Shown: positions 1 to 64,000 of the stretch, one piece after another
Layout: each line of letters opens with the position of its first letter
How positions within the stretch are numbered: the stretch's first letter is position 1
DNA from: a phage
Assembly (NCBI GenBank): GCA_028030915.1
Contig: GCA_028030915.1_4867.1
Reading direction: 5' to 3' (one strand)
Length of the DNA stretch: 64,000 nucleotides
Position numbers and translations under genes: made by a program
The notes under the pieces: generated by a model
The model's database searches: none
Seen by the model: only the letters and a program-made list of their open reading frames with translations
What the model was told of the DNA's origin: nothing

Positions 1-311
1 ATCGTCAAACATTCATCATCGGTAAGTTTATACTTACGTTTGAGCACTGGCTTGTTATCCAGTATCCAGCTATACCCTTTGATGTGGTGCGACGCACGGT
101 CTTCTTTGGTAGAGAAGATATCGTGAGCTGCCACCGCAATCAGTATCAGCTTCAGGTGTTCGGTTTGCCCAAGCATATACGCGATACGAATCGCATTTGA
201 TTTAACTGAGTTGATGTGATCCATGCGATGCGCACTATCAGTATAACGATAGAAGTCGCGGAATTGACGAACCAGTTTTTCCCAAAGTTTGTTGAGTTCA
301 GTGCCCTGCAT
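1..311 (-). CDS. HD-domain-like phosphohydrolase, N-terminal part (gene continues beyond window edge)
   Basis: ATG at 311-309 on minus strand; frame stays open to position 1. Own translation MQGTELNKLWEKLVRQFRDFYRYTDSAHRMDHINSVKSNAIRIAYMLGQTEHLKLILIAVAAHDIF shows H...HD spacing typical of HD hydrolases. Not in ORF track because truncated. Confidence 0.4.
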   Translation of the reverse strand, partial: MQGTELNKLWEKLVRQFRDFYRYTDSAHRMDHINSVKSNAIRIAYMLGQTEHLKLILIAVAAHDIFSTKEDRASHHIKGYSWILDNKPVLKRKYKLTDDECLT

Positions 312-345
312 GTAAATATTCCTTACGATAATGGTCGATTAACTA

Positions 346-735
346 CTACGAGAATGTGTGATAACAACGTGTCAGTGTAACCTTCACGTTATCAGAATGG
401 TCTTCGTTGGTATACACCACCGGCCAGATAATGTTATCAGACGAAAGCGCCTTTGATAACCCTTCAATCAATTCCTTCATTGAGGTTCCCTTCAGCCGAT
501 GGGTCGTACGCCACCTGTGTGACGTCATACGGCTATAAACCACCATATCTGGTGTAAGGGTACTACTTTCCTCTTTAATCTCCTCTAAACGCTTCTCCTC
601 GCTTTCTACGAAGCTTAGTAAAGCATCCGGATTTCGAACAAACTCACCGAAACGATCGTCTCGGCGCAAGCCACAAAGAACCCATAGCGTGAATGGGTCT
701 CTGCACGCGTCCACTAACCCCTCTGCGATTTTCAT
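346..735 (-). CDS. hypothetical protein (129 aa)
   Basis: ORF track; co-oriented and tightly spaced with neighbours; no recognisable motif. Confidence 0.5.
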   Translation of the reverse strand: MKIAEGLVDACRDPFTLWVLCGLRRDDRFGEFVRNPDALLSFVESEEKRLEEIKEESSTLTPDMVVYSRMTSHRWRTTHRLKGTSMKELIEGLSKALSSDNIIWPVVYTNEDHSDNVKVTLTRCYHTFS

Positions 736-789
736 TTTATTCCTTCCTACACAGTCAAAGGATTTGTACGATTCGTGATTTTTGAGAGA

Positions 790-1188
790 TCAGATTAGCT
801 GCTCAGCGCGCAAACGTTTCAAAGTGTTCGTTGCTGTAACAAGAACATCTTGCAGTTCTTGCATTGCTTTACCAACAAAGAACGGTTTAAGATGCAGGTC
901 GCTAGTGATGAGTCCGCCGTATTTGTACGGTAGGTCTGTAATATCACAGACGATGGGATTTTTTGCTCGCCACTCTTCATCAGCAACGAGAATAAGAAAC
1001 TTCCAGGCGTCTTGATTGCCGAGCGATTCACCGGTTTCTGGCTTGTAGAGTTCTTTTAAACGTTTATCGCGCTCGGAGATAAGGTATTCGTCATCAGTCA
1101 ACAGACGAATTAAATCGGCTTCGTTGCTCTCGGCTTTAGCACAAAGCATCATGGCAACAAACGGGTCTTGGCGTAGTTGGTTAGTCAT
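790..1188 (-). CDS. hypothetical protein (132 aa)
   Basis: ORF track; SD-like aggag upstream of ATG 1188; preceded by conserved motifs at 1239-1263 and 1208-1220. Confidence 0.55.
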   Translation of the reverse strand: MTNQLRQDPFVAMMLCAKAESNEADLIRLLTDDEYLISERDKRLKELYKPETGESLGNQDAWKFLILVADEEWRAKNPIVCDITDLPYKYGGLITSDLHLKPFFVGKAMQELQDVLVTATNTLKRLRAEQLI

Positions 1189-1207
1189 TGTAAATACTCC
1201 TTCTGGG

Positions 1208-1220
1208 TAATAGTCGATTA
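1208..1220 (-). promoter_or_regulatory. conserved start-proximal motif B (AATCGACTATTA on minus strand), copy 1
   Basis: Plus-strand taatagtcgatta about 20 nt upstream of ATG 1188. Confidence 0.3.
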
Positions 1221-1238
1221 AAGCGTTAACGTGTAACG

Positions 1239-1263
1239 CTCACCTAAGTAATATATATCTCAG
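1239..1263 (-). promoter_or_regulatory. conserved intergenic motif A (candidate phage promoter), copy 1
   Basis: Plus-strand ctcacctaagtaatatatatctcag; minus-strand reading ctgagatatatattacttaggtgag contains TATATTAC; the 22-mer ctcacctaagtaatatatatct is identical to 60430-60451; lies between a terminator and the next start codon. Confidence 0.4.
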
Positions 1264-1282
1264 TTCTTTTTGAATGCAATTA

Positions 1283-1324
1283 ATAAAATAAAAAGACTCA
1301 CCCGTATCCGAAGATAGGATGAGC
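1283..1324 (-). terminator. intrinsic terminator (UUCG-tetraloop hairpin plus U-tract on minus-strand RNA)
   Basis: Plus-strand aataaaataaaaaga then ctcacccgtatccgaagataggatgag; on minus RNA this is a hairpin with UUCG loop followed by a U-rich tract, just after the stop of gene 1335-1928. Confidence 0.6.
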
Positions 1325-1334
1325 CTAGTGGAGC

Positions 1335-1928
1335 TTAGACTTGCAGTAGTGTCCCCGAGTAAGTAATCGGGTCATTGTAGAACGCTTCACACTGGAGGCA
1401 AATACCATCAATGTTCGGTTCTTCAGTTCGCGACCATATCGCCGCACCACCTTGCAAAATCCATTCTCGACAGTTACGACCATAATCGTCGACAAGCAAA
1501 TTACCTCGCGAGGCGTAAGCTTTCTTCTGCCCTGAACTTTCGGTGACGATGACTTTGTCAGCTGGTACCCCAAAGTGCTTCATGAACCACCGTTGTTTTG
1601 AATCCACAACCAATTGGTGGTCGTAGTGATCTTCTGACCCAGAGGTGAGTATTGCCCAACTGTCGCAAAGTCTATCTACCGTTTCCAGGATTCGCTCTAC
1701 ACCCTCAATTGGTTCGAGTTTGTAAAACAAGTCAGGATCGTTCTGATACATCGAACGAACCAAACTACGACGACGGAGTTCAGGTAATGCGTTAAACTCT
1801 TTAATCGTCATTCCGGGAAAATGTGTGGATAAAACGTATTTACGCCAGCGTGCAAAAACGCCATCGCTATCCAGATAAAACATTTTCTTGTCCTTATTTT
1901 GTTCCCCAACACATGAAACCAACGTCAT
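1335..1928 (-). CDS. HAD-superfamily 5'(3')-deoxyribonucleotidase-like protein
   Basis: ORF track 197 aa; motif YLDSDGV (HAD motif I DxDG) near N-terminus and LVDDY near C-terminus; probable true start at internal Met (about 1883). Confidence 0.55.
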   Translation of the reverse strand: MTLVSCVGEQNKDKKMFYLDSDGVFARWRKYVLSTHFPGMTIKEFNALPELRRRSLVRSMYQNDPDLFYKLEPIEGVERILETVDRLCDSWAILTSGSEDHYDHQLVVDSKQRWFMKHFGVPADKVIVTESSGQKKAYASRGNLLVDDYGRNCREWILQGGAAIWSRTEEPNIDGICLQCEAFYNDPITYSGTLLQV

Positions 1929-1936
1929 GTAAAAAA

Positions 1937-2281
1937 TTACATCTGCTTTATTGCCATATTCGAACGATACGGCTCAGTGAGTAGAAAGTAAGTACGGCGA
2001 TAGTCGATTGTCACTCCAGCCTCTTTAATGTCGCAATAGAGTGCCATGATATCTAGCGACGCGATTCCGGAGATAATGTTATTAACCTTGCGTTTTGTAT
2101 CAAAACGTTCCGATAAGATTTCGGCAAGCACTTCCTTACCAGCCTTTCCTTGGATGGCGTAGATCGCTAACGCTTTCAGTTCTTCCGGCGTCAAACAACG
2201 AAGGGTCGGAGGTATTGCGATGTTAACGACCTTCATGCGTCCCCCTACTGTAGTGGTTTTTAGTTGTGATTTGCAGACCAC
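1937..2281 (-). CDS. hypothetical protein (114 aa)
   Basis: ORF track; gene array context. Confidence 0.5.
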   Translation of the reverse strand: MVCKSQLKTTTVGGRMKVVNIAIPPTLRCLTPEELKALAIYAIQGKAGKEVLAEILSERFDTKRKVNNIISGIASLDIMALYCDIKEAGVTIDYRRTYFLLTEPYRSNMAIKQM

Positions 2282-2291
2282 GAACTAGGCA

Positions 2292-2921
2292 CTACGGTGA
2301 AACGACGTATTCGTTCAGTGCGTTATCAAAAGCAGTACGCGCAGTGGCGACCGCCTCCGAGACCTTAACTTCACCGCGCTCCCAGTTGACGCTGATAATC
2401 AGCCGATAAAACTCGCCGGCTTTCAGCAGTTGACTGGTAGACAGGCGCACATCTTGTCCGAAACTTAAGTGATAGACAAAAACATGACCACCGTTGCGAA
2501 GTTCTGACAATCGCATCTCGCCCAGGTAAATCGGTTTGATATCCCAGTTCGACATGCGGTGTGGTACAATCCATACTTCACCCGCCCGATTCGGTTCCTG
2601 TGTCAGGTTGACCGAAGGCTGCGCTACATCACGTTCATCAAAACCGTAAAGATATAATCGTGTGGGTATTTCGATTGCAGAGAAGTTGTGACGTGCACCC
2701 TTAATCGCTCGCTCTAAATCTACCGAGCAGCAAATCCTGGGCACGGTCTTGTCTTCATCTGGCGCGCACGAAAGTGGGATACGCGGCGAAAACGTCGGTA
2801 TCTTACACTTGCTTAAATGCAGCGGCTGTTCAGTCAGTTTACGTAACGTCAACTTTTTGGCGACGTGCGGCATCTGGCGTTCACACCACCGCTCTAATGA
2901 CGGGTCGACATGTTCTGCCAT
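2292..2921 (-). CDS. hypothetical protein (209 aa)
   Basis: ORF track; gene array context. Confidence 0.55.
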   Translation of the reverse strand: MAEHVDPSLERWCERQMPHVAKKLTLRKLTEQPLHLSKCKIPTFSPRIPLSCAPDEDKTVPRICCSVDLERAIKGARHNFSAIEIPTRLYLYGFDERDVAQPSVNLTQEPNRAGEVWIVPHRMSNWDIKPIYLGEMRLSELRNGGHVFVYHLSFGQDVRLSTSQLLKAGEFYRLIISVNWERGEVKVSEAVATARTAFDNALNEYVVSP

Positions 2922-2924
2922 TTT

Positions 2925-3728
2925 TTACCAGCTCCTTACACCCATGCCCATTACCCGCAGATTGGACACTTTCGGAGCCAGCTGCAGGTATTCCTGCGCG
3001 AGTTGCTGGAGAGCACCACGACGGGACTCAGTGGCAACAGCGCTGGTCGTTGTCGGATTGTACAGAATGTCTTCCAACACTTGACGACTGATAGGGCGGT
3101 CGACGTAAGTGCGAGTAGATTCCTGTGCCACTTTACTACCGCGTTGAATCGCAGAGTATTTGTTACAGATTTGCAGGCCATCTTCAATAACCCAGTCAAA
3201 GGTGACCAGTTTATCGATGCGGCGTACGATAGTCGTACCCAGACGACCTTCACGAACGATAGCACGCAGCGAGAAACACACGTTCTGATGTGGGTTCTCT
3301 AGTGCTTCCGCCAGAAGCGGACCACGTTCACGGTTAGGTTTAATCCAACCCCAAATTTCCATCACCGGCAGACCGTTACACATCTGGTCGGTCGGCTTCA
3401 CTTCTACTTCGCGAATGTGCATACACACGTTACGCGTTTCGATCCATTCGTTACGTTCGATCCACTGGGCTTCGCTCATGCCTTGTTCGTATTGCGGATG
3501 GTCTTCTTCACCGAAGAGATTCCCCGCCAAAACTTTACGCATGAAAACGTTAGAGCGCTCGAAGACATGTTTTGACTCGTTATAGGCGTAGTAAATATTC
3601 TCAGAGTTGAAAATATTCAGTGCACCTAACAGGACGTAGTAATATCCGTCCGCATCTTTCTTTAGCGTTGCCCCTTTATTGACCCCAGCGAGTGCCACGC
3701 AGTTATAACGTAGTGACAAGTTTTCCAT
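2925..3728 (-). CDS. hypothetical protein (267 aa)
   Basis: ORF track; long ORF, tight spacing. Confidence 0.6.
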   Translation of the reverse strand: MENLSLRYNCVALAGVNKGATLKKDADGYYYVLLGALNIFNSENIYYAYNESKHVFERSNVFMRKVLAGNLFGEEDHPQYEQGMSEAQWIERNEWIETRNVCMHIREVEVKPTDQMCNGLPVMEIWGWIKPNRERGPLLAEALENPHQNVCFSLRAIVREGRLGTTIVRRIDKLVTFDWVIEDGLQICNKYSAIQRGSKVAQESTRTYVDRPISRQVLEDILYNPTTTSAVATESRRGALQQLAQEYLQLAPKVSNLRVMGMGVRSW

Positions 3729-3790
3729 TGGTTTCCCCAGTTGTTATTACCGAAGCGGGTTATTGGGGACGTACAATAACCCTACCTCAG

Positions 3791-4519
3791 TTACCTCATA
3801 TACAAATCCTCGAGTGGCTCTGCACGTACCGGATCGACCTGGAGTGCAGAACGGATACCCTGTTTCAGTTCCACATCTGCAATCTTGGCCAACCGGGAAG
3901 TTTTGTTCAATGAACCTGAACGCAGCGGAATAAACTGCACCCGATTCATCAAATCGCTGTCTTTTTTCAGGGTGTAGCGGAAATACGTCCGCGGGTCGCC
4001 AACCTTACGCTGTGTGTGGGCAGCATAACAGTCAGCGGTGATCTGGTCGTTAAAGACCGTAAAGCCGTTCCACGTCTTAGTGTCAGACAATAGCTCAGCG
4101 TCATCTACTGCGGTGTACCAGAAAGGCCGGTTTCCGAAGTCGTAGATGTACGAAGCGATGTTGTAGACTGGCGAGGATAGCACTTGCAGCATTCGGTTGG
4201 GGAACACCACCGTGCCGGGGTCAAAACGGAACTCGTAATACGGCACACCCTGAACGTCAATTTCCTCAAACGCCGACGGGGTAATTTCAATGAACGTCGT
4301 GACGTTCGATACCCCGTAGGTTTTGCGGTCAGTGGAGATAGCGAAAATACCGACGATTTCTACTTGCGAAGAAATTACCGCCAGCTCTTTAGCCACGAAG
4401 CCAACAGGGATGTAAATGTAACATCCCCCTTTGGTGATGGTGGCCGTGCCTTGGTCCACTAAATCTGCATGAATTTTCGTCGCGTCACGACGTGCTGTTT
4501 CAATGGCGCTCACGACCAC
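3791..4519 (-). CDS. hypothetical protein (242 aa)
   Basis: ORF track; long ORF. Confidence 0.6.
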   Translation of the reverse strand: MVVSAIETARRDATKIHADLVDQGTATITKGGCYIYIPVGFVAKELAVISSQVEIVGIFAISTDRKTYGVSNVTTFIEITPSAFEEIDVQGVPYYEFRFDPGTVVFPNRMLQVLSSPVYNIASYIYDFGNRPFWYTAVDDAELLSDTKTWNGFTVFNDQITADCYAAHTQRKVGDPRTYFRYTLKKDSDLMNRVQFIPLRSGSLNKTSRLAKIADVELKQGIRSALQVDPVRAEPLEDLYMR

Positions 4520-4528
4520 CTCTCTTTA

Positions 4529-6004
4529 TTAAACTTTGCTCGGTACAGAAATAACCACACCGCCACAAATCCAATCCAGGACGTAGTTAATCATCCAGTC
4601 GGTTGCCACCTCGTCAGGTTGACGGTTAGCAATCATACCACGATGAATATCCAGCATCAGCTTGGACAGTTCGTATTCGCCGAAGACCTCAGTCGCGGAG
4701 ACTTTGATAACGAACTCAGTGATGTCTGTGGTGTCGGTTGTGAAGAACGAATCGATGAAGCTTGCCGTTGATTTCTTAACGAACTCCGGCGTTGCTACCT
4801 GACCGTCCTGTCCACGCCAGAACAGTTCAGGATCGGTTGCATCGATGGCCACGTTAAACGCTTGTTTCAGTGACTGGCGATTGCGTGTTACCCAACTGCT
4901 GTCGAGCTTAGCACGCTGAATCGCAGAACGGTGTCCCCAGGCAGCGATGTAGTCTTTCTGTTTTTCCAACAGTGAAGCTACACGCGTGGAGACATTGGTG
5001 TCACCTTCGTCCAGCTGGTAGATAGCGCCCAGCAACGCTTCAACGCTACCGCCTTTTTCCAGATAGTCGTCCATCACTTCCTGACAGATATACACTTTCT
5101 TCTCAACGTTGTCGTATCCGAAGACAATGTTACCGGTCTTGATGCGGGTAACGATGTTCTGGGTGTAGGCGTAAACCCAACCGATATAGCTGTAATGCAA
5201 CGGCAGCATCTGTGCTTTCCACTGCCCGCTATTCAGACCAGAGTCTTTCCACGGCATTTCCAGGTAGTAGCCAGAAAGCAGCATAAACAGAATGTTGCGT
5301 TTCAGGTTGTGCGGTGCCTGGTCGCTTACCGGAGAGAGCATGTTCCCTTCGAGCATGTTGCGAACGGCTTCGTTGATATTCCAACCCAGCGCATTCAACA
5401 GTTCTTTAACCAGATCGTCGTATGCTTTGCTGCCGGTTTCTGGCAGTTCGATATCGGCAGGGACGTTGGCTTTAACTGCAGGGTGCGTAGTACCATTGCC
5501 CAGCGGGTTTTCTACCGAATCAATTAATGCCTGTACCACCGGGGAGTTCAACGCCGGGTCCATACCTGCAGGCACAAGTGCCCATTCTTCGCTAACTGCC
5601 TGGTTTTCAATACCCTGGTTGTTTTGGATAACCAGTTGAACAAACGGCTGAATAACGTTACGGGCAAAGTCAAGCATACCCTGACAACGTTGGATAGCCA
5701 TACGTTTCAGTTCGAACAGTGTCGGTTCGTGGTCTTCGACGTTCAGCGTTTCTGGACCCGCTGCAGTATCTGCGATTACAGACGCTTCGCCTGTACCGGC
5801 CTGCGGCGTTTTCAGTGCAGTGATATCCGGCAGAGACTGGAAGAACTCTTCGTCAGTTATCTGCGTATCGAAAACGCTCTGCTGCGTAGTCGCTTTTGTC
5901 AGTAGACCAACAGGACTGTCAACGTCAGCTTCCAAACGAATCTGGTGTTGTTTCGCCAGTTTCATTGCGTTGGTGACAGCATTAAGTGAATATAAGTTGA
6001 TCAT
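4529..6004 (-). CDS. hypothetical protein (491 aa), possibly virion-associated
   Basis: ORF track; long ORF in operon with the large 1401-aa gene; no motif recognised. Confidence 0.65.
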   Translation of the reverse strand: MINLYSLNAVTNAMKLAKQHQIRLEADVDSPVGLLTKATTQQSVFDTQITDEEFFQSLPDITALKTPQAGTGEASVIADTAAGPETLNVEDHEPTLFELKRMAIQRCQGMLDFARNVIQPFVQLVIQNNQGIENQAVSEEWALVPAGMDPALNSPVVQALIDSVENPLGNGTTHPAVKANVPADIELPETGSKAYDDLVKELLNALGWNINEAVRNMLEGNMLSPVSDQAPHNLKRNILFMLLSGYYLEMPWKDSGLNSGQWKAQMLPLHYSYIGWVYAYTQNIVTRIKTGNIVFGYDNVEKKVYICQEVMDDYLEKGGSVEALLGAIYQLDEGDTNVSTRVASLLEKQKDYIAAWGHRSAIQRAKLDSSWVTRNRQSLKQAFNVAIDATDPELFWRGQDGQVATPEFVKKSTASFIDSFFTTDTTDITEFVIKVSATEVFGEYELSKLMLDIHRGMIANRQPDEVATDWMINYVLDWICGGVVISVPSKV

Positions 6005-6294
6005 GCCTGACCCCCGTTTTTGGTGCTGATGGAATCCTGGATGCGACCAGTAATGCGCGCACCCACCATATCAGCGATGTCTCGTTTCAGCAAACGCTGA
6101 TCGCCCATGCGGTCAGACAGGCCATTGCTGCCCTTCAGCAGTCCGTGAATAATTTCGGTGGCCAATTCAACCGCATTGCCCAGAACAACAAAGTTCATGC
6201 GTTGCTGTGGGGAATAACCTTCCGTTTCCGGATTCGTGCTATTACGGCCCACCGGAATCCCATGCTGCTGCTTGAGCGTATCTAAAATTCCCAT
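6001..6294 (-). CDS. hypothetical protein (97 aa)
   Basis: ORF track; 4-nt overlap with downstream gene suggests translational coupling. Confidence 0.45.
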   Translation of the reverse strand: MGILDTLKQQHGIPVGRNSTNPETEGYSPQQRMNFVVLGNAVELATEIIHGLLKGSNGLSDRMGDQRLLKRDIADMVGARITGRIQDSISTKNGGQA

Positions 6295-6341
6295 TATTAA
6301 CTCCGGAGTTTATTTACCGGGCGGGAGCGACCCGCCCTACA

Positions 6342-9300
6342 TTAGTTGATTTTAGCCGGCAAGGCTGGGACGTCTTCACCATCTAAGATGCGTCCGATGT
6401 TCTCCCCACCACGATACCCGACAGCGTTGGTGGTTCCGATGCGCATGATAGAACCCACGATACGTGCGTCGACGGAATCACGACCAAAGATAATGTCGAG
6501 TTCCTGCCCGTCTTCCGTTTTGTTGGTTCCATACATCACTTCCTGAACCGTCGTTTTCAGCTGGTTAGCAATAACCATCTTATCCGCTGCTGCCATCTCT
6601 ACCCGGTGTGTGATGTAGAATCGGACACACAGGCTATTGTACGCTAACGGCACCCCCTCAACACGAAAATCACCGTTGACTCGACCGTCCTTCGGCTCGT
6701 CACGTTTGAGAGCCAGCGCAGTCTTCCGACGTATACGGTCGTATTTACGAACCATCTCCGCCAAAGACGGGGTCATATCTTCAACCTCGCCGTGGTAAAC
6801 CACTTCGATTTTGTCGATAAACCCACGAACACCAGAGCGTGGTGCAAAGGAGCTTAACTCACGCAGCGTTTCCGCTGCTTCTTTACTGAACCCGCTCATA
6901 TCGCCGGTCAGGTTGTCGGTGAAGGTGCATAGAATTGAATCCACGTCTACGTGGTCCCCTTCTTTTACCATCTCCAACAGGTTCTGGGTAAACGTCATTG
7001 TGACTTCTTTGAGTTTGGTAACATCGGCTTCAGCCTTAGCAGCGAACCGCTCACTAATGGCGTTGGAGTCCTCAATTACTTCTTCCCCTTCAATCAAAGC
7101 GACAGTTGCCAGTATCCCGTTTTTAAAGCTGACCTGCGTTGGATCGTAGATGTCTGGTTCAAAGTGTTGTTCGTTGTACGTGATAACGGCACCGGCGGGG
7201 AGTTTATCTCCGCGCTTCCATTTCGTTACCAGGGTGTGTGGGTAGTAAGTCCCTTCGTGTGGACCGAACCAACGGCCCAGTGGGAAAGCTTCTTCCTCTC
7301 CGTCGTCGTATTTGATTTTAACGTGGTCGTTAAGAACCTCCACAATCTTGCCTGGTTTATCGATTACGCGTGCGTGCTTCACAGAAGTACGGTGTGCCAC
7401 GAACTTTTCTTGCTCGGTACGATACGGTGTGGTGGTTGCGCCAACACAACTGGTCGCAGAACCGAATTGAATCCCAACGAAGTTCTGACGCTTAGCATCG
7501 TCCATCAGGGTATCCGGCACCAAGCCATCAATAAATGACAGTGCCTCACCTGGCTTCAGTTTATCGAGGTCCTTTTTAAAGGTCGTGCCGTCCACGGTGT
7601 CGTAACGCGGATTGTTTGTTGCAAAGGCGGTGATACCTACGTCGCCGTTATCGACCGTGTTACCGGAGACAATCCCCAGGTCGCTCGGTTGGAATTCACG
7701 GGTACTGTAGACCATGGTTTTGCGGTTACGACCGCCTGTACCGCCCATGGTAACGACATCCTTTTCTTTGATGTTCTGTACCGGGTTTGCGCCAGGTGCC
7801 AGCAGAACAGACGGGTCGGAGTTAATTGCACCCCACACCATGTCCTGCGTCAACTCAAACTTACGATTCGAGTTAGGCGCGTTGTTGTAGTTACGCATCG
7901 CCCGCACCATCGCGGTGTAGATGTGATACGAAATACGTTGGTTCCCGATGAACATCATTTCGTCACCGTTAATTTCCGGTAACGTGTGGTCCGTCTGCAG
8001 CAGTTCGTTAGAACGCTCCAGTAAGCCGATAAAGGTTTCCGGCTCGCCCATTTTCCTGAGGATACGCGCGTGCATGTCATCAACAAATGCGGTCCGCATC
8101 AGTTTCAGCTCTTTGATGTAGCGAGGTGTTAGCCCATCTGCATCACGTAACAGGTTCAGATAAATGTCTTCCCGGTCAACTTCCGACTCGGTATACGTGG
8201 TAAAGTGTTTGATGTAACGGTCTAAGCCGTTGACAATCATCCTCTGTTGATCGTTCTCGCAGACAATTGCAATTTTCGCATCCTGGAGACGAATAATGGA
8301 GTCGAACTGACCTTTATCGATACGTTGTCCGACAGAGAGAACCTCGTAACTGATACCAAAGTGTTTCAACATCCCGGTTAACCCGAGATAGTACGCAAAC
8401 ACAAAGCCCAGCGAGATTGATTTGCCCATCAGTGACAGTTCGGTCATTTCTCGTGGAGCCTTAGAGGTGTCCACGCCAAAGACCTCGGCGAGTGTACCCA
8501 GTGGTTCGGTCTTATCCTTATCCACTCGATAAAGCTGGGAGTTTTTATCCATACCGACGATGACATGACTCCGCGGTTTCTTCGCCACAGGTACCAGCTC
8601 GACACGGTCCGCGTCTGCCAGTTGCCCTTCGTTAAAGAATGCCGCTTTCTGTTTAATGTCAAAGCTCCATTGGTACCCAATTGCGTTGAACGCTGCTACA
8701 CGACGCGCCACTTCGGTGTACTGACGCGGCAGTTTAGACAACGGATCGAACACATTCGCCAGTTTTGCATCAGTGATTTCGGTGTTCTTTGGATCGACCG
8801 CGCGAGTAATAATCGCGTTAGTGAGCCAACGTCCGTAATCATTGACGACTTTATCACTGCGACGGACAAAGTTCTTCCCGTAGGCAGTGGTTAACGCTAC
8901 AGTATCGTGGGACACTTTACGGATAGGAAGATCAACACGCTGACGACGCATTGTATATTCCACACCATTTGCAACCCAAGTACCGTCTTCGGTTAATGCA
9001 GGAATTGAGAAACGTACCGTGGTTGGTTCTCCGCCAATCGGCTGAATACGCAACGTGTGGTGTTCGATATTCCCGGTAACGGAAATCTCTTTCTCAACAG
9101 TGTGATTGTGAATCGCCAAACCGAGACGCTGAGATGACGCTACTGCCCCCAGAATATCTTTCGGGAAGATTTCCTGGTTGTACTGACGAATGATTTGGTC
9201 GGTGGTATTTTCCGCCCAGGCTTCATCCGTAACTAAGCGTTCAATCTTCTTAGGCTCGGCTTTAACTTCGAGTTTCTTCGGATCGATGGTCAGACCTTCG

Positions 9301-10547
9301 CCGTACGTCTCTTTAGGATTGTACGGGTTGGGTAAGTTTACGAAACGTTTAGAAGATTCGTTCAGGAACTGATACGCTTTGGCGGTGACGCGGCCCGCTT
9401 CTGCCAGGCGCTCAACTTCCTGTTTAATCACAGCATCGTGTGGGATGGTGCGTTCTACGACGATGGTGGTTGGTTTGACATCTTCTTTCGGCGCTTCGAT
9501 GACCAGATCTTCTTTCTCATCGAACTCATGATCGTTCAATATATCGTCAACGTTGTCGCTTTGTGTTGCTTCATCGTCGACGATATCGAGGCTTTCTTCC
9601 GGTTTGCTGGTAACAGATTCAACAACATCGTCGTCCTCTCCCAGATGTACGCGTTCGTCCCCTTCCGGTGTAACGAACTCGTCATCTTCGTAGTCGGTAG
9701 ACGGCGGTGTGGTCATCACCGTAGTCAGTGTACGGTAGAACATTCTGCCCATCTGCACGTCAGTCAAACGACCGCCGGCAGACTTACGCATTCTTTCAAT
9801 TACACCCATGTTCATGGATGTAAAACCACCGTTGTGTGTGAAGATAAAGTTCACACGTGACAGCTGGTTCATGTCCATACCGTCAAACAGTGTTGCTTGC
9901 TGATCGCCGTACACCCAACCGAACAACTCCAGTAACCACAGGAGATTAAAGTCCTTAAAGCGCTCCAGTTTGGTTTTAACACGATCGTTATACGTCATTT
10001 TAAAACGATCGAAAGAAGGCAGTACGTTACCCAGTTCGATGATGTAGTAGTTCTGACGCATGTACTCACGTGAGTCAGTTTTCATCTGGTTAGTTATCAG
10101 TAGCTGAATGTTGTGCAGACGTTCGTACCAGGACATCAGAGTATCAGGGTAGAAATAATGCGGCAGCATCGGGGTGTAGTTTTCGATGAGCAGCACTTTT
10201 GGATCGGAACGTACCACGCCGTCTTCAATCATGCGACGAATACGACGGTTGTTACGATGGTACTGGAAGATTTGACGTTCTTGGCCAACAACAGGTTTCT
10301 TACGCGGATGGCCAATAATGCCGTCTTCAGGTAGCTGGAAGTGATGGCGAATCATCGCCGGTTTTTCCAGCTGGCCAAAACACGGTGTAGTTAACGGTGG
10401 CGCTAAAACCACCTGGTCTAAATCGATGGTGTGGTAGATAGAACCACGTGGGAGCTGGAGCTTCTCCAGCGGGATAATACGCGGGCGACCGAACTCATCG
10501 GTCTTGCGCACGGTAAAGCGCTGGTTAAACTGTTTCAGAAAAATCAT
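6342..10547 (-). CDS. large protein (1401 aa); possibly second RNA polymerase large-subunit-like or virion protein, family not resolved
   Basis: Uninterrupted 4.2-kb ORF starting 19 nt downstream of the beta'-like gene; acidic low-complexity segment (DYEDDEFVTPEGDERVHLGEDDDVVESV); no canonical beta/beta' motif confirmed by eye. Confidence 0.75.
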   Translation of the reverse strand: MIFLKQFNQRFTVRKTDEFGRPRIIPLEKLQLPRGSIYHTIDLDQVVLAPPLTTPCFGQLEKPAMIRHHFQLPEDGIIGHPRKKPVVGQERQIFQYHRNNRRIRRMIEDGVVRSDPKVLLIENYTPMLPHYFYPDTLMSWYERLHNIQLLITNQMKTDSREYMRQNYYIIELGNVLPSFDRFKMTYNDRVKTKLERFKDFNLLWLLELFGWVYGDQQATLFDGMDMNQLSRVNFIFTHNGGFTSMNMGVIERMRKSAGGRLTDVQMGRMFYRTLTTVMTTPPSTDYEDDEFVTPEGDERVHLGEDDDVVESVTSKPEESLDIVDDEATQSDNVDDILNDHEFDEKEDLVIEAPKEDVKPTTIVVERTIPHDAVIKQEVERLAEAGRVTAKAYQFLNESSKRFVNLPNPYNPKETYGEGLTIDPKKLEVKAEPKKIERLVTDEAWAENTTDQIIRQYNQEIFPKDILGAVASSQRLGLAIHNHTVEKEISVTGNIEHHTLRIQPIGGEPTTVRFSIPALTEDGTWVANGVEYTMRRQRVDLPIRKVSHDTVALTTAYGKNFVRRSDKVVNDYGRWLTNAIITRAVDPKNTEITDAKLANVFDPLSKLPRQYTEVARRVAAFNAIGYQWSFDIKQKAAFFNEGQLADADRVELVPVAKKPRSHVIVGMDKNSQLYRVDKDKTEPLGTLAEVFGVDTSKAPREMTELSLMGKSISLGFVFAYYLGLTGMLKHFGISYEVLSVGQRIDKGQFDSIIRLQDAKIAIVCENDQQRMIVNGLDRYIKHFTTYTESEVDREDIYLNLLRDADGLTPRYIKELKLMRTAFVDDMHARILRKMGEPETFIGLLERSNELLQTDHTLPEINGDEMMFIGNQRISYHIYTAMVRAMRNYNNAPNSNRKFELTQDMVWGAINSDPSVLLAPGANPVQNIKEKDVVTMGGTGGRNRKTMVYSTREFQPSDLGIVSGNTVDNGDVGITAFATNNPRYDTVDGTTFKKDLDKLKPGEALSFIDGLVPDTLMDDAKRQNFVGIQFGSATSCVGATTTPYRTEQEKFVAHRTSVKHARVIDKPGKIVEVLNDHVKIKYDDGEEEAFPLGRWFGPHEGTYYPHTLVTKWKRGDKLPAGAVITYNEQHFEPDIYDPTQVSFKNGILATVALIEGEEVIEDSNAISERFAAKAEADVTKLKEVTMTFTQNLLEMVKEGDHVDVDSILCTFTDNLTGDMSGFSKEAAETLRELSSFAPRSGVRGFIDKIEVVYHGEVEDMTPSLAEMVRKYDRIRRKTALALKRDEPKDGRVNGDFRVEGVPLAYNSLCVRFYITHRVEMAAADKMVIANQLKTTVQEVMYGTNKTEDGQELDIIFGRDSVDARIVGSIMRIGTTNAVGYRGGENIGRILDGEDVPALPAKIN

Positions 10548-10565
10548 ACATGTGCCTTATGGGTA

Positions 10566-12179
10566 TCATTTCAACAGCGCAGCAGTCGTTCTTTTAATCA
10601 CGTTGTTAACCGGATTGATTTTGAAACTGCCGTCTGTTGCAAACCAGTAGTTTTTCGAACTGACCCACTTCCGATTTTCCTCGAGCGCTTCGGTTGACAT
10701 CGGGCAGTTTGCTGAGCCGGTGTCACCATCGTAGTCACCACCCAATCCACCTAATCGGGATGGATGTGGTGCCATGGATTCCACAAAGGTTTTCACGGTA
10801 CGGTCAGGGAAGCTAATTGCACCCTTCTCTTTTAACGTGACCCAATCGTCTTCCAGTTCATGCAAATAGAGGGAAGAGGTGGTGGTCTCCAATCTTATGG
10901 TCGAGGAGTAAGTCGAACCGCGTCCCGTAACCGGATAACGCGTGATGAACGAGAAGTAGTCATTCCAAATATCGTAACCTGACAAATAGAGGAGTTCTGC
11001 TAAGCTCAGTCCGCGGACAAGCTTACGGTCACGTCCTTCCGGCAGGTCTTCAATATCGTAAAAGATTTTGAAGCTGCGTTTGTCTTGGTAGATTAATGCC
11101 ACGTAATGGTCCGGATCAATCATCAGCGGTTTATGTCGAAGCTCGCGCGCTTCCATTCTGTTGATGAGTGTTTCGATGCCATCGTCGGTAGTGAAAAGGT
11201 CATACACCCGCCCGGAGACTTCCAGGAACTCACGCTTGAGTGTTTTGGTGTTAACGCCGTATAAGTTGCCGTCCCCTGCCCGGATGTTACTGAGGTAACG
11301 TTCACGGATGTGGTATTGAGCCACAGGCAGTAATGCCTTCAGGGTTTGGTACAAACCGATACGGGTATCCGTTGGACGAATCGCATCTTCGCGACCCATG
11401 ACCTTGGAACCGGTTGAGAATGAAGACAGTACGTTACGCGTACCGTTCATTAACTTACGTGACGTCACTTTACGACGTGCAAAACCACCTTTACCGTCTT
11501 GGATGTTGAAAAAGTACATCCAGATGTCATTAAAGGTTTGTTGGAGCTTCCAGCGAACCGGGTCAGTCAGTTCCGTTCGCGTACTGCGGTCGGGGATTGC
11601 ACGTGCCAGAGAAATCAGACGGCGGTAGAGTCCGCCAATCTCTTCTTCTTGGTCGCGGCCATCCTGACGAATGACCAAATCACGTAATCCCGCAGGCAGA
11701 ACCAGCACATAGCGGCTGAGACTGACCGGACGGAACTTATTGAAGAAATCGACTGTCTCGTCGCGACGCATTGATTCGTTGCGTCCTGGCGTCAGTTGTT
11801 CGTAGTAGCGTAGGAAGAAGTTGAAGCCGGTGTCTGCACCTTTATCACTGGGCAGAGCCGGCTCGAAATCTTTTTCTTTCTCATTCCAGATAGCGAATCG
11901 CTTCCCGGAACAGATTTCTTCGTACAGCTGTTTCAGCTGGAACAACGCCAAACAAACGGTCGGCGAAATGATATCCAGTTTGATATCAATGTACGAGAAC
12001 GTTGAGTCTCGTGCCTCGCTCCCTGTGAGGCCAAATATTTCAGTTGAATACAGTCCTTCAGGGTGAAAGTTTTTCGTCAGTCCCTGAAAGGTGTCTGTTG
12101 TTGTAACTGGTTTTAAATGCGACACCAGGGACTTGTTGACGTTTAACAAGTAAAAGTCAACCCAGTTTAGCTTTCTCAC
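10566..12179 (-). CDS. multisubunit RNA polymerase beta'-like subunit, N-terminal fragment
   Basis: 537 aa; GTG start at 12179 with aggag SD; motifs aligned by eye to bacterial beta' N-terminus: EIFG (beta' KIFGP region), VLVLPAGLRDLV (beta' VLPVLPPDLRP), and GGDYDGD about 65 residues from the C-terminus (beta' NADFDGD Mg-binding motif near residue 460). Confidence 0.7.
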   Translation of the reverse strand: MRKLNWVDFYLLNVNKSLVSHLKPVTTTDTFQGLTKNFHPEGLYSTEIFGLTGSEARDSTFSYIDIKLDIISPTVCLALFQLKQLYEEICSGKRFAIWNEKEKDFEPALPSDKGADTGFNFFLRYYEQLTPGRNESMRRDETVDFFNKFRPVSLSRYVLVLPAGLRDLVIRQDGRDQEEEIGGLYRRLISLARAIPDRSTRTELTDPVRWKLQQTFNDIWMYFFNIQDGKGGFARRKVTSRKLMNGTRNVLSSFSTGSKVMGREDAIRPTDTRIGLYQTLKALLPVAQYHIRERYLSNIRAGDGNLYGVNTKTLKREFLEVSGRVYDLFTTDDGIETLINRMEARELRHKPLMIDPDHYVALIYQDKRSFKIFYDIEDLPEGRDRKLVRGLSLAELLYLSGYDIWNDYFSFITRYPVTGRGSTYSSTIRLETTTSSLYLHELEDDWVTLKEKGAISFPDRTVKTFVESMAPHPSRLGGLGGDYDGDTGSANCPMSTEALEENRKWVSSKNYWFATDGSFKINPVNNVIKRTTAALLK

Positions 12180-12208
12180 TTTTAAGCTCCTGAATTGGAA
12201 GAAACATT

Positions 12209-15200
12209 ATGGCAAAAAGAGGCAAAGACGGTTTCGATGATATCGATTTAGATAGACTCGACGACTGGGATGATTTCGGTGAACCACCCCGTCCCAAAGA
12301 CGAGAAAAAACGAAGCCCGATACTCAGTACCCTGAATGTTGCCAGGAAGTCGGCGTTGTCAACTATCTGGCCAGAAGGGAAACGTGACCAAGTTATCCTC
12401 AAGGGGATGCCTAAGCCGGCAGCTGATGCATACGAGGGCTATCAGTCAGCGGCAGCTGCAGCAAAGGACATTTACGCCCATACGAAAGGGGAGCTTGAGA
12501 AGACCGAGCGCACGCTGAAGATGCAAGCACGCCAACTCGGTCCGACGATGAAGAAATACTTGCCGGATGCAGTTACTAAGCGCTTCGACAAGTGGTCAAA
12601 ATCTGACCAGTTGGATTACCAAAATTACGATCCTAATCAGGCGTTGATGGATCGTGAACTGGGCGACGTTTTCTCAGGTGTGCCAAAGGACGCCGAAGAA
12701 CAACGTCAGCTGCAGGACAGCATGGTAGAGGATAAGCTCCGCGACAGCATCAAAGAGATGCGTGCGGATGCAATGCACCAAACCATGATTGGGATGGCGA
12801 AAGACATTAACCTGCTAACCGGGTTAAGCCGCGGGGTATTCTTAAACATCGAGCGTAAGAAACTCGAACTGCAATACCGTACCCTGTTCGCCATTCAAGA
12901 CATCGTGAAGATGAAGCAGTCGGAGTTCGATCGTAACACGCCTGCTTTAGAAGCCATCGTGAAGAACACGGCGCTGCCAGACTACGCGAAGGAAGATTTC
13001 TCAGAAGTCCGTTGGGCAAACGTTAAACGCCAGGCTGCGGAATGGATGAACCCGTTGCGTTATGCTGACGGGTTTATGGACATGATTCGCGAAAATACCA
13101 AGAAGAAAATTTCTGGTATATTTGGCGAAGGTCGTGGTTTGTTAGAGTCTGTTCTCGGCATGGGTGTTGAAGACGATTTCGGCATGAGCGACAGCTCTTC
13201 GTTGACTGCCGAACGTCGCAAAACAAATGCTCGCGATAAAGCAACTGCATGGGGTAGCGGATTCCTTGCGAAGAAACTACTCGGCCCACAAATCGAGAAA
13301 CTCCAGAAATGGACTCGTGAGGAGATGGAGAAAAATCCAGAGGTCATGAAACGCCTGCAGAAGGGCGCGTTCACCTTTGGTAATCTTTCCTCTATCTCGA
13401 ACTCAGCCATCGCAGGCGAAACGCAAGGACCGTTGGCGGATTTGTTCCGGGTACTGAATGAACTCGGTATTGTCCAACCGTTAAACCGTGAGAAAGCCTT
13501 CCTTGATGAGCGTAATGGCGAAACGTTAAGCCGTTCGGCGAAATTTGACCGTAAAGCATATCTTAGCCTGGTTGAAGTTATTCCTGCCTGGCTGGCAGAG
13601 ATTAACAAATCTGTTCGTCGGGGTTATGGCGAACATGCCGATCTGGAATACGACATCACTAGTCGTGGGTTCGTAGACCGTAAAGTGGTCGGTAACCGCG
13701 TACGCAAAGCGGTTGCAAACGATGAGCAGCGCCTGCGTCTCCAAAATTCCATTAACAGCACTGTGGATTTTGTTGACCGTGGCAAAACGCTCTCGCAGAA
13801 GGATCGACAGCATCTTGCCGACTATATCGAGTCACGTGCCTCGCAGGGCCGCGCATTCGACGTAGAAGCGATTCTGAAAGACCCGATGCATCTTCATCGG
13901 TATATGCCAGGAAACGCCGCAGAACGCATTAAGGAAGCGTTACAGGGGCATTCAGACAGTCTTACTGGTGGTAGCAACGAATTAAGTAACGAGCTGGCCC
14001 GCAAAATCTCCACAGTGCAGTCATCTATCACCCAACGTCAGGCAATTATCGACGAGGCGGTGAATATTTACGGTGAGCGAGCATTGCGCGATGCGGGTAT
14101 CTTTAACTACGACGCGAAGAGTGACACTTTCGGCGTGGATAAAGACCTGTCCGATCCCTATACCTTGTTTAATGACTTGGCAATGGGTAAGACACGCAGC
14201 GGTCGTGCGTTGACTCGTGAGCAGGAGATTCAACGTAAGCTGCAAAACGGTTCGGCGTTAGGCGACTATCTGCGCCGAATGAACCAAGGGGCAAGTGGTG
14301 GTGCCGATGACACATCGTTGCCGCCGGCTTTACGTGGCGGTGGTAAAGGTCGCGGAATGTCGCCTCGGCAGTTAGCCGCAGTTCTCTACGGTGAAACCTC
14401 GACTAACTTTGTTGAATTGCTAAGCCAACGTAACCGTGGCGAAGAAGCACCACGGAATAACTTTGACGGCATCATCGAAGCGATTCGGGGTAATAACAAC
14501 AGTGACACCCTCCAGAAAATTCTGGAACACGTCAGAAGTATGGACGAAGAAGGGGTTCTCCTGGCTTCGTTAGCAGGGGGTGCTGGTTCTGGTGATGAAG
14601 AGATGGGACCACCTCGTCCTGGTGGTGGTAGCGGTGGCGGTAAACGCCGCCGTATTATCATCGGTGAGGATGGGCTTATTCGTCGTTGGGGCGGTGTGTT
14701 GTTCGACACTGCAGCAGGAATCGGTGGCTTTGCAAAACGTGGTGTTAAAGGTGCCTGGAATAAACTGAATCAGTTCGGTGGCTGGGCGCGCGGTAAAATC
14801 GCGGGGATGGGCGGCGGAGAAGGTCCTGGTTTCTTAACCCGGATGCGTGGCCTTATCAGCGGTAGTGTCCGTGGGGGCTTTGAAGCGGTAAGCTCTTTCG
14901 GTAAAGGATTGCTGGGTATCCGCGACGTTTACGATGACCACGGTAATGTTGTTCTGCAAGGTGCACGTCTGGAAGCTGGAGAATACTATCAGGTCATTGA
15001 TGGTAAAATGGTTCAGCTGAAAACGCTGGACGACATCAAACTGGGGAGTGATATTGTTGACTCCGCAGGTAACCTGATACTAGCGGCCGCTGACTTAGCC
15101 GCTGCGGGTAAACTCCGCTACTATAAAGGCGGGAAAATCCAAGCACTGACCCAAGGTCTGGCCAGTAAGATTGGCTTAGGCTTTAATAAGGTGGCTAAGC

Positions 15201-18200
15201 TACCGAAACGGTTCCTGGATTTCCTGTCACCGAAAGCGGGCAGCATCGTTGGTAAGATTAAGGACTGGCTGAACGAGATTCCGGAAGGCGAAGAAAAGAC
15301 ACGTCTCCAGAAAGCGTTCAACCGCGTAACGAGCTTACCGGGTAAAGTGCTCGGTTTTGCGAAACGTGGTGTCGACCGTCTGAAAGACATGATTACCGAC
15401 AACCCACTGACGCGTTGGTGGAAAGGCCGTAAAGATGGTGGGGGTGGTGGTTTCAGTATCTTCTCATCAACCGGCAAGAAAACCAACCACATCCTTATCC
15501 GTATCTATAAACTGTTGAACCAACGTTTACCGGGCGAACCGGAAGACGAAAGTTGGACAGAAGAAATGGAGAAGGGTGTCGGTGGCGGTGGTAGTACGAT
15601 CGGCCGTGCAGTTCGCGGGGCGTATAATCGTGCGAAATCGTCGTTGTCTGAACGTTTTGGTGGACGTTGGTCAAGAACAAAAGCGTTCTTTGGTCGTGGA
15701 CGTGACCGTCTGCGTGGTTGGTTCAGTGGTTTCCGAGGCCGGGCTGGGGATATGCTCGATGGGTATCGTGGAGCACGGCACGACATTGCTACACGCTACG
15801 AAGTTGAACGTCGGTTGGCTGGACGCGATGATGATGTCGCTGAATTCTATCGCAGCCATTTGAACGCGAAAGGTGGCCTTTCTGGTCGTAAAGTCTACGG
15901 TGACGCGAAGGACGACCTTGAGACCGCGCGCGATGCAGCAGGTCGGGTTATCAACAAAGGGAAGAACGCTGCCAAATCTGCAGGTGCAAGATTGTTTGAA
16001 CGCTTGGACCGAATGATTGGCTTGCAAGAGATGTCATGGTTTAACACCATGCGCGAATCAGTATCCCGCGCAGGCGGTGACGATGGCATCATCCGTACCA
16101 TGTTTGCGAAGTTCGGTAAACGTAACAAGCCACCTGAAAGTGATGAAAAACGCGACTACTTTAACTTCTTCAAACGTTGGCGTGAGAAACGTAAGGAGAA
16201 GAAAGAGAAAGCGCAGGGCTCCAAAGGGAAATCTGGCGGTCTGTGGGATATGGTGAAAGGCTTACCTATCATCGGTCCCATCGTCAGTATCTTGGGAACT
16301 GTGGGTAATATACTCGGTTCTATCACGAAATGGGGTGTGTTAAAACCCGTAGGTCTTTTAGGTAAGGCTGCGTGGAATGTTGGTAAGTTCGCAGTAACCC
16401 GTTTGGCGGCACCCGCGGTGTCCGCTGTGGCAACTGCGGCATCTGCCGTCGTGACAGCAGTGGGCTGGCCGGCAATTCTTATCGGTGGTGCGATCGCCGC
16501 GGCAGGTTACGCCGCGTACAAGATCGCAACGACTACCTATACCCAGTACCTGGATAAGATGCGTTTAGCTCAGTACGGTTTCCGTGATTACGATAAGTGG
16601 TCGTCGGATGACGGGGCGAAAGCGCGTTACTTAGAAGACGCATTGCGTGAGTATGTGTCTTACGCGGAAGATGGCCAAGCCAGTCTCCGTGGGCTAGGTG
16701 GAAAAGACGTTCAGAAGTTAGCTGAAGGGTTCGGTATTAACGTTGAGGAAAAAGGCGAGATGTTGGCCTTCCAAGCGTTTATGCTTCAGCGCTTTATTCC
16801 GATTTATCTCCGCTGGATTACGGCACTGAAATCAATGCCGAACAGTATCCAGTTGGCTGACGTCGGCGATGCTAAGAAAGTATCGAAAGAGGACATGCAG
16901 ACACTCTTCAACAAAATGAAGATGACTAAGGATGCAAAAGCGTTCTCTTCGTTAACAGACCCACGCAAAGTCAACCAAGGTTTCTTCTCGAAAGCCTGGG
17001 ACGTCGTAACCTTTACACCGAAGGAGTTTTTGAGCGGTGAAGAGGTTATGGAAGTGCAGAATGAAGTCGAGCGTGCAATCAAGTTCAGAATGGATGATAA
17101 GAAAGCACGTAAGTACGGAATGGCACCGGCCGTGGAGGGGATTAAGTCCGCGGGCGTTGATGAAGCTATCAACAAACTCGGACAGTTGGATAACGAACGT
17201 AACAAAAATCTGGCGAAGGTAGAAGGTTGGGAAGACGGAACAGAGCAGGTTCAGATTCAGGTAGACTGGAATGCGGTGCTCGACCAGAAAGACATGAATG
17301 CGATGGAGTCGGTACGTTGGAAGACTTATGGTTTTACCACCATCGACAACGCCACACGCACGTTGATTACGGTATTCGAGAAGAACGTCATCAAAGACAT
17401 CGACGTGAAAACCGCAAGCTATAAAGGTGACTGGAAGAAAGCTATCGCTTCGATGGTTCCAGACGCTATCGGCACACCGAAAGAAGATCGTTTGAAGCGG
17501 TGGTTCTTTGACCGCTTCTTACCGGTATTCATGACGTACTTGGTTGGGGTGAAACGCTACCTGCCAACAGCCGATCCGCTGAACTTGAAACTGACCGGCG
17601 GTTACCTGTACGAAATCAGTTTGATGATGTCAACAGCTTATAGCTTGAAAGGTGGTATAAGACAGTCGGTGTGGGAAGTGAATATCAACCCATTAGGGGG
17701 CGATGCTAACACGAACCCATCGTCTATCAAAGCCGAGCTGGAAACGCTGAAGCTGTTGTCAAAAGAAGCTGACCTTGCCGTGCGTAACATGATTAAAGCC
17801 ATTAAAAACAATGGCAAGCGTGCACGCTGGAAGGATCGTAACAAGAACCGCAGTTCTCTGGAAGTTACCGGTGAAGATGAAGAAGACTCGAACATCAGTT
17901 CGGGAGATTCTTTGTCATCTGACGGTGCTCGCGCCTCAGGCTACATTCCATCGGGTACGAGTGGTGGTGTGCCGGGTAACTTGGGTCAAGTCGTCGATGC
18001 GGTTGGTGGTGTGCGGAACTACGCTGCAATGACCACTGGTTCGTCTTCGATTAACCTGAGTGATGTGAAAGACGGTGATTATAAGTCACTGGCTGAAAAA
18101 TACCCGATAGAAATGTTGGGTAGAAAGGGTGCGTTGAACGTTCCGAATATCAAAGCATTGATTACCGATGCAGCGAACATGATGGGCGTGCCACCTGCAG

Positions 18201-19330
18201 TGGCGTTAGCAATGGCTAAGGCGGAGTCCGGATTTAACTACACCGCTAAAAACCCGTATGCTTCGGCATCTGGGTTGTTCCAGTTTGTTAACGGCACGTG
18301 GGACGGGATGATGAAGGGGTATTCGCGGAAGTTTGGTATTCCGCGTGTTAACCAAATGGACCCGTGGGCGAATGCTATATTGGGTGTACAGTTCATTCGT
18401 GACAACATCCAACAAGCACAACGTGACCTGGGCGGTAAAGCACCACCTCCAGCCGTGGCTTATCTGTACCACTTCCTGGGTGCAGGCGGCGGTAAGAAAT
18501 TCCTGGAAGCATGGAAGCGTAATCCGAATATGGCGGCATCGAGTGCTCCTGGGATTACATCCGCAATACTGAGAGGGAATGCCAACGTCTTCTACAGCAA
18601 CGGTCGTATACGTAGCGTAGACGGGGTTATTCAGGAACTGAACCGCCGCATGGGCGCAATTTCCGCCAACGAAGTCGCTGCCGATCCGAGCAAGACGAAG
18701 GATATGGTTGCAGGCTTGTCGCCTAATTCACCAACCAACCCGGCAGCAGCAATGGGTGCACCGGCCGCTAATGACCCGAGTCTGTCGCCAGCAGATAACC
18801 TGCCAGCAGATAATGCTAATCGTCGTGATGACGCATTGACGCAGAAAGGGGCCATGGCGGCACAAGATGCAATGGCTACCGCCGCAGGTAATGTAGGACC
18901 AGCAGCGCCTACACCAACCACAGGCGGTACCGGAACATCCGATGCCTCAACAACGGCCGAAACCGTAGCGTCGCAAGCTGCAGCAGAAGGATTGTCTGCG
19001 ACGGATGTTGCTAAAGTGAAAGCAGGCGCGGAAGCGCAGGTTAACGCAGCAGCTCGTCCAGTTGCCGCTCCAACTTCTGATGCTACAGCATCGACGCCAA
19101 CGCTGAATGGTGACCCGATAGATGTTCAGCAGCTCAAGGTACTGATTCAGTCTCGCGATTACTTGAAAGAGATTCGTGATATTTTGAAATCAAATCCAAG
19201 AGCGGCAAACGACACACGGGGTGGTAGTATCCAGCAAGCGGCAAATGTGCCTCCTCCGGGCTCAGCTGCACGTAGGCAGGAAATAACCCAACCGACACCG
19301 TCGTTAAACGTAAGTCGGAAAGCAAGCTAA
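12209..19330 (+). CDS. giant virion-associated protein (2373 aa) with lytic transglycosylase (SLT) domain
   Basis: 7.1-kb ORF; SLT-like motifs AMAKAESGFNYTAKNPYASASGLFQF...AYLYHFLGAGGG encoded around 18180-18500; glycine-rich tracts (GGGGG), many K/R, Ala/Pro/Thr-rich C-terminus. Resembles the giant transglycosylase-bearing inner-virion/tail proteins of jumbo phages (from memory, e.g. phiKZ gp181). Confidence 0.85.
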   Translation: MAKRGKDGFDDIDLDRLDDWDDFGEPPRPKDEKKRSPILSTLNVARKSALSTIWPEGKRDQVILKGMPKPAADAYEGYQSAAAAAKDIYAHTKGELEKTERTLKMQARQLGPTMKKYLPDAVTKRFDKWSKSDQLDYQNYDPNQALMDRELGDVFSGVPKDAEEQRQLQDSMVEDKLRDSIKEMRADAMHQTMIGMAKDINLLTGLSRGVFLNIERKKLELQYRTLFAIQDIVKMKQSEFDRNTPALEAIVKNTALPDYAKEDFSEVRWANVKRQAAEWMNPLRYADGFMDMIRENTKKKISGIFGEGRGLLESVLGMGVEDDFGMSDSSSLTAERRKTNARDKATAWGSGFLAKKLLGPQIEKLQKWTREEMEKNPEVMKRLQKGAFTFGNLSSISNSAIAGETQGPLADLFRVLNELGIVQPLNREKAFLDERNGETLSRSAKFDRKAYLSLVEVIPAWLAEINKSVRRGYGEHADLEYDITSRGFVDRKVVGNRVRKAVANDEQRLRLQNSINSTVDFVDRGKTLSQKDRQHLADYIESRASQGRAFDVEAILKDPMHLHRYMPGNAAERIKEALQGHSDSLTGGSNELSNELARKISTVQSSITQRQAIIDEAVNIYGERALRDAGIFNYDAKSDTFGVDKDLSDPYTLFNDLAMGKTRSGRALTREQEIQRKLQNGSALGDYLRRMNQGASGGADDTSLPPALRGGGKGRGMSPRQLAAVLYGETSTNFVELLSQRNRGEEAPRNNFDGIIEAIRGNNNSDTLQKILEHVRSMDEEGVLLASLAGGAGSGDEEMGPPRPGGGSGGGKRRRIIIGEDGLIRRWGGVLFDTAAGIGGFAKRGVKGAWNKLNQFGGWARGKIAGMGGGEGPGFLTRMRGLISGSVRGGFEAVSSFGKGLLGIRDVYDDHGNVVLQGARLEAGEYYQVIDGKMVQLKTLDDIKLGSDIVDSAGNLILAAADLAAAGKLRYYKGGKIQALTQGLASKIGLGFNKVAKLPKRFLDFLSPKAGSIVGKIKDWLNEIPEGEEKTRLQKAFNRVTSLPGKVLGFAKRGVDRLKDMITDNPLTRWWKGRKDGGGGGFSIFSSTGKKTNHILIRIYKLLNQRLPGEPEDESWTEEMEKGVGGGGSTIGRAVRGAYNRAKSSLSERFGGRWSRTKAFFGRGRDRLRGWFSGFRGRAGDMLDGYRGARHDIATRYEVERRLAGRDDDVAEFYRSHLNAKGGLSGRKVYGDAKDDLETARDAAGRVINKGKNAAKSAGARLFERLDRMIGLQEMSWFNTMRESVSRAGGDDGIIRTMFAKFGKRNKPPESDEKRDYFNFFKRWREKRKEKKEKAQGSKGKSGGLWDMVKGLPIIGPIVSILGTVGNILGSITKWGVLKPVGLLGKAAWNVGKFAVTRLAAPAVSAVATAASAVVTAVGWPAILIGGAIAAAGYAAYKIATTTYTQYLDKMRLAQYGFRDYDKWSSDDGAKARYLEDALREYVSYAEDGQASLRGLGGKDVQKLAEGFGINVEEKGEMLAFQAFMLQRFIPIYLRWITALKSMPNSIQLADVGDAKKVSKEDMQTLFNKMKMTKDAKAFSSLTDPRKVNQGFFSKAWDVVTFTPKEFLSGEEVMEVQNEVERAIKFRMDDKKARKYGMAPAVEGIKSAGVDEAINKLGQLDNERNKNLAKVEGWEDGTEQVQIQVDWNAVLDQKDMNAMESVRWKTYGFTTIDNATRTLITVFEKNVIKDIDVKTASYKGDWKKAIASMVPDAIGTPKEDRLKRWFFDRFLPVFMTYLVGVKRYLPTADPLNLKLTGGYLYEISLMMSTAYSLKGGIRQSVWEVNINPLGGDANTNPSSIKAELETLKLLSKEADLAVRNMIKAIKNNGKRARWKDRNKNRSSLEVTGEDEEDSNISSGDSLSSDGARASGYIPSGTSGGVPGNLGQVVDAVGGVRNYAAMTTGSSSINLSDVKDGDYKSLAEKYPIEMLGRKGALNVPNIKALITDAANMMGVPPAVALAMAKAESGFNYTAKNPYASASGLFQFVNGTWDGMMKGYSRKFGIPRVNQMDPWANAILGVQFIRDNIQQAQRDLGGKAPPPAVAYLYHFLGAGGGKKFLEAWKRNPNMAASSAPGITSAILRGNANVFYSNGRIRSVDGVIQELNRRMGAISANEVAADPSKTKDMVAGLSPNSPTNPAAAMGAPAANDPSLSPADNLPADNANRRDDALTQKGAMAAQDAMATAAGNVGPAAPTPTTGGTGTSDASTTAETVASQAAAEGLSATDVAKVKAGAEAQVNAAARPVAAPTSDATASTPTLNGDPIDVQQLKVLIQSRDYLKEIRDILKSNPRAANDTRGGSIQQAANVPPPGSAARRQEITQPTPSLNVSRKAS

Positions 19331-19378
19331 TCGTAGGGGGTGGCAACACCCCCTAATCATCTTACAGAGAGGTTTTAC

Positions 19379-21601
19379 GTGGAAGCAAGACAACTAAAAG
19401 ATTCAGGATGGGTAACCGGCCTGTTTGGCGGTACAACCGCACAACGCGATGAGCGTTTCCTGGGTTTGCGTCGTTACTCTAACGCGATGCTCTCGTTTGA
19501 AGATACCACGATGGGTGGTTCGCAAGCGTTAAATGCGCCGCCGCAGTTTACGATGTTTGCTGATCCGAGTTCAACAGGTGCTTTTGCACAACCTGATGCA
19601 GGTCGTGGCTCGTACTCAAAGTACGTTAAAGGTCAAGACCAACGTGGTTCCTATCGTTTAGGGACTTTCTATTACGAAGCTATTAACCAAAACAGTTTTT
19701 ATCTTCATTGTCGTTTCGGTAAACCTCGATATATCGGGGTCGCTGCATTCTTCGCGAATATGTACGATTCCAACCTAGCGTATCTGGCACGCACAGGTGA
19801 CTACCCAGGTATGTTACGTGCGATGGGGACGTATGTTGCCGCCGCAGCAATATGGGCCGCAGTAGGCACGGTTGCCTTTGCGGTTATTCTGATTACGCCA
19901 CGTATGTTGAAGATGGTGCTGAATAAGCAGACTTCTCGCTACTACTACGTGAAACCGACAATGCACTTGTATCTGCGCGCTGTGCAGAATATGGTCAACA
20001 CCCAGTTAGTTTATCGCCGATTGGTACCAACGGGTGTGTTAGGGACTTTCCAGCTTGCTAACGCTGTAGATGGGTCTGAGAAAGGCGGTACTGCTAATAA
20101 GTACAACGGCGACCGCAAAGAGTGGTACTCCATGCTGCCAGAAATCTGGACAGCTGATGGTGAGTTCGATATCTATCGAATGATTAACCGCTACCAAACA
20201 TTAGCCAACTACCAGGCGAAAACCATCGATAAAATTCGTAAAGAGTCGAGTAACGAAGAGGACATGGCTCGACGTTTGCGAAACTTCTATCTGGAAGCGA
20301 CGTACTCAACAACCCATTTGGAGAAAGCTGCGCAGTACGAGGTTTCTTTACGTAACCTTGAATACGTAGCCAAAGCCGGTAAAGGGTACGATGCCGGTTT
20401 TGAAAACGTCGATAACAAAGAAGACGAACTGGTAGCAGGGATGAACGGAAGCATTCAGGATGCTCAGTCACAAGGAGGTAAAGCTGAAAACTTCGAAAAC
20501 GAAGGTGACGCGCAACGTAAAGAGCTTGCCGAGCGTATGGCACAGGTTGAAAAGAACCAGGCTCAGGTTGCTAAAAGTCAGACCGAAGCAAACTCAATGG
20601 ATGAGAATAATCTCGACATTGGGAAGATTGAAAACTGGATGGACCAAGGCCAGAAAGAATCTGTCGGTAGCGTCTTCAAAGACTATATCGATATTTTAGA
20701 AGGCGCTATGGATGGGTTAACTTCGAACATCGCTTCGGAGATACGCAATGGTTCGCAGTGGATTACTTGGCGTGTTGATGGACGTGATACCGTAGGGCGT
20801 TCGTTCTCCAACACCACCAAAGAACCTGAAATCTCTGGCACGGTTAACTCCGCCACACAGAAAGCACGTTCTTTGGAAGTAAACCTCTCTGGTGGTAAGA
20901 CTGGTTTCGACGCAGTCGATGGTCTCATTACTGGGTTGAAGTCCGCCTTTACAGGCGCACTCGATTTCTTGCATTTATCAGGGATTATGTCGCTGTACAA
21001 CTCGTCAGTGATTGACTTCCCGGAAGTGTGGGACTCCTCAGACACCTCAGGTGACGATATCTCGCTAAGCATTCCCCTTCGCTGTTGGTCGGGTAACGAC
21101 TTAGATGTGTTCCAGGATCTGATTGTCCCTTTGTCGTTCTGGTTAGCGGCAGTTTGCCCGTTAGCAACCGGTAAACAATCGTTTACGCACCCGTTCTATC
21201 TGGAGTGTTATTCTCGTGGTCGTTATTCCATGCGTAATGCCATGGTAACTAACTTGAGTCTCCAGTTTGGTACAGGTGGGTTAGGGTGGCGTGCAGACGG
21301 CCTGCCGTTGTCGTGTGATATTCAGGTAACCATTCGCGACCTGTCACGCGTTATGTACATGCCGATTGTAACTGATATTGGTGTGTTTGATGATGATAAC
21401 AAGTTCAGTGAATTTATGTCTGTGTTGGGTGCTGCCACGCTTTACGAGCGTACCAACGGTATCGCGCAGGCTAAAATCAACGCGTCTATCTGGGCGCAGA
21501 ACTGGGCAAGTGCCTGGTCACAGGGCAGCATCGTCAACGCCGCGTTAGATATCATACCGGCACGACAAATCGCGAACATTTTCCTACCACAAGCGCGATA
21601 G
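19379..21601 (+). CDS. hypothetical protein, probable virion protein (about 740 aa)
   Basis: ORF track 19340-21601; preferred start is GTG 19379 preceded by agagagg SD, because the 19340 start lies inside a hairpin; immediately downstream of giant gene. Confidence 0.65.
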   Translation: MEARQLKDSGWVTGLFGGTTAQRDERFLGLRRYSNAMLSFEDTTMGGSQALNAPPQFTMFADPSSTGAFAQPDAGRGSYSKYVKGQDQRGSYRLGTFYYEAINQNSFYLHCRFGKPRYIGVAAFFANMYDSNLAYLARTGDYPGMLRAMGTYVAAAAIWAAVGTVAFAVILITPRMLKMVLNKQTSRYYYVKPTMHLYLRAVQNMVNTQLVYRRLVPTGVLGTFQLANAVDGSEKGGTANKYNGDRKEWYSMLPEIWTADGEFDIYRMINRYQTLANYQAKTIDKIRKESSNEEDMARRLRNFYLEATYSTTHLEKAAQYEVSLRNLEYVAKAGKGYDAGFENVDNKEDELVAGMNGSIQDAQSQGGKAENFENEGDAQRKELAERMAQVEKNQAQVAKSQTEANSMDENNLDIGKIENWMDQGQKESVGSVFKDYIDILEGAMDGLTSNIASEIRNGSQWITWRVDGRDTVGRSFSNTTKEPEISGTVNSATQKARSLEVNLSGGKTGFDAVDGLITGLKSAFTGALDFLHLSGIMSLYNSSVIDFPEVWDSSDTSGDDISLSIPLRCWSGNDLDVFQDLIVPLSFWLAAVCPLATGKQSFTHPFYLECYSRGRYSMRNAMVTNLSLQFGTGGLGWRADGLPLSCDIQVTIRDLSRVMYMPIVTDIGVFDDDNKFSEFMSVLGAATLYERTNGIAQAKINASIWAQNWASAWSQGSIVNAALDIIPARQIANIFLPQAR

Positions 21602-21623
21602 TACACCACAGAGGTAGCGCATT

Positions 21624-22175
21624 ATGAGTTTATTTGGAAAGACCGCAAAAGAGTTGGTTTACGATCTTATCGTGTCCCAGAATCCCGGACTGACTGGTAA
21701 GGGCGTGACCATCGATAAATTGTCGTTCGGTAACCCGTCGCACATCACCGCAGCCGATCCTGACCCAGAACAGTACACCAGACTGAACACCAGTCTCGAT
21801 GTTTCTGGTATCGTTGAGAAAGGTACGTTTGGTAAGATGGGTCTTACTTACCGTCGACTGGACGTAGCCCACCTGTTTGAAAACGTGGTGCTGTCTGTGG
21901 ACGGTAGTAGCGCCAATACAGCCGCCGACCTCGTTCCGTTGTTACAGGCCAAGTACAATTGGTTGATTGATGCGAGCGAGATTTATGCGACGGAGTCAAT
22001 GACGTCTTCCACGAAACACAATTTGCGTTTCAATGGAAAGTCACTGGCGTGGACGGGTACGGTTGAAGTTTATTTGACCGAAGTTCCGAGCGATGGTGTC
22101 GATATCAGTAAACTGATCACCGTTACTGAGTTGAACGGTCTGGTTTATGACATCTCCGACATGACTCAAGCGTAA
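21624..22175 (+). CDS. hypothetical protein (183 aa)
   Basis: ORF track; SD gaggt upstream; followed by bidirectional terminator. Confidence 0.6.
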   Translation: MSLFGKTAKELVYDLIVSQNPGLTGKGVTIDKLSFGNPSHITAADPDPEQYTRLNTSLDVSGIVEKGTFGKMGLTYRRLDVAHLFENVVLSVDGSSANTAADLVPLLQAKYNWLIDASEIYATESMTSSTKHNLRFNGKSLAWTGTVEVYLTEVPSDGVDISKLITVTELNGLVYDISDMTQA

Positions 22176-22176
22176 C

Positions 22177-22232
22177 AAAAAAATAAGTAACGCGAGTACC
22201 CCTAACGGGGTACTCGTTTGCTTTTATTTTTA
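22177..22232. terminator. bidirectional intrinsic terminator between convergent genes
   Basis: caaaaaaataagtaa cgcgagtacccc taac ggggtactcg tttgcttttatttt: 10-bp stem flanked by A-tract on one side and T-tract on the other. Confidence 0.65.
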
Positions 22233-22667
22233 GCGTTCGATAATCACTTTCACGATGTCTTTTACCGGAGGGTAATACCACAGTACCACGCTGTTTCGTC
22301 CCAAGTCTTTTGGGAACGTTTGACAGTATGCAATGTCGGTGCCGAAGCGCTCAGAGAGCTTTAGAACGTTCTCTGGGAACTGACAACCACCACGCCAGTC
22401 ATGCGTATAGAGTACCTGCTGTAATAACTTCACATTAGCATCGAAGAAGTACAGATTTTCTACCGGCGCAATGTGAGGTACCGGAATAGGTGTGTCGGTA
22501 AGTACGAACTCCAAACCACCGTATTGTTCTGAACGCTCCGCTAGGAGTTTCAGATGCCACGGCATTAGACCGTGGTCTTCCCAGACGATATTGTTGACCA
22601 GTAAACGATCAACGTATTCGTCGTAATCAACCGTGAACAGTTTCTTCGCCATCGGTAAACGCCTCAT
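22230..22667 (-). CDS. hypothetical protein (145 aa)
   Basis: ORF track; true start may be internal Met (MAKKLF). Confidence 0.5.
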   Translation of the reverse strand: MRRLPMAKKLFTVDYDEYVDRLLVNNIVWEDHGLMPWHLKLLAERSEQYGGLEFVLTDTPIPVPHIAPVENLYFFDANVKLLQQVLYTHDWRGGCQFPENVLKLSERFGTDIAYCQTFPKDLGRNSVVLWYYPPVKDIVKVIIER

Positions 22668-23583
22668 CTTTTACAGTAAGGGAACCGTTTACTTCGATTT
22701 CAGCAGCGGTCATGTCTGCTTCTTTAACGAAGATACCGTCCGCATTCAGGAAACCCTTACGGTCTTTGATTTCATCCCAAGCCAGTGAGAAGCACTGTTC
22801 CAGGGTAATGTTGTACGCTCGCGCCAGTGCTTCCATGTAATAGAGTGCCACGGTCATCTGCTCTTCGTATTCGATAATCAGATCGTCGTCACTCTCGGTA
22901 AAACGATAAGTGCCCTGGTGCTGGTTACGACGATCGGCCCCTTGATAGACAATGTCGTGCATCAACGTGAAGGCCAATCGCATTTTGTGGAACAAGCGAT
23001 GGGCATCGCCAAATGGAACGTTCTTTTCGAGACGTGCGCGCCCACGGGACAGCATGACAGAAACCAACTTGGATGGCATACCTACCAAGGCGTTGACGTT
23101 AACCAGTACCACCATTGCATCGCCTAGGCCGTCCATGATAAGACGTTCTTTGGTTTTGCTGATGCCGGTTGCTGCTTCACCGTCTTCTTCGTAGAGTTTG
23201 GTGGCTTGGCTATACCAGACGCCGTTATCCAGAATACCACGCGCTTTAGACCAACCCATAACGTTAGTAATACATTGTGGGATGGTGTACAAAGGTACGT
23301 AACGCGGGCGATCAACCGTACCACGATACTCGACACCTTCCAACGTCCATGGCATTTCGAAATCATTTATTTCCAAACGCTGGTCGCCTGTGAAGACTTT
23401 ACCTTCGACGTAAGTGTGACCGGTTTCACTGTTCACGCACAGGGTGTACAGTTTCTCAAAGGACCACGGTTTAACAAACTGACGTTGGCAGAATCCAGCC
23501 AGAAGCTCATTAATCTGTGCCAGGTACTGGTTAGGTTCAACAATAACGTTATACGGAATCTGGATAATGAAACGTTCGCCCAT
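22627..23583 (-). CDS. hypothetical protein (318 aa)
   Basis: ORF track; long ORF; SD aggag upstream of start. Confidence 0.6.
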   Translation of the reverse strand: MGERFIIQIPYNVIVEPNQYLAQINELLAGFCQRQFVKPWSFEKLYTLCVNSETGHTYVEGKVFTGDQRLEINDFEMPWTLEGVEYRGTVDRPRYVPLYTIPQCITNVMGWSKARGILDNGVWYSQATKLYEEDGEAATGISKTKERLIMDGLGDAMVVLVNVNALVGMPSKLVSVMLSRGRARLEKNVPFGDAHRLFHKMRLAFTLMHDIVYQGADRRNQHQGTYRFTESDDDLIIEYEEQMTVALYYMEALARAYNITLEQCFSLAWDEIKDRKGFLNADGIFVKEADMTAAEIEVNGSLTVKDEAFTDGEETVHG

Positions 23584-23600
23584 TTTGATAGCTCCTTAAA

Positions 23601-23636
23601 CAAAAAAATAAGTAGGGTGTCCATATGGACACCCTA
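23601..23636 (-). terminator. intrinsic terminator
   Basis: caaaaaaataagt agggtgtcc ata ggacaccct: perfect 9-bp stem, U-tract on minus strand. Confidence 0.6.
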
Positions 23637-23645
23637 ATACGTATT

Positions 23646-23834
23646 TTAAATCTTGCACGCACCACCGGTGCAGTTGTCGTCGTCTTTCGACGGGTCAACG
23701 CCACCTTCCACACCTGCGTCCGGGTCAAGTCCAGGGATAACCATCTCGTCATCCGGAGACATGTTTACATCCGCACCTAACCCATCACGATACATGAACG
23801 TTGTGGCTTGCCCACGACCGAGTTCTCCAGCCAT
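23646..23834 (-). CDS. small hypothetical protein (62 aa)
   Basis: ORF track; fills gap between genes and is followed by a hairpin terminator; acidic Gly/Asp-rich. Confidence 0.3.
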   Translation of the reverse strand: MAGELGRGQATTFMYRDGLGADVNMSPDDEMVIPGLDPDAGVEGGVDPSKDDDNCTGGACKI

Positions 23835-23846
23835 ATTTTCCTCTAC

Positions 23847-24326
23847 TTAATTAATCAGGTGTATCACAACGTCTGGCGTTACTACGTCGACCAGACTGCG
23901 ATAGATTTTATCGTAACTGAACTTGTTGAAGAAGAAACCCGCTTCGTCGACAATAACCAAACCGAATTTCTCGTAGCCTGATACACCAGCACCCGTCGCG
24001 CGTTTCCAACCCTCAGGCAAGTAGTTACAGTGTACGGTCAACCAACCGTTCCCGGCGGCCTTTTCATGGAACTTCTCCACTACTTCGTTTCGTAACGATT
24101 CATTGTGGACCAGATACAGAACGCTGCCGTGGAACTTTGCTGACATATCAACGGCGTGTGTTGTAACGCCCTTCTGACGACCGGCACCATAACGGATGGT
24201 ACGGAACTCACTCAGTGCAATGTGTGGCAGGAAGCCACAGCTGCGGGCTTCACCGGAGTCCAGTTCGATAAGACCTTTGGACAGTTCTTTTACTACGGCA
24301 CGATAATCGATCCGAGTTATAGACAT
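23847..24326 (-). CDS. hypothetical protein (159 aa)
   Basis: ORF track. Confidence 0.55.
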   Translation of the reverse strand: MSITRIDYRAVVKELSKGLIELDSGEARSCGFLPHIALSEFRTIRYGAGRQKGVTTHAVDMSAKFHGSVLYLVHNESLRNEVVEKFHEKAAGNGWLTVHCNYLPEGWKRATGAGVSGYEKFGLVIVDEAGFFFNKFSYDKIYRSLVDVVTPDVVIHLIN

Positions 24327-24337
24327 CTGTTTTCACC

Positions 24338-25105
24338 TTATTTGTAGTTAACCATATACGGCGCGCCCTGCTTAGTAAAGCCAACCGTCAGCTTGCTCGC
24401 CTCTTCTTTTACCCATGCGGGTAATTCTTCACGGAAAGCCGGGTTCAGGAACCAAATCTGCTCATAGCGCCCGTCAATCTTTTCAACAACACGTTCCCAA
24501 CCTTCGACGTACGTCAACGAGAACCATTTAGAACGCGCCTGGCGTGCCCAGTAGTGGTATTCGATGGTTCGACCGACGTGAGTCAAGACATCAATCAGAA
24601 CTTGGTAGAAGCTCGGCTTTCCGATGACATGGGTATACTCGAAGATAACAGACTCTTCGCCAGGGACGAAGTTATCTTCAAAATTCTTCTCCCCTGTTAA
24701 CGGTACCATTATCGTGTCGTTGTTGATACACAGCAACCAGTGCTTATTCGAAAATATCGGCGTATCGCCTGAGAAACGAGCCCAGCGATAATTTTCAATC
24801 GCGACGCCAATCTGTGGCCGTAGTGTATCGACCACTTTCGCTATCGCTGCAGGGTCTATCGGCTCATAAACCAGACAAATCGCTTGCGCTTGCTCTCTTT
24901 CCTGCTCAGGTTCCGCAGGTCGTGGTCGCCGCCCCAGCATCAGAATCCCACTAAGATTAGTTTCCCCAATCTCAATGATTTCTATTTCGCTAGTGGGAAG
25001 CTGCCGTTTAGCGTCTTCCATGTCGACGGCCCCTAATAACCCGTATTCGTAGTCGTCGAATTCCACTGTGTAGAATTCATCGGAGAACGCAAAGAGTTTC
25101 ATCAT
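24338..25105 (-). CDS. hypothetical protein (255 aa)
   Basis: ORF track. Confidence 0.6.
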   Translation of the reverse strand: MMKLFAFSDEFYTVEFDDYEYGLLGAVDMEDAKRQLPTSEIEIIEIGETNLSGILMLGRRPRPAEPEQEREQAQAICLVYEPIDPAAIAKVVDTLRPQIGVAIENYRWARFSGDTPIFSNKHWLLCINNDTIMVPLTGEKNFEDNFVPGEESVIFEYTHVIGKPSFYQVLIDVLTHVGRTIEYHYWARQARSKWFSLTYVEGWERVVEKIDGRYEQIWFLNPAFREELPAWVKEEASKLTVGFTKQGAPYMVNYK

Positions 25106-25106
25106 C

Positions 25107-25370
25107 TTATTTCTCCATTGTTTTAAAGAGAACGTCTACGCTGTTACGGAGCATATTCAGTTCTTCTTCTTTCTTACGCAGCAGCATTTCAGGAGCGTTC
25201 TTTGCAAACTCCTTCAATGCCATTTGGACGACATGCGAATCGGTTTCGTCCGGGAACAGGGCCTTTAATGCAACCCATTCTTCCGCCGTGAAAACATCGC
25301 CTTTGCGAACATTACGCTGTTGTGGTAGTCGAATTGTTTTACTGAGTCGGTCAGTCATAGCTCCACCCAA
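25107..25370 (-). CDS. hypothetical protein (87 aa)
   Basis: ORF track; tight spacing. Confidence 0.45.
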   Translation of the reverse strand: MGGAMTDRLSKTIRLPQQRNVRKGDVFTAEEWVALKALFPDETDSHVVQMALKEFAKNAPEMLLRKKEEELNMLRNSVDVLFKTMEK

Positions 25371-25891
25371 ATCAGTTTAAAGGTATTACCTTCTAAGCCG
25401 GTCGGATGGATAATCATCGCTTCGGTATAGATAGGCTCTTCTTCTGCAATGCGGTGCTCAGTTGCCAAACCCGAAAGATGCATGTAGAGGTCTTCATCCA
25501 TATCCCCGTTAAAAGATGAGGTCAGGATGAAAGGTGTGGATTCTGCGATTTGCAAAAGCGTTTCTTTGCTAATCTGCATCTCCATTGTCCGACGTCGTTC
25601 CATCCAACTGCCTTGTTCGTGGATATACGGGTCGGTATTAATGCGAACGACAGGTTCCGTAGACACACCCAGACCACGCGACATCATCTGGATGGCCAGA
25701 AGCGTCCACCATTCTTGTTCAGCTATCGGGAAACCGATAGCTTTCATCGTCCCGTCCGGTTGTGGAACGTGCAATTGTCCACGATGTTCGTCTGGAAACT
25801 CGATGATCTTCTGTCCATTGACAGGAATAAACGGCGGTTCGTCCGTAGCAACCACCACTTTAGGTTTGAATGGAACGACGTTGTCAACCAT
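25355..25891 (-). CDS. hypothetical protein (178 aa)
   Basis: ORF track. Confidence 0.55.
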   Translation of the reverse strand: MVDNVVPFKPKVVVATDEPPFIPVNGQKIIEFPDEHRGQLHVPQPDGTMKAIGFPIAEQEWWTLLAIQMMSRGLGVSTEPVVRINTDPYIHEQGSWMERRRTMEMQISKETLLQIAESTPFILTSSFNGDMDEDLYMHLSGLATEHRIAEEEPIYTEAMIIHPTGLEGNTFKLIWVEL

Positions 25892-25903
25892 AAACGCTCC
25901 TAA

Positions 25904-26200
25904 TTAGATAGCGACAGGCGCAGAGATTTTTTCATGAGACTGATACCCAACGATCTCAAAATCTTCGAATTTATAATCGAAGATAGATTCCGGTTTACGC
26001 TTGATGATCAGTTTCGGTAAAGGTAACGGCTCACGCGTCAGCTGCAGCTTGGCCTGCTCCAGATGATTAGAGTAGAGATGTGTGTCACCGCCCGTCCAAA
26101 TGAAATCACCCGGCACCATGTTAACCTGCTGGGCAACCATGTGCACGAGTAATGCGTAAGACGCGATGTTGAACGGCACGCCGAGGAAAAAATCCGCACT
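25904..26200 (-). CDS. thyA: thymidylate synthase, exon 2 (C-terminal 98 aa)
   Basis: Translation [25 protein letters not shown]...[16 protein letters not shown]...[41 protein letters not shown] matches the conserved ThyA C-terminus; no ATG, so it must be joined to exon 1 by splicing. Confidence 0.8.
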
Positions 26201-27294
26201 CAAAACGTTCAGATGTGGTCGTTAATCACATCCCGCGCCATTACGCGCAGCTGCATGTCGCCATGCAGATCAGACTATATCACCATCTGCGAAACTGCTG
26301 CGCAGATGCTCTCCCATTTCGAGGACACTTGTCCCCTACGAACAATCACGTTCTAGTCGTTGGGCATTTATCTAACCACTGCCATGCGGTGTACTTTGGA
26401 TTTTCACTATTAATTCGCCAAAGCACGACAGAAGGGCTTTTACCAAGTTTCCTTCCTGCGTCAGTGATACTCTCGTACACTACGTCGTCGATTAATACTG
26501 GCCGGATATTAGGCGGTTTGTTACCGAGCTTTTTCTCCGCTATGCGCTTGCGAGTTTCCTCGCTGTGGGTTTTGCCAAAGAACGAATTCTTCTCTCCCAC
26601 ACGCCCTGCGGCATGGAGAGAGATTTTCCTACGATGCTCGTCACTAAACTTCCGCCCCAAATGAGGGCTGTCATTAGTGAGATACCACTCGGTGACTTTA
26701 CGCCTGATTTTCTCACGCGCTTCGTCCGAATGTGTTTTACCAAACATCCCATTCATTTTACCAATCCTGCCGTAAACCTTTTTACGTTCAGATGGCGACA
26801 TCGAGTCATATCGTTCGCGAAGCGTTGCTGTTATTTTCGCGATTATTTCATCTCGTCTTGGATGGTTGGTAATACAGTCGTAATAATTCTCAATGTTGAC
26901 GAAAGATTGATCTAAAGCAATCTGTTCTTGTTCTCTCGCACGTGCTTCTGCTTTAGAGGCACAACGAATTAACGTAGGATTGCCATCGAATACAAATCCT
27001 TCATCCCATGCTTTTTGCAGGAACCAGTTATGGTGCTTACCTTGACGCAACTCTTTCAGGTGGCGTTTTAGCCGCTTTTTGAATTGCGTGGTTTCACCAA
27101 TGTATCGACGCTTCTCATCACCTTTTACAAAGGTGAGAATGTACAATATTGCCATGATGTTGTCCTCTTAAATCAGATTAAAAGGTACACCTAGCAATGG
27201 TTAGAATTTAGCAACGGGTTCTCTCCGTAGAGTGCTTCCCGTTTTAGGGAGTGTTTTTCGACTAGGGTCGCCCCTAGAAGGCGCAGCTTAGTTT
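26201..27294 (-). mobile_element. group I intron (T4 td-like) interrupting thymidylate synthase, carrying a homing endonuclease gene
   Basis: 1094 nt between ThyA exons; exon 1 ends with U (cag cgt), intron ends with G (gttttg), and joining restores ...[17 protein letters not shown]. The 5' part contains aaacgggaagcactctacggagagaacccgttgctaaatt, very close to the T4 td intron core; the 3' part contains gatatagtc (P7-like). Confidence 0.8.
26346..27155 (-). CDS. GIY-YIG homing endonuclease (I-TevI-like), intron-encoded
   Basis: 269 aa; N-terminus ILYILTF...RYIGETTQFKKRLKRHLKELRQGKHH aligns with I-TevI GIYQI...VYVGSAKDFEKRWKRHFKDLEKGCH; C-terminal repeated NUMOD-like motifs (MNGMFGKTHSDEAREKI, NSFFGKTHSEETRKRI); SD aagagga before ATG 27155. 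Confidence 0.85.
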   Translation of the reverse strand: MAILYILTFVKGDEKRRYIGETTQFKKRLKRHLKELRQGKHHNWFLQKAWDEGFVFDGNPTLIRCASKAEARAREQEQIALDQSFVNIENYYDCITNHPRRDEIIAKITATLRERYDSMSPSERKKVYGRIGKMNGMFGKTHSDEAREKIRRKVTEWYLTNDSPHLGRKFSDEHRRKISLHAAGRVGEKNSFFGKTHSEETRKRIAEKKLGNKPPNIRPVLIDDVVYESITDAGRKLGKSPSVVLWRINSENPKYTAWQWLDKCPTTRT

Positions 27295-28035
27295 ACGCTG
27301 ATAGAGCTGACATGAAAGAATGCGGCGAGGTATTTCAAGTGCGTCCATCTCAACGTGGAACACTGCGTCGTCTGCAACAGCTTCATTACTAAAGCGGGAA
27401 TCGTTAAATTGATCTGGAAGGTTCTTTTCAAACCAATCAAGACGCTCGTCGATAGACAGCTCACGAGTGTAGAACTGAAAGAACGCATGACACGGCGCTA
27501 ACGCCATTTGATCCAACTCACCCACATTCCATGCGCTGACAATAATACGGCGACTGTCAGGATCGTTACGCAGTTGGTCAATCACCTTAGAGATTTGGTC
27601 GTGTAGTTTCAGAAGTACACGCGCATCGAACATTTGTGAACCGTCGTCCGCGTCGCCATAATCCACGTATCCTGCATCTTGCAGTTTCTCGAGTAAAGCT
27701 GCATTTTTCTTAGGCACCAGTTTCACATCTTTCCAACGTCTCCATTGTGCACCATAGATTTCACCTAGGTCACCGTTCTCATCTTGCCACTCACGCCAGA
27801 TTGTGACCCCGTTATCTTCCAGATATTTGGTGTTGGTATCGCCACTAAGGAACCACAGCAGTTCGTGAATAATAGAACGCAGGTGGAGTTTTTTAGTCGT
27901 GACTAACGGGAAACCTTTGCGCAAATCAAAACGCATTTGGCGACCAAAGACGGAGAGCGTCCCTGTCCCAGTACGATCGCCCTTAACATGACCCTCGTCC
28001 AGAATGTTCTGCATCATCTCAAGATACTGTTTCAC
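27295..28035 (-). CDS. thyA: thymidylate synthase, exon 1 (N-terminal 247 aa)
   Basis: GTG start 28035 with aaggaaa SD; [16 protein letters not shown]...DRTGTGT...[24 protein letters not shown]...[31 protein letters not shown]...SCQLYQR matches ThyA; the frame then runs 6 codons into the intron to a stop at 27274. Confidence 0.85.
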
Positions 28036-28037
28036 AA

Positions 28038-28976
28038 TTATTTTCCTTTCAATAAATTCAAAATGTCTCTTAAATCGTCGTTCGCACATATGTTTACAGC
28101 GTTACCATCGAACTTAACATCAACGCGAGGGTTACGATTGAACAACATTTGTTTTCTTACTATCCACGGTTCAAAGTGCGCCTTGAGAAGCTCTTGCAGC
28201 TTTTCGTTCATAATGTCCTCCATCCGCAGCAATAGCTGCGGCATGGCGACTTCACCGTTATGCTCGGTTTGTAAATCATTCGATGTGGCCAAAAGACAAT
28301 TTACAATAATGTCGTGAACTGACTCGTTGGTTTTGTACACCGTCTGATAGGTTTGTTTCGCCAAATCGTCGTCGGATAACGGCAACGATGCTTTGAGCAG
28401 TTCGCCGAGCGTGCTTTTCGTTTCAGGCGTTTTAACGAGCTTACGATGGCCATTAAAAACAACACGGTCAAACTCCAGCCCGCAACGACACGCCAACAAT
28501 TGATACTGTCTCATCAACTTACGAAGCAGCGCGCTATAACTCTTAGGGTCAGGTTCTGGTTCACGCAAAACAACACTAACGGTCTCGACTGCAATTAACA
28601 TGAGCTGCTGCAGTTGTCCTTCTTTCGTGCCAGTTGTAGTACGAAGAGACACCGCATCACTCAACGGAACGACAATATCACCGAGGTTAGAATGTGGACC
28701 GAGGTGTAGCAGCGCGGCAAATGTCCAAATCGATTCACCGATACCGGCAGCCACCTTTAAGTTATCCAGTTCATCGACACCTGCTGAGATCCTGCCGAGT
28801 GTGACGTAATACTTTACCAACTGACGCTCAGTCGCTTTCTGTTGGTAGATATCCGTCTTGCGAAACCACTCTTCGACCGCTTGAACTTGCTGAATGATAC
28901 TAAACACAGGCTTCCTCCTCCTGATACGCGTAGCAGATTGCAAAGTTAAGCTGGCCGGTTGCGCGAGAAACGACAA
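28038..28976 (-). CDS. hypothetical protein (up to 312 aa)
   Basis: ORF track; overlaps upstream ORF by 77 nt, so the true start is probably internal. Confidence 0.5.
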
Positions 28977-29322
28977 CGGCGATAGTCTGGTCTTCTACAC
29001 CCGACATCGGTGTTCCCTGGTTAACCATTTGACCTGCGGCTTTACTTACCGGACCTAGTAAACGCCAGCTGTACAGACGGCTACGTAACGCGGCGTTTTG
29101 TAAGAAAGCGGAGCCGCAATCATAGTCGACATTAAACGCTGCAAACATTGGACCACAGTCTGCCATCGTGCCGTTTAACGGCAGCTCGCTCGTTACCACA
29201 ATCTTCACAGGCTTGTCTTTGAGACGCTGTGCTAACGCTTCCCAGTTAGCATTATTAGTGCCAGCGACGATGGTGTTGTTCAGAAGTAAGCCAACGCCTT
29301 TTTCAAACGCGATATTGTTCAT
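28900..29322 (-). CDS. hypothetical protein (140 aa)
   Basis: ORF track. Confidence 0.5.
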   Translation of the reverse strand: MNNIAFEKGVGLLLNNTIVAGTNNANWEALAQRLKDKPVKIVVTSELPLNGTMADCGPMFAAFNVDYDCGSAFLQNAALRSRLYSWRLLGPVSKAAGQMVNQGTPMSGVEDQTIAVVVSRATGQLNFAICYAYQEEEACV

Positions 29323-29370
29323 TATAGTTCTCCTTGAGGTCTTTTACATACGTACAGCCGCGGCCGTAAA

Positions 29371-29733
29371 TTATCGAAGAATAAGAATTTGACTACAGTC
29401 GTGCACATTGTACGTATTCATCCTGGGCTTGCTAGGCGGGTTGAATCCCATCAATAATTCGCTCAATACACGACCAGGCTGCCCACTGAAGATAACCAGG
29501 TGTGTGGTGTCTTCACTGTCCCCAAGCCTAGAGAAAGCCACGCGTGGCGACGCAGCTTGCGTGTAGAGCTGCAGCAGTTGAAACTTACCTTCTGCGAAGG
29601 GAGCAAGTTTCTCTTTCCATTCAACTTTAGACGCTTCGTCTAGTTCCAGCGTGCGTACACGTCTCCCGTCACTATCCGGAACACCACAAACAAACACGAT
29701 TCCGTGACGATTAAAGAAGAAGCCGATTTGCAT
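29371..29733 (-). CDS. hypothetical protein (120 aa)
   Basis: ORF track; SD aaggag upstream. Confidence 0.5.
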   Translation of the reverse strand: MQIGFFFNRHGIVFVCGVPDSDGRRVRTLELDEASKVEWKEKLAPFAEGKFQLLQLYTQAASPRVAFSRLGDSEDTTHLVIFSGQPGRVLSELLMGFNPPSKPRMNTYNVHDCSQILILR

Positions 29734-29750
29734 TTACATACTCCTTAAGA

Positions 29751-29786
29751 TAAAAAATAAAGATACCCTCTCCCGAAGGAGAGGGC
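29751..29786 (-). terminator. intrinsic terminator (UUCG loop)
   Basis: taaaaaataaagata ccctctcc cgaa ggagaggg; downstream of HNH-like endonuclease gene. Confidence 0.65.
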
Positions 29787-29807
29787 ACGACTTAGATGCG
29801 GGTTTCA

Positions 29808-30743
29808 TTACTTCGGCTGCCAATAACAGTTTTCTTTATTAAAGACTTTTTCTCCATCCTTAATTTTAAGGGCGAAATTTTTATTTTCTGGCTCGCCCAT
29901 ATCAGCTAGAAAGTTTTCGTACTTAGACCAGCGTTCACAGCATGTATAGCCAGCACCACCTCCACGACGATAAGATTCGTGTTTTGTATTGATGAGTTTG
30001 GTTCTCATTGATTGCCATGCGTTGTACGATACTCGAGATCGGTATCCTTTGCCATAGCCACGTAACTCACGTTCTTTGCGAAGCTCGCAACCACAAGAGG
30101 GCGTTATACGTTGCCGCACCTGCCTCGTTTCCGAGGTTATACGATTTCCACACTCACACAACCACTCGTATGAAACGATACCGATCTTGTTAACTTTTAC
30201 TGCTCTAACTGAGGTTAATTTACCAATCGACTGACCTACAGGTATGTCGCCGGGTGGTGTTTTGCTAAAAAGTACAAAGACTGCTATACCGTTTCGACTT
30301 TCAACAAACCTGACACCGCCTTCGGCTCTCGACAGTGGATAGCGCTGCTGCCATTTTTCGATCATCTCGTTTAAATCTTTGATATTACGATAATTTTTTA
30401 ACTCATCATCAGTAAAGGAGTTTACATTATCGTAATATAACGTAAGCCAGTGGCCATTACGCCGATTGTAAGACTGTAAAGATCTGCCCGCCCAACGGCA
30501 GTTTTCCGGTGTATAATCTAACTTACTGTCGATGCGGTCAAGCGTCGTACCTTGTGGTCGAACACCCATATCTTCAAGAAAATTAGAGTAGGACTTTAAC
30601 CAGCGATCGCAGATCTTAATACCCCTTCCGCCGTAGTAAGGGTAGTTGTGATTTTTCTTATTTAGACAACGATTTAGCATTTGCCTATAACTACTGTAAG
30701 TGCGCAAATCTCTAGCCATTGCTATTTCCCATGGTGCAAACAA
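29808..30743 (-). CDS. free-standing HNH-like homing endonuclease with two tandem copies of the domain
   Basis: 311 aa; YYGGRGIKICDRW..F..DMG.RP....LDRID....Y.PENCRWA is a phage HNH-endonuclease signature; a second copy AGYTCCERW..YENFLADMGEP...NCYW sits in the C-terminal half; flanked by hairpin terminators at 29751-29786 and 30745-30776. Confidence 0.6.
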   Translation of the reverse strand: MFAPWEIAMARDLRTYSSYRQMLNRCLNKKNHNYPYYGGRGIKICDRWLKSYSNFLEDMGVRPQGTTLDRIDSKLDYTPENCRWAGRSLQSYNRRNGHWLTLYYDNVNSFTDDELKNYRNIKDLNEMIEKWQQRYPLSRAEGGVRFVESRNGIAVFVLFSKTPPGDIPVGQSIGKLTSVRAVKVNKIGIVSYEWLCECGNRITSETRQVRQRITPSCGCELRKERELRGYGKGYRSRVSYNAWQSMRTKLINTKHESYRRGGGAGYTCCERWSKYENFLADMGEPENKNFALKIKDGEKVFNKENCYWQPK

Positions 30744-30744
30744 T

Positions 30745-30776
30745 TAAAAAAGACCCTTGTCGCATTAGCGACAAGG
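30745..30776 (-). terminator. intrinsic terminator
   Basis: aaaaaaga cccttgtcgc atta gcgacaaggg; between gene 30784-31443 and the endonuclease gene. Confidence 0.6.
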
Positions 30777-30783
30777 GTGAAGT

Positions 30784-31443
30784 TTATATTTTAGCCTCAG
30801 AATCCCAAAACGTCGAAATAACTAACTGGGACTCCGCATCCGACGGGTTGCCTGGAATAGCGTCTTCTACTGCAAACGGCAATACGTCCTTGATAGACGT
30901 CAGCTCAAATCGCTCAACTTCCAGTTCGACTTTCACCCACTCGCCGAATGTAGTGGAGTCGCGCAGTTCGTTGACAAGGTCTTCGAAACCTGCCTGCGAT
31001 TCGATAACTGGGTGACCTGCCAGTTTAAAGAACAGATCAATATCCCAATGCTTCGCACCTTGCTCTGCCAGTTCACCTGGTTCGAGTTTGATACGGCGCA
31101 CGAGATGTGCCAGATTGCCATCTTCGTAGAAGGTCAGACCCGAAGCAAACCCGATATCCGAGTTCTCTTCGATACGACCATCAGATGCTTGTCGTTTTAA
31201 CGTTAAGACTGCGGTTTTATCGGTGGACAAACGCACACGGCGTTTGCCGTTAACGACCGGCATAATCACATCCAGGAACGTTTCACCTGTCTGACCAAAC
31301 AGCCATTGCCAACCTTCTTCAGTGGGTTTAACCCACATGCAATACTCACGTTCCTTCTCCGTAGAGATGGACTCACGCGCAACAGTAATGACTTCTTTTT
31401 CCTGCTGCTCGTCGAGGTTTTTGAGAATATCAAATAGTCCCAT
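30784..31443 (-). CDS. hypothetical protein (219 aa)
   Basis: ORF track. Confidence 0.55.
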   Translation of the reverse strand: MGLFDILKNLDEQQEKEVITVARESISTEKEREYCMWVKPTEEGWQWLFGQTGETFLDVIMPVVNGKRRVRLSTDKTAVLTLKRQASDGRIEENSDIGFASGLTFYEDGNLAHLVRRIKLEPGELAEQGAKHWDIDLFFKLAGHPVIESQAGFEDLVNELRDSTTFGEWVKVELEVERFELTSIKDVLPFAVEDAIPGNPSDAESQLVISTFWDSEAKI

Positions 31444-32281
31444 CGTCGATTCCTAGTTTCTTCAAAAGTTCGGTTCGATCAAACGTACTGTCCTCAGGAT
31501 CGATATGTTCGGCTATCATCTCAATCAGATTCGGTAGCCAGTCCCAGTGTGCCGGGAATATCTTACGCCCTTGCATCATGTAATAATGCTTAAGCGGGAT
31601 ACGTGCCCGCAGAATCTCCGCAAACACATTACCTAACGAAGTCCCGTCGACCGACAGTATAAAGAGCTTATTTACCAGCGCATGGATAAAACGGCTTTCT
31701 GTAACCGGGGTAAATGAACCGGGCTTATAACTGGTTCCTCCGTAGATTTCCGCTTTCAGATTACGGCCTAACCGGATACAGTCGGTGCCATCTAGCGCAC
31801 GTAACTTCTCAATATCTGGCCAGGTGTTCACCGCTTGTCGCATGATATCAAATTCCATCACCAAAGTGCGGTTATCAATTTCACGCATTAAGTAATCCAG
31901 AATACGCAGGTAATGATAATAACCTTCGAGCGTCCGGAAAGGTCCGTGGGGGGTAACAAAATACTCACCAGGGCGAGCATAAAAGTTGCTCGCCATTCGA
32001 CCTATCTCAGTTCGCCCCTGCGAATAGATGTTGAAGTGATTCAGACCGTCTGTAGACGGCGTGATATCCACCAAGGTACTCTGGTAACCCATACGCAGTA
32101 AATAGCGTACAAAGGCTTCCTTTTCTTCTGGTGGGAGGATGGGACGTAAAACAGGATATGTGGTTTCTGCCGAGGCGGGCAACGTAAACCCAAAAGCAGC
32201 CGCCAAAGCATCCACCGATGCACCATCGACACGTAGACGTTCCAACGCACTACGCAAAAACTTACCTTCATCTTTCGACAT
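31430..32281 (-). CDS. hypothetical protein (283 aa)
   Basis: ORF track. Confidence 0.6.
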   Translation of the reverse strand: MSKDEGKFLRSALERLRVDGASVDALAAAFGFTLPASAETTYPVLRPILPPEEKEAFVRYLLRMGYQSTLVDITPSTDGLNHFNIYSQGRTEIGRMASNFYARPGEYFVTPHGPFRTLEGYYHYLRILDYLMREIDNRTLVMEFDIMRQAVNTWPDIEKLRALDGTDCIRLGRNLKAEIYGGTSYKPGSFTPVTESRFIHALVNKLFILSVDGTSLGNVFAEILRARIPLKHYYMMQGRKIFPAHWDWLPNLIEMIAEHIDPEDSTFDRTELLKKLGIDDGTI

Positions 32282-32290
32282 AGAGGTACC

Positions 32291-33565
32291 TTACAAGGCG
32301 AAATAGCTCTGCACCAGCGTACTGGCAGACTGATATTGGACACTACCACCGGCGATAACGTACGGACGTTTCTCGGTGGTCAGGAGTGCTTGAATCGCAT
32401 TACTGTTGGCGTACGTGTAAAGCTTAAGCTCAACCATTCCAGGATTCGTTTTAGAGATATCCCAGTTTGGATTAAGCGCATTAAACAACGTCAACAGTCG
32501 TTGGCCGTAGGTGCTGTAACCCACCCCCGGCTCAACGTTAAGGTTCATCAGAAGATTCTGAATAACAGTATCTGCAATCTCAGCACCTTGACCTGGCTGT
32601 AGTTTAGGCAAGTAATACTCAACGGAATTGAGATTGCCAGCAGCCGCAGCCTGTATCATCAGTTCGCCGTACAACGCTTGTTGTGCAATAGGATCGGTGA
32701 TAGCCTGAATCATCGGATCGATGCGATTCGGCAGACCGTATTGATTGAGCTTTGTGGACATACCGTATATCAACGCAGACGAGGTGTTGATATCCAGCGA
32801 GGAGAAATTCCCACTCCCGCCCGTAAAGCTATCAATGATCCCGTCGATAGACAAGAAGTCGTCCAGGTCCTTAAAGCTATCAAACGTGTGCGTAACATCG
32901 TCAATCAGTGCGGTGACTTGCCACTTGGCGCTATTGGCCATATCGACGTAGTTACCGATTTCACGCTGTACCTCACCAGGCAGTTTGGCAAGCTGTCCCG
33001 CGATGTTCATCGTGGACTCCAGGCGAGCTTTCACTGACGCATAATCTGTCCCGACCGCGCTTAAAGCGCTATCACGAAGATCAGTCAGTGTATCCCATCC
33101 CTTACTTAACAGACTACCTGCGCCGCCCGGTGAGAGATAGCTCAGTGCAGTTTTCCCTTCCTGGTTTACCTTCTGAAAGGGTTCGGACACATCGCGCTTC
33201 TGTGGATCGATAACTGGCAGCGCTTCTTTCGTGTTGGAAGCAAAAGTAGGCACACGTTGAGGCGGCGATACTCCGGAAGCCGCTGAACCTGCTGCCTTTT
33301 TACCACCTACCGTGACTTGGTCGCCACCCCCGAACACGTTACCAAATTTTTCACTTATCGTGTTGCCAATGTTGGAGATCTTGTCGAAAGTTTCCCCTGC
33401 TTTGGCGGTTACGTTATTGTACAAATTTTGAGCACTTTCAATACCGCGCTCGGCATTACCAATCGTTGACTGGACACGGTTTTGAACATCGTTAACTTTG
33501 TTCTCTATTGCGCCCGTTGTGCTGCTTATCTGGTTGGTAATCCCATCAAGGTTGTTCAGTTTCAT
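32291..33565 (-). CDS. hypothetical protein (424 aa), possible virion/fibre-like protein
   Basis: ORF track; N-terminal Asn/Gln/Ser-rich helical repeats and Gly-rich linker; function not resolved. Confidence 0.6.
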   Translation of the reverse strand: MKLNNLDGITNQISSTTGAIENKVNDVQNRVQSTIGNAERGIESAQNLYNNVTAKAGETFDKISNIGNTISEKFGNVFGGGDQVTVGGKKAAGSAASGVSPPQRVPTFASNTKEALPVIDPQKRDVSEPFQKVNQEGKTALSYLSPGGAGSLLSKGWDTLTDLRDSALSAVGTDYASVKARLESTMNIAGQLAKLPGEVQREIGNYVDMANSAKWQVTALIDDVTHTFDSFKDLDDFLSIDGIIDSFTGGSGNFSSLDINTSSALIYGMSTKLNQYGLPNRIDPMIQAITDPIAQQALYGELMIQAAAAGNLNSVEYYLPKLQPGQGAEIADTVIQNLLMNLNVEPGVGYSTYGQRLLTLFNALNPNWDISKTNPGMVELKLYTYANSNAIQALLTTEKRPYVIAGGSVQYQSASTLVQSYFAL

Positions 33566-34424
33566 TGGAACTCCAGAATCTATACGTCGCTAACGGAACG
33601 TCGTCGCTGACCTCATATTCTCTACCACTACGATGACGAACTTTGAATGTGATTTCGAACTCACGTACGTCCAGCGCTTGTAAGATTATTAGAAACCAAC
33701 GCCAGGTGATTGCCTCGGTGTGACGCATCGCCTGTTTCATGTTGTTTCGTCTGTCCCCACGTTTGGATGATGTGCCTGGGCACAACTTAGGGTTGTTGAC
33801 GTAGTTCGTCGTCCACCGTTCCAGTTTATCACCATCGATTTTATACCCACGAATAACTTTGTAGATTAAACGCAGGAGAATGTGCTTCATCACATGTTCG
33901 ATAGTGTGGTCGATGTTCGCGACATACTCGTTAACGTCGTAAGATGCAGGATGCTCGAAACGCTCTTTACGTTTCTTCCTGTTCTCATTACGTAAGTTCT
34001 TAATGAAGTCCTCACGCACAAACGTACTGTCGAATACAAAACACTTCGTGTCAAAGCTTCCCCGCTTAGTCAGCAGGGTGACTGTTAGCGTTTGCATCTC
34101 CAGGATAACTAATCCCTCGATGAAACGTTTCCACGTAAAATCGACTGTCAGGTTACGTACCGAACCACCCGTAAGTGAGGTGTTCAGCCGGTTAACGCGG
34201 TCGGTCATCGTGGTCAGTTTGCTGTCGCGAAACTGTTTCAGATACTCCGGGTCGTTGACATGTTGACGGATAAGGTTTTTCCATATCCCGTCGCTAATAC
34301 CCATCAACTTAACCAGATTCCAATAAGCTTTCCTTAACGGGTAGCTGGAATCTGACGCCGGTGGCGTACCGTGCCAAATTTGCTCGCGTGTGCTATTCAG
34401 CGGCGGCTTTTTCTCATCATCCAT
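33546..34424 (-). CDS. hypothetical protein (292 aa)
   Basis: ORF track. Confidence 0.6.
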   Translation of the reverse strand: MDDEKKPPLNSTREQIWHGTPPASDSSYPLRKAYWNLVKLMGISDGIWKNLIRQHVNDPEYLKQFRDSKLTTMTDRVNRLNTSLTGGSVRNLTVDFTWKRFIEGLVILEMQTLTVTLLTKRGSFDTKCFVFDSTFVREDFIKNLRNENRKKRKERFEHPASYDVNEYVANIDHTIEHVMKHILLRLIYKVIRGYKIDGDKLERWTTNYVNNPKLCPGTSSKRGDRRNNMKQAMRHTEAITWRWFLIILQALDVREFEITFKVRHRSGREYEVSDDVPLATYRFWSSNETEQP

Positions 34425-34457
34425 ACATCACCTTGTTACAAGGGAATAGATTAAAAG

Positions 34458-34988
34458 TTAGAGATAGTGTTCCACTATCACTTCTAACTCGCGGAAGATA
34501 TGTGCGGTTTGATTAAACAGCGTATCCTGTTCGGGTGTTTGTTTATCAAATGCACGCTGATACAGTTCTAACATAGCGAAGACTGTGCGCAGTTTATCGC
34601 GCGCGACTTCAGGATCGGATGCACCGAAATAATGATCAAGCCATCGTGGTTCTGAACTCTCTCCTTTTCTATCGATTGCCTCAGGCAACTCTAACCAACG
34701 TTGATTGGGAATGTTGCTACTGGATACACGGTTATACTCAGAAATGAAGAATTCCAATCGCTCCACCAACGTGTCAAAATCTCGAATACGTAATTCGAGT
34801 TGTCCACGCAATGAAAAAGGAAGGTATTCTTTCCCATTATATTCCAGAGGCTCTGTAATGAGTTCTAAGCCCACCATCACTCTGTGCAGGGTGTTATGGG
34901 TATTCTTATGAAACTCAGCCTCCAAAGAGCGTCTGCGAGCTTCTACAGCCTTACGACGCAGGAGTGTTGAAAGCCATTTAAAAAGCAT
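34458..34988 (-). CDS. hypothetical protein (176 aa)
   Basis: ORF track; conserved motif 35019-35040 lies upstream. Confidence 0.55.
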   Translation of the reverse strand: MLFKWLSTLLRRKAVEARRRSLEAEFHKNTHNTLHRVMVGLELITEPLEYNGKEYLPFSLRGQLELRIRDFDTLVERLEFFISEYNRVSSSNIPNQRWLELPEAIDRKGESSEPRWLDHYFGASDPEVARDKLRTVFAMLELYQRAFDKQTPEQDTLFNQTAHIFRELEVIVEHYL

Positions 34989-35018
34989 AGGTGTTATCCT
35001 ATTATGAGATGTTGTCTC

Positions 35019-35040
35019 GGATAGATAATATCTGTCTGAG
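35019..35040 (-). promoter_or_regulatory. conserved intergenic motif A, copy 2
   Basis: ggatagataatatctgtctgag; about 30 nt upstream of start 34988. Confidence 0.35.
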
Positions 35041-35064
35041 TTCTTTTTGAGATGAGGTTATCCC

Positions 35065-35535
35065 ATGAGCGAAGAAGTGAAATACCAAGCGTTCGACGGA
35101 GATGTGGACAACGAAGATTCGCTTCTCCGCCAAACACAACAGCTACGCGTTAAGCTCGTCACGGATATGGTGAATGACGGTGAAGTACACAAAGACTTAA
35201 AAGCCGTCGACCGAATCGAACGCCTAATCAACGGCATCGACAAACAGGTCATGACGAAGCGGAAAATTAAAGCTGCTGAGAAAGGCGCTGAGGCGACTCA
35301 AGATTTGGCCAACAGTTTAAACGGCTTCTTAATGACCCGTGCAGGCGTTGGTATCAAACGTCACGACGATGAAGAAGATTTAAATAACGGATACCAACCC
35401 ACCGTCCCACAGATTGCCGCAGTACGGCCTCCGAAAGAAGGTGAGTTGGCACCAGTAGGCGAAAAGATTGACGTTGACCAGATCATGGCGTCTGCGTTTG
35501 CGAGTCGTCGTCCTGCTGATGACGACGAAGACTAA
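35065..35535 (+). CDS. hypothetical acidic protein (156 aa)
   Basis: ORF track; SD gaggt before ATG; acidic C-terminus; 3' end overlaps the convergent gene 35483-36211. Confidence 0.5.
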   Translation: MSEEVKYQAFDGDVDNEDSLLRQTQQLRVKLVTDMVNDGEVHKDLKAVDRIERLINGIDKQVMTKRKIKAAEKGAEATQDLANSLNGFLMTRAGVGIKRHDDEEDLNNGYQPTVPQIAAVRPPKEGELAPVGEKIDVDQIMASAFASRRPADDDED

Positions 35536-36211
35536 ACAGCGCAGTGTCCTTTACGTCAGTACCGACGTATTGAGCAAGAAAACGGGTGGACTCCTTAAAG
35601 GGGTTCACCTTATCTCTTTTTATTTGCGCGATGGCTTCTTCCGTTAATTCGCTGGTCAGCATACTCGGTCGGGTAATGGTGAAATCCGGAATCGGTTTCT
35701 GGAAATGGCCCGCGTGTTGTTCTATCCACGGGTACCAGTCGTACATTATCCAACCGTCCCATGCAGAAGCAAGTCGTCCTGGTGTAAGATCGCTGTGAGG
35801 AATAACAACGACGTCTACTTGCACTTCGTTATAGTAGTAACGCAGTTCTTCCAAAAACACATGACGTTCTTCATCATCGAGATCAGCGTATGGCCACAGG
35901 TTAAACGTTAAGACTGGCCGCTCGATAGGAGCGTGCATCTGTATCGTCATTAACATTGCCTGTACTTCGTTCTTTAGCGTAAGCAACATTTCTGTTGGCT
36001 GCGCGTTCTGCAACGCGCGTTTATCACGCTCCGCGAACTTTTTATTCCAGTCCTGAATTCCTACCACTTCGGCCCACGCATCCGTGAACCGCATCCGATA
36101 CACTTCTAAATCAAGCTTCTCTAATACATCAGGCTGCAGCACTTTCGCCCAACCAATTCGTGTATCGAAGATTGTGTCGATATCGACTAAGAAACGGCGT
36201 CCTAATCTCAT
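35483..36211 (-). CDS. hypothetical protein (242 aa)
   Basis: ORF track; 4-nt overlap with upstream gene. Confidence 0.55.
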   Translation of the reverse strand: MRLGRRFLVDIDTIFDTRIGWAKVLQPDVLEKLDLEVYRMRFTDAWAEVVGIQDWNKKFAERDKRALQNAQPTEMLLTLKNEVQAMLMTIQMHAPIERPVLTFNLWPYADLDDEERHVFLEELRYYYNEVQVDVVVIPHSDLTPGRLASAWDGWIMYDWYPWIEQHAGHFQKPIPDFTITRPSMLTSELTEEAIAQIKRDKVNPFKESTRFLAQYVGTDVKDTALFSLRRHQQDDDSQTQTP

Positions 36212-36876
36212 TCCGGGCGTCCTAAGTTGTTACCGATGTGCATTGCTTTAAAGTACGAAGACCATGTACGCGGCGCTTTTGAACTGGTACGCTCAGCCCC
36301 TTCCAGGTTGATGCGACCTTTACCGGTTTGCCGTAGCGATTGATAGAACGCACGTTGTAACGTATCGTTACCACCACGCGCCCACAGGAACTCCTGGAGC
36401 GTTGAGTCGTGTCCATCCGAGTACATGATGTACGCTTCTGGAAACGAAACACCCGAAGCTTTGGAAGGCCCTACTACCTGACCTGAGAGTTTATCGCGGA
36501 CTTTATCGTTCTTCGCCACCGCCATTTTCTTCTCTTGCATCTGCGTCTGGCGACGTGCAGGTAGCCGGAAGACTAAATGGGGGTAACGGGTACGCTGTAG
36601 GATACCGGTTTTCGGTTCCGTGAGCCACAGGCGCTGACACAAGTTCAGTCCCATCGCTTCGCAAATTTTAATATTGCGCATATGGTCAATTTTGACCTTG
36701 CCGCCAGTTGGGTTGTAAACAGGCAACCCTTCGCGCAGACGATTGAACTCTTCGTCAGACATTCGTGAGAAAGCGCGCTTGGCAGCTTCCGCGTTAATCC
36801 CGGTCGGGTCAACTAAGTTCAGTAACTGTAAAGCATAAGCTTCTGCTTTTTTTCGCCGTGCCGGGTCTAATCTCAT
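36208..36876 (-). CDS. hypothetical protein (222 aa)
   Basis: ORF track. Confidence 0.55.
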   Translation of the reverse strand: MRLDPARRKKAEAYALQLLNLVDPTGINAEAAKRAFSRMSDEEFNRLREGLPVYNPTGGKVKIDHMRNIKICEAMGLNLCQRLWLTEPKTGILQRTRYPHLVFRLPARRQTQMQEKKMAVAKNDKVRDKLSGQVVGPSKASGVSFPEAYIMYSDGHDSTLQEFLWARGGNDTLQRAFYQSLRQTGKGRINLEGAERTSSKAPRTWSSYFKAMHIGNNLGRPE

Positions 36877-37148
36877 TTTTTCATCCTCTCACGGAGCACT
36901 GGAAGAACCACACGTTCCAGGTCTTCAATCCAGTACGGGATATCTTCATTGTGTTCAGGCACACCGACCGCATCAACCTTCGGTTTATCATTAATCAGGT
37001 TGCCGTAATGGGCATTTACCTGATGACTAAATTCAGACAGTGCATGTCGCGGTGCTGAGAACTCGTTATGGAACGCGGTGCTAAGTTCCTGGCTAATACC
37101 AGCGAGACCCAGACACAGACGCTCTACAATATCTTTCTGATAACGCAT
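36873..37148 (-). CDS. hypothetical protein (91 aa)
   Basis: ORF track; SD gagga upstream. Confidence 0.45.
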   Translation of the reverse strand: MRYQKDIVERLCLGLAGISQELSTAFHNEFSAPRHALSEFSHQVNAHYGNLINDKPKVDAVGVPEHNEDIPYWIEDLERVVLPVLRERMKK

Positions 37149-37160
37149 CGCTAATCCTCA

Positions 37161-37190
37161 GGGGAAAAAAACAGGCGGGTTGCCCCGCCC
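37161..37190 (-). terminator. intrinsic terminator
   Basis: ggggaaaaaaaca ggcggg ttgc cccgcc; GC stem plus U7 on minus strand right after stop of gene 37195-38688. Confidence 0.65.
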
Positions 37191-37194
37191 GTGC

Positions 37195-38688
37195 TTATTT
37201 CTTCTTAGTCAAGAACTTAGGTTCCAGACCATCCACGGCCATCGCCAGTAATGACATTGCTGTTAAGCAACGCTTACCACCTTTGACTTCCTGATCCTTG
37301 AACATCCAGTATTCCACTGTATTGTCCAGAATTTCATTCCAGTCCCACTTTTCGTCGATAACTTTATAAAGCTCCGCCGGTGAGAGATGGTACTTCATTT
37401 CCAGTCGGTGGTAGTTATTCTGCATGTACGCTAGTGCGGCGGTGATTTCCAACGCACGGCGCAAACGCGGGTTGCTGTCACACATGTCGCGAATCGTGGT
37501 ACGCATGAAAGATGTACCAGGTAGCAAATCGAGGGTATAGTTAGCACCACTACGTTTGTAGCCCCATTCATCTTTCAGTGTGTCGCTCAGGTAATGCCAC
37601 AGAGAGAGGTGATAAAGCAGACCCATCTCCTGCGAGAAGACCATTTTGAACTTAACGCCTGTGTGACCACCCTTCGCACGGTACTGCGTGAAAACAATTT
37701 CTTTCAGGTCGTTCACCGAAGCATTCATTGCTTTCGAACGCGCAGTCGGGTATTTCTCTTCGTTTACACCGGTCTTCGCGTTGTAAGTCTGATCCTGCTT
37801 CAACTCACCAGACTTGGTTGCAACCAGCAGGGAGTTAGTTAAGAACGACAACTGACGGCGCGGGATACCCGCAAACTTCAGATCATCGCCTGCATCGTCC
37901 AACAGTTTACCGTTCGCCTTCGGTCCACCACGGCCACCTGCCGCCATTGCTTTACCCGCATCGTCGGCCAACTGAGCAACGAAGCCCATATAGAAACCAC
38001 CACGCGCAAACGCAGACGGCCAACGGCTCATCATGTTCGATTTCTGCAGCGCATCGTGGGCGTTCAGGATGTTCTGTTCAGAATCACCGACCTCTGATTT
38101 GGCGTGTTTCTCTTCCAGGGAAGAGGTGTGCCATTCGGACAGGGAGTCAATCGAGTACAACCACGGGTCGAGAATCTTTTTCGCAGAGCGACGGATTGGG
38201 TCCGGGAACGGTGTTTCACGTGCCTTACCAGCCATATACTCTTTGAAACGTTTTTCGACTTCGTCACGGATATAAGCAGAGTAATACTCCTCACCTGCCA
38301 TGATATCCGAGCCAACCATGTTGTAACGACCTTCGTGGATCAGGTCCAGCACGCCGCCTGTTGGTGATACTTCTAATCCGTTTGCTTTCGCTGCGGAAAT
38401 GTACCCCGTTTCCAGACGACTTAATGCTGCCGTAACTTCGGTATCGTATTTCGATCCCCAGGCTGCATTATAACGTTGCAGAATCATGAAAATACAGAAG
38501 TCCAATAAGGTAGACTTAAAGGTATTCCCACGACCTGCGAAGCCCATGATGTGGGCAAAACCACCGTTGAGGTAGTACAAACCATCTTCCCCGCGCTCGT
38601 AGTTACCGAGAGCGTGGTCCATGATGGTATATACGTTAAAACGAGGGCGAATCACTTCACCCATGACTTGTTTAGCTGGACCTGCCAT
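37195..38688 (-). CDS. hypothetical protein (497 aa)
   Basis: ORF track; long ORF followed by a strong hairpin/U-tract terminator; GRGNTFKST is not a canonical P-loop. Confidence 0.7.
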   Translation of the reverse strand: MAGPAKQVMGEVIRPRFNVYTIMDHALGNYERGEDGLYYLNGGFAHIMGFAGRGNTFKSTLLDFCIFMILQRYNAAWGSKYDTEVTAALSRLETGYISAAKANGLEVSPTGGVLDLIHEGRYNMVGSDIMAGEEYYSAYIRDEVEKRFKEYMAGKARETPFPDPIRRSAKKILDPWLYSIDSLSEWHTSSLEEKHAKSEVGDSEQNILNAHDALQKSNMMSRWPSAFARGGFYMGFVAQLADDAGKAMAAGGRGGPKANGKLLDDAGDDLKFAGIPRRQLSFLTNSLLVATKSGELKQDQTYNAKTGVNEEKYPTARSKAMNASVNDLKEIVFTQYRAKGGHTGVKFKMVFSQEMGLLYHLSLWHYLSDTLKDEWGYKRSGANYTLDLLPGTSFMRTTIRDMCDSNPRLRRALEITAALAYMQNNYHRLEMKYHLSPAELYKVIDEKWDWNEILDNTVEYWMFKDQEVKGGKRCLTAMSLLAMAVDGLEPKFLTKKK

Positions 38689-38703
38689 TTAGCGCTCCGT
38701 CAA

Positions 38704-39003
38704 TTAGCGTTTTTTCAGTGGGAGTAACAGACGACGTTTATGCCAAACTTCGAAATGCACTTCTGCCCACTCGGTGACATGGTTGTCATCCTTAGGATTG
38801 ATGTTAGAAATGCTTTTGAAGCGGTTACGGTTACGTTCGTCGATTTCGATTTCCAGAACGCGTTGACCATCAGCACGTGTGGTCACGTTCAGGATTTTAC
38901 CAACCACGATCGGACTACCATCGGTATTCTTCTTCGTCGGGGTGGTGTAAATCTCAGGTTCGATACGAGAGGTTAAAGCGCGAGTCAGTAATTTGATTCT
39001 CAT
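38704..39003 (-). CDS. hypothetical protein (99 aa)
   Basis: ORF track. Confidence 0.45.
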   Translation of the reverse strand: MRIKLLTRALTSRIEPEIYTTPTKKNTDGSPIVVGKILNVTTRADGQRVLEIEIDERNRNRFKSISNINPKDDNHVTEWAEVHFEVWHKRRLLLPLKKR

Positions 39004-39101
39004 CAGATGTTACCTTTTTGCAGTTCTCGTACATAAGGTTTGGGTGATACGTAAAAGACTTACTATGTAGCCCAATCCCTTATATATTCGAGGTTGATAG
39101 A

Positions 39102-39857
39102 ATGAATGTTAATCCACTTGCAGCGTTGTCGGGCTTTGTTGCCAAAGCATCCACGATTCTGCCTAAAGCCTTTAGCGGCTCTCAACAGGAACTCGCGCTG
39201 ACCACCTATGACGACATGTCTGATGTGTCCAAGTGGATGCAGCAAGAGAAGTTTTTAAACTTTACCGGAATGCTTGTACCCGTACCTCCGGGCTTCAACA
39301 CGTATGTGATGGACCACATAGAACGGTTGGAATCTGTATGGGCTGTGCTCCAGAAGATTCAGGAAGGGGTTTTAAGTCCCATCGACAAACGTTTCGGCGC
39401 GATGACACACGACCTGGGTATGCTGACACTGCCTATCGGATTTAAGTTCAAAGACCTGAACTATCCACTGAAAAACATCAATCCGAAAGACCTGGTTGAA
39501 AAACTGGCGAAGTCGTACACCAACAATGTGATCGACCAGCGTGCGATTGAAAAGACCTACCACAGTGCAGGTGAGATTGACGTTGCGTTTAATCGTGCCA
39601 AAGCGCTGAACCTGGAAGTGACTAAGAAACTCCAGAAAGGTATTGACCGTACAGTTGAAAGCATCAACGTCTCTGTAGACATTATCTCTAATTCACAAGT
39701 CCATCCTAACGTGGCGGCAGAGTTAGTGAAAATGGCTGACATGGGTGCTGACTGGGTTGAGCTGTTCGGACTGTTTATGAAACAGATTAATGAACTGACA
39801 GAATGCTTGAACGTAACCGGTGATCGCCTCAAGACCCTGAAAGCAAACAAAAAATAA
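39102..39857 (+). CDS. hypothetical protein (251 aa)
   Basis: ORF track; SD gagg upstream; followed by bidirectional terminator. Confidence 0.6.
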   Translation: MNVNPLAALSGFVAKASTILPKAFSGSQQELALTTYDDMSDVSKWMQQEKFLNFTGMLVPVPPGFNTYVMDHIERLESVWAVLQKIQEGVLSPIDKRFGAMTHDLGMLTLPIGFKFKDLNYPLKNINPKDLVEKLAKSYTNNVIDQRAIEKTYHSAGEIDVAFNRAKALNLEVTKKLQKGIDRTVESINVSVDIISNSQVHPNVAAELVKMADMGADWVELFGLFMKQINELTECLNVTGDRLKTLKANKK

Positions 39858-39912
39858 AAAGTAAGCAGTACCCACTCCCCCTACGGGAGTGGGTAGGCTT
39901 TATTTTATTTCG
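39849..39912. terminator. bidirectional intrinsic terminator
   Basis: aaaaaataaaaagtaagcag tacccactccc cctac gggagtgggta ggctttattttattt; between convergent genes. Confidence 0.65.
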
Positions 39913-39919
39913 GACCGAT

Positions 39920-40462
39920 TTAGAATTTACTAATAGCGAGTGGCTGCATTGGCTCAATCACAATCAGTATTTCTTTCAGACGTGAAACGATATGCTCCCA
40001 GACCTGTGCTTCGAGGTGACGTAGCATGGTGGTGAACTCACCCATGTACATCTCTTTATACTCGTCGCGGTTGAGATGTTCCCACGCTTCTTTCAATGGG
40101 CCTGCTTCCGGTCCAGACATCTTAATCATCATTTCGATGTCCTTCATTTCATCAAAGGCTTTACCGACCTTATCAATAACCTCATCGGTCTTGAGTTCGA
40201 GTGAGAAGCGACCCATCTTAGACTGCAGGAAGCCGTCTTCAATGTCTTCGTCGTTGTATTCGAAACACGCAATACGTTGCGCGAGTTGATGAACTTCATT
40301 TACCGCGATATTGACATACGCTGCAGAGATAAGCCCAGCGAGGTGTTGACGATCGATATTCTTCGGTATCAGATAGTCTTCACACTTACGCTTAAACTCG
40401 AACAACGCCGCTGGAAATATTTCACGAAATTCGTCATCGAGTAAATCAATGAATATTTTCAT
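39920..40462 (-). CDS. hypothetical protein (180 aa)
   Basis: ORF track. Confidence 0.55.
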   Translation of the reverse strand: MKIFIDLLDDEFREIFPAALFEFKRKCEDYLIPKNIDRQHLAGLISAAYVNIAVNEVHQLAQRIACFEYNDEDIEDGFLQSKMGRFSLELKTDEVIDKVGKAFDEMKDIEMMIKMSGPEAGPLKEAWEHLNRDEYKEMYMGEFTTMLRHLEAQVWEHIVSRLKEILIVIEPMQPLAISKF

Positions 40463-40998
40463 TCAATAGGTTTCCCGTATTTCTCACCGAGGTATAACAA
40501 CTCACGGCGACAGATAGCCAGCACTTTCATTTCTGCTTCACGATACAATTTGGTGATTTTGTCAATGATTGGCTGGTCAACGATATCGGACCATGTTACC
40601 GTGTCCGTAACGTTCGACGTTTGCCCGTTAATGACCACAGCAACATATGTCTCGCCCAGGTTCTCTTGATGTAACCCCGCCAGAGATTCACCAACCTTAT
40701 CAAAGGCTTCACTCAATAAGTCGGTGATTTGGTCCGTCCCTTCTACCAGTTCAAAACGATGGGGATAGTTCAGAATGTTACGCAGCCGCGTGAACATACG
40801 TTCAATAAGCTGATTTACCATATCCCCAGTGTCACAGATAGCCACATCTACGCCTGAACCCATTTCGTCAGACAAACGATTTTCATGGACGGCCAACGCA
40901 TCGTGAAGTTCAAATTCCACGTCTCGTTTTAATCCTAACAGAATTTCATCTAGCTGACGTCTCGACTCCGACAGAGCGAAGTCAATTACGATTTGCAT
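40459..40998 (-). CDS. hypothetical protein (179 aa)
   Basis: ORF track; 4-nt overlap with downstream gene. Confidence 0.55.
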   Translation of the reverse strand: MQIVIDFALSESRRQLDEILLGLKRDVEFELHDALAVHENRLSDEMGSGVDVAICDTGDMVNQLIERMFTRLRNILNYPHRFELVEGTDQITDLLSEAFDKVGESLAGLHQENLGETYVAVVINGQTSNVTDTVTWSDIVDQPIIDKITKLYREAEMKVLAICRRELLYLGEKYGKPIE

Positions 40999-41008
40999 CT
41001 AATGCTCC

Positions 41009-41482
41009 TTAAAAGTTACTTACCTCGGGCTGCGTATACCAGTATCTGCACGCTACGAGATCCACAACGTTATATTTCAGTTGTCCACCGTGCTGTGACG
41101 TGTCTGCCAATTCATGCGCAAGCTTGTACGCCAAGTCTTCACGGTTGTCGAGGATAAGCAACACAACACGCTGCACCTCATTAAAGATATCCGGTTCACG
41201 TAAACAACTGTAGCGCTCGCTAAGATGCTTAATAACGCCTTTATAAACATCTCCTGGTACAGCAGTGCCATTTTCTGCTACGTGGAATGAAACAAGCACG
41301 ATTTTAATTAAAATCTCGACAACCATGGAGTATATCATTCCACGGTTGCCGTTAATTTCCACATGCTTTAGATACTCTTGCAAGTCCATCAATGACTCGC
41401 TATACACCTTTAACATAGCGACCACCTCTAGTTGGTTGCCGGCCACACCCCTGGCGATGGGATTGCATCGTATCCACGCCAT
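41009..41482 (-). CDS. hypothetical protein (157 aa)
   Basis: ORF track. Confidence 0.5.
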   Translation of the reverse strand: MAWIRCNPIARGVAGNQLEVVAMLKVYSESLMDLQEYLKHVEINGNRGMIYSMVVEILIKIVLVSFHVAENGTAVPGDVYKGVIKHLSERYSCLREPDIFNEVQRVVLLILDNREDLAYKLAHELADTSQHGGQLKYNVVDLVACRYWYTQPEVSNF

Positions 41483-41805
41483 TTCTTAATCACGACAAGG
41501 TTCGAGCCTGGAAGACCATCTAAATCAAAACCAACAGTAGCAACGACATCAACTTCAGCATCCAGCGATACCTGATCGCGACCCTGTGTTCTGAAATGCG
41601 CAAGAGACACCAGTTTACCGCCAGTAATCGCAGTATCGCGAATAAGACGTGCCATATTGCGCATCTCTACTGTCACTTCTCCACGAATAGCGACACTCAG
41701 CGTTGCTTTATTTAACCAGGCTTCTTGTCCCGGTTCGACAATATAGAGAATCACACCTTCTTTGTAATACTGTTTTACCATCGTTTCAAATTCGTCTTGC
41801 GTCAT
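41428..41805 (-). CDS. hypothetical protein (125 aa)
   Basis: ORF track. Confidence 0.5.
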   Translation of the reverse strand: MTQDEFETMVKQYYKEGVILYIVEPGQEAWLNKATLSVAIRGEVTVEMRNMARLIRDTAITGGKLVSLAHFRTQGRDQVSLDAEVDVVATVGFDLDGLPGSNLVVIKKWRGYDAIPSPGVWPATN

Positions 41806-41818
41806 TTTAAATACTCCT

Positions 41819-42553
41819 TCAGTAGTTTATTTTCTCAGCGACTTCTTTACGGATGCGACACATCACCACCATCGCACCATTCGGAATTTGGCTCACGCAG
41901 TTATCCGTGTAAAACTTACCTTCACACAGATAAAAGTCCAGACACATGGCATCGGTCAGCTCGTGCCACAGGGTGCCGAAACCATACTGCCAAGGGCCGG
42001 AATGAACGACATCGTAATCGCCATCAGTTATGCCAAATGCGGCAGTAGCGGAAGACCACAGTATTGAGGAAGTGGTATAAGTGTCATACCAGTAACCGAG
42101 CAGACGATGGTTACGACGTATCTCAGCTAACCGCTCGTACATTGGGATGAATACATCTTCCACCTGCGTGACAAAATCAGCCAGCATCAACTTTTCCGTG
42201 AACCACTCGATCCACGCAAAGATTTGTTCTTCAACGTCTTGTTGGCTTAACCCCGTGGCAGTAATGCCTTCTTCGTAGGTGTAACCTTCGTAGACGTCAA
42301 CAACATTAATCTCTACATGTTCTAGCGTGAACAACCGTTCGGTGTTGATGCAGTCGTACATCTCTTGTAACCACGCAGTGAAGACTTCTATACAGACGTT
42401 GATGGCTGTGTACTTGAATTCATCGCGCAGTGGATACCACTGTGGGTTATCCTTTAGTTCGTTCTTCGCGAACGCGGGCCAATGCTTTTCGAACAACGCT
42501 TCAAAGAACTGGGGCGTGAGGTTTAAAAGCACTGGCACTTCGACTTTAAGCAT
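41819..42553 (-). CDS. hypothetical protein (244 aa)
   Basis: ORF track; SD aaggag; conserved motif 42586-42607 upstream. Confidence 0.55.
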   Translation of the reverse strand: MLKVEVPVLLNLTPQFFEALFEKHWPAFAKNELKDNPQWYPLRDEFKYTAINVCIEVFTAWLQEMYDCINTERLFTLEHVEINVVDVYEGYTYEEGITATGLSQQDVEEQIFAWIEWFTEKLMLADFVTQVEDVFIPMYERLAEIRRNHRLLGYWYDTYTTSSILWSSATAAFGITDGDYDVVHSGPWQYGFGTLWHELTDAMCLDFYLCEGKFYTDNCVSQIPNGAMVVMCRIRKEVAEKINY

Positions 42554-42585
42554 CGTGAATAAATTCTCCTTAAGGTTACGTCCCT

Positions 42586-42607
42586 GTAGATAATATCTAT
42601 CTCAGAT
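42586..42607 (-). promoter_or_regulatory. conserved intergenic motif A, copy 3
   Basis: tgtagataatatctatctcaga; about 35 nt upstream of start 42553, followed by SD aaggag. Confidence 0.35.
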
Positions 42608-43407
42608 TACTTTAAGAGATGCAAGAAGCGTGCTGCCTGTTCTGTAAAGTGAAAATACTCGATGGTATCAGGTTCGTCCGAGTGAATGTCATCCGGGTCC
42701 AGCAGGTAGCCCGAGATATCATCCGTTAAAACCCAAGCGTCTCCCTGCAGGAAAATACCCATCGGTTTTTCTACCACGGGCATCACCAAGTCGGAATAAG
42801 AGTTACCTTCTGCAACCTTTACAATGTCTTCACACGGGTCAACAATATACAGGTTGCAGAGACTACGATCTTTAAGACTGCGATGAAACATCGCTCGATC
42901 GTACCAAATAACCTGAGAACAATTATCTTCGTCACCCGCCACATCGACCAACTCTGTCCAGAAACGATGTAAGAACCAGTTCAACGCACCGGTTATTAGC
43001 TCGTTCGGTTTCAGCATTCTAACGTGTTCGTCGTACAACTCTTCCATTGTCCAGATTCGACAATGCTCACGATCGATTGTCGGTAGCGGAGGTATTTGCG
43101 GCGGGACTTGTTTAGGCATCGGTTCATCACATCTTGCGTTGTAACGCGCAATTGTTTCGGTAACCAGCTCTGCCACAACATCACAAGCCGCTTCAAATCC
43201 CCACTTGTACAACACGTCGTAATCTTCCATGGGCGCAGCACCAAACTCACGGTTCGTTGCCATCCACGACATCCATCCGTATTGCTCCACACAGTTAATC
43301 AGACTTTGTGTGTGGAGCGTGAGCGATTCACTCACGACTCGCAACATGTTACACCTCTTCTTCTCGCAGTATGCGACGGTTTGCGTAATACGCACACCAC
43401 AACCCAT
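42607..43407 (-). CDS. hypothetical protein (266 aa)
   Basis: ORF track. Confidence 0.55.
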   Translation of the reverse strand: MGCGVRITQTVAYCEKKRCNMLRVVSESLTLHTQSLINCVEQYGWMSWMATNREFGAAPMEDYDVLYKWGFEAACDVVAELVTETIARYNARCDEPMPKQVPPQIPPLPTIDREHCRIWTMEELYDEHVRMLKPNELITGALNWFLHRFWTELVDVAGDEDNCSQVIWYDRAMFHRSLKDRSLCNLYIVDPCEDIVKVAEGNSYSDLVMPVVEKPMGIFLQGDAWVLTDDISGYLLDPDDIHSDEPDTIEYFHFTEQAARFLHLLK

Positions 43408-44863
43408 GATACTCTTTACCGATATAGATTAAGAAGTAACGGATGTAGTATTTTTCAGGACGACACACCGCGATGTAATAACGGCCTTCGGGTTCTTTAA
43501 TACGGTTGATTTCCGTACGCGATGGAATATCGATACCACGCGTCAAAATAACCGAGACAGGTCGTTTACCCATCGGAAAGTCAATCTTTAACGTTATTGA
43601 CTTATCGACGCTACGGTAGTATTCCTTAACAGGCTTACCTTTGTCATCGAACAACAAGTCAGTAATATCATTTAAGACATAACCCTTTTCCTGATGCAGA
43701 ACATCTCTCAACGTTGTAGCGAGTTCGTCACGAATATCCAGCGCACGGTACGACAATAAGGGCGGGCGAAGCATTCTGGAGATGGCCAGGTCTTCAAAGA
43801 ACCAGACATTGGAATCTTCTCCACTGAAATGCATCTTGTCTGCCGGTAATCCATCACCTGCCACGTCAACGAACTTCTTACGTTTAACGAACTCATTGTT
43901 AACAACACCGATTGGATCATACTGCCGCATCTTCGGTGTATCTTTCCATGCCAGGGCGGCGTGGTTGTTTACAATCGTGTAGATGTTATCCCACGGTTGT
44001 TTAGTGAACATTACGGAAAAGTGTGCATCAGGAATCATTTTCCCAATAAACACCAAGTCGTCCTTGTTCTTTGCATGGTTGCCACCAAACATGTAATAGA
44101 AAGTTTCATCTTTCACTTTTACAGTAGGATGGTCCTCGTTCACCAACGGATAGCAATATTTAACCGTACAAATCGGCGGATATGCCGCAAGGTTCATCCC
44201 AGCGGCGATGGGCTCGGGTTCCGCGGATGCAGGCAACTCATCCTTCGACCAGTACGGCTGATATGGAACGCCGTCGTTGGTCGCTGTGATGGCTGAACCT
44301 TTTCTAGCCAATTCGTCCGCCCGGTCGTTACCGTAGTGGCCGGAGTGTCCTTTGATTTTGATAACCTTAACACCCCGTCCTTCTTTTTTCATCTGCTGTT
44401 TGATTTCCCAGATACGAACAATAAGTTCTTTGTTCGCCAGCGGAGTACCGTCAGCACGAACCCAACCACGTTTATGCCAGCCGTCTATCCACTCGTTAAA
44501 AGTGTTTACAACGTAACTGGCATCCACGTAGATGATATAGTTCTTCGCGCGGAAGGGCGCGTTCTCAAACAACGTGATGAAGGCGATTAACTCGCCCACA
44601 TCTGAGTAGAACTCTTTCGGAACGGGAATAACGGCGTCGACAAATTGAACGGTGTCCGGCAACTCCGGACAATTCACATCCTGCGGCACTTTTTTGTATC
44701 CAACAGTGGTAATCCGTTCTGAAACACCCGGATGGCTATAAGCCTGACTGTCTTCCAAATCTCCGTTGTTGAATAAATAACCATGAATACCAGCCCCCGA
44801 ACCTTTCGGGGACTCAGTATGACTACCATCGGTATAAATAACCGCTACGTCGACGTCTTTCAT
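43349..44863 (-). CDS. RNase H-domain protein with about 310-aa C-terminal extension of unknown function
   Basis: 504 aa; N-terminal about 195 aa carry RNase HI signatures (IYTDGS, GAGIHGY, YVDASYV..F.EWIDGWHKRGW, KGHSGHYGNDRADELARKG); the remaining C-terminal part matches nothing I recognise. Confidence 0.75.
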   Translation of the reverse strand: MKDVDVAVIYTDGSHTESPKGSGAGIHGYLFNNGDLEDSQAYSHPGVSERITTVGYKKVPQDVNCPELPDTVQFVDAVIPVPKEFYSDVGELIAFITLFENAPFRAKNYIIYVDASYVVNTFNEWIDGWHKRGWVRADGTPLANKELIVRIWEIKQQMKKEGRGVKVIKIKGHSGHYGNDRADELARKGSAITATNDGVPYQPYWSKDELPASAEPEPIAAGMNLAAYPPICTVKYCYPLVNEDHPTVKVKDETFYYMFGGNHAKNKDDLVFIGKMIPDAHFSVMFTKQPWDNIYTIVNNHAALAWKDTPKMRQYDPIGVVNNEFVKRKKFVDVAGDGLPADKMHFSGEDSNVWFFEDLAISRMLRPPLLSYRALDIRDELATTLRDVLHQEKGYVLNDITDLLFDDKGKPVKEYYRSVDKSITLKIDFPMGKRPVSVILTRGIDIPSRTEINRIKEPEGRYYIAVCRPEKYYIRYFLIYIGKEYHGLWCAYYANRRILREEEV

Positions 44864-45582
44864 TATTCTCCTCGCAACTGCGGTGGAATGTATTCACCTG
44901 TGCACATTTCGCGGTGGGCTTCTAACATGCGTTCGAAGCCGTACGTACGCGCGACCAGGGCCAAATGATAGATGCGTGCCGTAGAATACGCTTCCTTCGC
45001 AGCATCAAAGCTAGCGTTATGCTCGTACGCTTCTTTGCCACGGGTCCAATGGTGCGCTTCTGCGTGCCAGTTCGGTTCCAGGCCAAACGCATATGCAATA
45101 CGTTCTGCAGTCCGGTCAGAGTCCAATATAGAAAACTTGCGGTACTTGCCCGGCGGGATATCGCACTGCGCGAATGCGTTCATCAGAATTGGAGCATCGA
45201 AATCGGGACCGCGCATGGTGATAACCATTTTCACGTTGCCCAGATCATCCAACCATTTTTTGGCCGCCCACAGTGCTTCTGGCAGTGGAGTGGTCCCAGA
45301 AAACGCTTCAATACGTGCTTTCTCGCTCGGTGCGTATTCGGGGTCGCCTTTACCTTCCCAATAACCGACCGTTTGTGGATCGATGTAGAAGATTTCTTTT
45401 GCTTTTGCATCATTGGGGTCGATTTTGTGGTAACATGAACCGATCATTTTCATTGTCGGAACATCGAATGCCACGTTTGCCAACGTTAAGATGTAGGCAT
45501 CTGGACGTAAAGCCAGGGTCTCTAAGTCCGTCCCAACAACAACGGTGGGCGTTAAAACAGGCAGAATTTTAGGATATGTCAT
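44863..45582 (-). CDS. DEDDh-type 3'-5' exonuclease (DnaQ-like)
   Basis: 239 aa; Exo I-like VVGTDLETLAL and Exo III-like HNASFDAAKEAY motifs; 1-nt overlap with RNase H gene start. Confidence 0.65.
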   Translation of the reverse strand: MTYPKILPVLTPTVVVGTDLETLALRPDAYILTLANVAFDVPTMKMIGSCYHKIDPNDAKAKEIFYIDPQTVGYWEGKGDPEYAPSEKARIEAFSGTTPLPEALWAAKKWLDDLGNVKMVITMRGPDFDAPILMNAFAQCDIPPGKYRKFSILDSDRTAERIAYAFGLEPNWHAEAHHWTRGKEAYEHNASFDAAKEAYSTARIYHLALVARTYGFERMLEAHREMCTGEYIPPQLRGE

Positions 45583-45628
45583 TTCAACTCTCCACGAGAT
45601 TATATATCACACTATTGACTATTAACGT

Positions 45629-45667
45629 AAAAAAAGGAAATCCCCTCTTACCCGAAGGTAAGAGGGA
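45629..45667 (-). terminator. intrinsic terminator (UUCG loop)
   Basis: aaaaaaaggaaat cccctcttacc cgaa ggtaagaggg; after lipoprotein gene. Confidence 0.6.
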
Positions 45668-45671
45668 GTTT

Positions 45672-46151
45672 TCATTGCACAAGGCAACTACTTTTGTGCC
45701 GTTCGTAGGCATGATTAAAAGACTCTCTGTCTTCGCGATAGCTGCGAATGAGAGACTTAATCTGTCGTGACAAATCACGACTAATGTCCTGAGGGCTACG
45801 AGAACCAGGGTCGAGATATATCCCGGAGGGTATATCATGAAGAGTGGGGCGAATAAACTCTTCACAAAGCGGTGCGGCCATCGGGGTGCGCCACCCCTTA
45901 GCTTCTGCGTAATTGTTCAACGACTTAGCGTACAGATAAACGTAATAAGCATAAGCGTTCACATCCGCAACAAACATTTTCCCTGCCAACTTTTTCGCCT
46001 CAGGACTGTTCCCACCAGCATAAACTGGTGGGTGTTCTAAAGGACGAAAAGGCCAATCTCCGGTTGAGGAGTAATCTGGGTCTACGTGACGGACGGCTCC
46101 AGGACATCCTGTCAACAATAGCACCAGTATCGCCACCAAAAATAACTTCAT
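45672..46151 (-). CDS. putative lipoprotein (159 aa)
   Basis: N-terminus MKLFLVAILVLLLTGC is a signal peptide with a lipobox (LTGC); immediately downstream of a membrane-protein gene. Confidence 0.55.
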   Translation of the reverse strand: MKLFLVAILVLLLTGCPGAVRHVDPDYSSTGDWPFRPLEHPPVYAGGNSPEAKKLAGKMFVADVNAYAYYVYLYAKSLNNYAEAKGWRTPMAAPLCEEFIRPTLHDIPSGIYLDPGSRSPQDISRDLSRQIKSLIRSYREDRESFNHAYERHKSSCLVQ

Positions 46152-46160
46152 GTATGCTCC

Positions 46161-46676
46161 TCATGGATTATTAAGCGTACTGATAATCTCCTGTCGGAAA
46201 TCATTTGCCTCCTGCGACCCTACCGGGCGAGAAGCGGCCTGGTATTTCTTGGCAGGTGGGCTAGACGGATTTAACGGTGCCGGCGGTGTTACCGGCTTGA
46301 GTTCTACAGGCGGAACCGCGGCCTCAGTGCCTGTTCCTGTTGGAGATTTGGTACCATCATATGGCGGTCGAGAACCCAGGCACGTGAAGAGACGATCGTA
46401 CAACTTATTGTTCTCCACTTCGCTATGATCGGACTTCTCTTTTAGCTCCTTATAGGATATCTCCAGATACTGAGTACGCGATTGAACGCTAACCAGTGTG
46501 TGGTATTGAACAATGTAGGCGTATGAGACAAATGCAGAGAACGCGATCAGTGCCACTATCACTAGTGTCACTATTTTCCCGGCTCGTGTTACTTTCTCCC
46601 CCTCGCCCGGTTTAAATGCTTCCCACAGCATTTGTAAGAATGGAAGCAGTTTGAAAACTGATGCTATCATGCTCAC
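46161..46676 (-). CDS. membrane protein with one TM helix and Pro-rich C-terminus (171 aa)
   Basis: Hydrophobic segment IVTLVIVALIAFSAFVSYAYIV, then charged helical segment and Pro/Thr-rich tail; paired with the downstream lipoprotein. Confidence 0.5.
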   Translation of the reverse strand: MSMIASVFKLLPFLQMLWEAFKPGEGEKVTRAGKIVTLVIVALIAFSAFVSYAYIVQYHTLVSVQSRTQYLEISYKELKEKSDHSEVENNKLYDRLFTCLGSRPPYDGTKSPTGTGTEAAVPPVELKPVTPPAPLNPSSPPAKKYQAASRPVGSQEANDFRQEIISTLNNP

Positions 46677-46694
46677 CTCGGAGAGTTTTTAATT

Positions 46695-48074
46695 ATGTAT
46701 GATTTACAAGGCTTTATTCAAATAGCGGCTCTGATTGATAATGGCCCTGGCAACACCGCTCCGGTAGGTGAGTTGTCTGAGCTGTCATATTCGTTCGCTA
46801 AAAGCAAGCAGTATTTTACTAAAGAAAATCTGCAGGTGGAACTGGTTGCTTTTACTTCTAAACGTGACGAGTTACCTATTAAGACCCCGGCCGTCTTTAG
46901 CGACCACGTTCTTACTGTTTCCCAATGGATCTACCAACAGTCTATCCTGGGCAACTTAAGAAACGACGAAGTTGAATTCCAGCGTTTGCTGTTGGGGCAA
47001 TTTAATAGTGTCATCAGCGGTGTTCAGTCTGGCGCGATGATTCAGACTAACAGTAACTGGTTCCCACGTTGGGTCAGTTGGAAACTTGAAACCACAGCAG
47101 ATAAAGTCGAAGACCCATCTGATGTGAATAACCAGATTATTCTCTGGTTTGCTGATGAAGATTTCAATCAGGACTATACCGGATTTGAAATTGAAGTCCA
47201 AATGCCGATATTACCGGTTGATACTTTCTTGGCTGTGAAATCTGTAGTCGAAAAGGCAATGGAAGGGTTCAACCTTCCGGATCACCATAATAAGATTAAC
47301 GAATTAGCTGACGGTTATCCGTACACTAGCCTGATTACTAACATCTATACTTGGCACGACCAGGAAGACTTTGATTCCACCTTACCGATACCGATGTCGG
47401 CTATCATCTACGGACGCGCGGGTCGTAACCCGAGCAGGATTAAACAAGCGTTGCGTGATTACATTTTGGCAAACTCCAGTTTTACTGTGGCGTTGGGTGT
47501 CAAGGTGTTCCCAGAAATCTTTACGACCACCAAGTTCACAATTGTTCCCGGTTGGTCAATTCGTGGGATTCCAAATGAGGAAGACGTTGCGGCATTATAC
47601 TCGCCGATTCTCCCATATGATTTCTGGGTCAAAGCAATCTCCCGATTTGGGGAGTGGACTGTTCAAACCATTACGGAAAAAAATAGTGGAGCAATCTCAA
47701 CTCCAACTACCGATGTAACGGATTTACCGTCCATCTATAAATCACTAAACGCTGTAGTTATCGCAGGCCCTGAAAACGATTCACGCAAAACGACCCTGCA
47801 CGATACGATTCCCGACTACGCATTAATCGGCACTAACAATGCAGATATTGCGAGAATGTCGAAGAAAACCACCGAGTGGCTGGACTTGTTCTTCCAGGCG
47901 TTAATCGCAGCGGAAGAGTATCACCCACATTCCACCCCGCTGGATATCGTGAAGCTCGTAGACGACGTCGATCCTAACGTTTACTTCTACGTCTTCGAAT
48001 TCGATAACGTGGAGTATCGTGTCTTGGCCCGCAAAGCTGTTTGGGATGTCCCTGCGGCAGAGCCAGAAGCCTAA
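46695..48074 (+). CDS. hypothetical protein (459 aa), possibly structural
   Basis: ORF track; SD ggagag upstream. Confidence 0.65.
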   Translation: MYDLQGFIQIAALIDNGPGNTAPVGELSELSYSFAKSKQYFTKENLQVELVAFTSKRDELPIKTPAVFSDHVLTVSQWIYQQSILGNLRNDEVEFQRLLLGQFNSVISGVQSGAMIQTNSNWFPRWVSWKLETTADKVEDPSDVNNQIILWFADEDFNQDYTGFEIEVQMPILPVDTFLAVKSVVEKAMEGFNLPDHHNKINELADGYPYTSLITNIYTWHDQEDFDSTLPIPMSAIIYGRAGRNPSRIKQALRDYILANSSFTVALGVKVFPEIFTTTKFTIVPGWSIRGIPNEEDVAALYSPILPYDFWVKAISRFGEWTVQTITEKNSGAISTPTTDVTDLPSIYKSLNAVVIAGPENDSRKTTLHDTIPDYALIGTNNADIARMSKKTTEWLDLFFQALIAAEEYHPHSTPLDIVKLVDDVDPNVYFYVFEFDNVEYRVLARKAVWDVPAAEPEA

Positions 48075-48084
48075 GGAGGGTTAA

Positions 48085-48708
48085 ATGGCACAACTGTTGC
48101 CTAACACGCCTCAGGTTAACCTTGAGGGGTTGTTCAAGGTTAAGGCACCTTATACGTTGCCAGATAAAGTGATTTACCGTGTTGACGCGGTACAGAACTT
48201 TCCGAAACTCCAACGTAATAATATTGACGTTTATAACAAGTATTATAAACCTGTCGGCCTAACTCGTGACGACTATATCAGCGACGCTAATGTCGAAGCC
48301 TCGATTGTAACATTAAAGTCGAGGGACGGTCAAGTCTACGAGTTGCCTGATACGTACATTGAGACGTATCCTGGACTGAACGGGTTAAATTATAGACGCA
48401 ATGTGGTGGTTATTGACCTGGCATTAATACCCGAATACGTCGATGTCACACTGCTAACGAACGACCTGAAAAGCATCTTAGAACGCGGTTTAGGAATCGA
48501 TGCACGTGTGGACATCACATCGATGGATTACGAAGGGACGGTGACGGAAGAAGAACACTTGCAAATGGAAGCGGTGCGTAAAGCCAAAATCCGTGAGCAG
48601 GTTCCTCTGACAGAACAAGTTGCAACACTCACTAAGCAGAATCAAGAACTGCAGGCGTTGAATGATGCGATGTTGAAAATCCTGAAAGATAACGGGTTAA
48701 CAAATTAA
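48085..48708 (+). CDS. hypothetical protein (207 aa)
   Basis: ORF track; strong SD aggaggg 6 nt before ATG; followed by bidirectional terminator. Confidence 0.65.
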   Translation: MAQLLPNTPQVNLEGLFKVKAPYTLPDKVIYRVDAVQNFPKLQRNNIDVYNKYYKPVGLTRDDYISDANVEASIVTLKSRDGQVYELPDTYIETYPGLNGLNYRRNVVVIDLALIPEYVDVTLLTNDLKSILERGLGIDARVDITSMDYEGTVTEEEHLQMEAVRKAKIREQVPLTEQVATLTKQNQELQALNDAMLKILKDNGLTN

Positions 48709-48709
48709 A

Positions 48710-48761
48710 GAAAAAAAGAACTACCTACTCCCTTGGGAGTAGGTAGGCTTTTATTTTTTAT
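48710..48761. terminator. bidirectional intrinsic terminator
   Basis: aagaaaaaaagaa ctacctactccc ttg ggagtaggtag gcttttatttttta; stem sequence closely related to the 39869-39895 hairpin. Confidence 0.65.
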
Positions 48762-48765
48762 CGCA

Positions 48766-49923
48766 TTACTTGCCGATAATTTCACGCATCATTGCTTTGA
48801 TTGTGGCAGCAGTACGTTTCTTTTTCGGCTGCTTGCGGATTTCCGCGTACAGTTTATCCAGGTTCAGAGTTTTCTGTACCTGTGCAACGATATGCATTTG
48901 CTCTTCGTCGATTTTCACTTCGACGGTCTGCTCCTGCATCTTGCCCAGTTCCTGAATAACGCTGGCAACCGATACCGGATATGCGGTTGATTTCGGACGC
49001 TCAATGCCGAGGGTGATGAAGATTTCATCATCGATGAACACGTTTTCGATATCAGCCAGGTTTTCCAGAATGATTTCATCGTGGTCTTCATCTTCCGACG
49101 CATTCGGGTATGGACGTTTGTAGGTGTAATCCCACACGTCATAACCGAGTTTATCTGCGAGTTGTACGAAACCTTCCCAGGTTACTTCGCCGGGGTTGAT
49201 AGTCTGGCCACGGAAACCGGGGTTGGCCGTAAAGACTTTCACCCAGTCGATGTTCGCGATGTTACGACACTCTTCCAGCGGCGCGTAACGATCTCCCACT
49301 TCGTCATTGTCAGTCTCTTCAACATGCTCTGCTTCACAACGCTCGAAAGTAACTGAGTGTGGTTTACCGTCGCCGAAGATAACGGAGGCAGCACGCCAGT
49401 CTTCGATAGTCCACTGGACATGAGTCAATTCAATGTAACAATGCCCAACCTTAGCACGGCCTTGTGGGGCACTTACTGGTTTAATCAACTCACCTGGTTC
49501 GAAGAAGAATCCGTCAGAATGTGCAATGGCATACCAGACACCATCAACGCCTTCAACGAGAATAGACCAGTTATAAGGCGCGTGGCAATTTTGGAAAGCT
49601 ACACCCAGCATACTTCCCCAACGGTCATCTGGCGAATATTTCAGTGGTGGCAGGTTATCAAACTGAAGAGTTTGAGAAGAAAGGCACAACTTATTACGCA
49701 GGTGCGGCAGCGGCAGATAAGCCTCCACATTGTTATCGACCAGCGCATTGTAAAGATCCGGGTTGATAACACCGGTGCCAGTGACGTGTTGTGCAATCAG
49801 AGCTTCTGAATATGCACGAATACCTTCGTAGCTAAGCACATACGCACGGTCACGTACTACACGAGCCATATCTTCGATTACGGAAATTGGAAATTGCATG
49901 TTAATAGTCCTTATAAAAGTCAA
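48766..49923 (-). CDS. hypothetical protein (385 aa)
   Basis: ORF track. Confidence 0.6.
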   Translation of the reverse strand: MTFIRTINMQFPISVIEDMARVVRDRAYVLSYEGIRAYSEALIAQHVTGTGVINPDLYNALVDNNVEAYLPLPHLRNKLCLSSQTLQFDNLPPLKYSPDDRWGSMLGVAFQNCHAPYNWSILVEGVDGVWYAIAHSDGFFFEPGELIKPVSAPQGRAKVGHCYIELTHVQWTIEDWRAASVIFGDGKPHSVTFERCEAEHVEETDNDEVGDRYAPLEECRNIANIDWVKVFTANPGFRGQTINPGEVTWEGFVQLADKLGYDVWDYTYKRPYPNASEDEDHDEIILENLADIENVFIDDEIFITLGIERPKSTAYPVSVASVIQELGKMQEQTVEVKIDEEQMHIVAQVQKTLNLDKLYAEIRKQPKKKRTAATIKAMMREIIGK

Positions 49924-49959
49924 TGGTATTTTCAGATGATTAGTTACTGCTGTAAAAAA

Positions 49960-50226
49960 CTAGTTACGGTCGGAATTAAAGACGTGCCAGGTACTACGCC
50001 AGCGGAAGAATCGGGTTATGAAACCACGTATGTGGTAGCCTGAGAACAACATCCAGATGGTAAGAAAGAGTTGCGCCCATGGGGACGTGAGTTCCATCAG
50101 ATGTGCGACAATCGCACCGATTACCAACATTACCGTGGAGAATAACAAACTATACATCATCGGAATGTTGTGGCTATAGCGTTTCTCCATCCAGTAGAGA
50201 AAATTTATTAAACGTTTCACGAACAC
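49960..50226 (-). CDS. small membrane protein with two predicted TM segments (88 aa)
   Basis: Hydrophobic stretches LLFSTVMLVIGAIVAHL and LFLTIWMLFSGY; a holin-like role is speculative. Confidence 0.45.
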   Translation of the reverse strand: MFVKRLINFLYWMEKRYSHNIPMMYSLLFSTVMLVIGAIVAHLMELTSPWAQLFLTIWMLFSGYHIRGFITRFFRWRSTWHVFNSDRN

Positions 50227-50239
50227 ACACCCAAGAATT

Positions 50240-50273
50240 AAATAAAAGGTGGTCAGACCCGAAGGTCTGACCG
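50240..50273 (-). terminator. intrinsic terminator (UUCG loop)
   Basis: aaataaaaggt ggtcagacc cgaa ggtctgacc. Confidence 0.6.
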
Positions 50274-50277
50274 TTAA

Positions 50278-50871
50278 TTACGCTTCGGCCTCAAAGAACG
50301 GCTGGTTCGGTACCACTGCATATTCGAGCACGAAAAGATGTTCTGGGGCATCTTCTGCTCGCCACAGTTTGTGACACGTTGCCAGTTTTTCCAGGATGGT
50401 CAACCAGCTGAGCTGGCAGAAAGCACGATCGCCGAAGAACAGTTTCTGCAGTGCAATCGACACATCCATATACGCCTGTTTGAAGTCGAGTTCTTTATCG
50501 TAACCCGCCGACTGTCGCCACGTCAGCACGAAGCCTGCTTCGGTTTCGTTAATTGCTGGACGTAAACCACAAATCCACATCAGCGCCAGATTAACGTTCC
50601 AGTCGAATTCGATACCTTCGTCTTCGTCATCACCAAACGCCGCGTTTAACGCATCGTAGAAACCGTGGTTCTCTGCGAACCATTCGCCGTACTCAACGTA
50701 TACCGGTGCTTCGACAGCTTCCCCATCGACTTCACCGATAGGACGCTCTACATAGTTCGGGTTGGTTTGAACGTGTTCCGCACCCGCGCGAATTAATTCG
50801 TAGACATCTTTGGCGGTGATTTGTGCGGCTGTTTTAAGACCTGGATACCAGGGGCGTGTTACGAGTGTCAA
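50278..50871 (-). CDS. hypothetical protein (197 aa)
   Basis: ORF track. Confidence 0.55.
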   Translation of the reverse strand: MTLVTRPWYPGLKTAAQITAKDVYELIRAGAEHVQTNPNYVERPIGEVDGEAVEAPVYVEYGEWFAENHGFYDALNAAFGDDEDEGIEFDWNVNLALMWICGLRPAINETEAGFVLTWRQSAGYDKELDFKQAYMDVSIALQKLFFGDRAFCQLSWLTILEKLATCHKLWRAEDAPEHLFVLEYAVVPNQPFFEAEA

Positions 50872-51590
50872 AGCAATGCTCCTTTCATGATAGTGTTATT
50901 TGCCAGTAGTGTACCGGCCGCAGGTGATATTTTGGTGTACAGCGTATCCCAGATTTTCTGAAGTTCAGCGACGCGTTGGTCGTGGTCTTCCTTCGCAAAA
51001 GCAAGCTGACGTGTTTCAGCTTTCGGTGGTGTCATTTTCGCACCGTAGAATGCTGCGTCTTTTCGGTAGCTGGCCATCCAGCGTTTCCCGACCGGTGATT
51101 TCTTTTTAATCATCGCAACAGCAGCACCCTCACCGAAGCGGTAGCCTAAAGCGATTTCGGCTGTGCTCGGCTTGCGTTTGAGTTGTTTTGTCAGATGATC
51201 CTCGATGTGTTTCATGTAAACGGCAGCAAGCTGTACAGCATACTTCGGTTTATTAAGGTCCGCATTCTTTGGGATGTTAAGTTGTTTCCCATACAGACGT
51301 ATCATGGAGCGTTTAGTGCCTGTCGTCATTTGGACAACACTACTAGCACTGCTCGATTTATTCTTACCCACGTTTTTATTAAAACGGGATTCACGATAAA
51401 TGGTGGTCGCGAGCATCCCGGCATGTACGCCTTGTTTTCGAGATGCGGTGACGATGAGAGGTTTAATCTCATTGAACTGGTCCTGGATAAGGACGAATTC
51501 TTTTTGGTGTTTGTTACTGGTGGTCTGGTAAGAAGCGTTGCTGTTGAACGTAGTCATTGCTACCAGAAGAAACAAAATGGTGCGAAACAT
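50868..51590 (-). CDS. secreted lytic transglycosylase-like protein (SLT domain with N-terminal signal peptide)
   Basis: 240 aa; N-terminal MFRTILFLLVAMTTFNSNA is signal-peptide-like; SLT-like motifs TTIYRESRFN...SSASSVVQM and ALGYRFGEGAA. Confidence 0.6.
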   Translation of the reverse strand: MFRTILFLLVAMTTFNSNASYQTTSNKHQKEFVLIQDQFNEIKPLIVTASRKQGVHAGMLATTIYRESRFNKNVGKNKSSSASSVVQMTTGTKRSMIRLYGKQLNIPKNADLNKPKYAVQLAAVYMKHIEDHLTKQLKRKPSTAEIALGYRFGEGAAVAMIKKKSPVGKRWMASYRKDAAFYGAKMTPPKAETRQLAFAKEDHDQRVAELQKIWDTLYTKISPAAGTLLANNTIMKGALL

Positions 51591-51677
51591 GGATGTATCT
51601 CCAAACGGATTTATACTTTTCCGTTCCCAATCCGGGAAGACGGCGCGGACGGCATTGTGCTCCTTTGTAATGTGCCC

Positions 51678-51697
51678 TGATGATAATATCTATTTGA
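51678..51697 (-). promoter_or_regulatory. conserved intergenic motif A, copy 4
   Basis: tgatgataatatctatttga; overlaps stop of macrodomain gene, about 95 nt upstream of start 51590. Confidence 0.3.
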
Positions 51698-52190
51698 AAC
51701 TATTTGGGATGATTTTCTCTGCTTCCCTCAGCAGGGTGTCCGGTAAATAGAATCGATAAGTCTGCTCCGTGTGCTGTAGTCGTTTCTGTAAGTGTATAAA
51801 GATTTCCAATCGCTCATGGTAACGTAACCAACCGTTAGCCATCCCTAGGGGCGGTATCGCAATCCCTCCTTCTAAGTCTTCCCCTAGTCGCGCCAGCGCA
51901 TCAATGCCGGACGTGACATAGTAAATCTGCGATTTATAGCGAAAATGGGTTTTAGTAGGAAGGAGTATTACCCCTTCCTCAGGATAACAATAGACCTCAC
52001 CGATAACGATTTGCTCTTTACGGCATTTCTGGCGATAGTCATTATAAAGCGATGGGAAGCGTTCTCGGCACGCCAAAGCAATACCCCTTCCCATCGCACC
52101 AACGCAATTAACTGTAACGACCTTGAAGCGCTCAGGCGCGTTAAACAGGTCGTGGGAGATAACGGCCTCGTCGATCAGTTCTAGTGACAT
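51690..52190 (-). CDS. macrodomain protein (DarG/TARG1-like ADP-ribose-binding or hydrolase fold)
   Basis: 166 aa; VVTVNCVGAMGRGIALACRERFP...IGEV...IAIPPLGMANG matches the NC.G.MG.GIAL...FP glycine-rich ADP-ribose-binding loop of DarG/TARG1-type macrodomains (recalled from memory). Confidence 0.65.
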   Translation of the reverse strand: MSLELIDEAVISHDLFNAPERFKVVTVNCVGAMGRGIALACRERFPSLYNDYRQKCRKEQIVIGEVYCYPEEGVILLPTKTHFRYKSQIYYVTSGIDALARLGEDLEGGIAIPPLGMANGWLRYHERLEIFIHLQKRLQHTEQTYRFYLPDTLLREAEKIIPNSFK

Positions 52191-52389
52191 CTATTGCCAT
52201 ACCCCATTGTGAAATAACCGGAGACTGAAGCAACGATTCCAGCTCAGTAAGAACTCTGGCTTTTGCTTCTTCGCGCAACTTACGGACTTCCGGGTCAGGT
52301 TTGCCTGCGCCCAAATATTGGGGTTCTGTTTGTGGGGTAGGGAAGCCACAGAAAGAACCAACCGTTATTCCGATGATTGTTTTTTGCAT
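52141..52389 (-). CDS. small hypothetical protein (82 aa), doubtful
   Basis: ORF track; overlaps macrodomain gene start by 50 nt; hydrophobic N-terminus. Confidence 0.3.
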   Translation of the reverse strand: MQKTIIGITVGSFCGFPTPQTEPQYLGAGKPDPEVRKLREEAKARVLTELESLLQSPVISQWGMAIDVTRTDRRGRYLPRPV

Positions 52390-52812
52390 TTAGCTATTCC
52401 TTTTCACCCAGGCTTGTACCGCTGACTCGAAACCTTCGTGTTCGATACCGAGCCGTTTCATTGCCAACATAGTGTTGAGGCTATTCGTAATTTCTTCACG
52501 GTAGCGATGGTCGTCCATCTTACGCCAACACTTCTCCGGGTCAACACCTAAGCGTTGGAGTAGATACGCCTCACGCACCATACCAGGCCGCCAGAATTTA
52601 GGGCGGGTAATCGCGATTTCAATCATGGGCGTCATGTCCAACGTGTGCGCGAGAATACTAACCGGCGTTTCCCCAACTTTATCACGTAGCGCTAAACGTA
52701 ACCACCACTGAACATTTGCTTTGGTTTCAGGTAACAGGTCGTAGAATAAGGCTGTTTCTTCTTCTGATAAATGATCGTATAGTGATTTTGTTTCGCGAAT
52801 AGCGGTAACCAT
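52390..52812 (-). CDS. hypothetical protein (140 aa)
   Basis: ORF track. Confidence 0.5.
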   Translation of the reverse strand: MVTAIRETKSLYDHLSEEETALFYDLLPETKANVQWWLRLALRDKVGETPVSILAHTLDMTPMIEIAITRPKFWRPGMVREAYLLQRLGVDPEKCWRKMDDHRYREEITNSLNTMLAMKRLGIEHEGFESAVQAWVKRNS

Positions 52813-52823
52813 TTTAATGCTCC

Positions 52824-53087
52824 TTAGGGTAAAGTTGCCTCCCAGTCGTGGTGGTGAGGCTCAGGCAGCGTACCAAGCGCTGCTTTAATACACGTACTCA
52901 GCGGAGTATCATCGAACGCAACACGCCCGATAGTGCCCACGTTGATGTGTTTAGGATTTACGGGTAAGAACTCCTTCACCCGCTCGTACTCAGCCCAACA
53001 GACATCGGTGTTTAAAGCTGAAAACCCAGGACGGTGAAACATAAATAGCACTCCTCGCGTAAAAATACCCCACTCATAGTGAGGCAT
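52824..53087 (-). CDS. hypothetical protein (87 aa)
   Basis: ORF track. Confidence 0.45.
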   Translation of the reverse strand: MPHYEWGIFTRGVLFMFHRPGFSALNTDVCWAEYERVKEFLPVNPKHINVGTIGRVAFDDTPLSTCIKAALGTLPEPHHHDWEATLP

Positions 53088-53112
53088 AATCGTAAGGAGT
53101 GCTAAAACAGGA

Positions 53113-53628
53113 CTATGCTACCGCAGTCCTTAAAGGTTCATCTGCTTCCGCAGGAACCTGCTTCTTAAATTCAAGCCATTGTCCGTCTGTAGAGACGGTC
53201 TTGTCAAAACCGCGAGCGGTAAAGAACGCAATACCAGCTTCCTGGCAAGCGTATATTCCCCCATGCGCACTGGTGAACTGTTCATTCACATCAAGCGCAT
53301 CAAAAATCTGCGTCATCGTTTTACGACGGCGTGCCATTTCAGACACGAACATCGTACGAATCTTCAGAACCCCAGCGATTACGCGATACAAACAGTAACC
53401 AACAGGGGTACCCCCTTCCAGAGCAACACAAGCACGGTTCCCCGCCAACAGTTTCTCCAGAGTGAGGTTCGGAATCTCACCTTTTTCGATATGGAGTATG
53501 GTACGTTGGTGGTTCAGAAATTTATAATGCAGCCCCAACAGCTGTTTATTTTGTGCTTCCGTTAAATCTGAGGATGAGGAAAGAATGACAATTTCGGCCA
53601 TGAGCTGAATTCCTAAGTGAGCTTTCAC
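53113..53628 (-). CDS. hypothetical protein, weakly GNAT-acetyltransferase-like (171 aa)
   Basis: ORF track; VGYCLYRV...MFVSE..RR...T.IFDAL....AC.EAG.AFF is only loosely compatible with a GNAT fold. Confidence 0.45.
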   Translation of the reverse strand: MKAHLGIQLMAEIVILSSSSDLTEAQNKQLLGLHYKFLNHQRTILHIEKGEIPNLTLEKLLAGNRACVALEGGTPVGYCLYRVIAGVLKIRTMFVSEMARRRKTMTQIFDALDVNEQFTSAHGGIYACQEAGIAFFTARGFDKTVSTDGQWLEFKKQVPAEADEPLRTAVA

Positions 53629-53747
53629 CTGCGATGAAAGCGAGTAACGAAGAATTGCGTTTGTGTTTTCTTAAGTTTACCGGTAAAGCTTAGCGGTGTA
53701 TACCGCCAGAGGTGAAGACCAGTTCTCTATCGGAACCGTGTCTTTAA

Positions 53748-54026
53748 TCAGCAACGACGTTGAAAACGTCGCGATGCTGAGGTAACCTTCCGTCGCCACA
53801 TTCGCTCATGGCGCTTCTGATTACCACGCCAGTCTTCCCCGACTGTACGTGAAACTGCAAAATCATCCGGCCCGCAGACTTCCGCGATGTCTGCTAGAAG
53901 GTTCTTTGAAGACCCTATAGCCATCCCCACACTCGAAAGAACGATACGCCGGGTTGGCTCGGCCGCCCCTGAACCCACGACCACGGGATCAGAGACTGTT
54001 TCACTGTCACATGATACTTCTCCCAC
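53748..54026 (-). CDS. hypothetical protein (92 aa)
   Basis: GTG start with aggaggg SD 10 nt upstream; Gly/Ser/Val-rich. Confidence 0.3.
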   Translation of the reverse strand: MGEVSCDSETVSDPVVVGSGAAEPTRRIVLSSVGMAIGSSKNLLADIAEVCGPDDFAVSRTVGEDWRGNQKRHERMWRRKVTSASRRFQRRC

Positions 54027-54138
54027 TTCGTAATTACCCTCCTGTTAAAACCAACCTTGCGTCAATGCAAGGATTGCGCCTAGGGCGTATGCGCCTGCTC
54101 CTAGTACCAGACTACAGATGATACACCCAACCCACTTC

Positions 54139-54270
54139 ACTAAAATAACCATGATGCCAGAAATGCTCCGATTGCACAGATGATAATCGTAATGCCAAGG
54201 TCTGTCCAGGTGGCACCATCATACGCACCTGTTGCAATCATGGCTGCGTTGACACTATTCACGACTGTCA
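54139..54270 (-). CDS. tiny hydrophobic peptide (43 aa)
   Basis: Own translation MTVVNSVNAAMIATGAYDGATWTDLGITIIICAIGAFLASWLF; its ATG overlaps the end of the upstream small ORF; not in ORF track (<60 aa). Confidence 0.3.
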
Positions 54271-54458
54271 TAAGCCGGGTCCCTTAAACGCGGGGGCTTG
54301 CTCCACAGATTACCGAAGTAAACCCCTTCTAAGAACACCAAAACAACTAAGCCCCAAAAGGCAGGCGTAGCGCGAGACATGAAAATACCGAGTAGCACCA
54401 CAGTGTGCATTACCACAACTGCCCAAAACTTTAAACGACCAGGTTTACGTCTTGCCAT
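54255..54458 (-). CDS. small membrane protein (about 67 aa from internal ATG)
   Basis: ORF track 54255-54503; preferred start MARRKPGRLKFWAVVVMHTVVLLGIFM... overlaps the stop of the upstream 34-aa peptide; two hydrophobic segments. Confidence 0.4.
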   Translation of the reverse strand: MARRKPGRLKFWAVVVMHTVVLLGIFMSRATPAFWGLVVLVFLEGVYFGNLWSKPPRLRDPAYDSRE

Positions 54459-54549
54459 GGAATGCCCATCCTTTCGTGCGGATAATCCAACCCCAGGCAC
54501 CACGAATCAACCACAGTGCAATACCGGTTAATACGATACCTTCAATCAT
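54445..54549 (-). CDS. tiny hydrophobic peptide (34 aa)
   Basis: Own translation MIEGIVLTGIALWLIRGAWGWIIRTKGWAFHGKT; start overlaps stop of upstream ORF (ATGA); not in ORF track. Confidence 0.3.
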   Translation of the reverse strand: MIEGIVLTGIALWLIRGAWGWIIRTKGWAFHGKT

Positions 54550-54737
54550 GTCCGTTCTCCTATATCTCGCCACTCACAACGCGTGTCAAAAAGGCGTTCT
54601 TTAAGAGCAGAGGCTAAATAGACAACTGCAGCGATAACCACCACGGCTGCACAAAAGGAGAGGTACAGTACCATCACAACAAACTGAAGGAACTGAAAAC
54701 CCCACCAAGCCCATAAGCGCCAACCTTTATGATGCAT
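54546..54737 (-). CDS. small membrane protein (63 aa)
   Basis: ORF track; hydrophobic core FVVMVLYLSFCAAVVVIAAVVYLA; overlaps the 3' end of the Rad50-like gene. Confidence 0.4.
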   Translation of the reverse strand: MHHKGWRLWAWWGFQFLQFVVMVLYLSFCAAVVVIAAVVYLASALKERLFDTRCEWRDIGERT

Positions 54738-57237
54738 ATTTGATTATTACCCCTTCGTTATACACCGGTGGAAGCGTTACACCTTCTGGTTCTACGACAC
54801 AGTAGGTGGCTTCGTTAAGTTTAGAATGAACTTCCGCTTCATGCGAAACGACCAGCAATTGAGAAAACTCTCCCGACAACGCCAACGATTTAATGAAGTT
54901 AACTAATCGGTTTTTGTGTTCTTCATCCATGCCTTCAGATGGTTCATCCAATAACAAAGGATAATTTTGTAAACCAAGTGCTTTATACGCCGTTAAACGA
55001 AACATCATGTTGAAAATGATACGCTGTGCTTTTGAACCTTTCTTCACGTCAGGTACCAGTTCTTCATGGTCTTTTAATCGTACCGGGAATGTGTAATCCA
55101 AATCCCCGTCGGTTAAATCGCACGGAATAACCTGCATCGGATATGCCCACACCATTTCGATATACCGATTCATTAAATCCATGATGCGTGTAATCGCAGC
55201 ATAAAAGTAACGACGCAATAATCCTTTTTCGGGGGAGACGGCATTGATAATCAATCTGGCATGGTGATGCTCTTTGAGCAGTTCAGCTTGTTCCTTTTCC
55301 AGTTCCGCTAAACGTGCAATAGCCCCTTCCATTTGACGAAACCGTTCACGAGCTGAAGTATACGCATCGAGCTTCGCTTCGCGTCGGTTTAACAACTCGC
55401 GAACCACGACGTTGTTAACGGAGATGTTCATTTCCGATACCAGATGTTCGTAGCCCTTTTGGAAACGTTCGATTGCTTCTTTGGTTTGTTGCAGTTGGAT
55501 GGTTTCGCGTTCCAGCTCATTGGCTTGTCTGCGGTATTCTATCAGTCGACGGTTAGCCCCGTCTAGTTGTGAACGGATATGTTCAATTTTCTGACTCAGC
55601 GCACCATCAACATTACCTACTGCGGCAACAGCCTCTTGCCATTCCCGTTCCGCTGTTGCAAGCTTCGCTGATTGACGCAGATACATCATGGCCGAATCTA
55701 ACTCTTCGGTAAAGGCACGTGCAATGGCACCATAACGATCCCGCGACGTGGTGAAGATATCCAACTCTTGCAGTTTACGGAAAAACAAACCGACAACGGG
55801 ATGGTTGGAATACGACATGACAATTTCGCGAATCGTACGTAAGCTACGGACGTCCTCTTCAATCTCTTTGCGGTCACGCAAAAGACTATCCATTTCGTCT
55901 TTCAGCTGTTTTTTCCAACCTTCATTATCGTTGATGGCCTTTTCAGTTTCAGGTAACGACTTACGAATCCCAGGACGGAAACGGTGGTTACACTGTGGAC
56001 AATCAACTTCTGCAGTTTCTAAGAAGTGTTGACGGTCGTGGTATAAACCGTGTAGCACATTCTCACAACGTTGCAACTTTTCAGATAGACCCGCAGAGGT
56101 TAAATCCATACCCTGTAAACGCTTCTCTAACGCTCCCAGGCGCTCTGTTGTCTTTAACTGGTCCAGATGCATGGACAACGGTAAATTCCAGTTACAGGCG
56201 TCGTTTAACGCGTTCTGAATGCTATCCACGTCGATGCGGGTACCTTCAAACAGAGCCGGGAACATCCAGTTCTGTTGGAACGTTGCCAGTTCCTGTTTTA
56301 AGCTGTCGATTGTTTGTTTTAGACCGGTATGGTTGCGCATCAGATATGTTTGACGCGACTCCTCATCCAGTAGCTGTGACAACTCTTTATTGTACATGTT
56401 GCATTCAGTTTCAGCAGAGGCAGCTTGCTCACGCCAGGCAACCACACGACTTTGAAACTCGTTAATCAGTTCGTCAGAAGGCAGAACGCCATAACGTTCC
56501 ATAATGAGTTTTACAGCCGGTTGCAACGAAGCAATGCGTTTCCGGATACTGTCAACCGAAACAGCGTTATCTAAACCGGGCCTTGCTTCAATTGTGCGGT
56601 TTAATTCTTGAAGCTCAGCATCGAGTTCTTTCAAACGAACTTCTAAACGTGCACGATCTTCTTCATCGTCAACGACGCGCATTTTTGCTTCGCCGATTTT
56701 TCGTCCGGTGTGTTCGATGGCCCCGCTTAAACTGGAAGCGAGTTTACGCAAACGTCGATAGCAGCCAACAACGTATGTCAGATCAGATTCTGACATTAAC
56801 GTAAACCATTTGCGACGAACTTCGGTAGTGGCGTCAGTTAATAAGGTCTCGCCATTAATTAACTCTTTGATTTCTTTGGTGATTCCGGTTAACTGTTCCA
56901 CCATGGAGTTGTAAACTTTGGCGTTTACCGAGTCCACAATGGGGACGCCTTTGGTGATATTGAAAATACTACAAGACAAAGAAGACCCACGTCGCAGGAC
57001 TTCAAATTTAAGACGGTCGTCCCCGACTAACGCGTAGTTAGTGTAAGAACCGCCTTCGCGGAATTCAGATTTTGCTGGAGCTAAGGGGAGAAAAACAGAC
57101 AGGAGGCTTGTTTTACCGCAACCATTGCCACCGAGGATGATGGTAACGGTTGACTTAAGGGTGAAATCAAACGTTTCGATTTCGTGTAACCCCATGCCGG
57201 TAAATCCTTTCAAAATGATACGTTCGACCTTGAGCAT
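54727..57237 (-). CDS. Rad50/SbcC-like ATPase (836 aa)
   Basis: Walker A ILGGNGCGKTSLL near N-terminus; long central coiled-coil-like region with CPQC zinc-hook-like motif; Walker B/D-loop LLLDEPSEGMDEE and H-loop VVSHE near C-terminus. Confidence 0.8.
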   Translation of the reverse strand: MLKVERIILKGFTGMGLHEIETFDFTLKSTVTIILGGNGCGKTSLLSVFLPLAPAKSEFREGGSYTNYALVGDDRLKFEVLRRGSSLSCSIFNITKGVPIVDSVNAKVYNSMVEQLTGITKEIKELINGETLLTDATTEVRRKWFTLMSESDLTYVVGCYRRLRKLASSLSGAIEHTGRKIGEAKMRVVDDEEDRARLEVRLKELDAELQELNRTIEARPGLDNAVSVDSIRKRIASLQPAVKLIMERYGVLPSDELINEFQSRVVAWREQAASAETECNMYNKELSQLLDEESRQTYLMRNHTGLKQTIDSLKQELATFQQNWMFPALFEGTRIDVDSIQNALNDACNWNLPLSMHLDQLKTTERLGALEKRLQGMDLTSAGLSEKLQRCENVLHGLYHDRQHFLETAEVDCPQCNHRFRPGIRKSLPETEKAINDNEGWKKQLKDEMDSLLRDRKEIEEDVRSLRTIREIVMSYSNHPVVGLFFRKLQELDIFTTSRDRYGAIARAFTEELDSAMMYLRQSAKLATAEREWQEAVAAVGNVDGALSQKIEHIRSQLDGANRRLIEYRRQANELERETIQLQQTKEAIERFQKGYEHLVSEMNISVNNVVVRELLNRREAKLDAYTSARERFRQMEGAIARLAELEKEQAELLKEHHHARLIINAVSPEKGLLRRYFYAAITRIMDLMNRYIEMVWAYPMQVIPCDLTDGDLDYTFPVRLKDHEELVPDVKKGSKAQRIIFNMMFRLTAYKALGLQNYPLLLDEPSEGMDEEHKNRLVNFIKSLALSGEFSQLLVVSHEAEVHSKLNEATYCVVEPEGVTLPPVYNEGVIIKYAS

Positions 57238-57259
57238 GTTTGCCTTCTAATGAGAAAGT

Positions 57260-57269
57260 ATTAGTCGTT
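57260..57269 (-). promoter_or_regulatory. motif B variant (AACGACTAAT on minus strand)
   Basis: Plus-strand attagtcgtt about 23 nt upstream of Rad50-like gene start, downstream of terminator 57291-57322. Confidence 0.25.
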
Positions 57270-57290
57270 CATATCCAAAAGGCCATGCGT

Positions 57291-57322
57291 AAAAAAGAAG
57301 AAATGGAACCCCGAAGGGTTCC
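57291..57322 (-). terminator. intrinsic terminator (UUCG loop)
   Basis: aaaaaagaagaaat ggaaccc cgaa gggttcc. Confidence 0.55.
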
Positions 57323-57333
57323 AGAGAGGAGAG

Positions 57334-57960
57334 TTACTGCGGAATAAACTTACGGTGTCCGAGCGATTCCCAAAAACTGTCGGTGCGCTCTTTGGTTAAT
57401 TCATACCACGCACGCCCGGCATCAGAATCGACAACCTTTAACGTTTCAGTAAGCAGGAATTTGAACAGTTCAGCGCTACGACCGGGTGCTACACCGTCGA
57501 GATATATCGGAATTAAATAACCGGTTTTGATTTCTTCGTACGGTTGCGATTGGTGTTGACCAACAACCCAGGCATCAGCAGCGCTACCGACCAAAGTGGT
57601 GTTTACAGTTAACTCATCAGAAATCCAGTTAACTGTATCAGCCATTATTGAATCGCCATTGACGTAGAAGAAAACTAAACGTTTAGGTTGCTCCACCGAA
57701 CCAGCCAAATCTAATGCAGTAGTTCCGGTGAAGATCGTATTATTGGGATTACGTTCTGCAATAGGTAGAGCAAACCACGCTTCGAGCTGCCCCCAGCTAC
57801 GCGGCAGTGCTTCTTTAAACCACTTCACCAATCGCGGGTATTCCAGAAACCCTTCTACCTCTTCTTCCATCAGATTGATACGCAGTTTGGTATCCTGACG
57901 ATTCGCTTTCTGACACGTCACCATGTCGTCGATGAAACGAATCAGGGTAATCTCGTTCAT
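57334..57960 (-). CDS. hypothetical protein (208 aa)
   Basis: ORF track; flanked by terminator hairpins. Confidence 0.55.
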   Translation of the reverse strand: MNEITLIRFIDDMVTCQKANRQDTKLRINLMEEEVEGFLEYPRLVKWFKEALPRSWGQLEAWFALPIAERNPNNTIFTGTTALDLAGSVEQPKRLVFFYVNGDSIMADTVNWISDELTVNTTLVGSAADAWVVGQHQSQPYEEIKTGYLIPIYLDGVAPGRSAELFKFLLTETLKVVDSDAGRAWYELTKERTDSFWESLGHRKFIPQ

Positions 57961-57978
57961 GTTTAATCCTTCTTCAAC

Positions 57979-58007
57979 AAAAAAAGAAGGTAGCCCGTAG
58001 GCTACCT
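57979..58007 (-). terminator. intrinsic terminator
   Basis: aaaaaaagaa ggtagcc cgta ggctacc. Confidence 0.55.
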
Positions 58008-58014
58008 CTCGTAT

Positions 58015-58521
58015 TTACAGCCCCATATGCATAAGGGAAATGATTGGGACCTTACGGCCACGAATCATTGCATACGGTTCGTACATTTGTGCGTTAGTTT
58101 CGAATAACTCACAGGCCGGAATGCGGTCACCGGTAGAGAGTTGCAAGACTTCAATTTGGTCGCCCCAGAAGTTATTCACCAATACATGGTCGACAGTGTT
58201 GTCTTCACGACCTTCAGGGGTGTTGCAATAAGTGGCTGCAGCGTACCAGCCCTTACGGTATACTTCATAACCCGCATGAAGCATCCGGTAGTACGGACGT
58301 AGTTGTGGGGCATTCAACGCAGCATCTAGCCACTCGCTGTGAATGCTGTTAATCAATACGGTCGCTTCTTCTGGCCAGTCGGTGCGGTTTAGGGTTAACT
58401 CGCCTAACAGCTTTAACTTCCAGCCAGTGGAAAGAATAGCGCGGGTACGTTCGGGATTGACGTTCATCTGAGTAAAGAAAGTAGAACGGGTATCGTCGAG
58501 AATGTTCATGTTCATTTGCAT
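58015..58521 (-). CDS. hypothetical protein (about 168 aa)
   Basis: ORF track 58015-58581; preferred start MQMNMNILDD at 58521 with aagga SD, because the 58581 start lies inside a hairpin. Confidence 0.55.
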   Translation of the reverse strand: MQMNMNILDDTRSTFFTQMNVNPERTRAILSTGWKLKLLGELTLNRTDWPEEATVLINSIHSEWLDAALNAPQLRPYYRMLHAGYEVYRKGWYAAATYCNTPEGREDNTVDHVLVNNFWGDQIEVLQLSTGDRIPACELFETNAQMYEPYAMIRGRKVPIISLMHMGL

Positions 58522-58534
58522 AATCCTTACGAGT

Positions 58535-58545
58535 AATAGTCGATT
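58535..58545 (-). promoter_or_regulatory. motif B, copy 2
   Basis: Plus-strand aatagtcgatt about 14 nt upstream of ATG 58521, downstream of hairpin 58553-58590. Confidence 0.3.
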
Positions 58546-58644
58546 AAAAAGGACCCTGCGGCTAAGTGTTGGGGATATCACCGCAGGGCCAAAGTGAGAT
58601 GGGTCGTCATCTCACGTTATAACATCTGTCTGAAAACTTTTCGG

Positions 58645-59028
58645 TTACTGGTCGAGCGCTACTGAACCACGCACCACCCCTTGCTGTTCAATAACCAGGA
58701 GGCGTTGTTTGGTTTTCGTATTGTAAGCGAGCGACGCGCGAAGCGTCGGGTCGCACGTTATTGTCTCTACTGGCACAATCTCTTGTGCCTTTGAGTTCAA
58801 CAGAAAGTAGTAACCTGCCGGACAAGTTTCCTCGCCCTTTGCGTGGACTAGGATGTACTCGTCGTGCCGGCTGACTTCTTCACATCTACCATCGTCGCCA
58901 GTACAGACTTCGAACGAAGGCGGGTTGTACTGATACGGTGTGCCTGGTAGTAAATCTTCTACGCTAGTTGTAGCTGAAGCAGAAGCGGTAAAGAACACCG
59001 CCACGATAATACCCATAAATCCACGCAT
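58645..59028 (-). CDS. small secreted Cys-containing protein (127 aa)
   Basis: N-terminal MRGFMGIIVAVFFTASASA looks like a cleavable signal peptide; 6 Cys in the mature part. Confidence 0.55.
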   Translation of the reverse strand: MRGFMGIIVAVFFTASASATTSVEDLLPGTPYQYNPPSFEVCTGDDGRCEEVSRHDEYILVHAKGEETCPAGYYFLLNSKAQEIVPVETITCDPTLRASLAYNTKTKQRLLVIEQQGVVRGSVALDQ

Positions 59029-59041
59029 GTTGTTTCCTTAC

Positions 59042-59452
59042 TTAAAAGTCGAGTTTATTGATGCCTACATTTTTCTTAATCGTAGGGTCATACATGATAA
59101 CCGTCAGGGCATTGTCGCCTGGGTCGCGTGTAAACTCAGCAACGGCTTCACCACTGCAGGCTTGGTTATCATTATAGTTCATGGATTCGGCTTGCCCGGT
59201 TGCCATGTTAATAACCCCGTATTCAGGGTCGCCACATGCGACACCGCCCATCGTTTTCACTAACAGGTAACGGTTGTTATCGGACATCGCAACGATCTGG
59301 CAGCTACCGCCTTGTACGTCAGAGTTCTGGCACCAGAACGGCCCGCCGTATTCGTGATCGTTAACAACTTTTGGTAACTCGATACTCCCAGCGCGAGCGA
59401 AGAAGCTAATGGCTAGAGTAGCAAGTAAAACTGGTAATAAAAAATGTTTCAT
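59042..59452 (-). CDS. small secreted Cys-containing protein (136 aa)
   Basis: Signal peptide MKHFLLPVLLATLAISFFARA; shares PFWC...C.(I/V)V motif with the next gene upstream. Confidence 0.6.
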   Translation of the reverse strand: MKHFLLPVLLATLAISFFARAGSIELPKVVNDHEYGGPFWCQNSDVQGGSCQIVAMSDNNRYLLVKTMGGVACGDPEYGVINMATGQAESMNYNDNQACSGEAVAEFTRDPGDNALTVIMYDPTIKKNVGINKLDF

Positions 59453-59474
59453 AATAGCACCTCAATTTTTTGAG

Positions 59475-59966
59475 TTATTCTGAATAGTCGATTGTTTTGA
59501 TGGTTTCCATACCGTAGTACATAGCGATGGAGGCCAGAGTTTTGGTATCCGGTCGCTGTACAAAACCGGCTCTGAAATCTTTGCTGCAAATTTTCTCCAC
59601 TGATAGTTCATCACGATTAGGGATAAGCCATAACGCGTCACCATTGTGACGGTCGACTGCACCCCACCAACCACCTGGGCAATCTTTATCGCCCGGACGG
59701 TGTACGATAGCGACACGACCGTTGAAGGATATGTCAACTACACGACACTGTTTCTTAAGCAGCTTACGCGCATTGCACCAGAACGGCTTATCATTAAGAT
59801 TGATGGTGCGGGTATATGCTGGAATGCTGCCGTTAATACTGCCCTGGAACCCGCTGAATTCGTCAGCGCGTGCCTTAGAAATCCGTAGCCCAACAACAAC
59901 TGCCATCAACAGCACAGTAAAAAGCACCACTTTGGCCAAGTGGCGATTAACGTTATTGCATTTCAT
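59475..59966 (-). CDS. small secreted Cys-containing protein (about 163 aa)
   Basis: ORF track 59475-60011; preferred start MKCNNVNRHLAKVVLFTVLLMAVVVGL (signal peptide); DKPFWCNARKLLKKQCRVV motif paralogous to 59042-59452. Confidence 0.55.
   Translation of the reverse strand: MKCNNVNRHLAKVVLFTVLLMAVVVGLRISKARADEFSGFQGSINGSIPAYTRTINLNDKPFWCNARKLLKKQCRVVDISFNGRVAIVHRPGDKDCPGGWWGAVDRHNGDALWLIPNRDELSVEKICSKDFRAGFVQRPDTKTLASIAMYYGMETIKTIDYSE
59483..59493 (-). promoter_or_regulatory. motif B, copy 3
   Basis: Plus-strand aatagtcgatt about 30 nt upstream of ATG 59452. Confidence 0.3.
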
Positions 59967-60354
59967 TTTTGATATCTCCACGATTGAGGGTGATGCGACC
60001 GACGAGCACATCGTTGTGATAAAAGCTCACAGCAACCAAATTCGGTAATTCCAGTGGCGATACACTGACCGAGGTGACTTTTGGTTGATTGCACGATATG
60101 TCGATTAACCGCTGATACATTTTCAATTTCTTATCAGCGATAACCAGCCCTGTGCAGTTCTTACCGTCCGTCAGTCTGTAGATTTGTAACTGTTCGACCT
60201 CACGCATCAGTTCCGGTTTTTCATTCGGTGCAATGCCATAATCCGAATCAGCTGATGTGTATTCAGTCACGTCTGGCTTATCGAAAGCATAAGTTGCTGC
60301 AATACCACATGCGGCCAGAACTACTACTGCTTGTAAGAACTTCTTGATAGTCAT
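59953..60354 (-). CDS. putative lipoprotein (133 aa)
   Basis: N-terminus MTIKKFLQAVVVLAACG with lipobox-like LAAC. Confidence 0.55.
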   Translation of the reverse strand: MTIKKFLQAVVVLAACGIAATYAFDKPDVTEYTSADSDYGIAPNEKPELMREVEQLQIYRLTDGKNCTGLVIADKKLKMYQRLIDISCNQPKVTSVSVSPLELPNLVAVSFYHNDVLVGRITLNRGDIKNEMQ

Positions 60355-60363
60355 GTTTTACTC

Positions 60364-60374
60364 TATAGTCGATT
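60364..60374 (-). promoter_or_regulatory. motif B, copy 4
   Basis: Plus-strand tatagtcgatt about 10 nt upstream of ATG 60354, downstream of hairpin 60380-60408. Confidence 0.3.
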
Positions 60375-60379
60375 GGTTT

Positions 60380-60408
60380 AAAAAAGAATAGGCTACCCGA
60401 GGGTAGCC
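60380..60408 (-). terminator. hairpin plus U-tract (terminator-like) in the 5' region of gene 59953-60354
   Basis: aaaaaagaata ggctacc cgag ggtagcc; lies between conserved motif 60430-60454 and the start codon, so it may act as a leader structure rather than a terminator. Confidence 0.45.
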
Positions 60409-60429
60409 AGTTGAGTTAATCTCTTAACT

Positions 60430-60454
60430 CTCACCTAAGTAATATATATCTGAG
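60430..60454 (-). promoter_or_regulatory. conserved intergenic motif A, copy 5
   Basis: ctcacctaagtaatatatatctgag; immediately after stop of gene 60460-61056. Confidence 0.4.
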
Positions 60455-60459
60455 ATATT

Positions 60460-61056
60460 TTACAATGTGAACGTTGTGTTAAGAATACGAAAACCCAATG
60501 CTCGCTTAGCGATTTGCATATTTGCAGGCGTGAAGTCCACCAGTTTGATTTGAACGATCGATAAATCGTAAAGCTTGTGAAGCACTTCGATTTTGTGTCG
60601 CCAATCTGTTTTTTGGTGCAGCTCTATCGTCGTTGGTATCTCGCCTAGTCTCGGCAACTGTGCTCCAAGTAAACGATGATGGACTTTACCGTTTATAGTT
60701 GGGGTGCCTTCCGTGACCATCAGTCGCGCATCGATGTAGTTATTTCGCTTAGCGTACTCCATAAAAGTTTTGACATTTATCTTTTCCTCGTATAGAATGC
60801 TGCGAAAGTATTCGTAAATGATGTGTCCTGCCTCCCTACCGCTTTCCGAGTCTGGAATAACCTTATCGATGAAAATCGCAGAGACCACTTCGCTCCCACG
60901 CGAATGCATTGTAATGACCCTATCCCCGTGCTCTGCGGCGGTTAATAATCCACTCACATCAAGCCCCACCGGAAACAAGCCACGACTACGCATTACGTGC
61001 AGGTCTTCTAACTTGTTCTCTTGCAGTCGTAAAATACGTTCTGTCATATACCACAC
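60460..61056 (-). CDS. hypothetical protein (198 aa)
   Basis: ORF track; SD gaggtg upstream. Confidence 0.55.
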   Translation of the reverse strand: MWYMTERILRLQENKLEDLHVMRSRGLFPVGLDVSGLLTAAEHGDRVITMHSRGSEVVSAIFIDKVIPDSESGREAGHIIYEYFRSILYEEKINVKTFMEYAKRNNYIDARLMVTEGTPTINGKVHHRLLGAQLPRLGEIPTTIELHQKTDWRHKIEVLHKLYDLSIVQIKLVDFTPANMQIAKRALGFRILNTTFTL

Positions 61057-61080
61057 CTCAAATTAATTTGAGTTAAGTGT

Positions 61081-61121
61081 AAAAAATAAGAGGACTCCAG
61101 TAACCACGAGGGTTACTGGAG
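61081..61121 (-). terminator. intrinsic terminator
   Basis: aaaaaataagagga ctccagtaacc acgag ggttactggag. Confidence 0.6.
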
Positions 61122-61126
61122 ATAAA

Positions 61127-61654
61127 CTACACACTCAACGTTTCAATGAATTTGATGCGCGCTGGGTGAAATGTGTGATAAACAGTTACCGGCGCGTGCG
61201 GGCCTTCGGCTGCGTGTATTGCGCCATCGTATCCGCTCAGCAACAGATGGTCATATATCGCACTACAGTTATACGCCACCGATGCCCATAGTGGTAACTT
61301 GTCAAACTCTTTAGGGTGTTGGTGGTAAACCTCCATCAAACCCTTTTCAGGATGACGCTCTTGGATACGCTCCCACTCATTTGTTTCAATGAGCAAGTTC
61401 CCTTTCTTCTGTGCAACTGTCTGGTATTGATGCGGGGAAAGAATCTCGCGGAAATTACCGATATCGACGAACGGGTCAGTAGGATCGTTGATAAATGGAT
61501 TGGTGATTTCCAAAGAAACGTGGTTGATTAGCCAGCTGGGATTCGCTTTAACAATTTCAGCAGGGACATCGATGTCTTTATAGACAACTTGAGAACGTGA
61601 AAGGTTAGCCTCAACAAACGGCTTATCAGTAACAATATAACCTTCGAGTTTCAT
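61127..61654 (-). CDS. hypothetical protein (175 aa)
   Basis: ORF track; followed by hairpin terminator. Confidence 0.55.
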   Translation of the reverse strand: MKLEGYIVTDKPFVEANLSRSQVVYKDIDVPAEIVKANPSWLINHVSLEITNPFINDPTDPFVDIGNFREILSPHQYQTVAQKKGNLLIETNEWERIQERHPEKGLMEVYHQHPKEFDKLPLWASVAYNCSAIYDHLLLSGYDGAIHAAEGPHAPVTVYHTFHPARIKFIETLSV

Positions 61655-62217
61655 TATAAGGCTCCTTTAAAGTGATATGTTAAGCTTTCTACGAGATGGC
61701 AGGTTTGGCTTTCAAAGAAGTGTAAAATGGGTTCAATGGGCACACCGCCGAGATTATAGACGATTACGTCCTGCTTTAATCCGGCCTCGACTTCGCTAAG
61801 AAACGATTCGGTTGCGAGTTCACTCTCTGACGAGGAAAGGGTAATCGTTGTTTCCCCATCGTCGCTACTACCAGAGACATCCTGTAAACGCAAAACGGTC
61901 GGTACAGTTTTACTGATACGAATATCTGGCGGGAGTGTAACCTCCAGTAGCGGTGTACGGACTTTACGCGCAAGATAGTTGGTGAATAGATTGGGATCAA
62001 GCTCGCTGACGCCACAGCAAATGCAGTTCAGTAAGGTCGACAAGCTTGTCGTTTTGCGTTCAAATATCCCCTTGATCTGTTTGGCTTTATCGCTATAAAG
62101 GAACACCAACAGCTGGTCGGGGTTATCCGGTAAATCACGTTCAACTCCTTCCCACTCCGGATCGTTGCGGATGTGCTCTTGCCAGATATCGTTTCGAATT
62201 TCTAGTAAACGGGACAT
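61654..62217 (-). CDS. hypothetical protein (187 aa)
   Basis: ORF track; 1-nt overlap with downstream gene. Confidence 0.55.
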   Translation of the reverse strand: MSRLLEIRNDIWQEHIRNDPEWEGVERDLPDNPDQLLVFLYSDKAKQIKGIFERKTTSLSTLLNCICCGVSELDPNLFTNYLARKVRTPLLEVTLPPDIRISKTVPTVLRLQDVSGSSDDGETTITLSSSESELATESFLSEVEAGLKQDVIVYNLGGVPIEPILHFFESQTCHLVESLTYHFKGAL

Positions 62218-62226
62218 ACACTCACC

Positions 62227-62808
62227 TTACGCAATGTAAATACCACGGTGGTTACGGAAACCGTGTTCTTCGGTAAGGTAACGCGCATAGGTGTGCTCAA
62301 CGGATGGAGTGTAGCAAACCAGATGCAATTCCTGACCTTCAGCTAGGCCCGGTAACATGACGTTTAGCCAATCCATCCCGCCGTTCTGCTGTAACGTATC
62401 TTGCGACAGCGTTAGTGGCTGAACAATATGCGCTGGGTTACTGTCGTCTTCGCTTTTCGTAAAACGAAGAATAGCCGGACGGGAACCATCTACTAGTACC
62501 GTGCGTGGTAAGTCAAAAGCAACCACCTTCGCTTTCTGTTCGTAGGATGATTTATAACGACGTAACAGCCCAATATCGGTATCTAGTACGGTAGCCATCA
62601 CGTTATACAACATCACTAGACGGGCGTCGTTATCGGTGGTGACGTGTTTTACGAACACCATCATCGGAATACCTTCGCGTTGGAATACCACGAAGTCTGC
62701 TTCTTTGTATTTCTCGCAACCTTCTACTACCCGTGGGGCTTTCACGCGATAGCGGCGGGTCAGTTCTTCGTAGTTCATTTCATGTTGTTCAATAATTGGT
62801 TGTGGCAT
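62227..62808 (-). CDS. hypothetical protein (193 aa)
   Basis: ORF track. Confidence 0.55.
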   Translation of the reverse strand: MPQPIIEQHEMNYEELTRRYRVKAPRVVEGCEKYKEADFVVFQREGIPMMVFVKHVTTDNDARLVMLYNVMATVLDTDIGLLRRYKSSYEQKAKVVAFDLPRTVLVDGSRPAILRFTKSEDDSNPAHIVQPLTLSQDTLQQNGGMDWLNVMLPGLAEGQELHLVCYTPSVEHTYARYLTEEHGFRNHRGIYIA

Positions 62809-62829
62809 GGTTAAATACTCTTTACGGTT

Positions 62830-62858
62830 AAAAAATAAGAAGGGGGTACAAGACCCCC
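62830..62858 (-). terminator. intrinsic terminator
   Basis: aaaaaataagaa gggggt acaa gaccccc. Confidence 0.5.
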
Positions 62859-62868
62859 GATGACGAGA

Positions 62869-63999
62869 TTACAGTAAACGCAAATCTGCGACAAACAACA
62901 GTTGACGGCCGTACTTAGTCACTTCTTTCCAGCCATTGTTAACACCCCATTTGATGATAGCGTCGTAATGCCACTGTTTCAGTTCGCTGGTACCCCACGC
63001 ATCCCGTACCGCCTTCGCCGACATCAAATAAGCAGGTTCGGCAACGGAGCGCATTTCAGAATCTGGCAGGCGAGAAACAACGGAACTGTTCACACGCTGC
63101 AGCGTTCCTGACACCTGTATCCAGAACGCAGGCGATATTGTATTTGTCGGTCGACAGTCAAACACCCAGGCCGTGTCATTTTCACTGGCCGGGGTCTTAC
63201 GCTTATAGATGCTTAACAGTATTTCCGATTGGATAACTTCGCGGAAAACGTTAAGAAGGGTGACGACCTTCTCATTAACCACATCGCCTTTTTCGACCTT
63301 ATGGTAATCTTTAAGGTTTCCGGGCTCTGCTATCGGCATTACTGACCAAACATCGGCGTCTAACATCTCACCGAAATAATGGTTAGCGTTTTCATCAGAT
63401 GTCCAGAACATCGTATTGCCATCATTGGCTATGGTGACTAGATCACGCAGTGCTTCTTTGGTGTCTTCGTCAATTTCCACAGGTTTGGCTGCTTCACGCG
63501 GTGCGTTTTTCGTGTAGAATCTGCGCTTGCTTACCGCTCTATTCCATACGGTAGTAATTTGGTACGCAGTGAATTCGGGGAACTGCTGCACCAACACTTC
63601 CGCATCAACATCGAGTCGCTCTGAATTAAAGTTTTGTAATTTCTCATTAAACCCTGTATTCAGCTCTCCGCCAGTCCACCAGTTGCTATCGCTTAGTGCA
63701 GGCATGTCAGGTGTTAACTCGAACACCGGTTTACCGGTCAGCAGAGTAAGAATGTAGTGCACCCACATTGTGTTACCCTCAGCAATGGCGCGTCCGATGT
63801 TTTGATTACCCGATAGGTAAGCTACCCGCGAATCCCCTTCGAACGTCATGGTTAACTCAACCCACGGCGCTAAGTCAGAGACGTGGTGGCCTAAACGGCA
63901 CTTTACTTCCCCTTTGTCAAGCAGCCGCTTTTCGACAACGGTTGAGAGCTTTTGTGGCAGGTGCGCACAATCCTGCCACGTTACGTCGCTGTAAGCCAT
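62869..63999 (-). CDS. hypothetical protein (376 aa)
   Basis: ORF track; ATG at 63999, complete within window; followed by hairpin terminator. Confidence 0.6.
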   Translation of the reverse strand: MAYSDVTWQDCAHLPQKLSTVVEKRLLDKGEVKCRLGHHVSDLAPWVELTMTFEGDSRVAYLSGNQNIGRAIAEGNTMWVHYILTLLTGKPVFELTPDMPALSDSNWWTGGELNTGFNEKLQNFNSERLDVDAEVLVQQFPEFTAYQITTVWNRAVSKRRFYTKNAPREAAKPVEIDEDTKEALRDLVTIANDGNTMFWTSDENANHYFGEMLDADVWSVMPIAEPGNLKDYHKVEKGDVVNEKVVTLLNVFREVIQSEILLSIYKRKTPASENDTAWVFDCRPTNTISPAFWIQVSGTLQRVNSSVVSRLPDSEMRSVAEPAYLMSAKAVRDAWGTSELKQWHYDAIIKWGVNNGWKEVTKYGRQLLFVADLRLL

Positions 64000-64000
64000 A

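Follow-up and report, generated by a model that had tools for sequence, protein, structure and literature searches.

Several minus-strand start codons in the window, a 64,000-nt stretch of an SPN3US-like Salmonella jumbo phage (Seoulvirus, a phiKZ relative that encodes its own RNA polymerases), are preceded by near-identical short strings, which raises the question of whether these strings form a conserved signal and at what level it would act. They resolve into a 12-base box, AATCGACTATTA, which is a real conserved signal directly 5′ of early-gene ribosome-binding sites in SPN3US-like giant phages. Its consensus in this group is A-(A/T)-Y-C-G-A-C-Y-A-T-Y-A; Machinavirus-like phages carry the form ATTGACYATCA. 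Orientation and position relative to start codons are fixed. We found no published description of the box in the literature, and it matches none of the known phiKZ or AR9 promoter classes, the Rfam families or the sigma-70 pattern.

The box is enriched both within the window and genome-wide. Within the window, AATCGACTA occurs five times, always on the minus strand, against 0.65 expected (at least five in 1 of 100 shuffles), and AATCGACTATT with at most one mismatch has six matches against 1.38 expected (at least six in 0 of 100 shuffles). A search of both strands of the full SPN3US genome (NC_027402) returned 11 matches to AATCGAC[CT]AT, nine of which lie 8–90 nt 5′ of a same-strand annotated start (0.5 expected, p = 4e-11); all seven exact 11-mers fall on the main coding strand. 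Likewise, 12 of 15 matches in phiEaH2 are followed by a Shine-Dalgarno (SD) sequence and start codon within 12–45 nt, and enrichment over control windows in other genomes gave p = 4e-11. The original prediction of a conserved element is thus borne out in the window, in the rest of the genome and in related phages. Its five strings are all present on the minus strand where it had placed them, and the distance of 10–30 nt that it gave to the start codon is essentially right, since the measured gaps from the box 3′ end are 8–29 nt (19 nt at 1208, 18 nt at 58534, 29 nt at 59482, 8 nt at 60363 and 22 nt at 57260). The features of these sites are collected in Table 1.

Table 1. Box sites, rejected or doubtful sites and neighboring elements in the window. 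Scores are PWM bits.
Feature	Sequence	Position	Strand	Score	Remarks
Box, solid	AATCGACCATTA	329..340	-	19.5	In the intercistronic gap before an HD-domain phosphohydrolase gene (ATG 311-309; gene extends beyond the window); neither promoter nor hairpin adjoining; orthologous site TCGACCATTA conserved in SPN3US, SPAsTU, Asesino and phiEaH2
SD	AAGGAG	1202-1197	-		Between box and ATG 1188-1186
Box, solid	AATCGACTATTA	1208..1219	-	19.9	Starts 31 nt before ATG 1188-1186 of ORF 790..1188 (orthologue of SPN3US ACQ60_gp017); orthologous site conserved in SPAsTU, Asesino, phiEaH2 and Parshik
5′ leader hairpin	AGCGTTA-cacgt-TAACGCT, then TTT	1222..1240	-		At the extreme 5′ end of the predicted early transcript
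vRNAP-type early promoter	GATATATATTACTTAGGTGA	1240..1259	-		Predicted TSS is the G at 1241, 7th nt after TATATTAC (offset inferred from AR9 Table S2)
TATG-type element, not a box	GGATATGAACGACTAAT	57260..57275	-		Conserved; TATG at 57273-57270, 33 nt before the ATG of the SbcC/Rad50-like gene
Box, solid	AATCGACTATTA	58534..58545	-	19.9	30 nt before ATG at 58515 (orthologue of SPN3US gp082); conserved as ATCGACTATTA in pEa_SNUABM_29 and AATCGACTATCA in phiEaH2; in pSal-SNUABM-04 the counterpart, CTTGACTATCG, has a clade-specific form and directly adjoins the SD
Long terminator-like hairpin	GGCCCTGCGG...CCGCAGGGTCC + T5	58546..58590	-		Ends directly at the box; hairpin 58590-58551 conserved in pEa_SNUABM_29, phiEaH2 and pSal-SNUABM-04
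Putative degenerate early-type promoter and leader hairpin	CAGATGTTATAACGTGAG; GTGAGATG-acgacc-CATCTCAC	58594..58628	-		5′ of the long hairpin
Weak member, doubtful	ACTCGACTTTTA	59043..59054	-	13.4	26 nt before ATG at 59028; not conserved in pEa_SNUABM_29
Member, doubtful	AATCGACTATTC	59482..59493	-	14.4	41 nt before ATG at 59452
Box variant, solid	AATCGACTATAG	60363..60374	-	11.4	20 nt before ATG at 60354 (orthologue of SPN3US gp086); SD weak; SPN3US counterpart reads AATCGACTGTAG
Intrinsic terminator	GGCTACCCTCGGGTAGCC + T-run to 60380	60391..60408	-		Between early promoter and box; T6
Leader hairpin	GAGTTAA-gaga-TTAACTC	60430-60413	-		After the promoter at 60450-60431
vRNAP-type early promoter	GATATATATTACTTAGGTGA	60450-60431	-		Predicted TSS 60432

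The list of genes served differs in part from the original one. The string attagtcgtt at 57260–57269, previously taken for a motif variant upstream of the Rad50/SbcC-like ATPase gene, is not a box; the conserved feature there is GGATATGAACGAC, a TATG-type element that looks like the phiKZ late-type T-3ATG+1 motif. The string near 59483, assigned to a secreted-protein gene, is present, but its membership is doubtful: it reads as in-frame Ile-Asp-Tyr codons inside the 3′ end of the preceding ORF, and pEa_SNUABM_29 has no box at the orthologous position. Another candidate at 1998–2009 was rejected as a coding Ile-Asp-Tyr coincidence. The site before the HD-domain gene, by contrast, had been overlooked.

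The box sits in a recurrent early-gene context. In SPN3US, all six strong vRNAP-type early promoters (CAGATATATATTACYTAGGTGA) are followed in order by a 5′ leader hairpin, the box, an SD and an ATG; the remaining boxes lie within early gene clusters, often immediately 3′ of terminators. The TATATTAC core of the promoter at 1240..1259 is common to phiKZ early promoters, and the element at 58594..58628 is probably of early type, judging by its likeness to GATATTATC-type promoters and comparison with CAGATGTTATCTACGTGAGATG in pEa_SNUABM_29. The leader hairpins fold stably (mean z of -2.7 over 45 distinct leaders in relatives), and their stem sequences differ. Three box sites do lie directly downstream of a hairpin and U-tract, as first proposed (1240-1222; 58590-58551, T5; 60408-60391, T6); some of these hairpins are true terminators, but others are 5′-terminal leader hairpins of vRNAP early transcripts. 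With only ∼11–13 copies, every one in early regions, and 10 of the 11 robust SPN3US boxes at most 100 nt downstream of an early-type promoter, the box is no free-standing genome-wide promoter class.

Comparison among Seoulvirus, Erskinevirus and Machinavirus suggests that the box is under purifying selection. It is invariant at orthologous sites at which the hairpin sequence, spacers and flanking intergenic bases change and the proteins are only 40–58% identical. When a terminator or extra ORF intervenes, the box accompanies the gene and its ribosome-binding site rather than the early promoter; pEa_SNUABM_29, for example, retains AATCGACAATAG beside the gp086-orthologue gene despite an additional ORF between box and promoter. 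Several independent boxes start 1–10 nt after GC-rich terminator hairpins, leaving no space for another promoter, and four consecutive small genes in phiEaH2 each have their own box. Boxes also occur without the rest of the cassette (329–340 in the window; 226431 and 234635 in phiEaH2). One further box, invariant in three genera, lies between an early-type promoter and the SD of a homologue of PHIKZ068, a sigma-like nvRNAP subunit (match to PDB 7ogp_B, E = 2e-6).

We tentatively favor, while stopping a little short of calling it probable, the reading that the box, nested in early leaders, acts as a compact, TSS-overlapping secondary promoter served by a multisubunit RNAP that the phage encodes; the polymerase would probably be a form of the non-virion RNAP. 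Such a promoter would follow the 5′ leader hairpin of vRNAP early transcripts and precede the ribosome-binding site, or stand alone within early gene clusters, often directly 3′ of terminators. Initiation may occur at the invariant purine of GACY-A (window positions 1211, 332, 58537 and 60366) or, alternatively, at the final box base, 3 nt downstream, yielding leaders of ∼17–23 nt that would hold little beyond the SD. The box is asymmetric, and its AT-rich 3′ half (TATTA) fits melting at a start site. The promoter reading draws on the strong enrichment and strict co-orientation just 5′ of start codons in two whole genomes, the apparent purifying selection at orthologous sites, the retention of the box with the gene rather than with the early promoter, the boxes placed right after terminators, the box at the gene of the PHIKZ068-like sigma-like subunit, and tandem-promoter precedents in AR9 and phiKZ. 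If correct, it would leave selected early-region genes transcribable after the genome is closed to the virion polymerase. Several observations argue against it. Plain ‘continuous expression’ logic would not predict a pattern confined to early regions, in which all six of the strongest early promoters have a box and most nvRNAP and replication genes lack one. Hairpins 5′ of box genes are no stronger than those in other intergenic regions (p = 0.28). Moreover, SPN3US has candidates for phiKZ-like middle (AAAATTTAC) and late (TATG) classes besides the early one, with [AT]TATGA[AC] enriched 5′ of starts (13 of 60 versus 2.7 expected), and the box would therefore require a fourth specificity.

The spacing of the box also counts against a promoter and in favor of an RNA-level operator on early mRNAs, an explanation that we consider possible but less so. 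Here the box, in a single-stranded stretch of 5′ leaders and intercistronic gaps just 5′ of the SD, would be recognized by an RNA-binding protein or endoribonuclease, from the phage or the host, acting as a switch for a set of early cistrons at the level of translation or of stability, much like RegA/RegB of T4. The distance from box core start to ATG is about 27–31 nt in ∼24 sites, an unusually tight spacing that is specific to the clade, with the box directly against the SD in Machinavirus-like genomes; other promoter-like motifs in SPN3US lie 31–84 nt from starts. This tightness could, however, stem from recombination between leader cassettes rather than selection. The box is always found with a ribosome-binding site (one early promoter without a nearby ORF also lacks a box), stays with it when promoter and gene become separated, and marks several cistrons of one operon individually. 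All robust boxes fall within regions whose transcription starts at an early-type promoter further upstream, although those that directly follow strong terminators would reach the mRNA only via read-through. In most predicted leader folds the box is unpaired, 3′ of a conserved, stabilizer-like 5′-terminal hairpin. Its distribution favors the strongest early promoters and small genes of unknown function, a type of gene typically switched off later; AR9 early 5′ UTRs are likewise reported to carry an unexplained motif. Yet an unstructured core of ∼7–10 conserved nucleotides would be more specific than is usual for single-strand RNA operators in bacteria or phages, the analysis yielded no candidate RNA-binding factor, and the absence of an Rfam match applies here too. 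The compact promoter with a very short leader and the translational operator, both offered in the original prediction, thus remain the two leading explanations, with its hairpin kinds, genome-wide class and gene list corrected.

Other explanations are far less probable. A DNA operator at which a phage repressor blocks elongation from early promoters later in infection seems improbable, even though a Cro/C1-type HTH protein, SPN3US ACQ60_gp165 (matches to HTH_3, HTH_37 and HTH_26), is encoded directly behind an early promoter and box, and the SPN3US box plus one flanking T (TAAT-CGACT-ATTA) is self-complementary at 10 of 13 positions by hand comparison. All sites, asymmetric center included, are oriented alike relative to the gene, the symmetry is lost in other clades (ATTGACTATCA), and the box tracks the ribosome-binding site rather than the promoter, including in intercistronic gaps far from promoters. 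The order of promoter, hairpin and conserved linear box in most strong early leaders, together with the many downstream genes that follow terminators without space for a promoter, recalls nut-like or rrn-like antitermination, in which a boxB-like hairpin and a boxA-like linear element would let the polymerase read through many downstream terminators. We regard this as very unlikely: several boxes occur per operon, some lack hairpins, a terminator separates hairpin and box at two loci, and the box keeps a fixed distance from the ribosome-binding site. It is similarly unlikely that the box has no function of its own and is either a chance motif or a passenger in an ‘early promoter, hairpin, RBS’ cassette that is mobile or has been duplicated. 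Some leaders do share long identical stretches (27 nt between SPN3US 65455 and 94280), and two exact matches are plain Ile-Asp-Tyr codons. Both the passenger and the chance explanation conflict with the enrichment described above, with boxes found apart from the cassette and with their retention at orthologous sites as surrounding sequence varies.

Comparison with known systems places these readings in context. The T7-group single-subunit RNAP promoter TAATACGACTCACTATAG and the box have TAAT, CGACT and TAT(A) blocks in common, arranged in one order. Their spacing does not match, the box being shorter by three to four bases, and no T7-like RNAP was found in SPN3US (best tblastn E = 9). T4 RegA and RegB mark early cistrons at translation-initiation regions for repression or cleavage, with per-cistron sites beside or in the SD; RegA sites are AU-rich and poorly conserved, and RegB cuts GGAG itself. 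The box resembles these in its per-cistron marking near the SD, but exceeds them in length and degree of conservation. T4-type ‘promoter-early stem-loop’ (PeSL) cassettes are modules of stem-loop, regulatory motif, ribosome-binding site and small ORF in hyperplastic early regions, and offer a further likeness as repeated short modules that could homogenize by recombination. In PeSL, however, the motif is a sigma-70 early promoter, whereas in SPN3US-like phages the early promoter is separate and upstream, and the box is additional.

Phage phiKZ belongs to the same lineage and has the same early-promoter core, TATATTAC. Its nvRNAP late consensus, T-3ATG+1, is also very short and TSS-overlapping, and gene 054 (PHIKZ054) has an early primary TSS and a documented secondary middle TSS nested in the early leader, as proposed for the box. 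The box differs from phiKZ promoters in lacking both TATG and the middle motif (A-rich, with TACT around -22). TATG-type and AAAATTTAC-type motifs of SPN3US itself seem to be present outside the box sites, and no box was seen in the phiKZ early leaders examined.

AR9 differs from the proposed arrangement in several respects. The box lacks the AACA tetrad and has YGACYAT as its conserved core; AR9 recognition requires template-strand uracils, whereas a review treats pseudo-nucleus-forming phiKZ-type phages, the SPN3US group, as thymine-DNA; and AR9 has ∼118 non-virion RNAP promoters before late and structural genes, compared with the few, early-confined boxes. Nonetheless, AR9 non-virion RNAP late promoters (5′-A-11ACA-N6-T-A/G+1) are, like the box, 12-nt oriented motifs with no -35 element, TSS-proximal as proposed for the box, and their leaders, mostly 17–38 nt, are short like those proposed here. 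They also stand in tandem or overlap with TATATTAT-type early promoters, an arrangement like that of the box: 86 ‘continuously expressed’ AR9 genes have tandem early and late promoters, including overlapping ones with TSSs 11 nt apart at g237. In both systems the genes served include that of the sigma-like subunit, as AR9 g226, the counterpart of PHIKZ068, is in the continuously expressed class. The box can itself be written in the AR9 geometry, as AATC-GACTAT-T-A.

The window is 96–99% identical to the Salmonella jumbo phage SPN3US and its close relatives (Seoulvirus), with its minus strand corresponding to the SPN3US plus strand (window 56000–62000 matches SPN3US 164138–170137). In phiKZ and AR9, an injected virion RNA polymerase (vRNAP) transcribes the early genes and a non-virion polymerase (nvRNAP) the later ones (PMC7598289); by analogy, SPN3US-like phages, which are related to phiKZ, would divide the work in the same way. 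A conserved 12-base motif with the core YGACYAT, here called the box, lies just 5′ of the SD and start codon of a set of genes in these phages. The strings on which the original prediction built this element are all present in the window at the stated positions, and the box is enriched upstream of starts in the complete annotated SPN3US genome and in the complete genome of phiEaH2, a phage of another genus. Within the window, AATCGACTA occurs five times, always on the minus strand (0.65 copies expected), and the 11-mer with at most one mismatch matches six times, against 1.38 expected, a number reached by none of 100 shuffles. SPN3US contains seven exact 11-mers, all on the main coding strand and six of them just 5′ of an annotated start; nine of its 11 copies of AATCGAC[CT]AT lie 8–90 nt upstream of a same-strand start (0.5 expected, p = 4e-11). 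The search of related phages found A[ATC][CT]CGAC[CT]AT 15 times in phiEaH2, with SD and start following within 12–45 nt at 12 of these copies. Screening k-mers in every region upstream of an SPN3US gene recovered the box independently, beside SD sequences, terminator T-runs and early-promoter words.

Sites in the window were scored with a weight matrix trained exclusively on sites from other phages. The resulting boxes are listed in the table together with neighboring motifs. Of the positions in the original prediction, 59482–59493 is doubtful: it consists of in-frame Ile-Asp-Tyr codons at the 3′ end of the upstream ORF and is not conserved. The ‘variant’ at 57260–57269 is not a box; the conserved sequence there is GGATATGAACGAC, with a TATG. 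A box-like site at 59043–59054 is likewise not conserved, and 1998–2009 is a coding coincidence, with Ile-Asp-Tyr codons that are identical in Parshik.

Boxes and promoter-like motifs in the window and in SPN3US, with the conservation of individual boxes
Feature	Genome	Position	Strand	Remarks
Box	window	1208-1219	minus	19.5-19.9 bits
Box, gp082 gene	window	58534-58545	minus	19.5-19.9 bits; kept in Seoulvirus, Erskinevirus, Machinavirus
Box, HD-domain gene	window	329-340	minus	19.5-19.9 bits; intercistronic; missed in the original prediction; kept in four phages
Box, lower score (AATCGACTATAG)	window	60363-60374	minus	kept beside the same gene in SPN3US and pEa_SNUABM_29
Box, gp017 orthologue				the box at window 1208-1219; kept in SPAsTU, Asesino, phiEaH2, Parshik; proteins down to 40% identity
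Early promoter CAGATATATATTACYTAGGTGA	window	1240-1259; 60431-60450	minus	from sequence; presumably the ‘first element’ of the original prediction
CAGATATATATTACYTAGGTGA	SPN3US	56299, 65418, 94244, 113991, 165692, 223282		
AAAATTTAC	SPN3US	1135, 23006, 64386, 92569, 109921, 238173		outside window
(A/T)TATGA(A/C)	window	57270-57273, 46784-46791, 28207-28214, 26805-26812	minus	
(A/T)TATGA(A/C)	SPN3US	64408, 99582, 229228		
(T)AGATATTATC(T)	window	35024-35032, 51682-51690	minus	
(T)AGATATTATC(T)	SPN3US	7435, 15768, 29014, 72738, 184093, 191651		

Between orthologous genes the hairpin sequence and the spacers differ, but the box is kept. At about 24 sites in SPN3US and phiEaH2 the core starts 27–31 nt before the ATG; Machinavirus-like genomes have ATTGACYATCA as their box, which directly adjoins the SD (GACTATCAAGGA) wherever it occurs. 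One box stands ahead of a homologue of PHIKZ068, the sigma-like nvRNAP subunit (PDB 7ogp_B, E = 2e-6), and CAATCGACTATTCGCGGAG before this gene is identical in SPN3US, SPAsTU, and phiEaH2 and absent in Machina and CR5. The remaining genes served encode small proteins without assigned function and one Cro/C1-type HTH protein; Pfam and PHROGs searches of the genes served were uninformative except for the latter and the PHIKZ068 homologue. In SPN3US this homologue is annotated as the ‘hypothetical protein’ ACQ60_gp236 (23859–25493, outside the window). The tblastn alignments in relatives already include residue 1 of the longer ORF, which makes ATG 23859 its probable start in place of 23886 in the annotation. 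A similar question of start sites touches the minus-strand gene at 58015–58581, where mechanical ORF calling begins at GTG 58581; ATG 58515 has an SD, is the annotated start in relatives, and fits the box–SD–ATG spacing, and the 66 nt upstream of it are terminator hairpin.

The box has a separate and recurrent neighbor in the early-promoter element, 20–70 nt downstream of which it lies. CAGATATATATTACYTAGGTGA is a very strong motif with six copies in SPN3US, and it shares its core, TATATTAC, with the early promoters of phiKZ. An IMG/VR scan with the promoter word yielded 53 distinct promoter-leader sequences from about a dozen related genomes, across which CAGATATATATTACYTAGGTGA is identical. 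Downstream of each of the six SPN3US copies come, in this order, a short hairpin, the box or a sequence close to it, SD, and ATG; at each strong early promoter the hairpin is short, AT-rich, and immediately downstream. Outside SPN3US, the strict core YGACYWTH is present in 16 of 44 leaders, compared with 4.5% of control windows (p = 4e-11), and the CR5-like clade has looser box variants in its leaders. Stand-alone boxes still fall within early gene clusters.

Hairpins before the box had been taken for terminators. In AR9, early transcription starts 7 nt past TATATTAT; by this rule, the predicted TSS would be the G of GAGAG, 7 nt past TTAC (window 1241 and 60432), exactly at the hairpin base, so that the hairpin would form the 5′-terminal stem-loop of the early mRNA and not a terminator. 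The terminator assignment would fail at the strong early leaders and stands at window 60408–60391. The leader hairpins (in the window, 1222–1240 and 60413–60430) retain pairing with stems that differ between loci, with a mean z of −2.7 over 45 distinct leaders among the related loci L012–L062; they probably act as stabilising 5′-terminal stem-loops of early mRNAs. A hairpin-plus-box composite was rejected: the upstream folding energy of box genes does not differ from that of other intergenic regions (p = 0.28). At gp082 the order is a degenerate early promoter, a hairpin, a long terminator, and then the box, and in phiEaH2 a box stands at each of four consecutive small genes, two of them directly 3′ of GC-rich terminators. 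Where promoter and gene are parted by a terminator (window 60408–60391) or an extra ORF (pEa_SNUABM_29), the box remains with the RBS.

Terminators in these phages show further peculiarities. At window 60380–60450 (minus strand) and at 1500–1870 of the related locus L063, a strong intrinsic terminator lies no more than ∼25 nt past a strong early promoter, with no gene between; the order seen in the window also occurs in pEa_SNUABM_29. Read from the sequence, this pair should give rise to a short early RNA (∼50 nt) or act as an attenuator, and comparable 5′UTR-derived sRNAs are described in 201phi2-1 (PMC11512511). Throughout the SPN3US genome, many genes begin only 10–20 nt past a strong terminator, with space for an SD alone (e.g., window 57987–58008, start 57960). 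Judging by this layout, terminator read-through, or initiation within the T-run, must be common in this phage.

Several other promoter-like motifs occur in SPN3US. Five of five AAAATTTAC copies lie 50–84 nt upstream of starts (p = 2e-7), and the copy at SPN3US 64386 is 15 nt before a TATG; AAAATTTAC may correspond to the middle-promoter element of phiKZ (A-rich plus TAC, at about −22) and is a better SPN3US candidate for it than the box. The motif (A/T)TATGA(A/C) is upstream of starts in 13 of 60 copies (2.7 expected), and such motifs stand ∼30–60 nt 5′ of starts that include those of SbcC-like, tail-sheath, and other late-type genes. Its TATG at window 57273–57270, within GGATATGAACGAC, precedes the SbcC/Rad50-like start by 33 nt and fits the phiKZ late-type T-3ATG+1, of which (A/T)TATGA(A/C) is likely the counterpart. 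The distance from these two motifs to the start (31–84 nt) is longer and more variable than that of the box. Another early-type motif, the near-palindromic (T)AGATATTATC(T), stands before several genes, an RNAP beta-subunit gene among them; its leaders usually lack both hairpin and box, and a single copy at SPN3US 191104/191651 appears to serve divergent genes.

Both mechanisms put forward in the original prediction, a compact promoter and a translational operator, survive. That the box is a compact secondary promoter is a plausible reading, if a little short of probable. Initiation would occur at the invariant purine of GACY-A, a plausible +1 preceded by a pyrimidine. The box is oriented, sits just 5′ of start codons, and travels with its gene, often directly after terminators where there is no space for another promoter, and a sigma-like subunit gene is among those it serves. 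In this phage group, moreover, nvRNAP promoters are short and TSS-proximal, leaders are short, and an early promoter can stand in tandem with a later one. AR9 provides examples in its 86 continuously expressed genes and at g237, with TSSs 11 nt apart, and phiKZ in gene 054, with nested TSSs. We weight the promoter mainly for these precedents within the family, a sequence specificity that is high although no structure accompanies it, and the post-terminator positions. Tight spacing and restriction to early regions instead favor an RNA operator on early mRNAs, which we consider possible without presuming it. Boxes occur solely where early promoters drive transcription and are concentrated at the strongest of these. 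Each has an RBS beside it, at a remarkably constant distance that is specific to the clade; individual cistrons can have one each, and folding predicts an unpaired box 3′ of a stabilising 5′ hairpin. In a form that we find somewhat unlikely, the box would have no promoter role and would be an RNA signature carried by immediate-early mRNAs: a sequence-specific operator, one per cistron, through which a phage factor would time the translation, cleavage, or handling of early messages that are made before there is a phage nucleus.

Other explanations are less likely. A DNA operator for a Cro-like protein sits poorly with the strict orientation and RBS-linked position of the box, and a functionless passenger of a gene cassette with its conservation while the flanks diverged. 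The lambda nut and rrn antiterminators combine one hairpin with a linear box per operon, promoter-proximally, whereas here several boxes occur per operon, some without hairpins, and they track the RBS. A translational enhancer pairing with 16S rRNA is disfavored by clade-specific spacing on near-identical host ribosomes. By hand, the conserved leader start UAGGUGA pairs over a long range with the box UCGACUA at six of seven positions, with a G-A mismatch; this pairing is lost without compensation in TCGACC variants and offers no partner for stand-alone boxes, and it was rejected.

Our literature search found no description of the motif, none of its strings in any paper, and no TSS, promoter, or transcript-map report for SPN3US or any box-carrying phage; a full-text search for TATATTAC returned unrelated papers only, and Logan contigs examined for transcript-like ends were genomic. 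We know of no post-transcriptional early regulon in nucleus-forming jumbo phages, nor does the literature examined mention one; the RNA signature, if true, would constitute such a regulon, and an RNA operator would point to an unknown layer of early-gene control. According to a 2020 review of jumbo-phage RNA polymerases, bioinformatics fails to predict middle and late promoters and the source of nvRNAP specificity is unclear (PMC7598289). The box is either a clear exception to this unpredictability or a new RNA-level signal. Each genome has roughly a dozen defined sites, including one ahead of the gene for the sigma-like polymerase subunit, that provide concrete experimental templates. If a promoter, the box would be a substrate for promoter-recognition work far better defined than the 4-bp phiKZ late consensus, and could be a compact engineering part. 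Under either mechanism, the box improves transcription-unit annotation in SPN3US-like therapeutic phage candidates.

Comparison with known promoter and RNA classes sets the box apart. It lacks the ∼10-nt AT-rich block (TATATTAC) near −10 of phiKZ-type vRNAP early promoters, and inspection of phiKZ early leaders revealed no equivalent box. The phiKZ nvRNAP late promoter is T-3ATG+1, with all four bases required (PMC7598289); TATG occurs in no box variant. Absent too is the phiKZ middle motif, an A-rich run plus TACT ∼22 nt upstream of the TSS, and a TSS 22 nt past the box would be at or inside the ORF in Machinavirus-like genomes. No box in 56500–61500 matches a sigma-70 promoter (−35/−10 hexamers, 16–18 nt spacer), and this region is depleted of sigma-70-like sites (3 versus 7.9 expected). 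Rfam covariance models at gathering score gave no match in the whole window. The box superficially resembles the 23-bp T7 promoter consensus (TAAT-CGACT-TATA), but the fixed spacing is wrong and the box is 3–4 nt shorter than the T7 core; tblastn of SPN3US with a T7 RNAP query gave a best E of 9, and with no T7-like polymerase in SPN3US we dropped T7/SP6 resemblances as coincidental. Set against the AR9 nvRNAP late promoter (AACA at −11 to −8, T-1 A/G+1), the box has an alignable AA and terminal TA, but it lacks the CA that would complete the tetrad, and any base (A, G, C, or T) can stand at position 12. That promoter also requires template-strand deoxyuridine; pseudo-nucleus-forming phiKZ-type phages are classed as thymine-containing (PMC7598289). 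RegA/RegB-like operators are comparable in position only, beside the SD of early cistrons. The box is sharp, easily found, conserved across genera, and distinct from all described classes.

Follow-up and report, generated by a model that had tools for sequence, protein, structure and literature searches.

The question raised by this locus is whether a short sequence that recurs ahead of five minus-strand genes is a promoter and, if so, which RNA polymerase reads it. The window, meaning the whole stretch of 64,000 nucleotides analysed, corresponds in reverse complement to about 62 kb of a Salmonella jumbo phage of the SPN3US type (~97% identity). The first-pass annotation had listed five such sites with a plausible promoter role related to the phiKZ early promoters; all five are present where it placed them, and comparison strongly supports that role. 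The sites belong to one sequence family with a strand and position bias, which is conserved in two genera and matches the phiKZ motif. They are very probably early promoters of this nucleus-forming phage, most likely read by its virion RNA polymerase (vRNAP). The features are listed in Table 1.

Table 1. Predicted promoters and neighbouring features of the window (matrix scores in bits, cross-validated scores in brackets)
Feature	Position	Strand	Description	Matrix score
Site 1	1239..1280	-	Class I promoter (predicted), …TTCAAAAAGAACTGAGATATATATTACTTAGGT-GAG; predicted +1 = G at 1241	43.8 (39.0)
Site 1 downstream gene	790..1188	-	ORF, 132 aa, SPN3US gp249 homologue; 53-nt leader	
Hairpin and U-run	1282..1326	-	Terminator-like, GGCUCAUCCUAUCUUCGGAUACGGGUGAGUC UUUUUAUUUUAUU; ends directly upstream of site 1; MFE -23.5 kcal/mol, z = -4.4	
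Site 1 leader	1208..1241	-	Hairpin GAGCGTTA-cacgt-TAACGCTT (1241..1221) from predicted +1	
Site 1 leader box	1219..1208	-	AATCGACTATTA box, immediately 5' of Shine-Dalgarno sequence	
Site 2	60430..60471	-	Class I promoter (predicted), …TTGTAAAATATCTCAGATATATATTACTTAGGT-GAG; predicted +1 = G at 60432	47.9 (46.2)
Site 2 downstream gene	59953..60354	-	ORF, 133 aa, gp180 homologue; 78-nt leader	
Site 2 leader	60365..60430	-	First hairpin GAGTTAA-gaga-TTAACTC (60430..60413); leader fold MFE -23.2 kcal/mol, z = -4.0	
Site 2 leader terminator	60408..~60380	-	Intrinsic terminator GGCTACCCTCGGGTAGCC + T-run	
Site 2 leader box	60374..60365	-	AATCGACTAT box, 3' of terminator	
Site 3	35016..35057	-	Class II promoter (predicted), …CTCAAAAAGAACTCAGACAGATATTATCTATCC-GAG; predicted +1 = G at 35018	41.2 (33.5); plus strand 30.4
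Site 3 downstream gene	34458..34988	-	ORF, gp221 homologue; 30-nt leader	
Site 4	42581..42622	-	Class II promoter (predicted), …CTTAAAGTAATCTGAGATAGATATTATCTACAG-GGA; predicted +1 = G at 42583	38.2 (29.8)
Site 4 downstream gene	41819..42553	-	ORF, gp209 homologue; 30-nt leader	
Site 5	51674..51715	-	Class II promoter (predicted), weaker, …CCCAAATAGTTTCAAATAGATATTATCATCAG-GGC; predicted +1 = G at 51676	31.1 (21.2)
Site 5 downstream gene	50868..51590	-	ORF, gp198 homologue, SLT transglycosylase domain; 86-nt leader	
Possible sixth copy	58610..58651	-	Degenerate, CCGAAAAGTTTTCAGACAGATGTTATAACGTG-AGATG (~58619-58627); upstream of gp184 homologue	
Sixth-copy downstream elements	58545..58536 (box)	-	Hairpin GTGAGATG-acgacc-CATCTCAC, then AATCGACTAT box	

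A search of the window with the consensus CTSAGAYAKATATTAYYTA, allowing up to two mismatches, found four sites, each on the minus strand and without a mismatch, compared with 0.03 expected by chance; none of 100 shuffles reached four. Site 5 is more divergent from this consensus. The 22-mer described as identical at sites 1 and 2 is indeed so, ctcacctaagtaatatatatct being the same at 1239-1260 and 60430-60451. A weight-matrix search used a matrix trained on 18 SPN3US copies, those of the window region being left out, and recovered all five sites on the minus strand with 46.2 to 21.2 bits, while the best scores in 100 dinucleotide shuffles had a mean of 7.8 and a maximum of 22.7 bits. Site 5 alone is borderline, because its 21.2 bits stand against that shuffle peak, and it has support beyond the score in being kept at the orthologous place in phiEaH2. 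The count of five may be one short, as there is a possible, weak sixth copy; its counterpart at SPN3US 167510 scores 19.9 bits and it reaches 9.2 bits under cross-validation, near noise. With these values, site 5 and the sixth copy come near the best that shuffled sequence yields.

Position conservation was read from an alignment of 46 copies, 24 from SPN3US and 22 from phiEaH2, which carry about 41 bits. The motif length of 19-25 nt given earlier proved too short: the conserved unit measures about 42 nt, given here as -32 to +2, and takes in a downstream G as well as A-rich sequence near -30; the recognition element proper would span about 35-40 bp. Five positions are invariant (A-29, A-13, T-12, T-10 and A-8, 46/46 copies), followed by T-9 (43/46), A-28 (39/46) and T-32 (35/46). 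The AT-rich core A(G/T)ATATTA(Y)CT occupies -15 to -5 and the TTTCAGAT block -23 to -16. The vRNAP promoter element is described as AT-rich, highly conserved, about 10 nt long and centred near -10 (PMC7598289), with conserved blocks at -10, -20 and -30 (PMC11512511; for -20 and -30 likewise PMC8244752). Both features recur in the present family, which has an AT-rich element of about 10 nt near -10 and conserved blocks near -20 and -30. Seven bases past the core (N6+1) a G is found in 45 of the 46 copies and likewise in all five window sites, and this predicted +1 would be the initiating nucleotide.

The two core forms reported by the first-pass annotation are real. Class I, TATATTAC, comprises sites 1 and 2 and has seven exact copies in SPN3US; sites 3 to 5 carry GATATTAT and belong to class II, the dyad-symmetric GATATTATC, which accounts for about two thirds of copies. 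The classes agree at 19 of 21 core positions and have the -29 A, the -20 block and the +1 G in common; class II departs at two coupled positions, where it has G (-14) and T (-7). TAGATA-T-TATCTA, the class II core, forms a perfect palindrome (6+1+6) flanked by CA…TG, and in class I only four of six pairs are complementary. A palindromic core unlike that of phiKZ is unusual for a promoter. The minus-strand placement holds for all five sites, but site 3, where 35016-35040 form a near-palindrome of 25 nt, carries the motif in plus-strand reading too (CGGATAGATAATATCTGTCT-G, with its G at 35038); the divergent ORF 35065..35535 (gp220 homologue) follows 27 nt further on.

That the sites serve a dimeric DNA-binding regulator as operators, instead of acting as promoters, could be suspected from the class II palindrome with its flanks and from the position of the site 3 near-palindrome between divergent genes, and a putative transcriptional regulator, SPN3US gp101, is among the gene products of the phage. 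However, class I is of the same family yet non-palindromic, the -29 A block and +1 GA point to the downstream gene in 46/46 copies, and the motif closely matches mapped phiKZ and AR9 promoters, so that operators are a most improbable explanation.

The early promoters of phiKZ, with 28-32 mapped copies, are read by the virion RNA polymerase. The first-pass annotation had named TATATTAC as their core, and correctly: its seven copies within the initial 50 kb of the phiKZ genome are all on the coding strand, each in a gap directly ahead of a gene and with N6-G after it. One of them precedes PHIKZ054, for which the early promoter motif was found at the primary start site by dRNA-seq (PMC8244752), and the SPN3US-derived matrix ranks this promoter, GAAAAAAATTTGAGATTTATATTACTAAATTG, first with 32.5 bits. 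The phiKZ core is exact in sites 1 and 2 and differs at two positions in sites 3 to 5. Common to both systems are TATATTAC-N6-G (here in class I), the A-rich block near -30, TTT(N)AGAT before the core, intergenic and co-oriented copies and a similar copy number. Host and genus differ, the CAGAT -20 block and the GAG at the predicted transcript start are under far stricter conservation here, and the dyad-symmetric sub-class is present here, unlike in phiKZ. The phiKZ start sites are mapped, whereas those of the SPN3US-like family are predicted; the literature searched yielded no transcriptome for phages of this type.

Bacillus phage AR9 initiates at AAATATATATTAT-N6-G(+1), and phiKZ and phiR1-37 likewise start 6 nt past the element (PMC5312081). 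The AR9 early promoters were predicted by over-representation and later confirmed by dRNA-seq, and need no new protein synthesis (PMC5312081). With its core ATATATTAT/C and equal spacing to the initiating G, AR9 resembles the present family, but it has uracil-containing DNA and is not a member of Chimalliviridae, and neither a CAGAT block nor a dyad-symmetric class has been described for it. Phage 201phi2-1 has the -10, -20 and -30 blocks, early promoters ahead of hypothetical genes, and some units that terminate right after the start, like site 2 (PMC11512511); only 6 of its early promoters are mapped, and the comparison was made on their published description.

The strand and position bias is marked. 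All 24 SPN3US copies lie on the main coding strand and are co-oriented with the next gene, and 22 of the 24 are intergenic, while intergenic DNA makes up only 6.4% of the genome (P ~1e-24); equal occurrence in genes or on both strands, which would speak against promoters, is thus not seen. One SPN3US copy within coding sequence (25230) fits less neatly with a promoter. In phiEaH2, an Erwinia phage of a different genus, 22 copies are found on one strand only, among them orthologues of all five window sites. The copies of sites 1 and 5 lie at 148038 and 98733, that of site 3 is near-identical, the core AAATAGATATTATCT of site 4 is kept although the surrounding sequence diverged, and around site 2 nothing but the motif in a 1.2-kb query can still be aligned to Erwinia phages. 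In IMG/VR the class I 23-mer has exact matches on about a dozen contigs, almost all 107-246 kb long and one a 7-kb fragment, which yield 32 distinct cassettes. Within the window, the claim that all sites are intergenic fails for site 5, which takes in the stop codon of ORF 51690..52190 upstream of it; the upstream part of site 4 overlaps the 3' end of ORF 42607..43407. The distance to the ATG is variable, as reported, at 31-88 nt from the proximal edge.

The intergenic, co-oriented copies of SPN3US include some ahead of operons with genes of the non-virion polymerase (nvRNAP), namely gp34/gp35 and gp22-gp23; the other downstream genes are mostly small and of unknown function. A matrix scan gave no copy directly upstream of the vRNAP genes in the window. 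The downstream gene set appears to fit the early class, because nvRNAP genes are early in phiKZ and AR9. Site 5 stands ahead of a transglycosylase/endolysin-type gene, usually a late function. That the motifs are instead nvRNAP promoters, middle rather than early, or that class I is early and class II later, is improbable. Such an assignment would accommodate the two coupled positions at which class II departs from the phiKZ early core as well as the SLT transglycosylase gene after site 5, and some nvRNAP genes of 201phi2-1 are under middle promoters (PMC11512511). It is opposed by the near identity of the two classes described above, by the different look of the phiKZ middle motif (TACT at -22 after an A-rich repeat) and late motif (TATG), and by the copies that precede the nvRNAP genes themselves, since these need transcription before nvRNAP exists.

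Early promoters of the sigma-70 -10 or T4 type also have an AT-rich hexamer, here TATATT or TATTAT, about 7 nt before the presumed start. Recognition by Salmonella RNA polymerase through such a -10 hexamer is very improbable, even though both hexamers match TATAAT at five of six positions, a conserved G follows about 7 nt downstream, and 4 of 22 phiEaH2 copies pass a consensus test (TTGACA, 16-18 nt spacer, TATAAT; minimum 4/6 per hexamer and 9/12 in total). All 24 SPN3US copies fail this test, and no match was found on the motif strand in the three window regions scanned (sites 1 to 3). The upstream conserved block is ATTAAAAA, with no conserved TTG at -35, and conservation is strong in the would-be spacer (CAGAT) and discriminator; with the hexamer placed for a G start, the best-conserved class ends the -10 in C, not T. 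The ~41 bits far exceed the information of sigma-70 promoters, and related phages transcribe without dependence on the host polymerase.

Promoters of T7-type single-subunit polymerases are, like the present family, long, near-invariant and repeated around the phage genome, and their transcripts have an initial G and a stable 5' stem-loop. Their sequence and polymerase type are unrelated to the present case, in which multisubunit beta/beta'-like polymerases are encoded by the SPN3US-like phage. A hairpin of 5-9 bp starts within 3 nt of the predicted +1 in 15/15 distinct class I copies; the stem sequences differ from copy to copy, and the mean stem length is 7.3 versus 3.6 in shuffles, with 0/2000 shuffles reaching the observed mean. 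Such hairpins point to an RNA beginning at the predicted +1. Hairpin and AATCGACTATTA box always stand between the class I promoter and the ribosome-binding site. Strict terminator-like hairpins occur at most 125 nt upstream of 13/46 family members, compared with 8% of random windows, and the hairpin with U-run beside site 1 looks like a transcription-unit boundary. The hairpin and U-tract that had been reported between motif and gene in one case is real and belongs to site 2, where an intrinsic terminator before the gene fits less neatly with a promoter. The site 2 leader could be an attenuator or the source of a short RNA of ~50 nt.

Structural or recombination elements, either antisense terminators (palindrome plus T-run) or cassettes without a transcriptional role, are the least credible explanation. 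Site 3 on the plus strand scores as a hairpin followed by TTCTTTTT, and long identical repeats could promote recombination, but the stem is AT-rich and contains no more than 4 G-C pairs, such a hairpin does not form in class I, most sites have a non-coding plus strand, and conservation at orthologous gene starts across genera argues for a role in gene expression. The motif as an intrinsic terminator was rejected, as no U-run follows it on the coding strand; site 3 is terminator-like on the antisense strand only, with an AT-rich and not a G+C-rich stem.

Early promoters read by vRNAP would work as follows. The window encodes homologues of SPN3US gp240, gp241, gp244 and gp218, which mass spectrometry of SPN3US identified as virion and vRNAP proteins (PMC5105663), and from both a multisubunit RNA polymerase is packaged in the virion. 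This vRNAP, with the four homologues among its subunits, would be injected with the DNA, recognise the -29 A block, TTTCAGAT and the AT-rich core, and initiate on the minus strand at the G seven bases past the core (Table 1). We infer the transcription start, the early action and vRNAP rather than the second phage polymerase as the reader.

A wider reading, which we regard as unlikely but worth stating, would make class II sites such as site 3 bidirectional or operators for a dimeric regulator, a sub-class of early transcription under its own control, and place class I in a mobile cassette. This cassette of 85 nt could consist of promoter, transcript-initial hairpin, AATCGACTATTA box and ribosome-binding site, and could have spread before unrelated genes in SPN3US- and Erskinevirus-like phages, the version at site 2 perhaps including an attenuator or short-RNA module.

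For the early promoters proposed here, the kind of signal is already known from phiKZ and the current understanding is unchanged; any jumbo phage that encodes these polymerases should carry motifs of this sort. The class I motif is near-identical to the phiKZ early promoter, which suggests that the virion polymerase has kept its promoter recognition between chimalliviruses of Pseudomonas and of enterobacteria. This is useful since, to our knowledge, the virion RNA polymerase of these phages has never been purified. SPN3US-like jumbo phages serve as genetic models and biocontrol candidates. If confirmed, the sites would provide a ready map of early transcription units in the SPN3US-like (Seoulvirus and Erskinevirus) jumbo phages and a defined 40-bp promoter for their engineering.

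The window belongs to the SPN3US group of Salmonella jumbo phages and shares 98.6% identity with several SPFM and SPLA isolates (Megablast). It aligns, with about 97% identity and a few insertions and deletions, as the reverse complement of approximately 162.1-224.5 kb of SPN3US (JN641803), so that most phage genes are read from the strand that is the minus strand of the window. SPN3US is related to phiKZ, forms a nucleus and has a multisubunit RNA polymerase packaged in the virion (vRNAP: gp241, gp218, gp240, gp42 and gp244), and it also encodes a second, non-virion polymerase (nvRNAP), including gp35 (PMC5105663). The comparison set consisted of the complete genomes of SPN3US and Erwinia phage phiEaH2 (genus Erskinevirus) and the first 50 kb of phiKZ.

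The window lacks about 550 bp of SPN3US (173273-173825), including the end of gp192 and the greater part of gp193. A 1.1-kb insertion that SPN3US does not carry interrupts the thymidylate synthase gene and leaves two ORFs, matching positions 1-155 and 169-266 of Pfam PF00303. This insertion codes for a homing endonuclease of the GIY-YIG type that is I-TevI-like, with GIY-YIG, NUMOD3 and I-TevI DNA-binding domains. It also matches the group I intron family below threshold (RF00028, 28.2 bits against a gathering score of 50, E = 9e-5) and resembles the td intron of T4 with I-TevI.

Coordinates of features in the window
Feature	Position	Strand
Site 1	near 1239	minus
Site 2	near 60430	minus
Site 3	near 35019	minus
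Site 3, near-palindrome	35016-35040	both
Site 4	near 42586	minus
Site 5	near 51678	minus
Sixth, degenerate copy	near 58619-58627	
Site 2 leader, hairpin and terminator	60380-60432	minus
Site 5 leader	51590-51676	minus
AATCGACYAT(TA) box	331-340	minus
AATCGACYAT(TA) box	1210-1219	minus
AATCGACYAT(TA) box	2000-2009	minus
AATCGACYAT(TA) box	58536-58545	minus
AATCGACYAT(TA) box	59484-59493	minus
AATCGACYAT(TA) box	60365-60374	minus
vRNAP gene gp244	3791..4519	
vRNAP gene gp241	6342..10547	
vRNAP gene gp240	10566..12179	
vRNAP gene gp218	36208..36876	
Split thymidylate synthase gene	25904-28089	minus
Thymidylate synthase ORFs	27274..28089; 25904..26203	
Insertion	about 26201-27298	
Location of sequence absent relative to SPN3US	52825-52864	

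The first-pass annotation had described five copies of an intergenic motif, sites 1 to 5, with an identical 22-mer in sites 1 and 2; all five are present and the identity holds. Its consensus has four matches in the window where 0.03 would be expected, every one of them on the minus strand; site 5 is more divergent. To avoid circularity, the window was scanned with a position matrix built from the 18 SPN3US copies outside its region. The five best window scores, all on the minus strand, are the five sites (46.2, 39.0, 33.5, 29.8 and 21.2 bits), while 100 dinucleotide shuffles gave a mean best score of 7.8 and a single maximum of 22.7 bits. A sixth copy is placed and oriented as expected, yet its sequence is degenerate (9.2 bits).

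SPN3US contains 24 copies above 19 bits, all on the plus strand and all directed at the next gene, and 22 of these are intergenic in a genome with only 6.4% intergenic DNA (P about 1e-24); the next-best minus-strand scores are merely palindromic copies read in reverse. This is not the equal occurrence inside genes and on both strands that the annotation had named as evidence against a promoter role. The 22 copies in phiEaH2 have the same properties and include orthologues of all five window sites. When 1.2 kb around site 2 was compared with all phage records, only the motif-bearing 38-49 nt still aligned to Erwinia phages. In IMG/VR the exact 23-mer of the class shared by sites 1 and 2 (class I) occurs in 32 distinct downstream contexts on about a dozen contigs. 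Nearly all of these measure 107-246 kb, one being a 7-kb fragment, and contigs with several copies carry them all on one strand.

The 46 copies from SPN3US and phiEaH2 were aligned and numbered from a conserved G seven bases after the motif core, the predicted +1; the motif holds about 41 bits in total. At sites 1 to 5 this predicted start falls on minus-strand positions 1241, 60432, 35018, 42583 and 51676. The consensus comprises T-32, A-29 (46/46), A-28, TTT at -23 to -21 and CAGAT at -20 to -16, followed by the core A-15, G/T-14, A-13, T-12, A-11, T-10, T-9, A-8, Y-7, C-6 and T-5, with four of the six positions A-13 to A-8 invariant, and by T-1, G+1 (45/46) and A+2. Class I (sites 1 and 2 and seven SPN3US copies) has T-14 and C-7, CAGATATATATTACYTAGGT-GAG, and class II (sites 3 to 5) has G-14 and T-7, CAGATAGATATTATCTnnnn-G. 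Intermediate copies such as SPN3US 4431 and 238185 exist, and the two forms are therefore preferred variants within a single family. The class II core, TAGATA-T-TATCTA, is a perfect palindrome and would suit operators for a dimeric regulator, but class I is without the dyad and the asymmetric flanks are directed at the gene in all 46 copies.

Site 3 is a 25-nt near-palindrome in a 76-nt gap between divergent genes and scores 41.2 and 30.4 bits on its two strands. Both readings have a G as their predicted start, that of the plus strand at 35038, and the site may be a bidirectional promoter. SPN3US copies 7394 and 15618 likewise lie in divergent gaps and have high reverse scores. An antisense terminator was rejected as an explanation of the sites, since such a structure was seen at site 3 only and its stem is AT-rich.

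Early promoters of virion polymerases share a conserved element that is AT-rich, about 10 nt long and has its centre near -10; wherever tested, it was the early promoter (PMC7598289). In AR9 they read AAATATATATTAT-(6N)-G(+1), and transcription in phiKZ and phiR1-37 likewise starts 6 nt past the element (PMC5312081); early promoters of phiKZ and 201phi2-1 are conserved at -10, -20 and -30 (PMC11512511, PMC8244752). The first 50 kb of phiKZ hold seven copies of TATATTAC on the coding strand and none on the other, each 42-80 nt upstream of a start codon and each followed by N6-G. One of them precedes PHIKZ054, whose primary start site bears the early motif by dRNA-seq (PMC8244752), and this promoter, AAAAAAATTTGAGATTTATATTACTAAATTG, is the best phiKZ match of the SPN3US matrix (32.5 bits). 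The phiKZ early-promoter core named in the first-pass annotation is therefore correct. Class I is in essence this phiKZ promoter, but its -20 block is stricter. In the gaps around PHIKZ042/043, the phiKZ plus strand has copies resembling the class II and intermediate forms, TTTAGATATTATCTTAATG and TAGATCTATATCATGTTCCTG, at 34895 and 35875, and the GATATTAT variant may therefore extend beyond the SPN3US group.

The motif core contains TATATT or TATTAT, which could serve as the -10 hexamer of host sigma-70 promoters. This reading was rejected: a standard -35/-10 arrangement was found in 0/24 SPN3US and only 4/22 phiEaH2 copies, and at sites 1-3 a promoter scan gave no match on the strand of the motif. 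Upstream, the conserved block is ATTAAAAA, and the positions at which TTG would be expected vary; conservation is strongest at the would-be spacer and discriminator positions.

A full-text literature search for the literal TATATTAC returned only unrelated papers, the SPN3US papers examined do not mention promoters, and a search for a transcriptome of an SPN3US-like phage found none. Lavysh et al. 2016 (Virology 495:185) reportedly predicted motifs in all such phages, probably including that of SPN3US; Ceyssens 2014 is said to treat phiKZ promoters and Weintraub 2019 an SPN3US proteome time course.

One SPN3US copy lies 41 nt upstream of gp34 (gp34 and gp35 are nvRNAP subunits), and two lie upstream of gp22-gp23, where gp23 has the annotation of an RNAP beta subunit but does not belong to the vRNAP set. 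None of the vRNAP genes in the window is directly preceded by a copy. This placement agrees with phiKZ and AR9, in which the genes for nvRNAP, unlike those for the virion polymerase, are early. Middle-class promoters served by nvRNAP are unlikely because of the close phiKZ match and because copies stand in front of the nvRNAP genes themselves. Among the six window genes downstream of sites, five have no Pfam domain and only PHROG families of unknown function; the sixth, behind site 5, has an SLT transglycosylase domain. SPN3US gp22 was considered as the nuclear-shell protein, having two motif copies upstream and adjoining an nvRNAP gene like phiKZ gp54. The idea was dropped, as a PDB sequence search gave no match and published work assigns this role to another gene number.

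A contiguous hairpin of 5-9 bp begins within three bases of the predicted +1 in 15/15 distinct class I copies of SPN3US and phiEaH2. With the test anchored at the predicted +1, stem length averages 7.3 bp against 3.6 ± 0.3 in shuffled sequences (observed value reached in 0/2000), and stem sequences vary (ATGAG/CTCAT, CGTTA/TAACG, CATTGA/TCAATG and others). Structure kept under changing sequence and anchored at the conserved G is how a 5'-terminal mRNA stem-loop would look. RNAalifold found no structure in MAFFT-aligned class I leaders, where the variable loops were misaligned, and Rfam gave no match in the window at the gathering threshold.

The class I cassette carries the hairpin and a AATCGACTATTA box. 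This box, AATCGACYAT(TA), is a second recurring element, with six window copies against 0.22 expected; four lie 19-30 nt upstream of a start codon and directly precede the Shine-Dalgarno sequence. It occurs in SPN3US downstream of all seven class I promoters and at a few other gene starts. It may act as a second promoter or as a translation or RNA element, or may belong to a mobile cassette.

Site 1 follows a strong hairpin and U-run that resemble a terminator, and strict terminator-like hairpins occur within 125 nt upstream of 13/46 copies against 8% of random windows, compatible with transcription-unit boundaries. Upstream of several motif copies, terminator stems recur near-identically across loci in SPN3US and phiEaH2 (ACCCTACTCC-TTCG-GGAGTAGGGT; AGCTTACTCCC-TTCG-GGGAGTAAGCT), which suggests that a terminator motif is conserved here, as has been reported in phiKZ and 201phi2-1. 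In the leader of site 2, a 7-bp hairpin is followed by a canonical intrinsic terminator and then the gene; if this terminator works, the leader would be attenuated or transcription would end after about 50 nt to give a short RNA. The arrangement is similar to that in 201phi2-1, where termination immediately after the start is reported as 5'UTR-derived small RNAs. The 86-nt leader of site 5, before the transglycosylase gene, shares the blocks GTCCGCGCCGT … ACGGAAAAGT with phiEaH2, which may form an RNA structure; an upstream ORF of 14 codons in this leader has a strong ribosome-binding site but is not conserved in phiEaH2.

The original observation is confirmed and extended: the motif is longer, falls into two classes, has a sixth copy in the window and 24 in the SPN3US genome, and is conserved across genera. 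Secondary features are the dyad-symmetric class, the hairpin-AATCGACTATTA cassette of class I and the promoter-terminator leader of site 2. At the level of sequence, the phiKZ match, the placement and the cross-genus conservation support the promoter interpretation of the first-pass annotation, with the sites as probable virion-polymerase early promoters of phiKZ-related jumbo phages, a known kind.

Follow-up and report, generated by a model that had tools for sequence, protein, structure and literature searches.

The window, the whole stretch of 64,000 nucleotides that was analysed, comes from an SPN3US-like (Seoulvirus) jumbo phage. Over the locus described here its DNA is 98-99% identical to that of SPN3US and its relatives (98.4% to SPN3US, 99.1% to the closest record). 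Two neighbouring open reading frames on the minus strand, one of 537 aa with a GTG start (10566-12179) and one of 1401 aa with an ATG start (6342-10547), are positioned under SPN3US_0240 and SPN3US_0241. Both are present exactly where a preliminary description of this DNA had placed them. Their adjacency also holds, but the spacer that had been given as 19 nt measures 18 nt (10548-10565). A divergent transglycosylase gene begins 29 nt from the 537-aa frame. No Rfam family matches anywhere in the window at the gathering thresholds. The features, with vRNAP denoting a virion-packaged multisubunit RNA polymerase, are assigned as follows.

10566-12179, minus strand: vRNAP beta' N-terminal subunit (beta'N), 537 aa, ortholog of SPN3US gp240 and phiKZ gp180
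10722-10742, minus strand: catalytic Mg-binding motif GGDYDGD, beta'N residues 480-486, from alignment and conservation
6342-10547, minus strand: vRNAP beta N-terminal (major) subunit (betaN), 1401 aa, ortholog of SPN3US gp241 and phiKZ gp178
9693-10547, minus strand: phage-specific N-terminal domain of betaN, residues 1-285
9444-9692, minus strand: acidic, predicted-disordered linker of betaN, approximately residues 286-368, from composition and pLDDT
6549-6590, minus strand: double-psi beta-barrel active-site segment AADKMVIANQLKTT, betaN residues 1320-1333, from the alignment to Thermus beta
3791-4519, minus strand: homolog of SPN3US gp244 and phiKZ gp176, candidate vRNAP beta'C piece, from position, PHROG 2926 and literature
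36208-36876, minus strand: homolog of SPN3US gp218, vRNAP betaC piece, 222 aa, from position and length, PHROG 3233 and literature
12209-19330, plus strand: divergent gene of 2373 aa with an SLT transglycosylase domain (PF01464, E 2e-9)

A Shine-Dalgarno sequence, GGAG, precedes the GTG start of the 537-aa frame (12179) by 7 nt. For gp240 a length of 519 aa is given in the table of the 2016 paper (PMC5105663), while GenBank and the window support 537 aa; the start that yields 519 aa is less likely, since GGAG precedes the GTG at 12179 and the alignment to the family profile already begins at residue 3.

The 537-aa protein is the N-terminal fragment of beta' and ends about 50 residues past the catalytic Asp triad. 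In tblastn searches it is 99.8% identical to SPN3US gp240 and finds matches in 325 phage records, while 900 database proteins match at E<=1e-3, and the frames are therefore not chance ones. Identity to phiKZ gp180 is 33.6% (E 4e-65), and the protein belongs to PHROG 2986 (E 3e-238). A profile built from the family, A1, reaches the beta' chain of the AR9 non-virion RNA polymerase (nvRNAP; 7s01_d and 7s00_d) at E 1e-12, followed by beta' of plastids and bacteria (E 1e-10 to 1e-8). The fold gives the same picture: for an AF2 model with pLDDT 80 the best Foldseek match is 7s01_d (E 6e-16), and after it come split beta' chains from cyanobacteria and plastids as well as the beta' of bacteria. In this search of the PDB 581 chains are matched at E<=1e-3, and all 50 of the matches listed are RNA polymerase entries.

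The motifs by which the preliminary description had recognised beta' are present and in the order claimed: EIFG at residues 47-50, VLVLPAGLRDLV at 158-169 and GGDYDGD at 480-486. The last one does lie near the C-terminus, but not at the suggested distance of about 65 residues, as it starts 58 and ends 51 residues before the end. In alignments GGDYDGD falls on NADFDGD in plastid beta' and on SGDYDGD in the AR9 chain. Among 30 homologs, the most distant at 37% identity, D482 never varies, while D484 and D486 are kept in at least 90%.

The window's own sequences of both proteins match no Rpb1, Rpb2 or other RNA polymerase family of Pfam at E<=1. When the homologs of beta'N are scanned singly, PF04997 appears in 5 of 30 (best E 1.1e-5), and a single-sequence phmmer search of the PDB with beta'N gives only non-significant matches to plastid beta' (E 0.4-0.9). 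It is thus profiles, fold and orthology that carry the assignment. By these three the beta' N-terminal fragment of the preliminary description is borne out, and region 10566-12179 does match beta' N-terminal sequences once profile A1 is used. The search with Rpb1 and Rpb2 families that had been proposed as a check turned out to be uninformative, as no direct match exists and the relationship is reached only through the family profile or the fold.

The N-terminal zinc-binding Cys cluster of bacterial beta' is absent from beta'N, which has only three Cys (76, 90 and 492) and no CxxC pairs after IFG. This sets the protein apart from cellular beta' and has no bearing on its membership in the phage enzyme family.

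The 1401-aa protein is the N-terminal, major fragment of beta, equal to SPN3US gp241 and phiKZ gp178. It is about 99% identical to gp241-type proteins, falls in PHROG 3148 (E 0) and matches phiKZ gp178 over the full length with 30% identity (E 0). Its family profile, A2, finds Thermus beta (1iw7_C; E 1.4e-11) through four collinear segments, which align in order to Thermus residues 117-139, 396-463, 530-654 and 822-880. Conserved regions of beta are thus covered collinearly, including the fork-loop region and the barrel with its GDK...NKG lysines, where AADKMVIANQLKTT aligns to GDKLANRHGNKGV of Thermus; D1322, K1323, Q1329 and K1331 are invariant among 21 homologs. The alignment stops near residue 880-920 of the 1119 in Thermus beta, so the protein is not a complete beta. 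Single sequences are again of little help: a weak PF00562 match is found in 1 of the 21 homologs, and phmmer against the PDB returns noise with nothing significant. The preliminary description had tentatively called this frame another RNA polymerase piece, which is correct, and region 6342-10547 matches Thermus beta rather than a clearly unrelated family.

The first 400 or so residues of betaN have no counterpart in beta. Three parts make up this extension: a folded domain (about 285 aa), an acidic linker that is predicted to be disordered, with 15-16 Asp/Glu per 40 residues (pLDDT below 50 at residues 287-332 and 353-368), and a helical segment. The fold of the first 285 residues or so is confidently predicted, and no solved structure matched it. 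Two BFVD proteins of 461-462 aa align over their whole length to the extension, which suggests that in some phages it may be a protein on its own. Further, 201phi2-1 has been reported to cleave its counterpart of the extension at residue 275. We tentatively propose that residues 1-285 are an undescribed fold and a built-in capsid-targeting or assembly module, still attached in SPN3US-type phages, that might bring the five-subunit polymerase into the prohead; such a role in head targeting is a possible reading, not the probable one.

Within the 64-kb window four pieces of the five-piece vRNAP set are found: beta'N, betaN, the candidate beta'C and betaC. The homolog of gp218, to which the missing C-terminal part of beta is assigned by PHROG and literature, corresponds in position and length to SPN3US_0218 and matches PHROG 3233, "RNA polymerase beta subunit", at E 9e-94; gp218 is called betaC in the literature (PMC5105663, PMC5694885). 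The homolog of gp244 corresponds in position to SPN3US_0244 and matches PHROG 2926, "virion structural protein", at E 1e-94, and gp244 has been assigned as the fifth vRNAP subunit (PMC5105663, PMC5694885). Single-sequence searches of the PDB with these two proteins are uninformative, so that their roles are drawn from published work and the PHROG families. The numbering of the SPN3US genes places the homolog of gp42 (beta'M) outside the window.

The order of the genes is collinear with phiKZ, where gp182-gp181 stand on one side of the divergent spacer and gp180-(gp179)-gp178-gp177.1-gp177-gp176-gp175, the last being the head protease, on the other. The phiKZ region from gp182 to gp175 matches window coordinates 21601 down to 2925. 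The synteny of head genes is kept, with the tail lysin facing beta'N, betaN, further genes, beta'C and the prohead protease. Together with the divergent transglycosylase gene this confirms the gp180/gp181 neighbourhood to which the preliminary description had pointed, and the comparison it had suggested with phiKZ and SPN3US finds collinearity in both.

Identity, fold and synteny of the vRNAP pieces can be read directly from this DNA, and we are confident, to the point of near certainty, that the two frames encode two of the five polypeptides of the vRNAP of an SPN3US-like jumbo phage. The earlier suggestion of a beta' split as in phiKZ-like polymerases fits this well, the protein being the ortholog of the virion subunits gp180 and gp240.

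For these orthologs much is published. In SPN3US heads gp240, gp241, gp218, gp42 and gp244 were all detected by mass spectrometry (PMC5105663). An amber mutation in gp241, gp218 or gp244, all three essential, removes all five from the particles and makes these non-viable, and the vRNAP subunits are co-dependent for packaging (PMC5105663, PMC5694885). In phiKZ, Gp180 co-precipitates with Gp178, Gp80 and Gp149, is present in about 10 copies per virion and goes into the cell with the DNA (PMC10612078). By analogy with SPN3US, location in the virion, essentiality of the gp241, gp218 and gp244 homologs and co-dependent packaging would be expected here as well, and by analogy with phiKZ so would injection.

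The beta'N piece carries the N-terminal regions of beta' and the double-psi beta-barrel, in which the DYDGD loop binds Mg, and it ends some 50 residues further on. Past its extension of about 400 residues, betaN corresponds to roughly the first 80% of bacterial beta, with both the fork-loop region and the barrel that bears the conserved lysines. What is left of beta is assigned to the gp218 homolog, and what is left of beta' to the homologs of gp42 and gp244, all at other places in the genome. A mechanism can be proposed from the orthologs: the pieces would be made in the middle or late phase, join into one complex, be taken into the prohead and later be ejected with the DNA. The ejected vRNAP would then transcribe early phage genes with no need of the host's RNA polymerase or of a sigma factor.

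The predicted enzyme of this phage is presumably active in catalysis. It is conceivable that the proteins, though derived from a polymerase, now work chiefly in the structure of the head or in ejection, and that catalysis has been lost or has become secondary: the protein content of heads is affected pleiotropically when gp241 is missing (PMC5105663), betaN carries a large non-polymerase extension with a fold that lacks a solved match, and both proteins are too diverged for detection by Pfam. However, homologs down to 22-37% identity keep the Asp triad of beta' and the barrel Lys of beta without exception or nearly so, which indicates selection on the active site. Further, SPN3US particles without vRNAP look intact yet are non-viable (PMC5694885), which fits a function after ejection, and related phages infect despite rifampicin (PMC5105663, PMC13282480). 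We therefore regard a mainly structural role as very improbable.

That both proteins instead belong to the second, non-virion polymerase, made after infection and transcribing middle and late genes, is extremely unlikely even though jumbo phages of this group have genes for both polymerases (PMC7598289) and the best solved-structure match of beta'N is the non-virion enzyme of AR9, because the close orthologs gp240 (99.8%) and gp241 (about 99%) come from purified heads (PMC5105663), the genes stand in the head-gene block beside the prohead protease and are syntenic with phiKZ gp180/gp178, annotated as structural head proteins, phiKZ Gp180 is kept out of the phage nucleus where the nvRNAP works (PMC10612078), and AR9 ranks first probably only for want of a vRNAP chain, as the PDB copy searched yielded no vRNAP structure.

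With the vRNAP assignment nothing new is added for the field: publications of 2016-2017 on SPN3US, and earlier ones on phiKZ, already describe the genes, the split architecture, the location in the virion and that gp241 is essential. The value of the case lies mainly in calibration, since a very diverged beta' fragment was recognised from three short motifs where Pfam finds nothing. A polymerase of about 300 kDa or larger would have to be packed in the head, pass the tail tube and refold.

Compared with known systems, SPN3US gp240/gp241 are essentially the same genes, with equal lengths (537 and 1401 aa), order, spacing and neighbours (gp238-gp245), and only a few substitutions separate them from the genes in the window. 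The orthologs in phiKZ, gp180 (beta'N, 33.6%) and gp178 (betaN, 30%), are collinear over the full length, including the betaN extension, and are likewise divergent from the giant tail lysin gp181 and placed upstream of gp177, gp176 and the gp175 protease. However, phiKZ has an extra gene, gp179, between the subunit genes, its divergent spacer is 75 nt against 29 nt, and its reported catalytic motif is DFDGD (PMC10612078) where the phage in the window has DYDGD.

More distant is the beta'N of the AR9 nvRNAP (PDB 7S00, 7S01), the best match among solved structures by both profile and fold, in which beta' is likewise split shortly after the DYDGD catalytic loop. This enzyme is a non-virion one from a uracil-DNA Bacillus phage, its identity with beta'N is 13-14%, and the global TM-scores of 0.3-0.4 are low, as expected of an isolated subunit model. 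The split beta' of cyanobacteria and plastids (rpoC1 product, gamma) is a natural beta' split with NADFDGD in its N-terminal part, and is among the top matches in sequence and fold. There the split point lies further downstream, rpoC1-type chains having 610-690 aa and beta'N 537 aa, and the cellular enzymes use alpha, omega and sigma, which reviews report to be absent from the RNA polymerases of jumbo phages (PMC13282480).

The two genes of the feature are separated by a spacer of 18 nt, and several nearby or more distant genes can be linked to the virion-packaged multisubunit RNA polymerase (vRNAP).

Genes discussed, by position in the window
10566-12179, minus strand: beta'N, 537 aa, GTG start
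6342-10547, minus strand: betaN, 1401 aa, ATG start, in tandem with beta'N
12209-19330, opposite to beta'N: divergent lysin gene, 2373 aa, SLT transglycosylase domain
4529-6004, minus strand: homolog of SPN3US gp243 and phiKZ gp177 (PHROG 3841), between vRNAP genes
3791-4519: gp244 homolog, candidate vRNAP piece (PHROG 2926, virion structural protein)
2925-3728: prohead protease (PHROG 3014)
36208-36876: gp218 homolog, candidate vRNAP piece (PHROG 3233, RNA polymerase beta subunit)

The preliminary description had reported both reading frames and three motifs in beta'N; the coordinates confirm them, with trivial numerical differences. The motifs follow in the order EIFG (residues 47-50), VLVLPAGLRDLV (158-169) and GGDYDGD (480-486), the last ending 51 residues ahead of the C-terminus. 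Upstream of the GTG start there is a GGAG at 7-nt spacing. Between the start codon of beta'N and that of the divergent lysin gene lie only 29 nt (12180-12208), compared with 75 nt in phiKZ, so any promoters of this pair must be very compact or sit within the adjoining coding sequences.

PHROG 2986, 'RNA polymerase beta subunit', covers the 537-aa protein end to end (E 3e-238). The suggested search for Rpb1 and Rpb2 families gave no match when this single sequence was scanned against Pfam, but profiles built from homolog alignments did match beta' and beta. The beta'N profile (30 aligned homologs, identity down to 37%) scores best against the N-terminal beta' subunit of AR9's non-virion RNA polymerase (nvRNAP), with E 1e-12, against about 1e-10 for plastid and cyanobacterial split beta' and about 1e-8 for bacterial beta'. 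The VLPxxLR, GKxG...R...GxR and DxDGD blocks are each aligned between the profile and beta'. Fold comparison of an AlphaFold model made from the 30-homolog alignment (pLDDT 80) gives 581 PDB chains at E<=1e-3. AR9 7s01_d leads with 6e-16, ahead of cyanobacterial and plastid rpoC1 products and of bacterial beta', and each of the best 50 of the 581 is an RNA polymerase entry. Among the PDB chains searched, the AR9 subunit is the best match by both profile and fold. D482 never varies among the 30 homologs, and D484 and D486 hardly do. The protein has no equivalent of the zinc cluster at the N-terminus of bacterial beta'. Taken together, profile match, fold match and Asp conservation identify the 537-aa protein as a beta' fragment, as had been proposed, ending about 50 residues past the catalytic loop.

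The 1401-aa protein, earlier considered a possible further polymerase piece, is beta-N. It is matched full length by PHROG 3148, and a profile built on 21 homologs (identity down to 22%) matches Thermus beta with E 1.4e-11 in four segments in the correct order. In the profile alignment these correspond to Thermus beta 117-139, 396-463 (the fork-loop block), 530-654 and 822-880 (the barrel, with AADK...QLK aligned to GDK...NKG). D1322, K1323 and K1331 are invariant among the 21 homologs. Its end corresponds to about beta residue 900, which leaves out the C-terminal fifth of beta.

In SPN3US, a Salmonella jumbo phage, the N-terminal domain of beta-N (gp241), about 400 residues long, was hypothesised to target the complex to the head (PMC5105663). 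The prohead protease leaves SPN3US betaN uncut and cuts the 201phi2-1 homolog at TFE-275 (PMC5694885); this site coincides with the predicted domain boundary at about residue 285. Two BFVD proteins, A0A7G8ALW9 (461 aa) and A0A6B7ER73 (462 aa), align over their whole length to beta-N residues 1-490 (E 2e-24 and 2e-21, target-normalised TM 0.5), which suggests that in some phages the N-terminal extension is a protein of its own, through a further split of the subunit.

Single-sequence PDB searches of the gp218 and gp244 homologs were uninformative; their candidate roles come from PHROG families and the literature. The gp243 homolog corresponds to a SPN3US head protein that is reportedly essential and on which the incorporation of gp53 and gp54, two abundant ejection proteins, depends (PMC5694885).

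Elsewhere in the window, the thymidylate synthase gene (~25904-28014) contains a minus-strand insertion of ~1095 nt (26201-27295), which SPN3US lacks by blastn. It encodes a 269-aa endonuclease (26346-27155) with GIY-YIG, NUMOD3 and I-TevI-type DNA-binding domains. A group I intron match (RF00028, 26251-26478, E 7e-5) reaches 28.2 bits, below the gathering score of 50. Coverage of the insertion stays at or below 8% in every one of 50,697 phage genomes. It resembles a T4 td-style intron that carries a homing endonuclease, not seen in the other Seoulvirus records. At its low-coordinate end, 81 nt are 88% identical to 201phi2-1 (EU197055.1, 197588-197668) inside an 'RNA polymerase beta subunit' gene, a hint of related group I introns within RNA polymerase genes of other jumbo phages.

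By megablast against 50,697 phage records, the two-gene region has full-length matches of 97-99% identity in SPN3US-like phages (vB_EcoM_EC001 99.1%, SPN3US 98.4%). The two genes have been described before, as SPN3US gp240 and gp241 (SPN3US_0240 and SPN3US_0241), whose neighbours there are gp239 (giant 'tail fibre'), gp238 and gp242-gp245; the whole window corresponds to SPN3US from about 160 kb to 224 kb, reverse-complemented. In the Salmonella phages SPFM1, 6, 8, 9 and 12 (hits P0101, P0102, P0104, P0155-P0158), BLASTP coverage of both proteins is only 3-12% despite high HMMER scores, and tblastn finds the gene in 4-5 pieces. The simplest explanation is that these assemblies contain frameshifting sequence errors.

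For the orthologs, the literature documents head location, an essential role of gp241, gp218 and gp244, co-dependent incorporation and injection. SPN3US heads contain, by mass spectrometry, gp240 (beta'N), gp241 (betaN), gp218 (betaC), gp42 (beta'M) and gp244 (beta'C); particles from an amber mutant of gp241, an essential protein, carry no vRNAP subunit (PMC5105663). Knockout of gp218 or gp244 removes all five subunits and leaves intact-looking, non-viable particles (PMC5694885). PhiKZ Gp180 has a DFDGD motif and co-precipitates with Gp178, Gp80 and Gp149; a virion contains ~10 copies of it, and it passes into the cell together with the DNA (PMC10612078). Reviews describe a vRNAP core that consists of five or more polypeptides, is responsible for early-gene transcription and has no alpha, sigma or omega homologs (PMC7598289, PMC13282480). 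Here the five pieces would form a catalytic core with two barrels, the N-terminal extension of beta-N may mediate prohead incorporation, and the vRNAP would be ejected with the DNA and transcribe early genes with no need of the host polymerase.

Orthology with phiKZ extends to both proteins: beta'N is 33.6% identical to gp180 (E 4e-65), and betaN 30% identical to gp178 over its full length. The proposed resemblance to the phiKZ gp180/gp181 neighbourhood is borne out by gene order, since gp238-gp239 / gp240-gp241-gp242-gp243-gp244-gp245 (SPN3US names) is conserved relative to gp182-gp181 / gp180-gp179-gp178-gp177.1-gp177-gp176-gp175 (head protease) in phiKZ.
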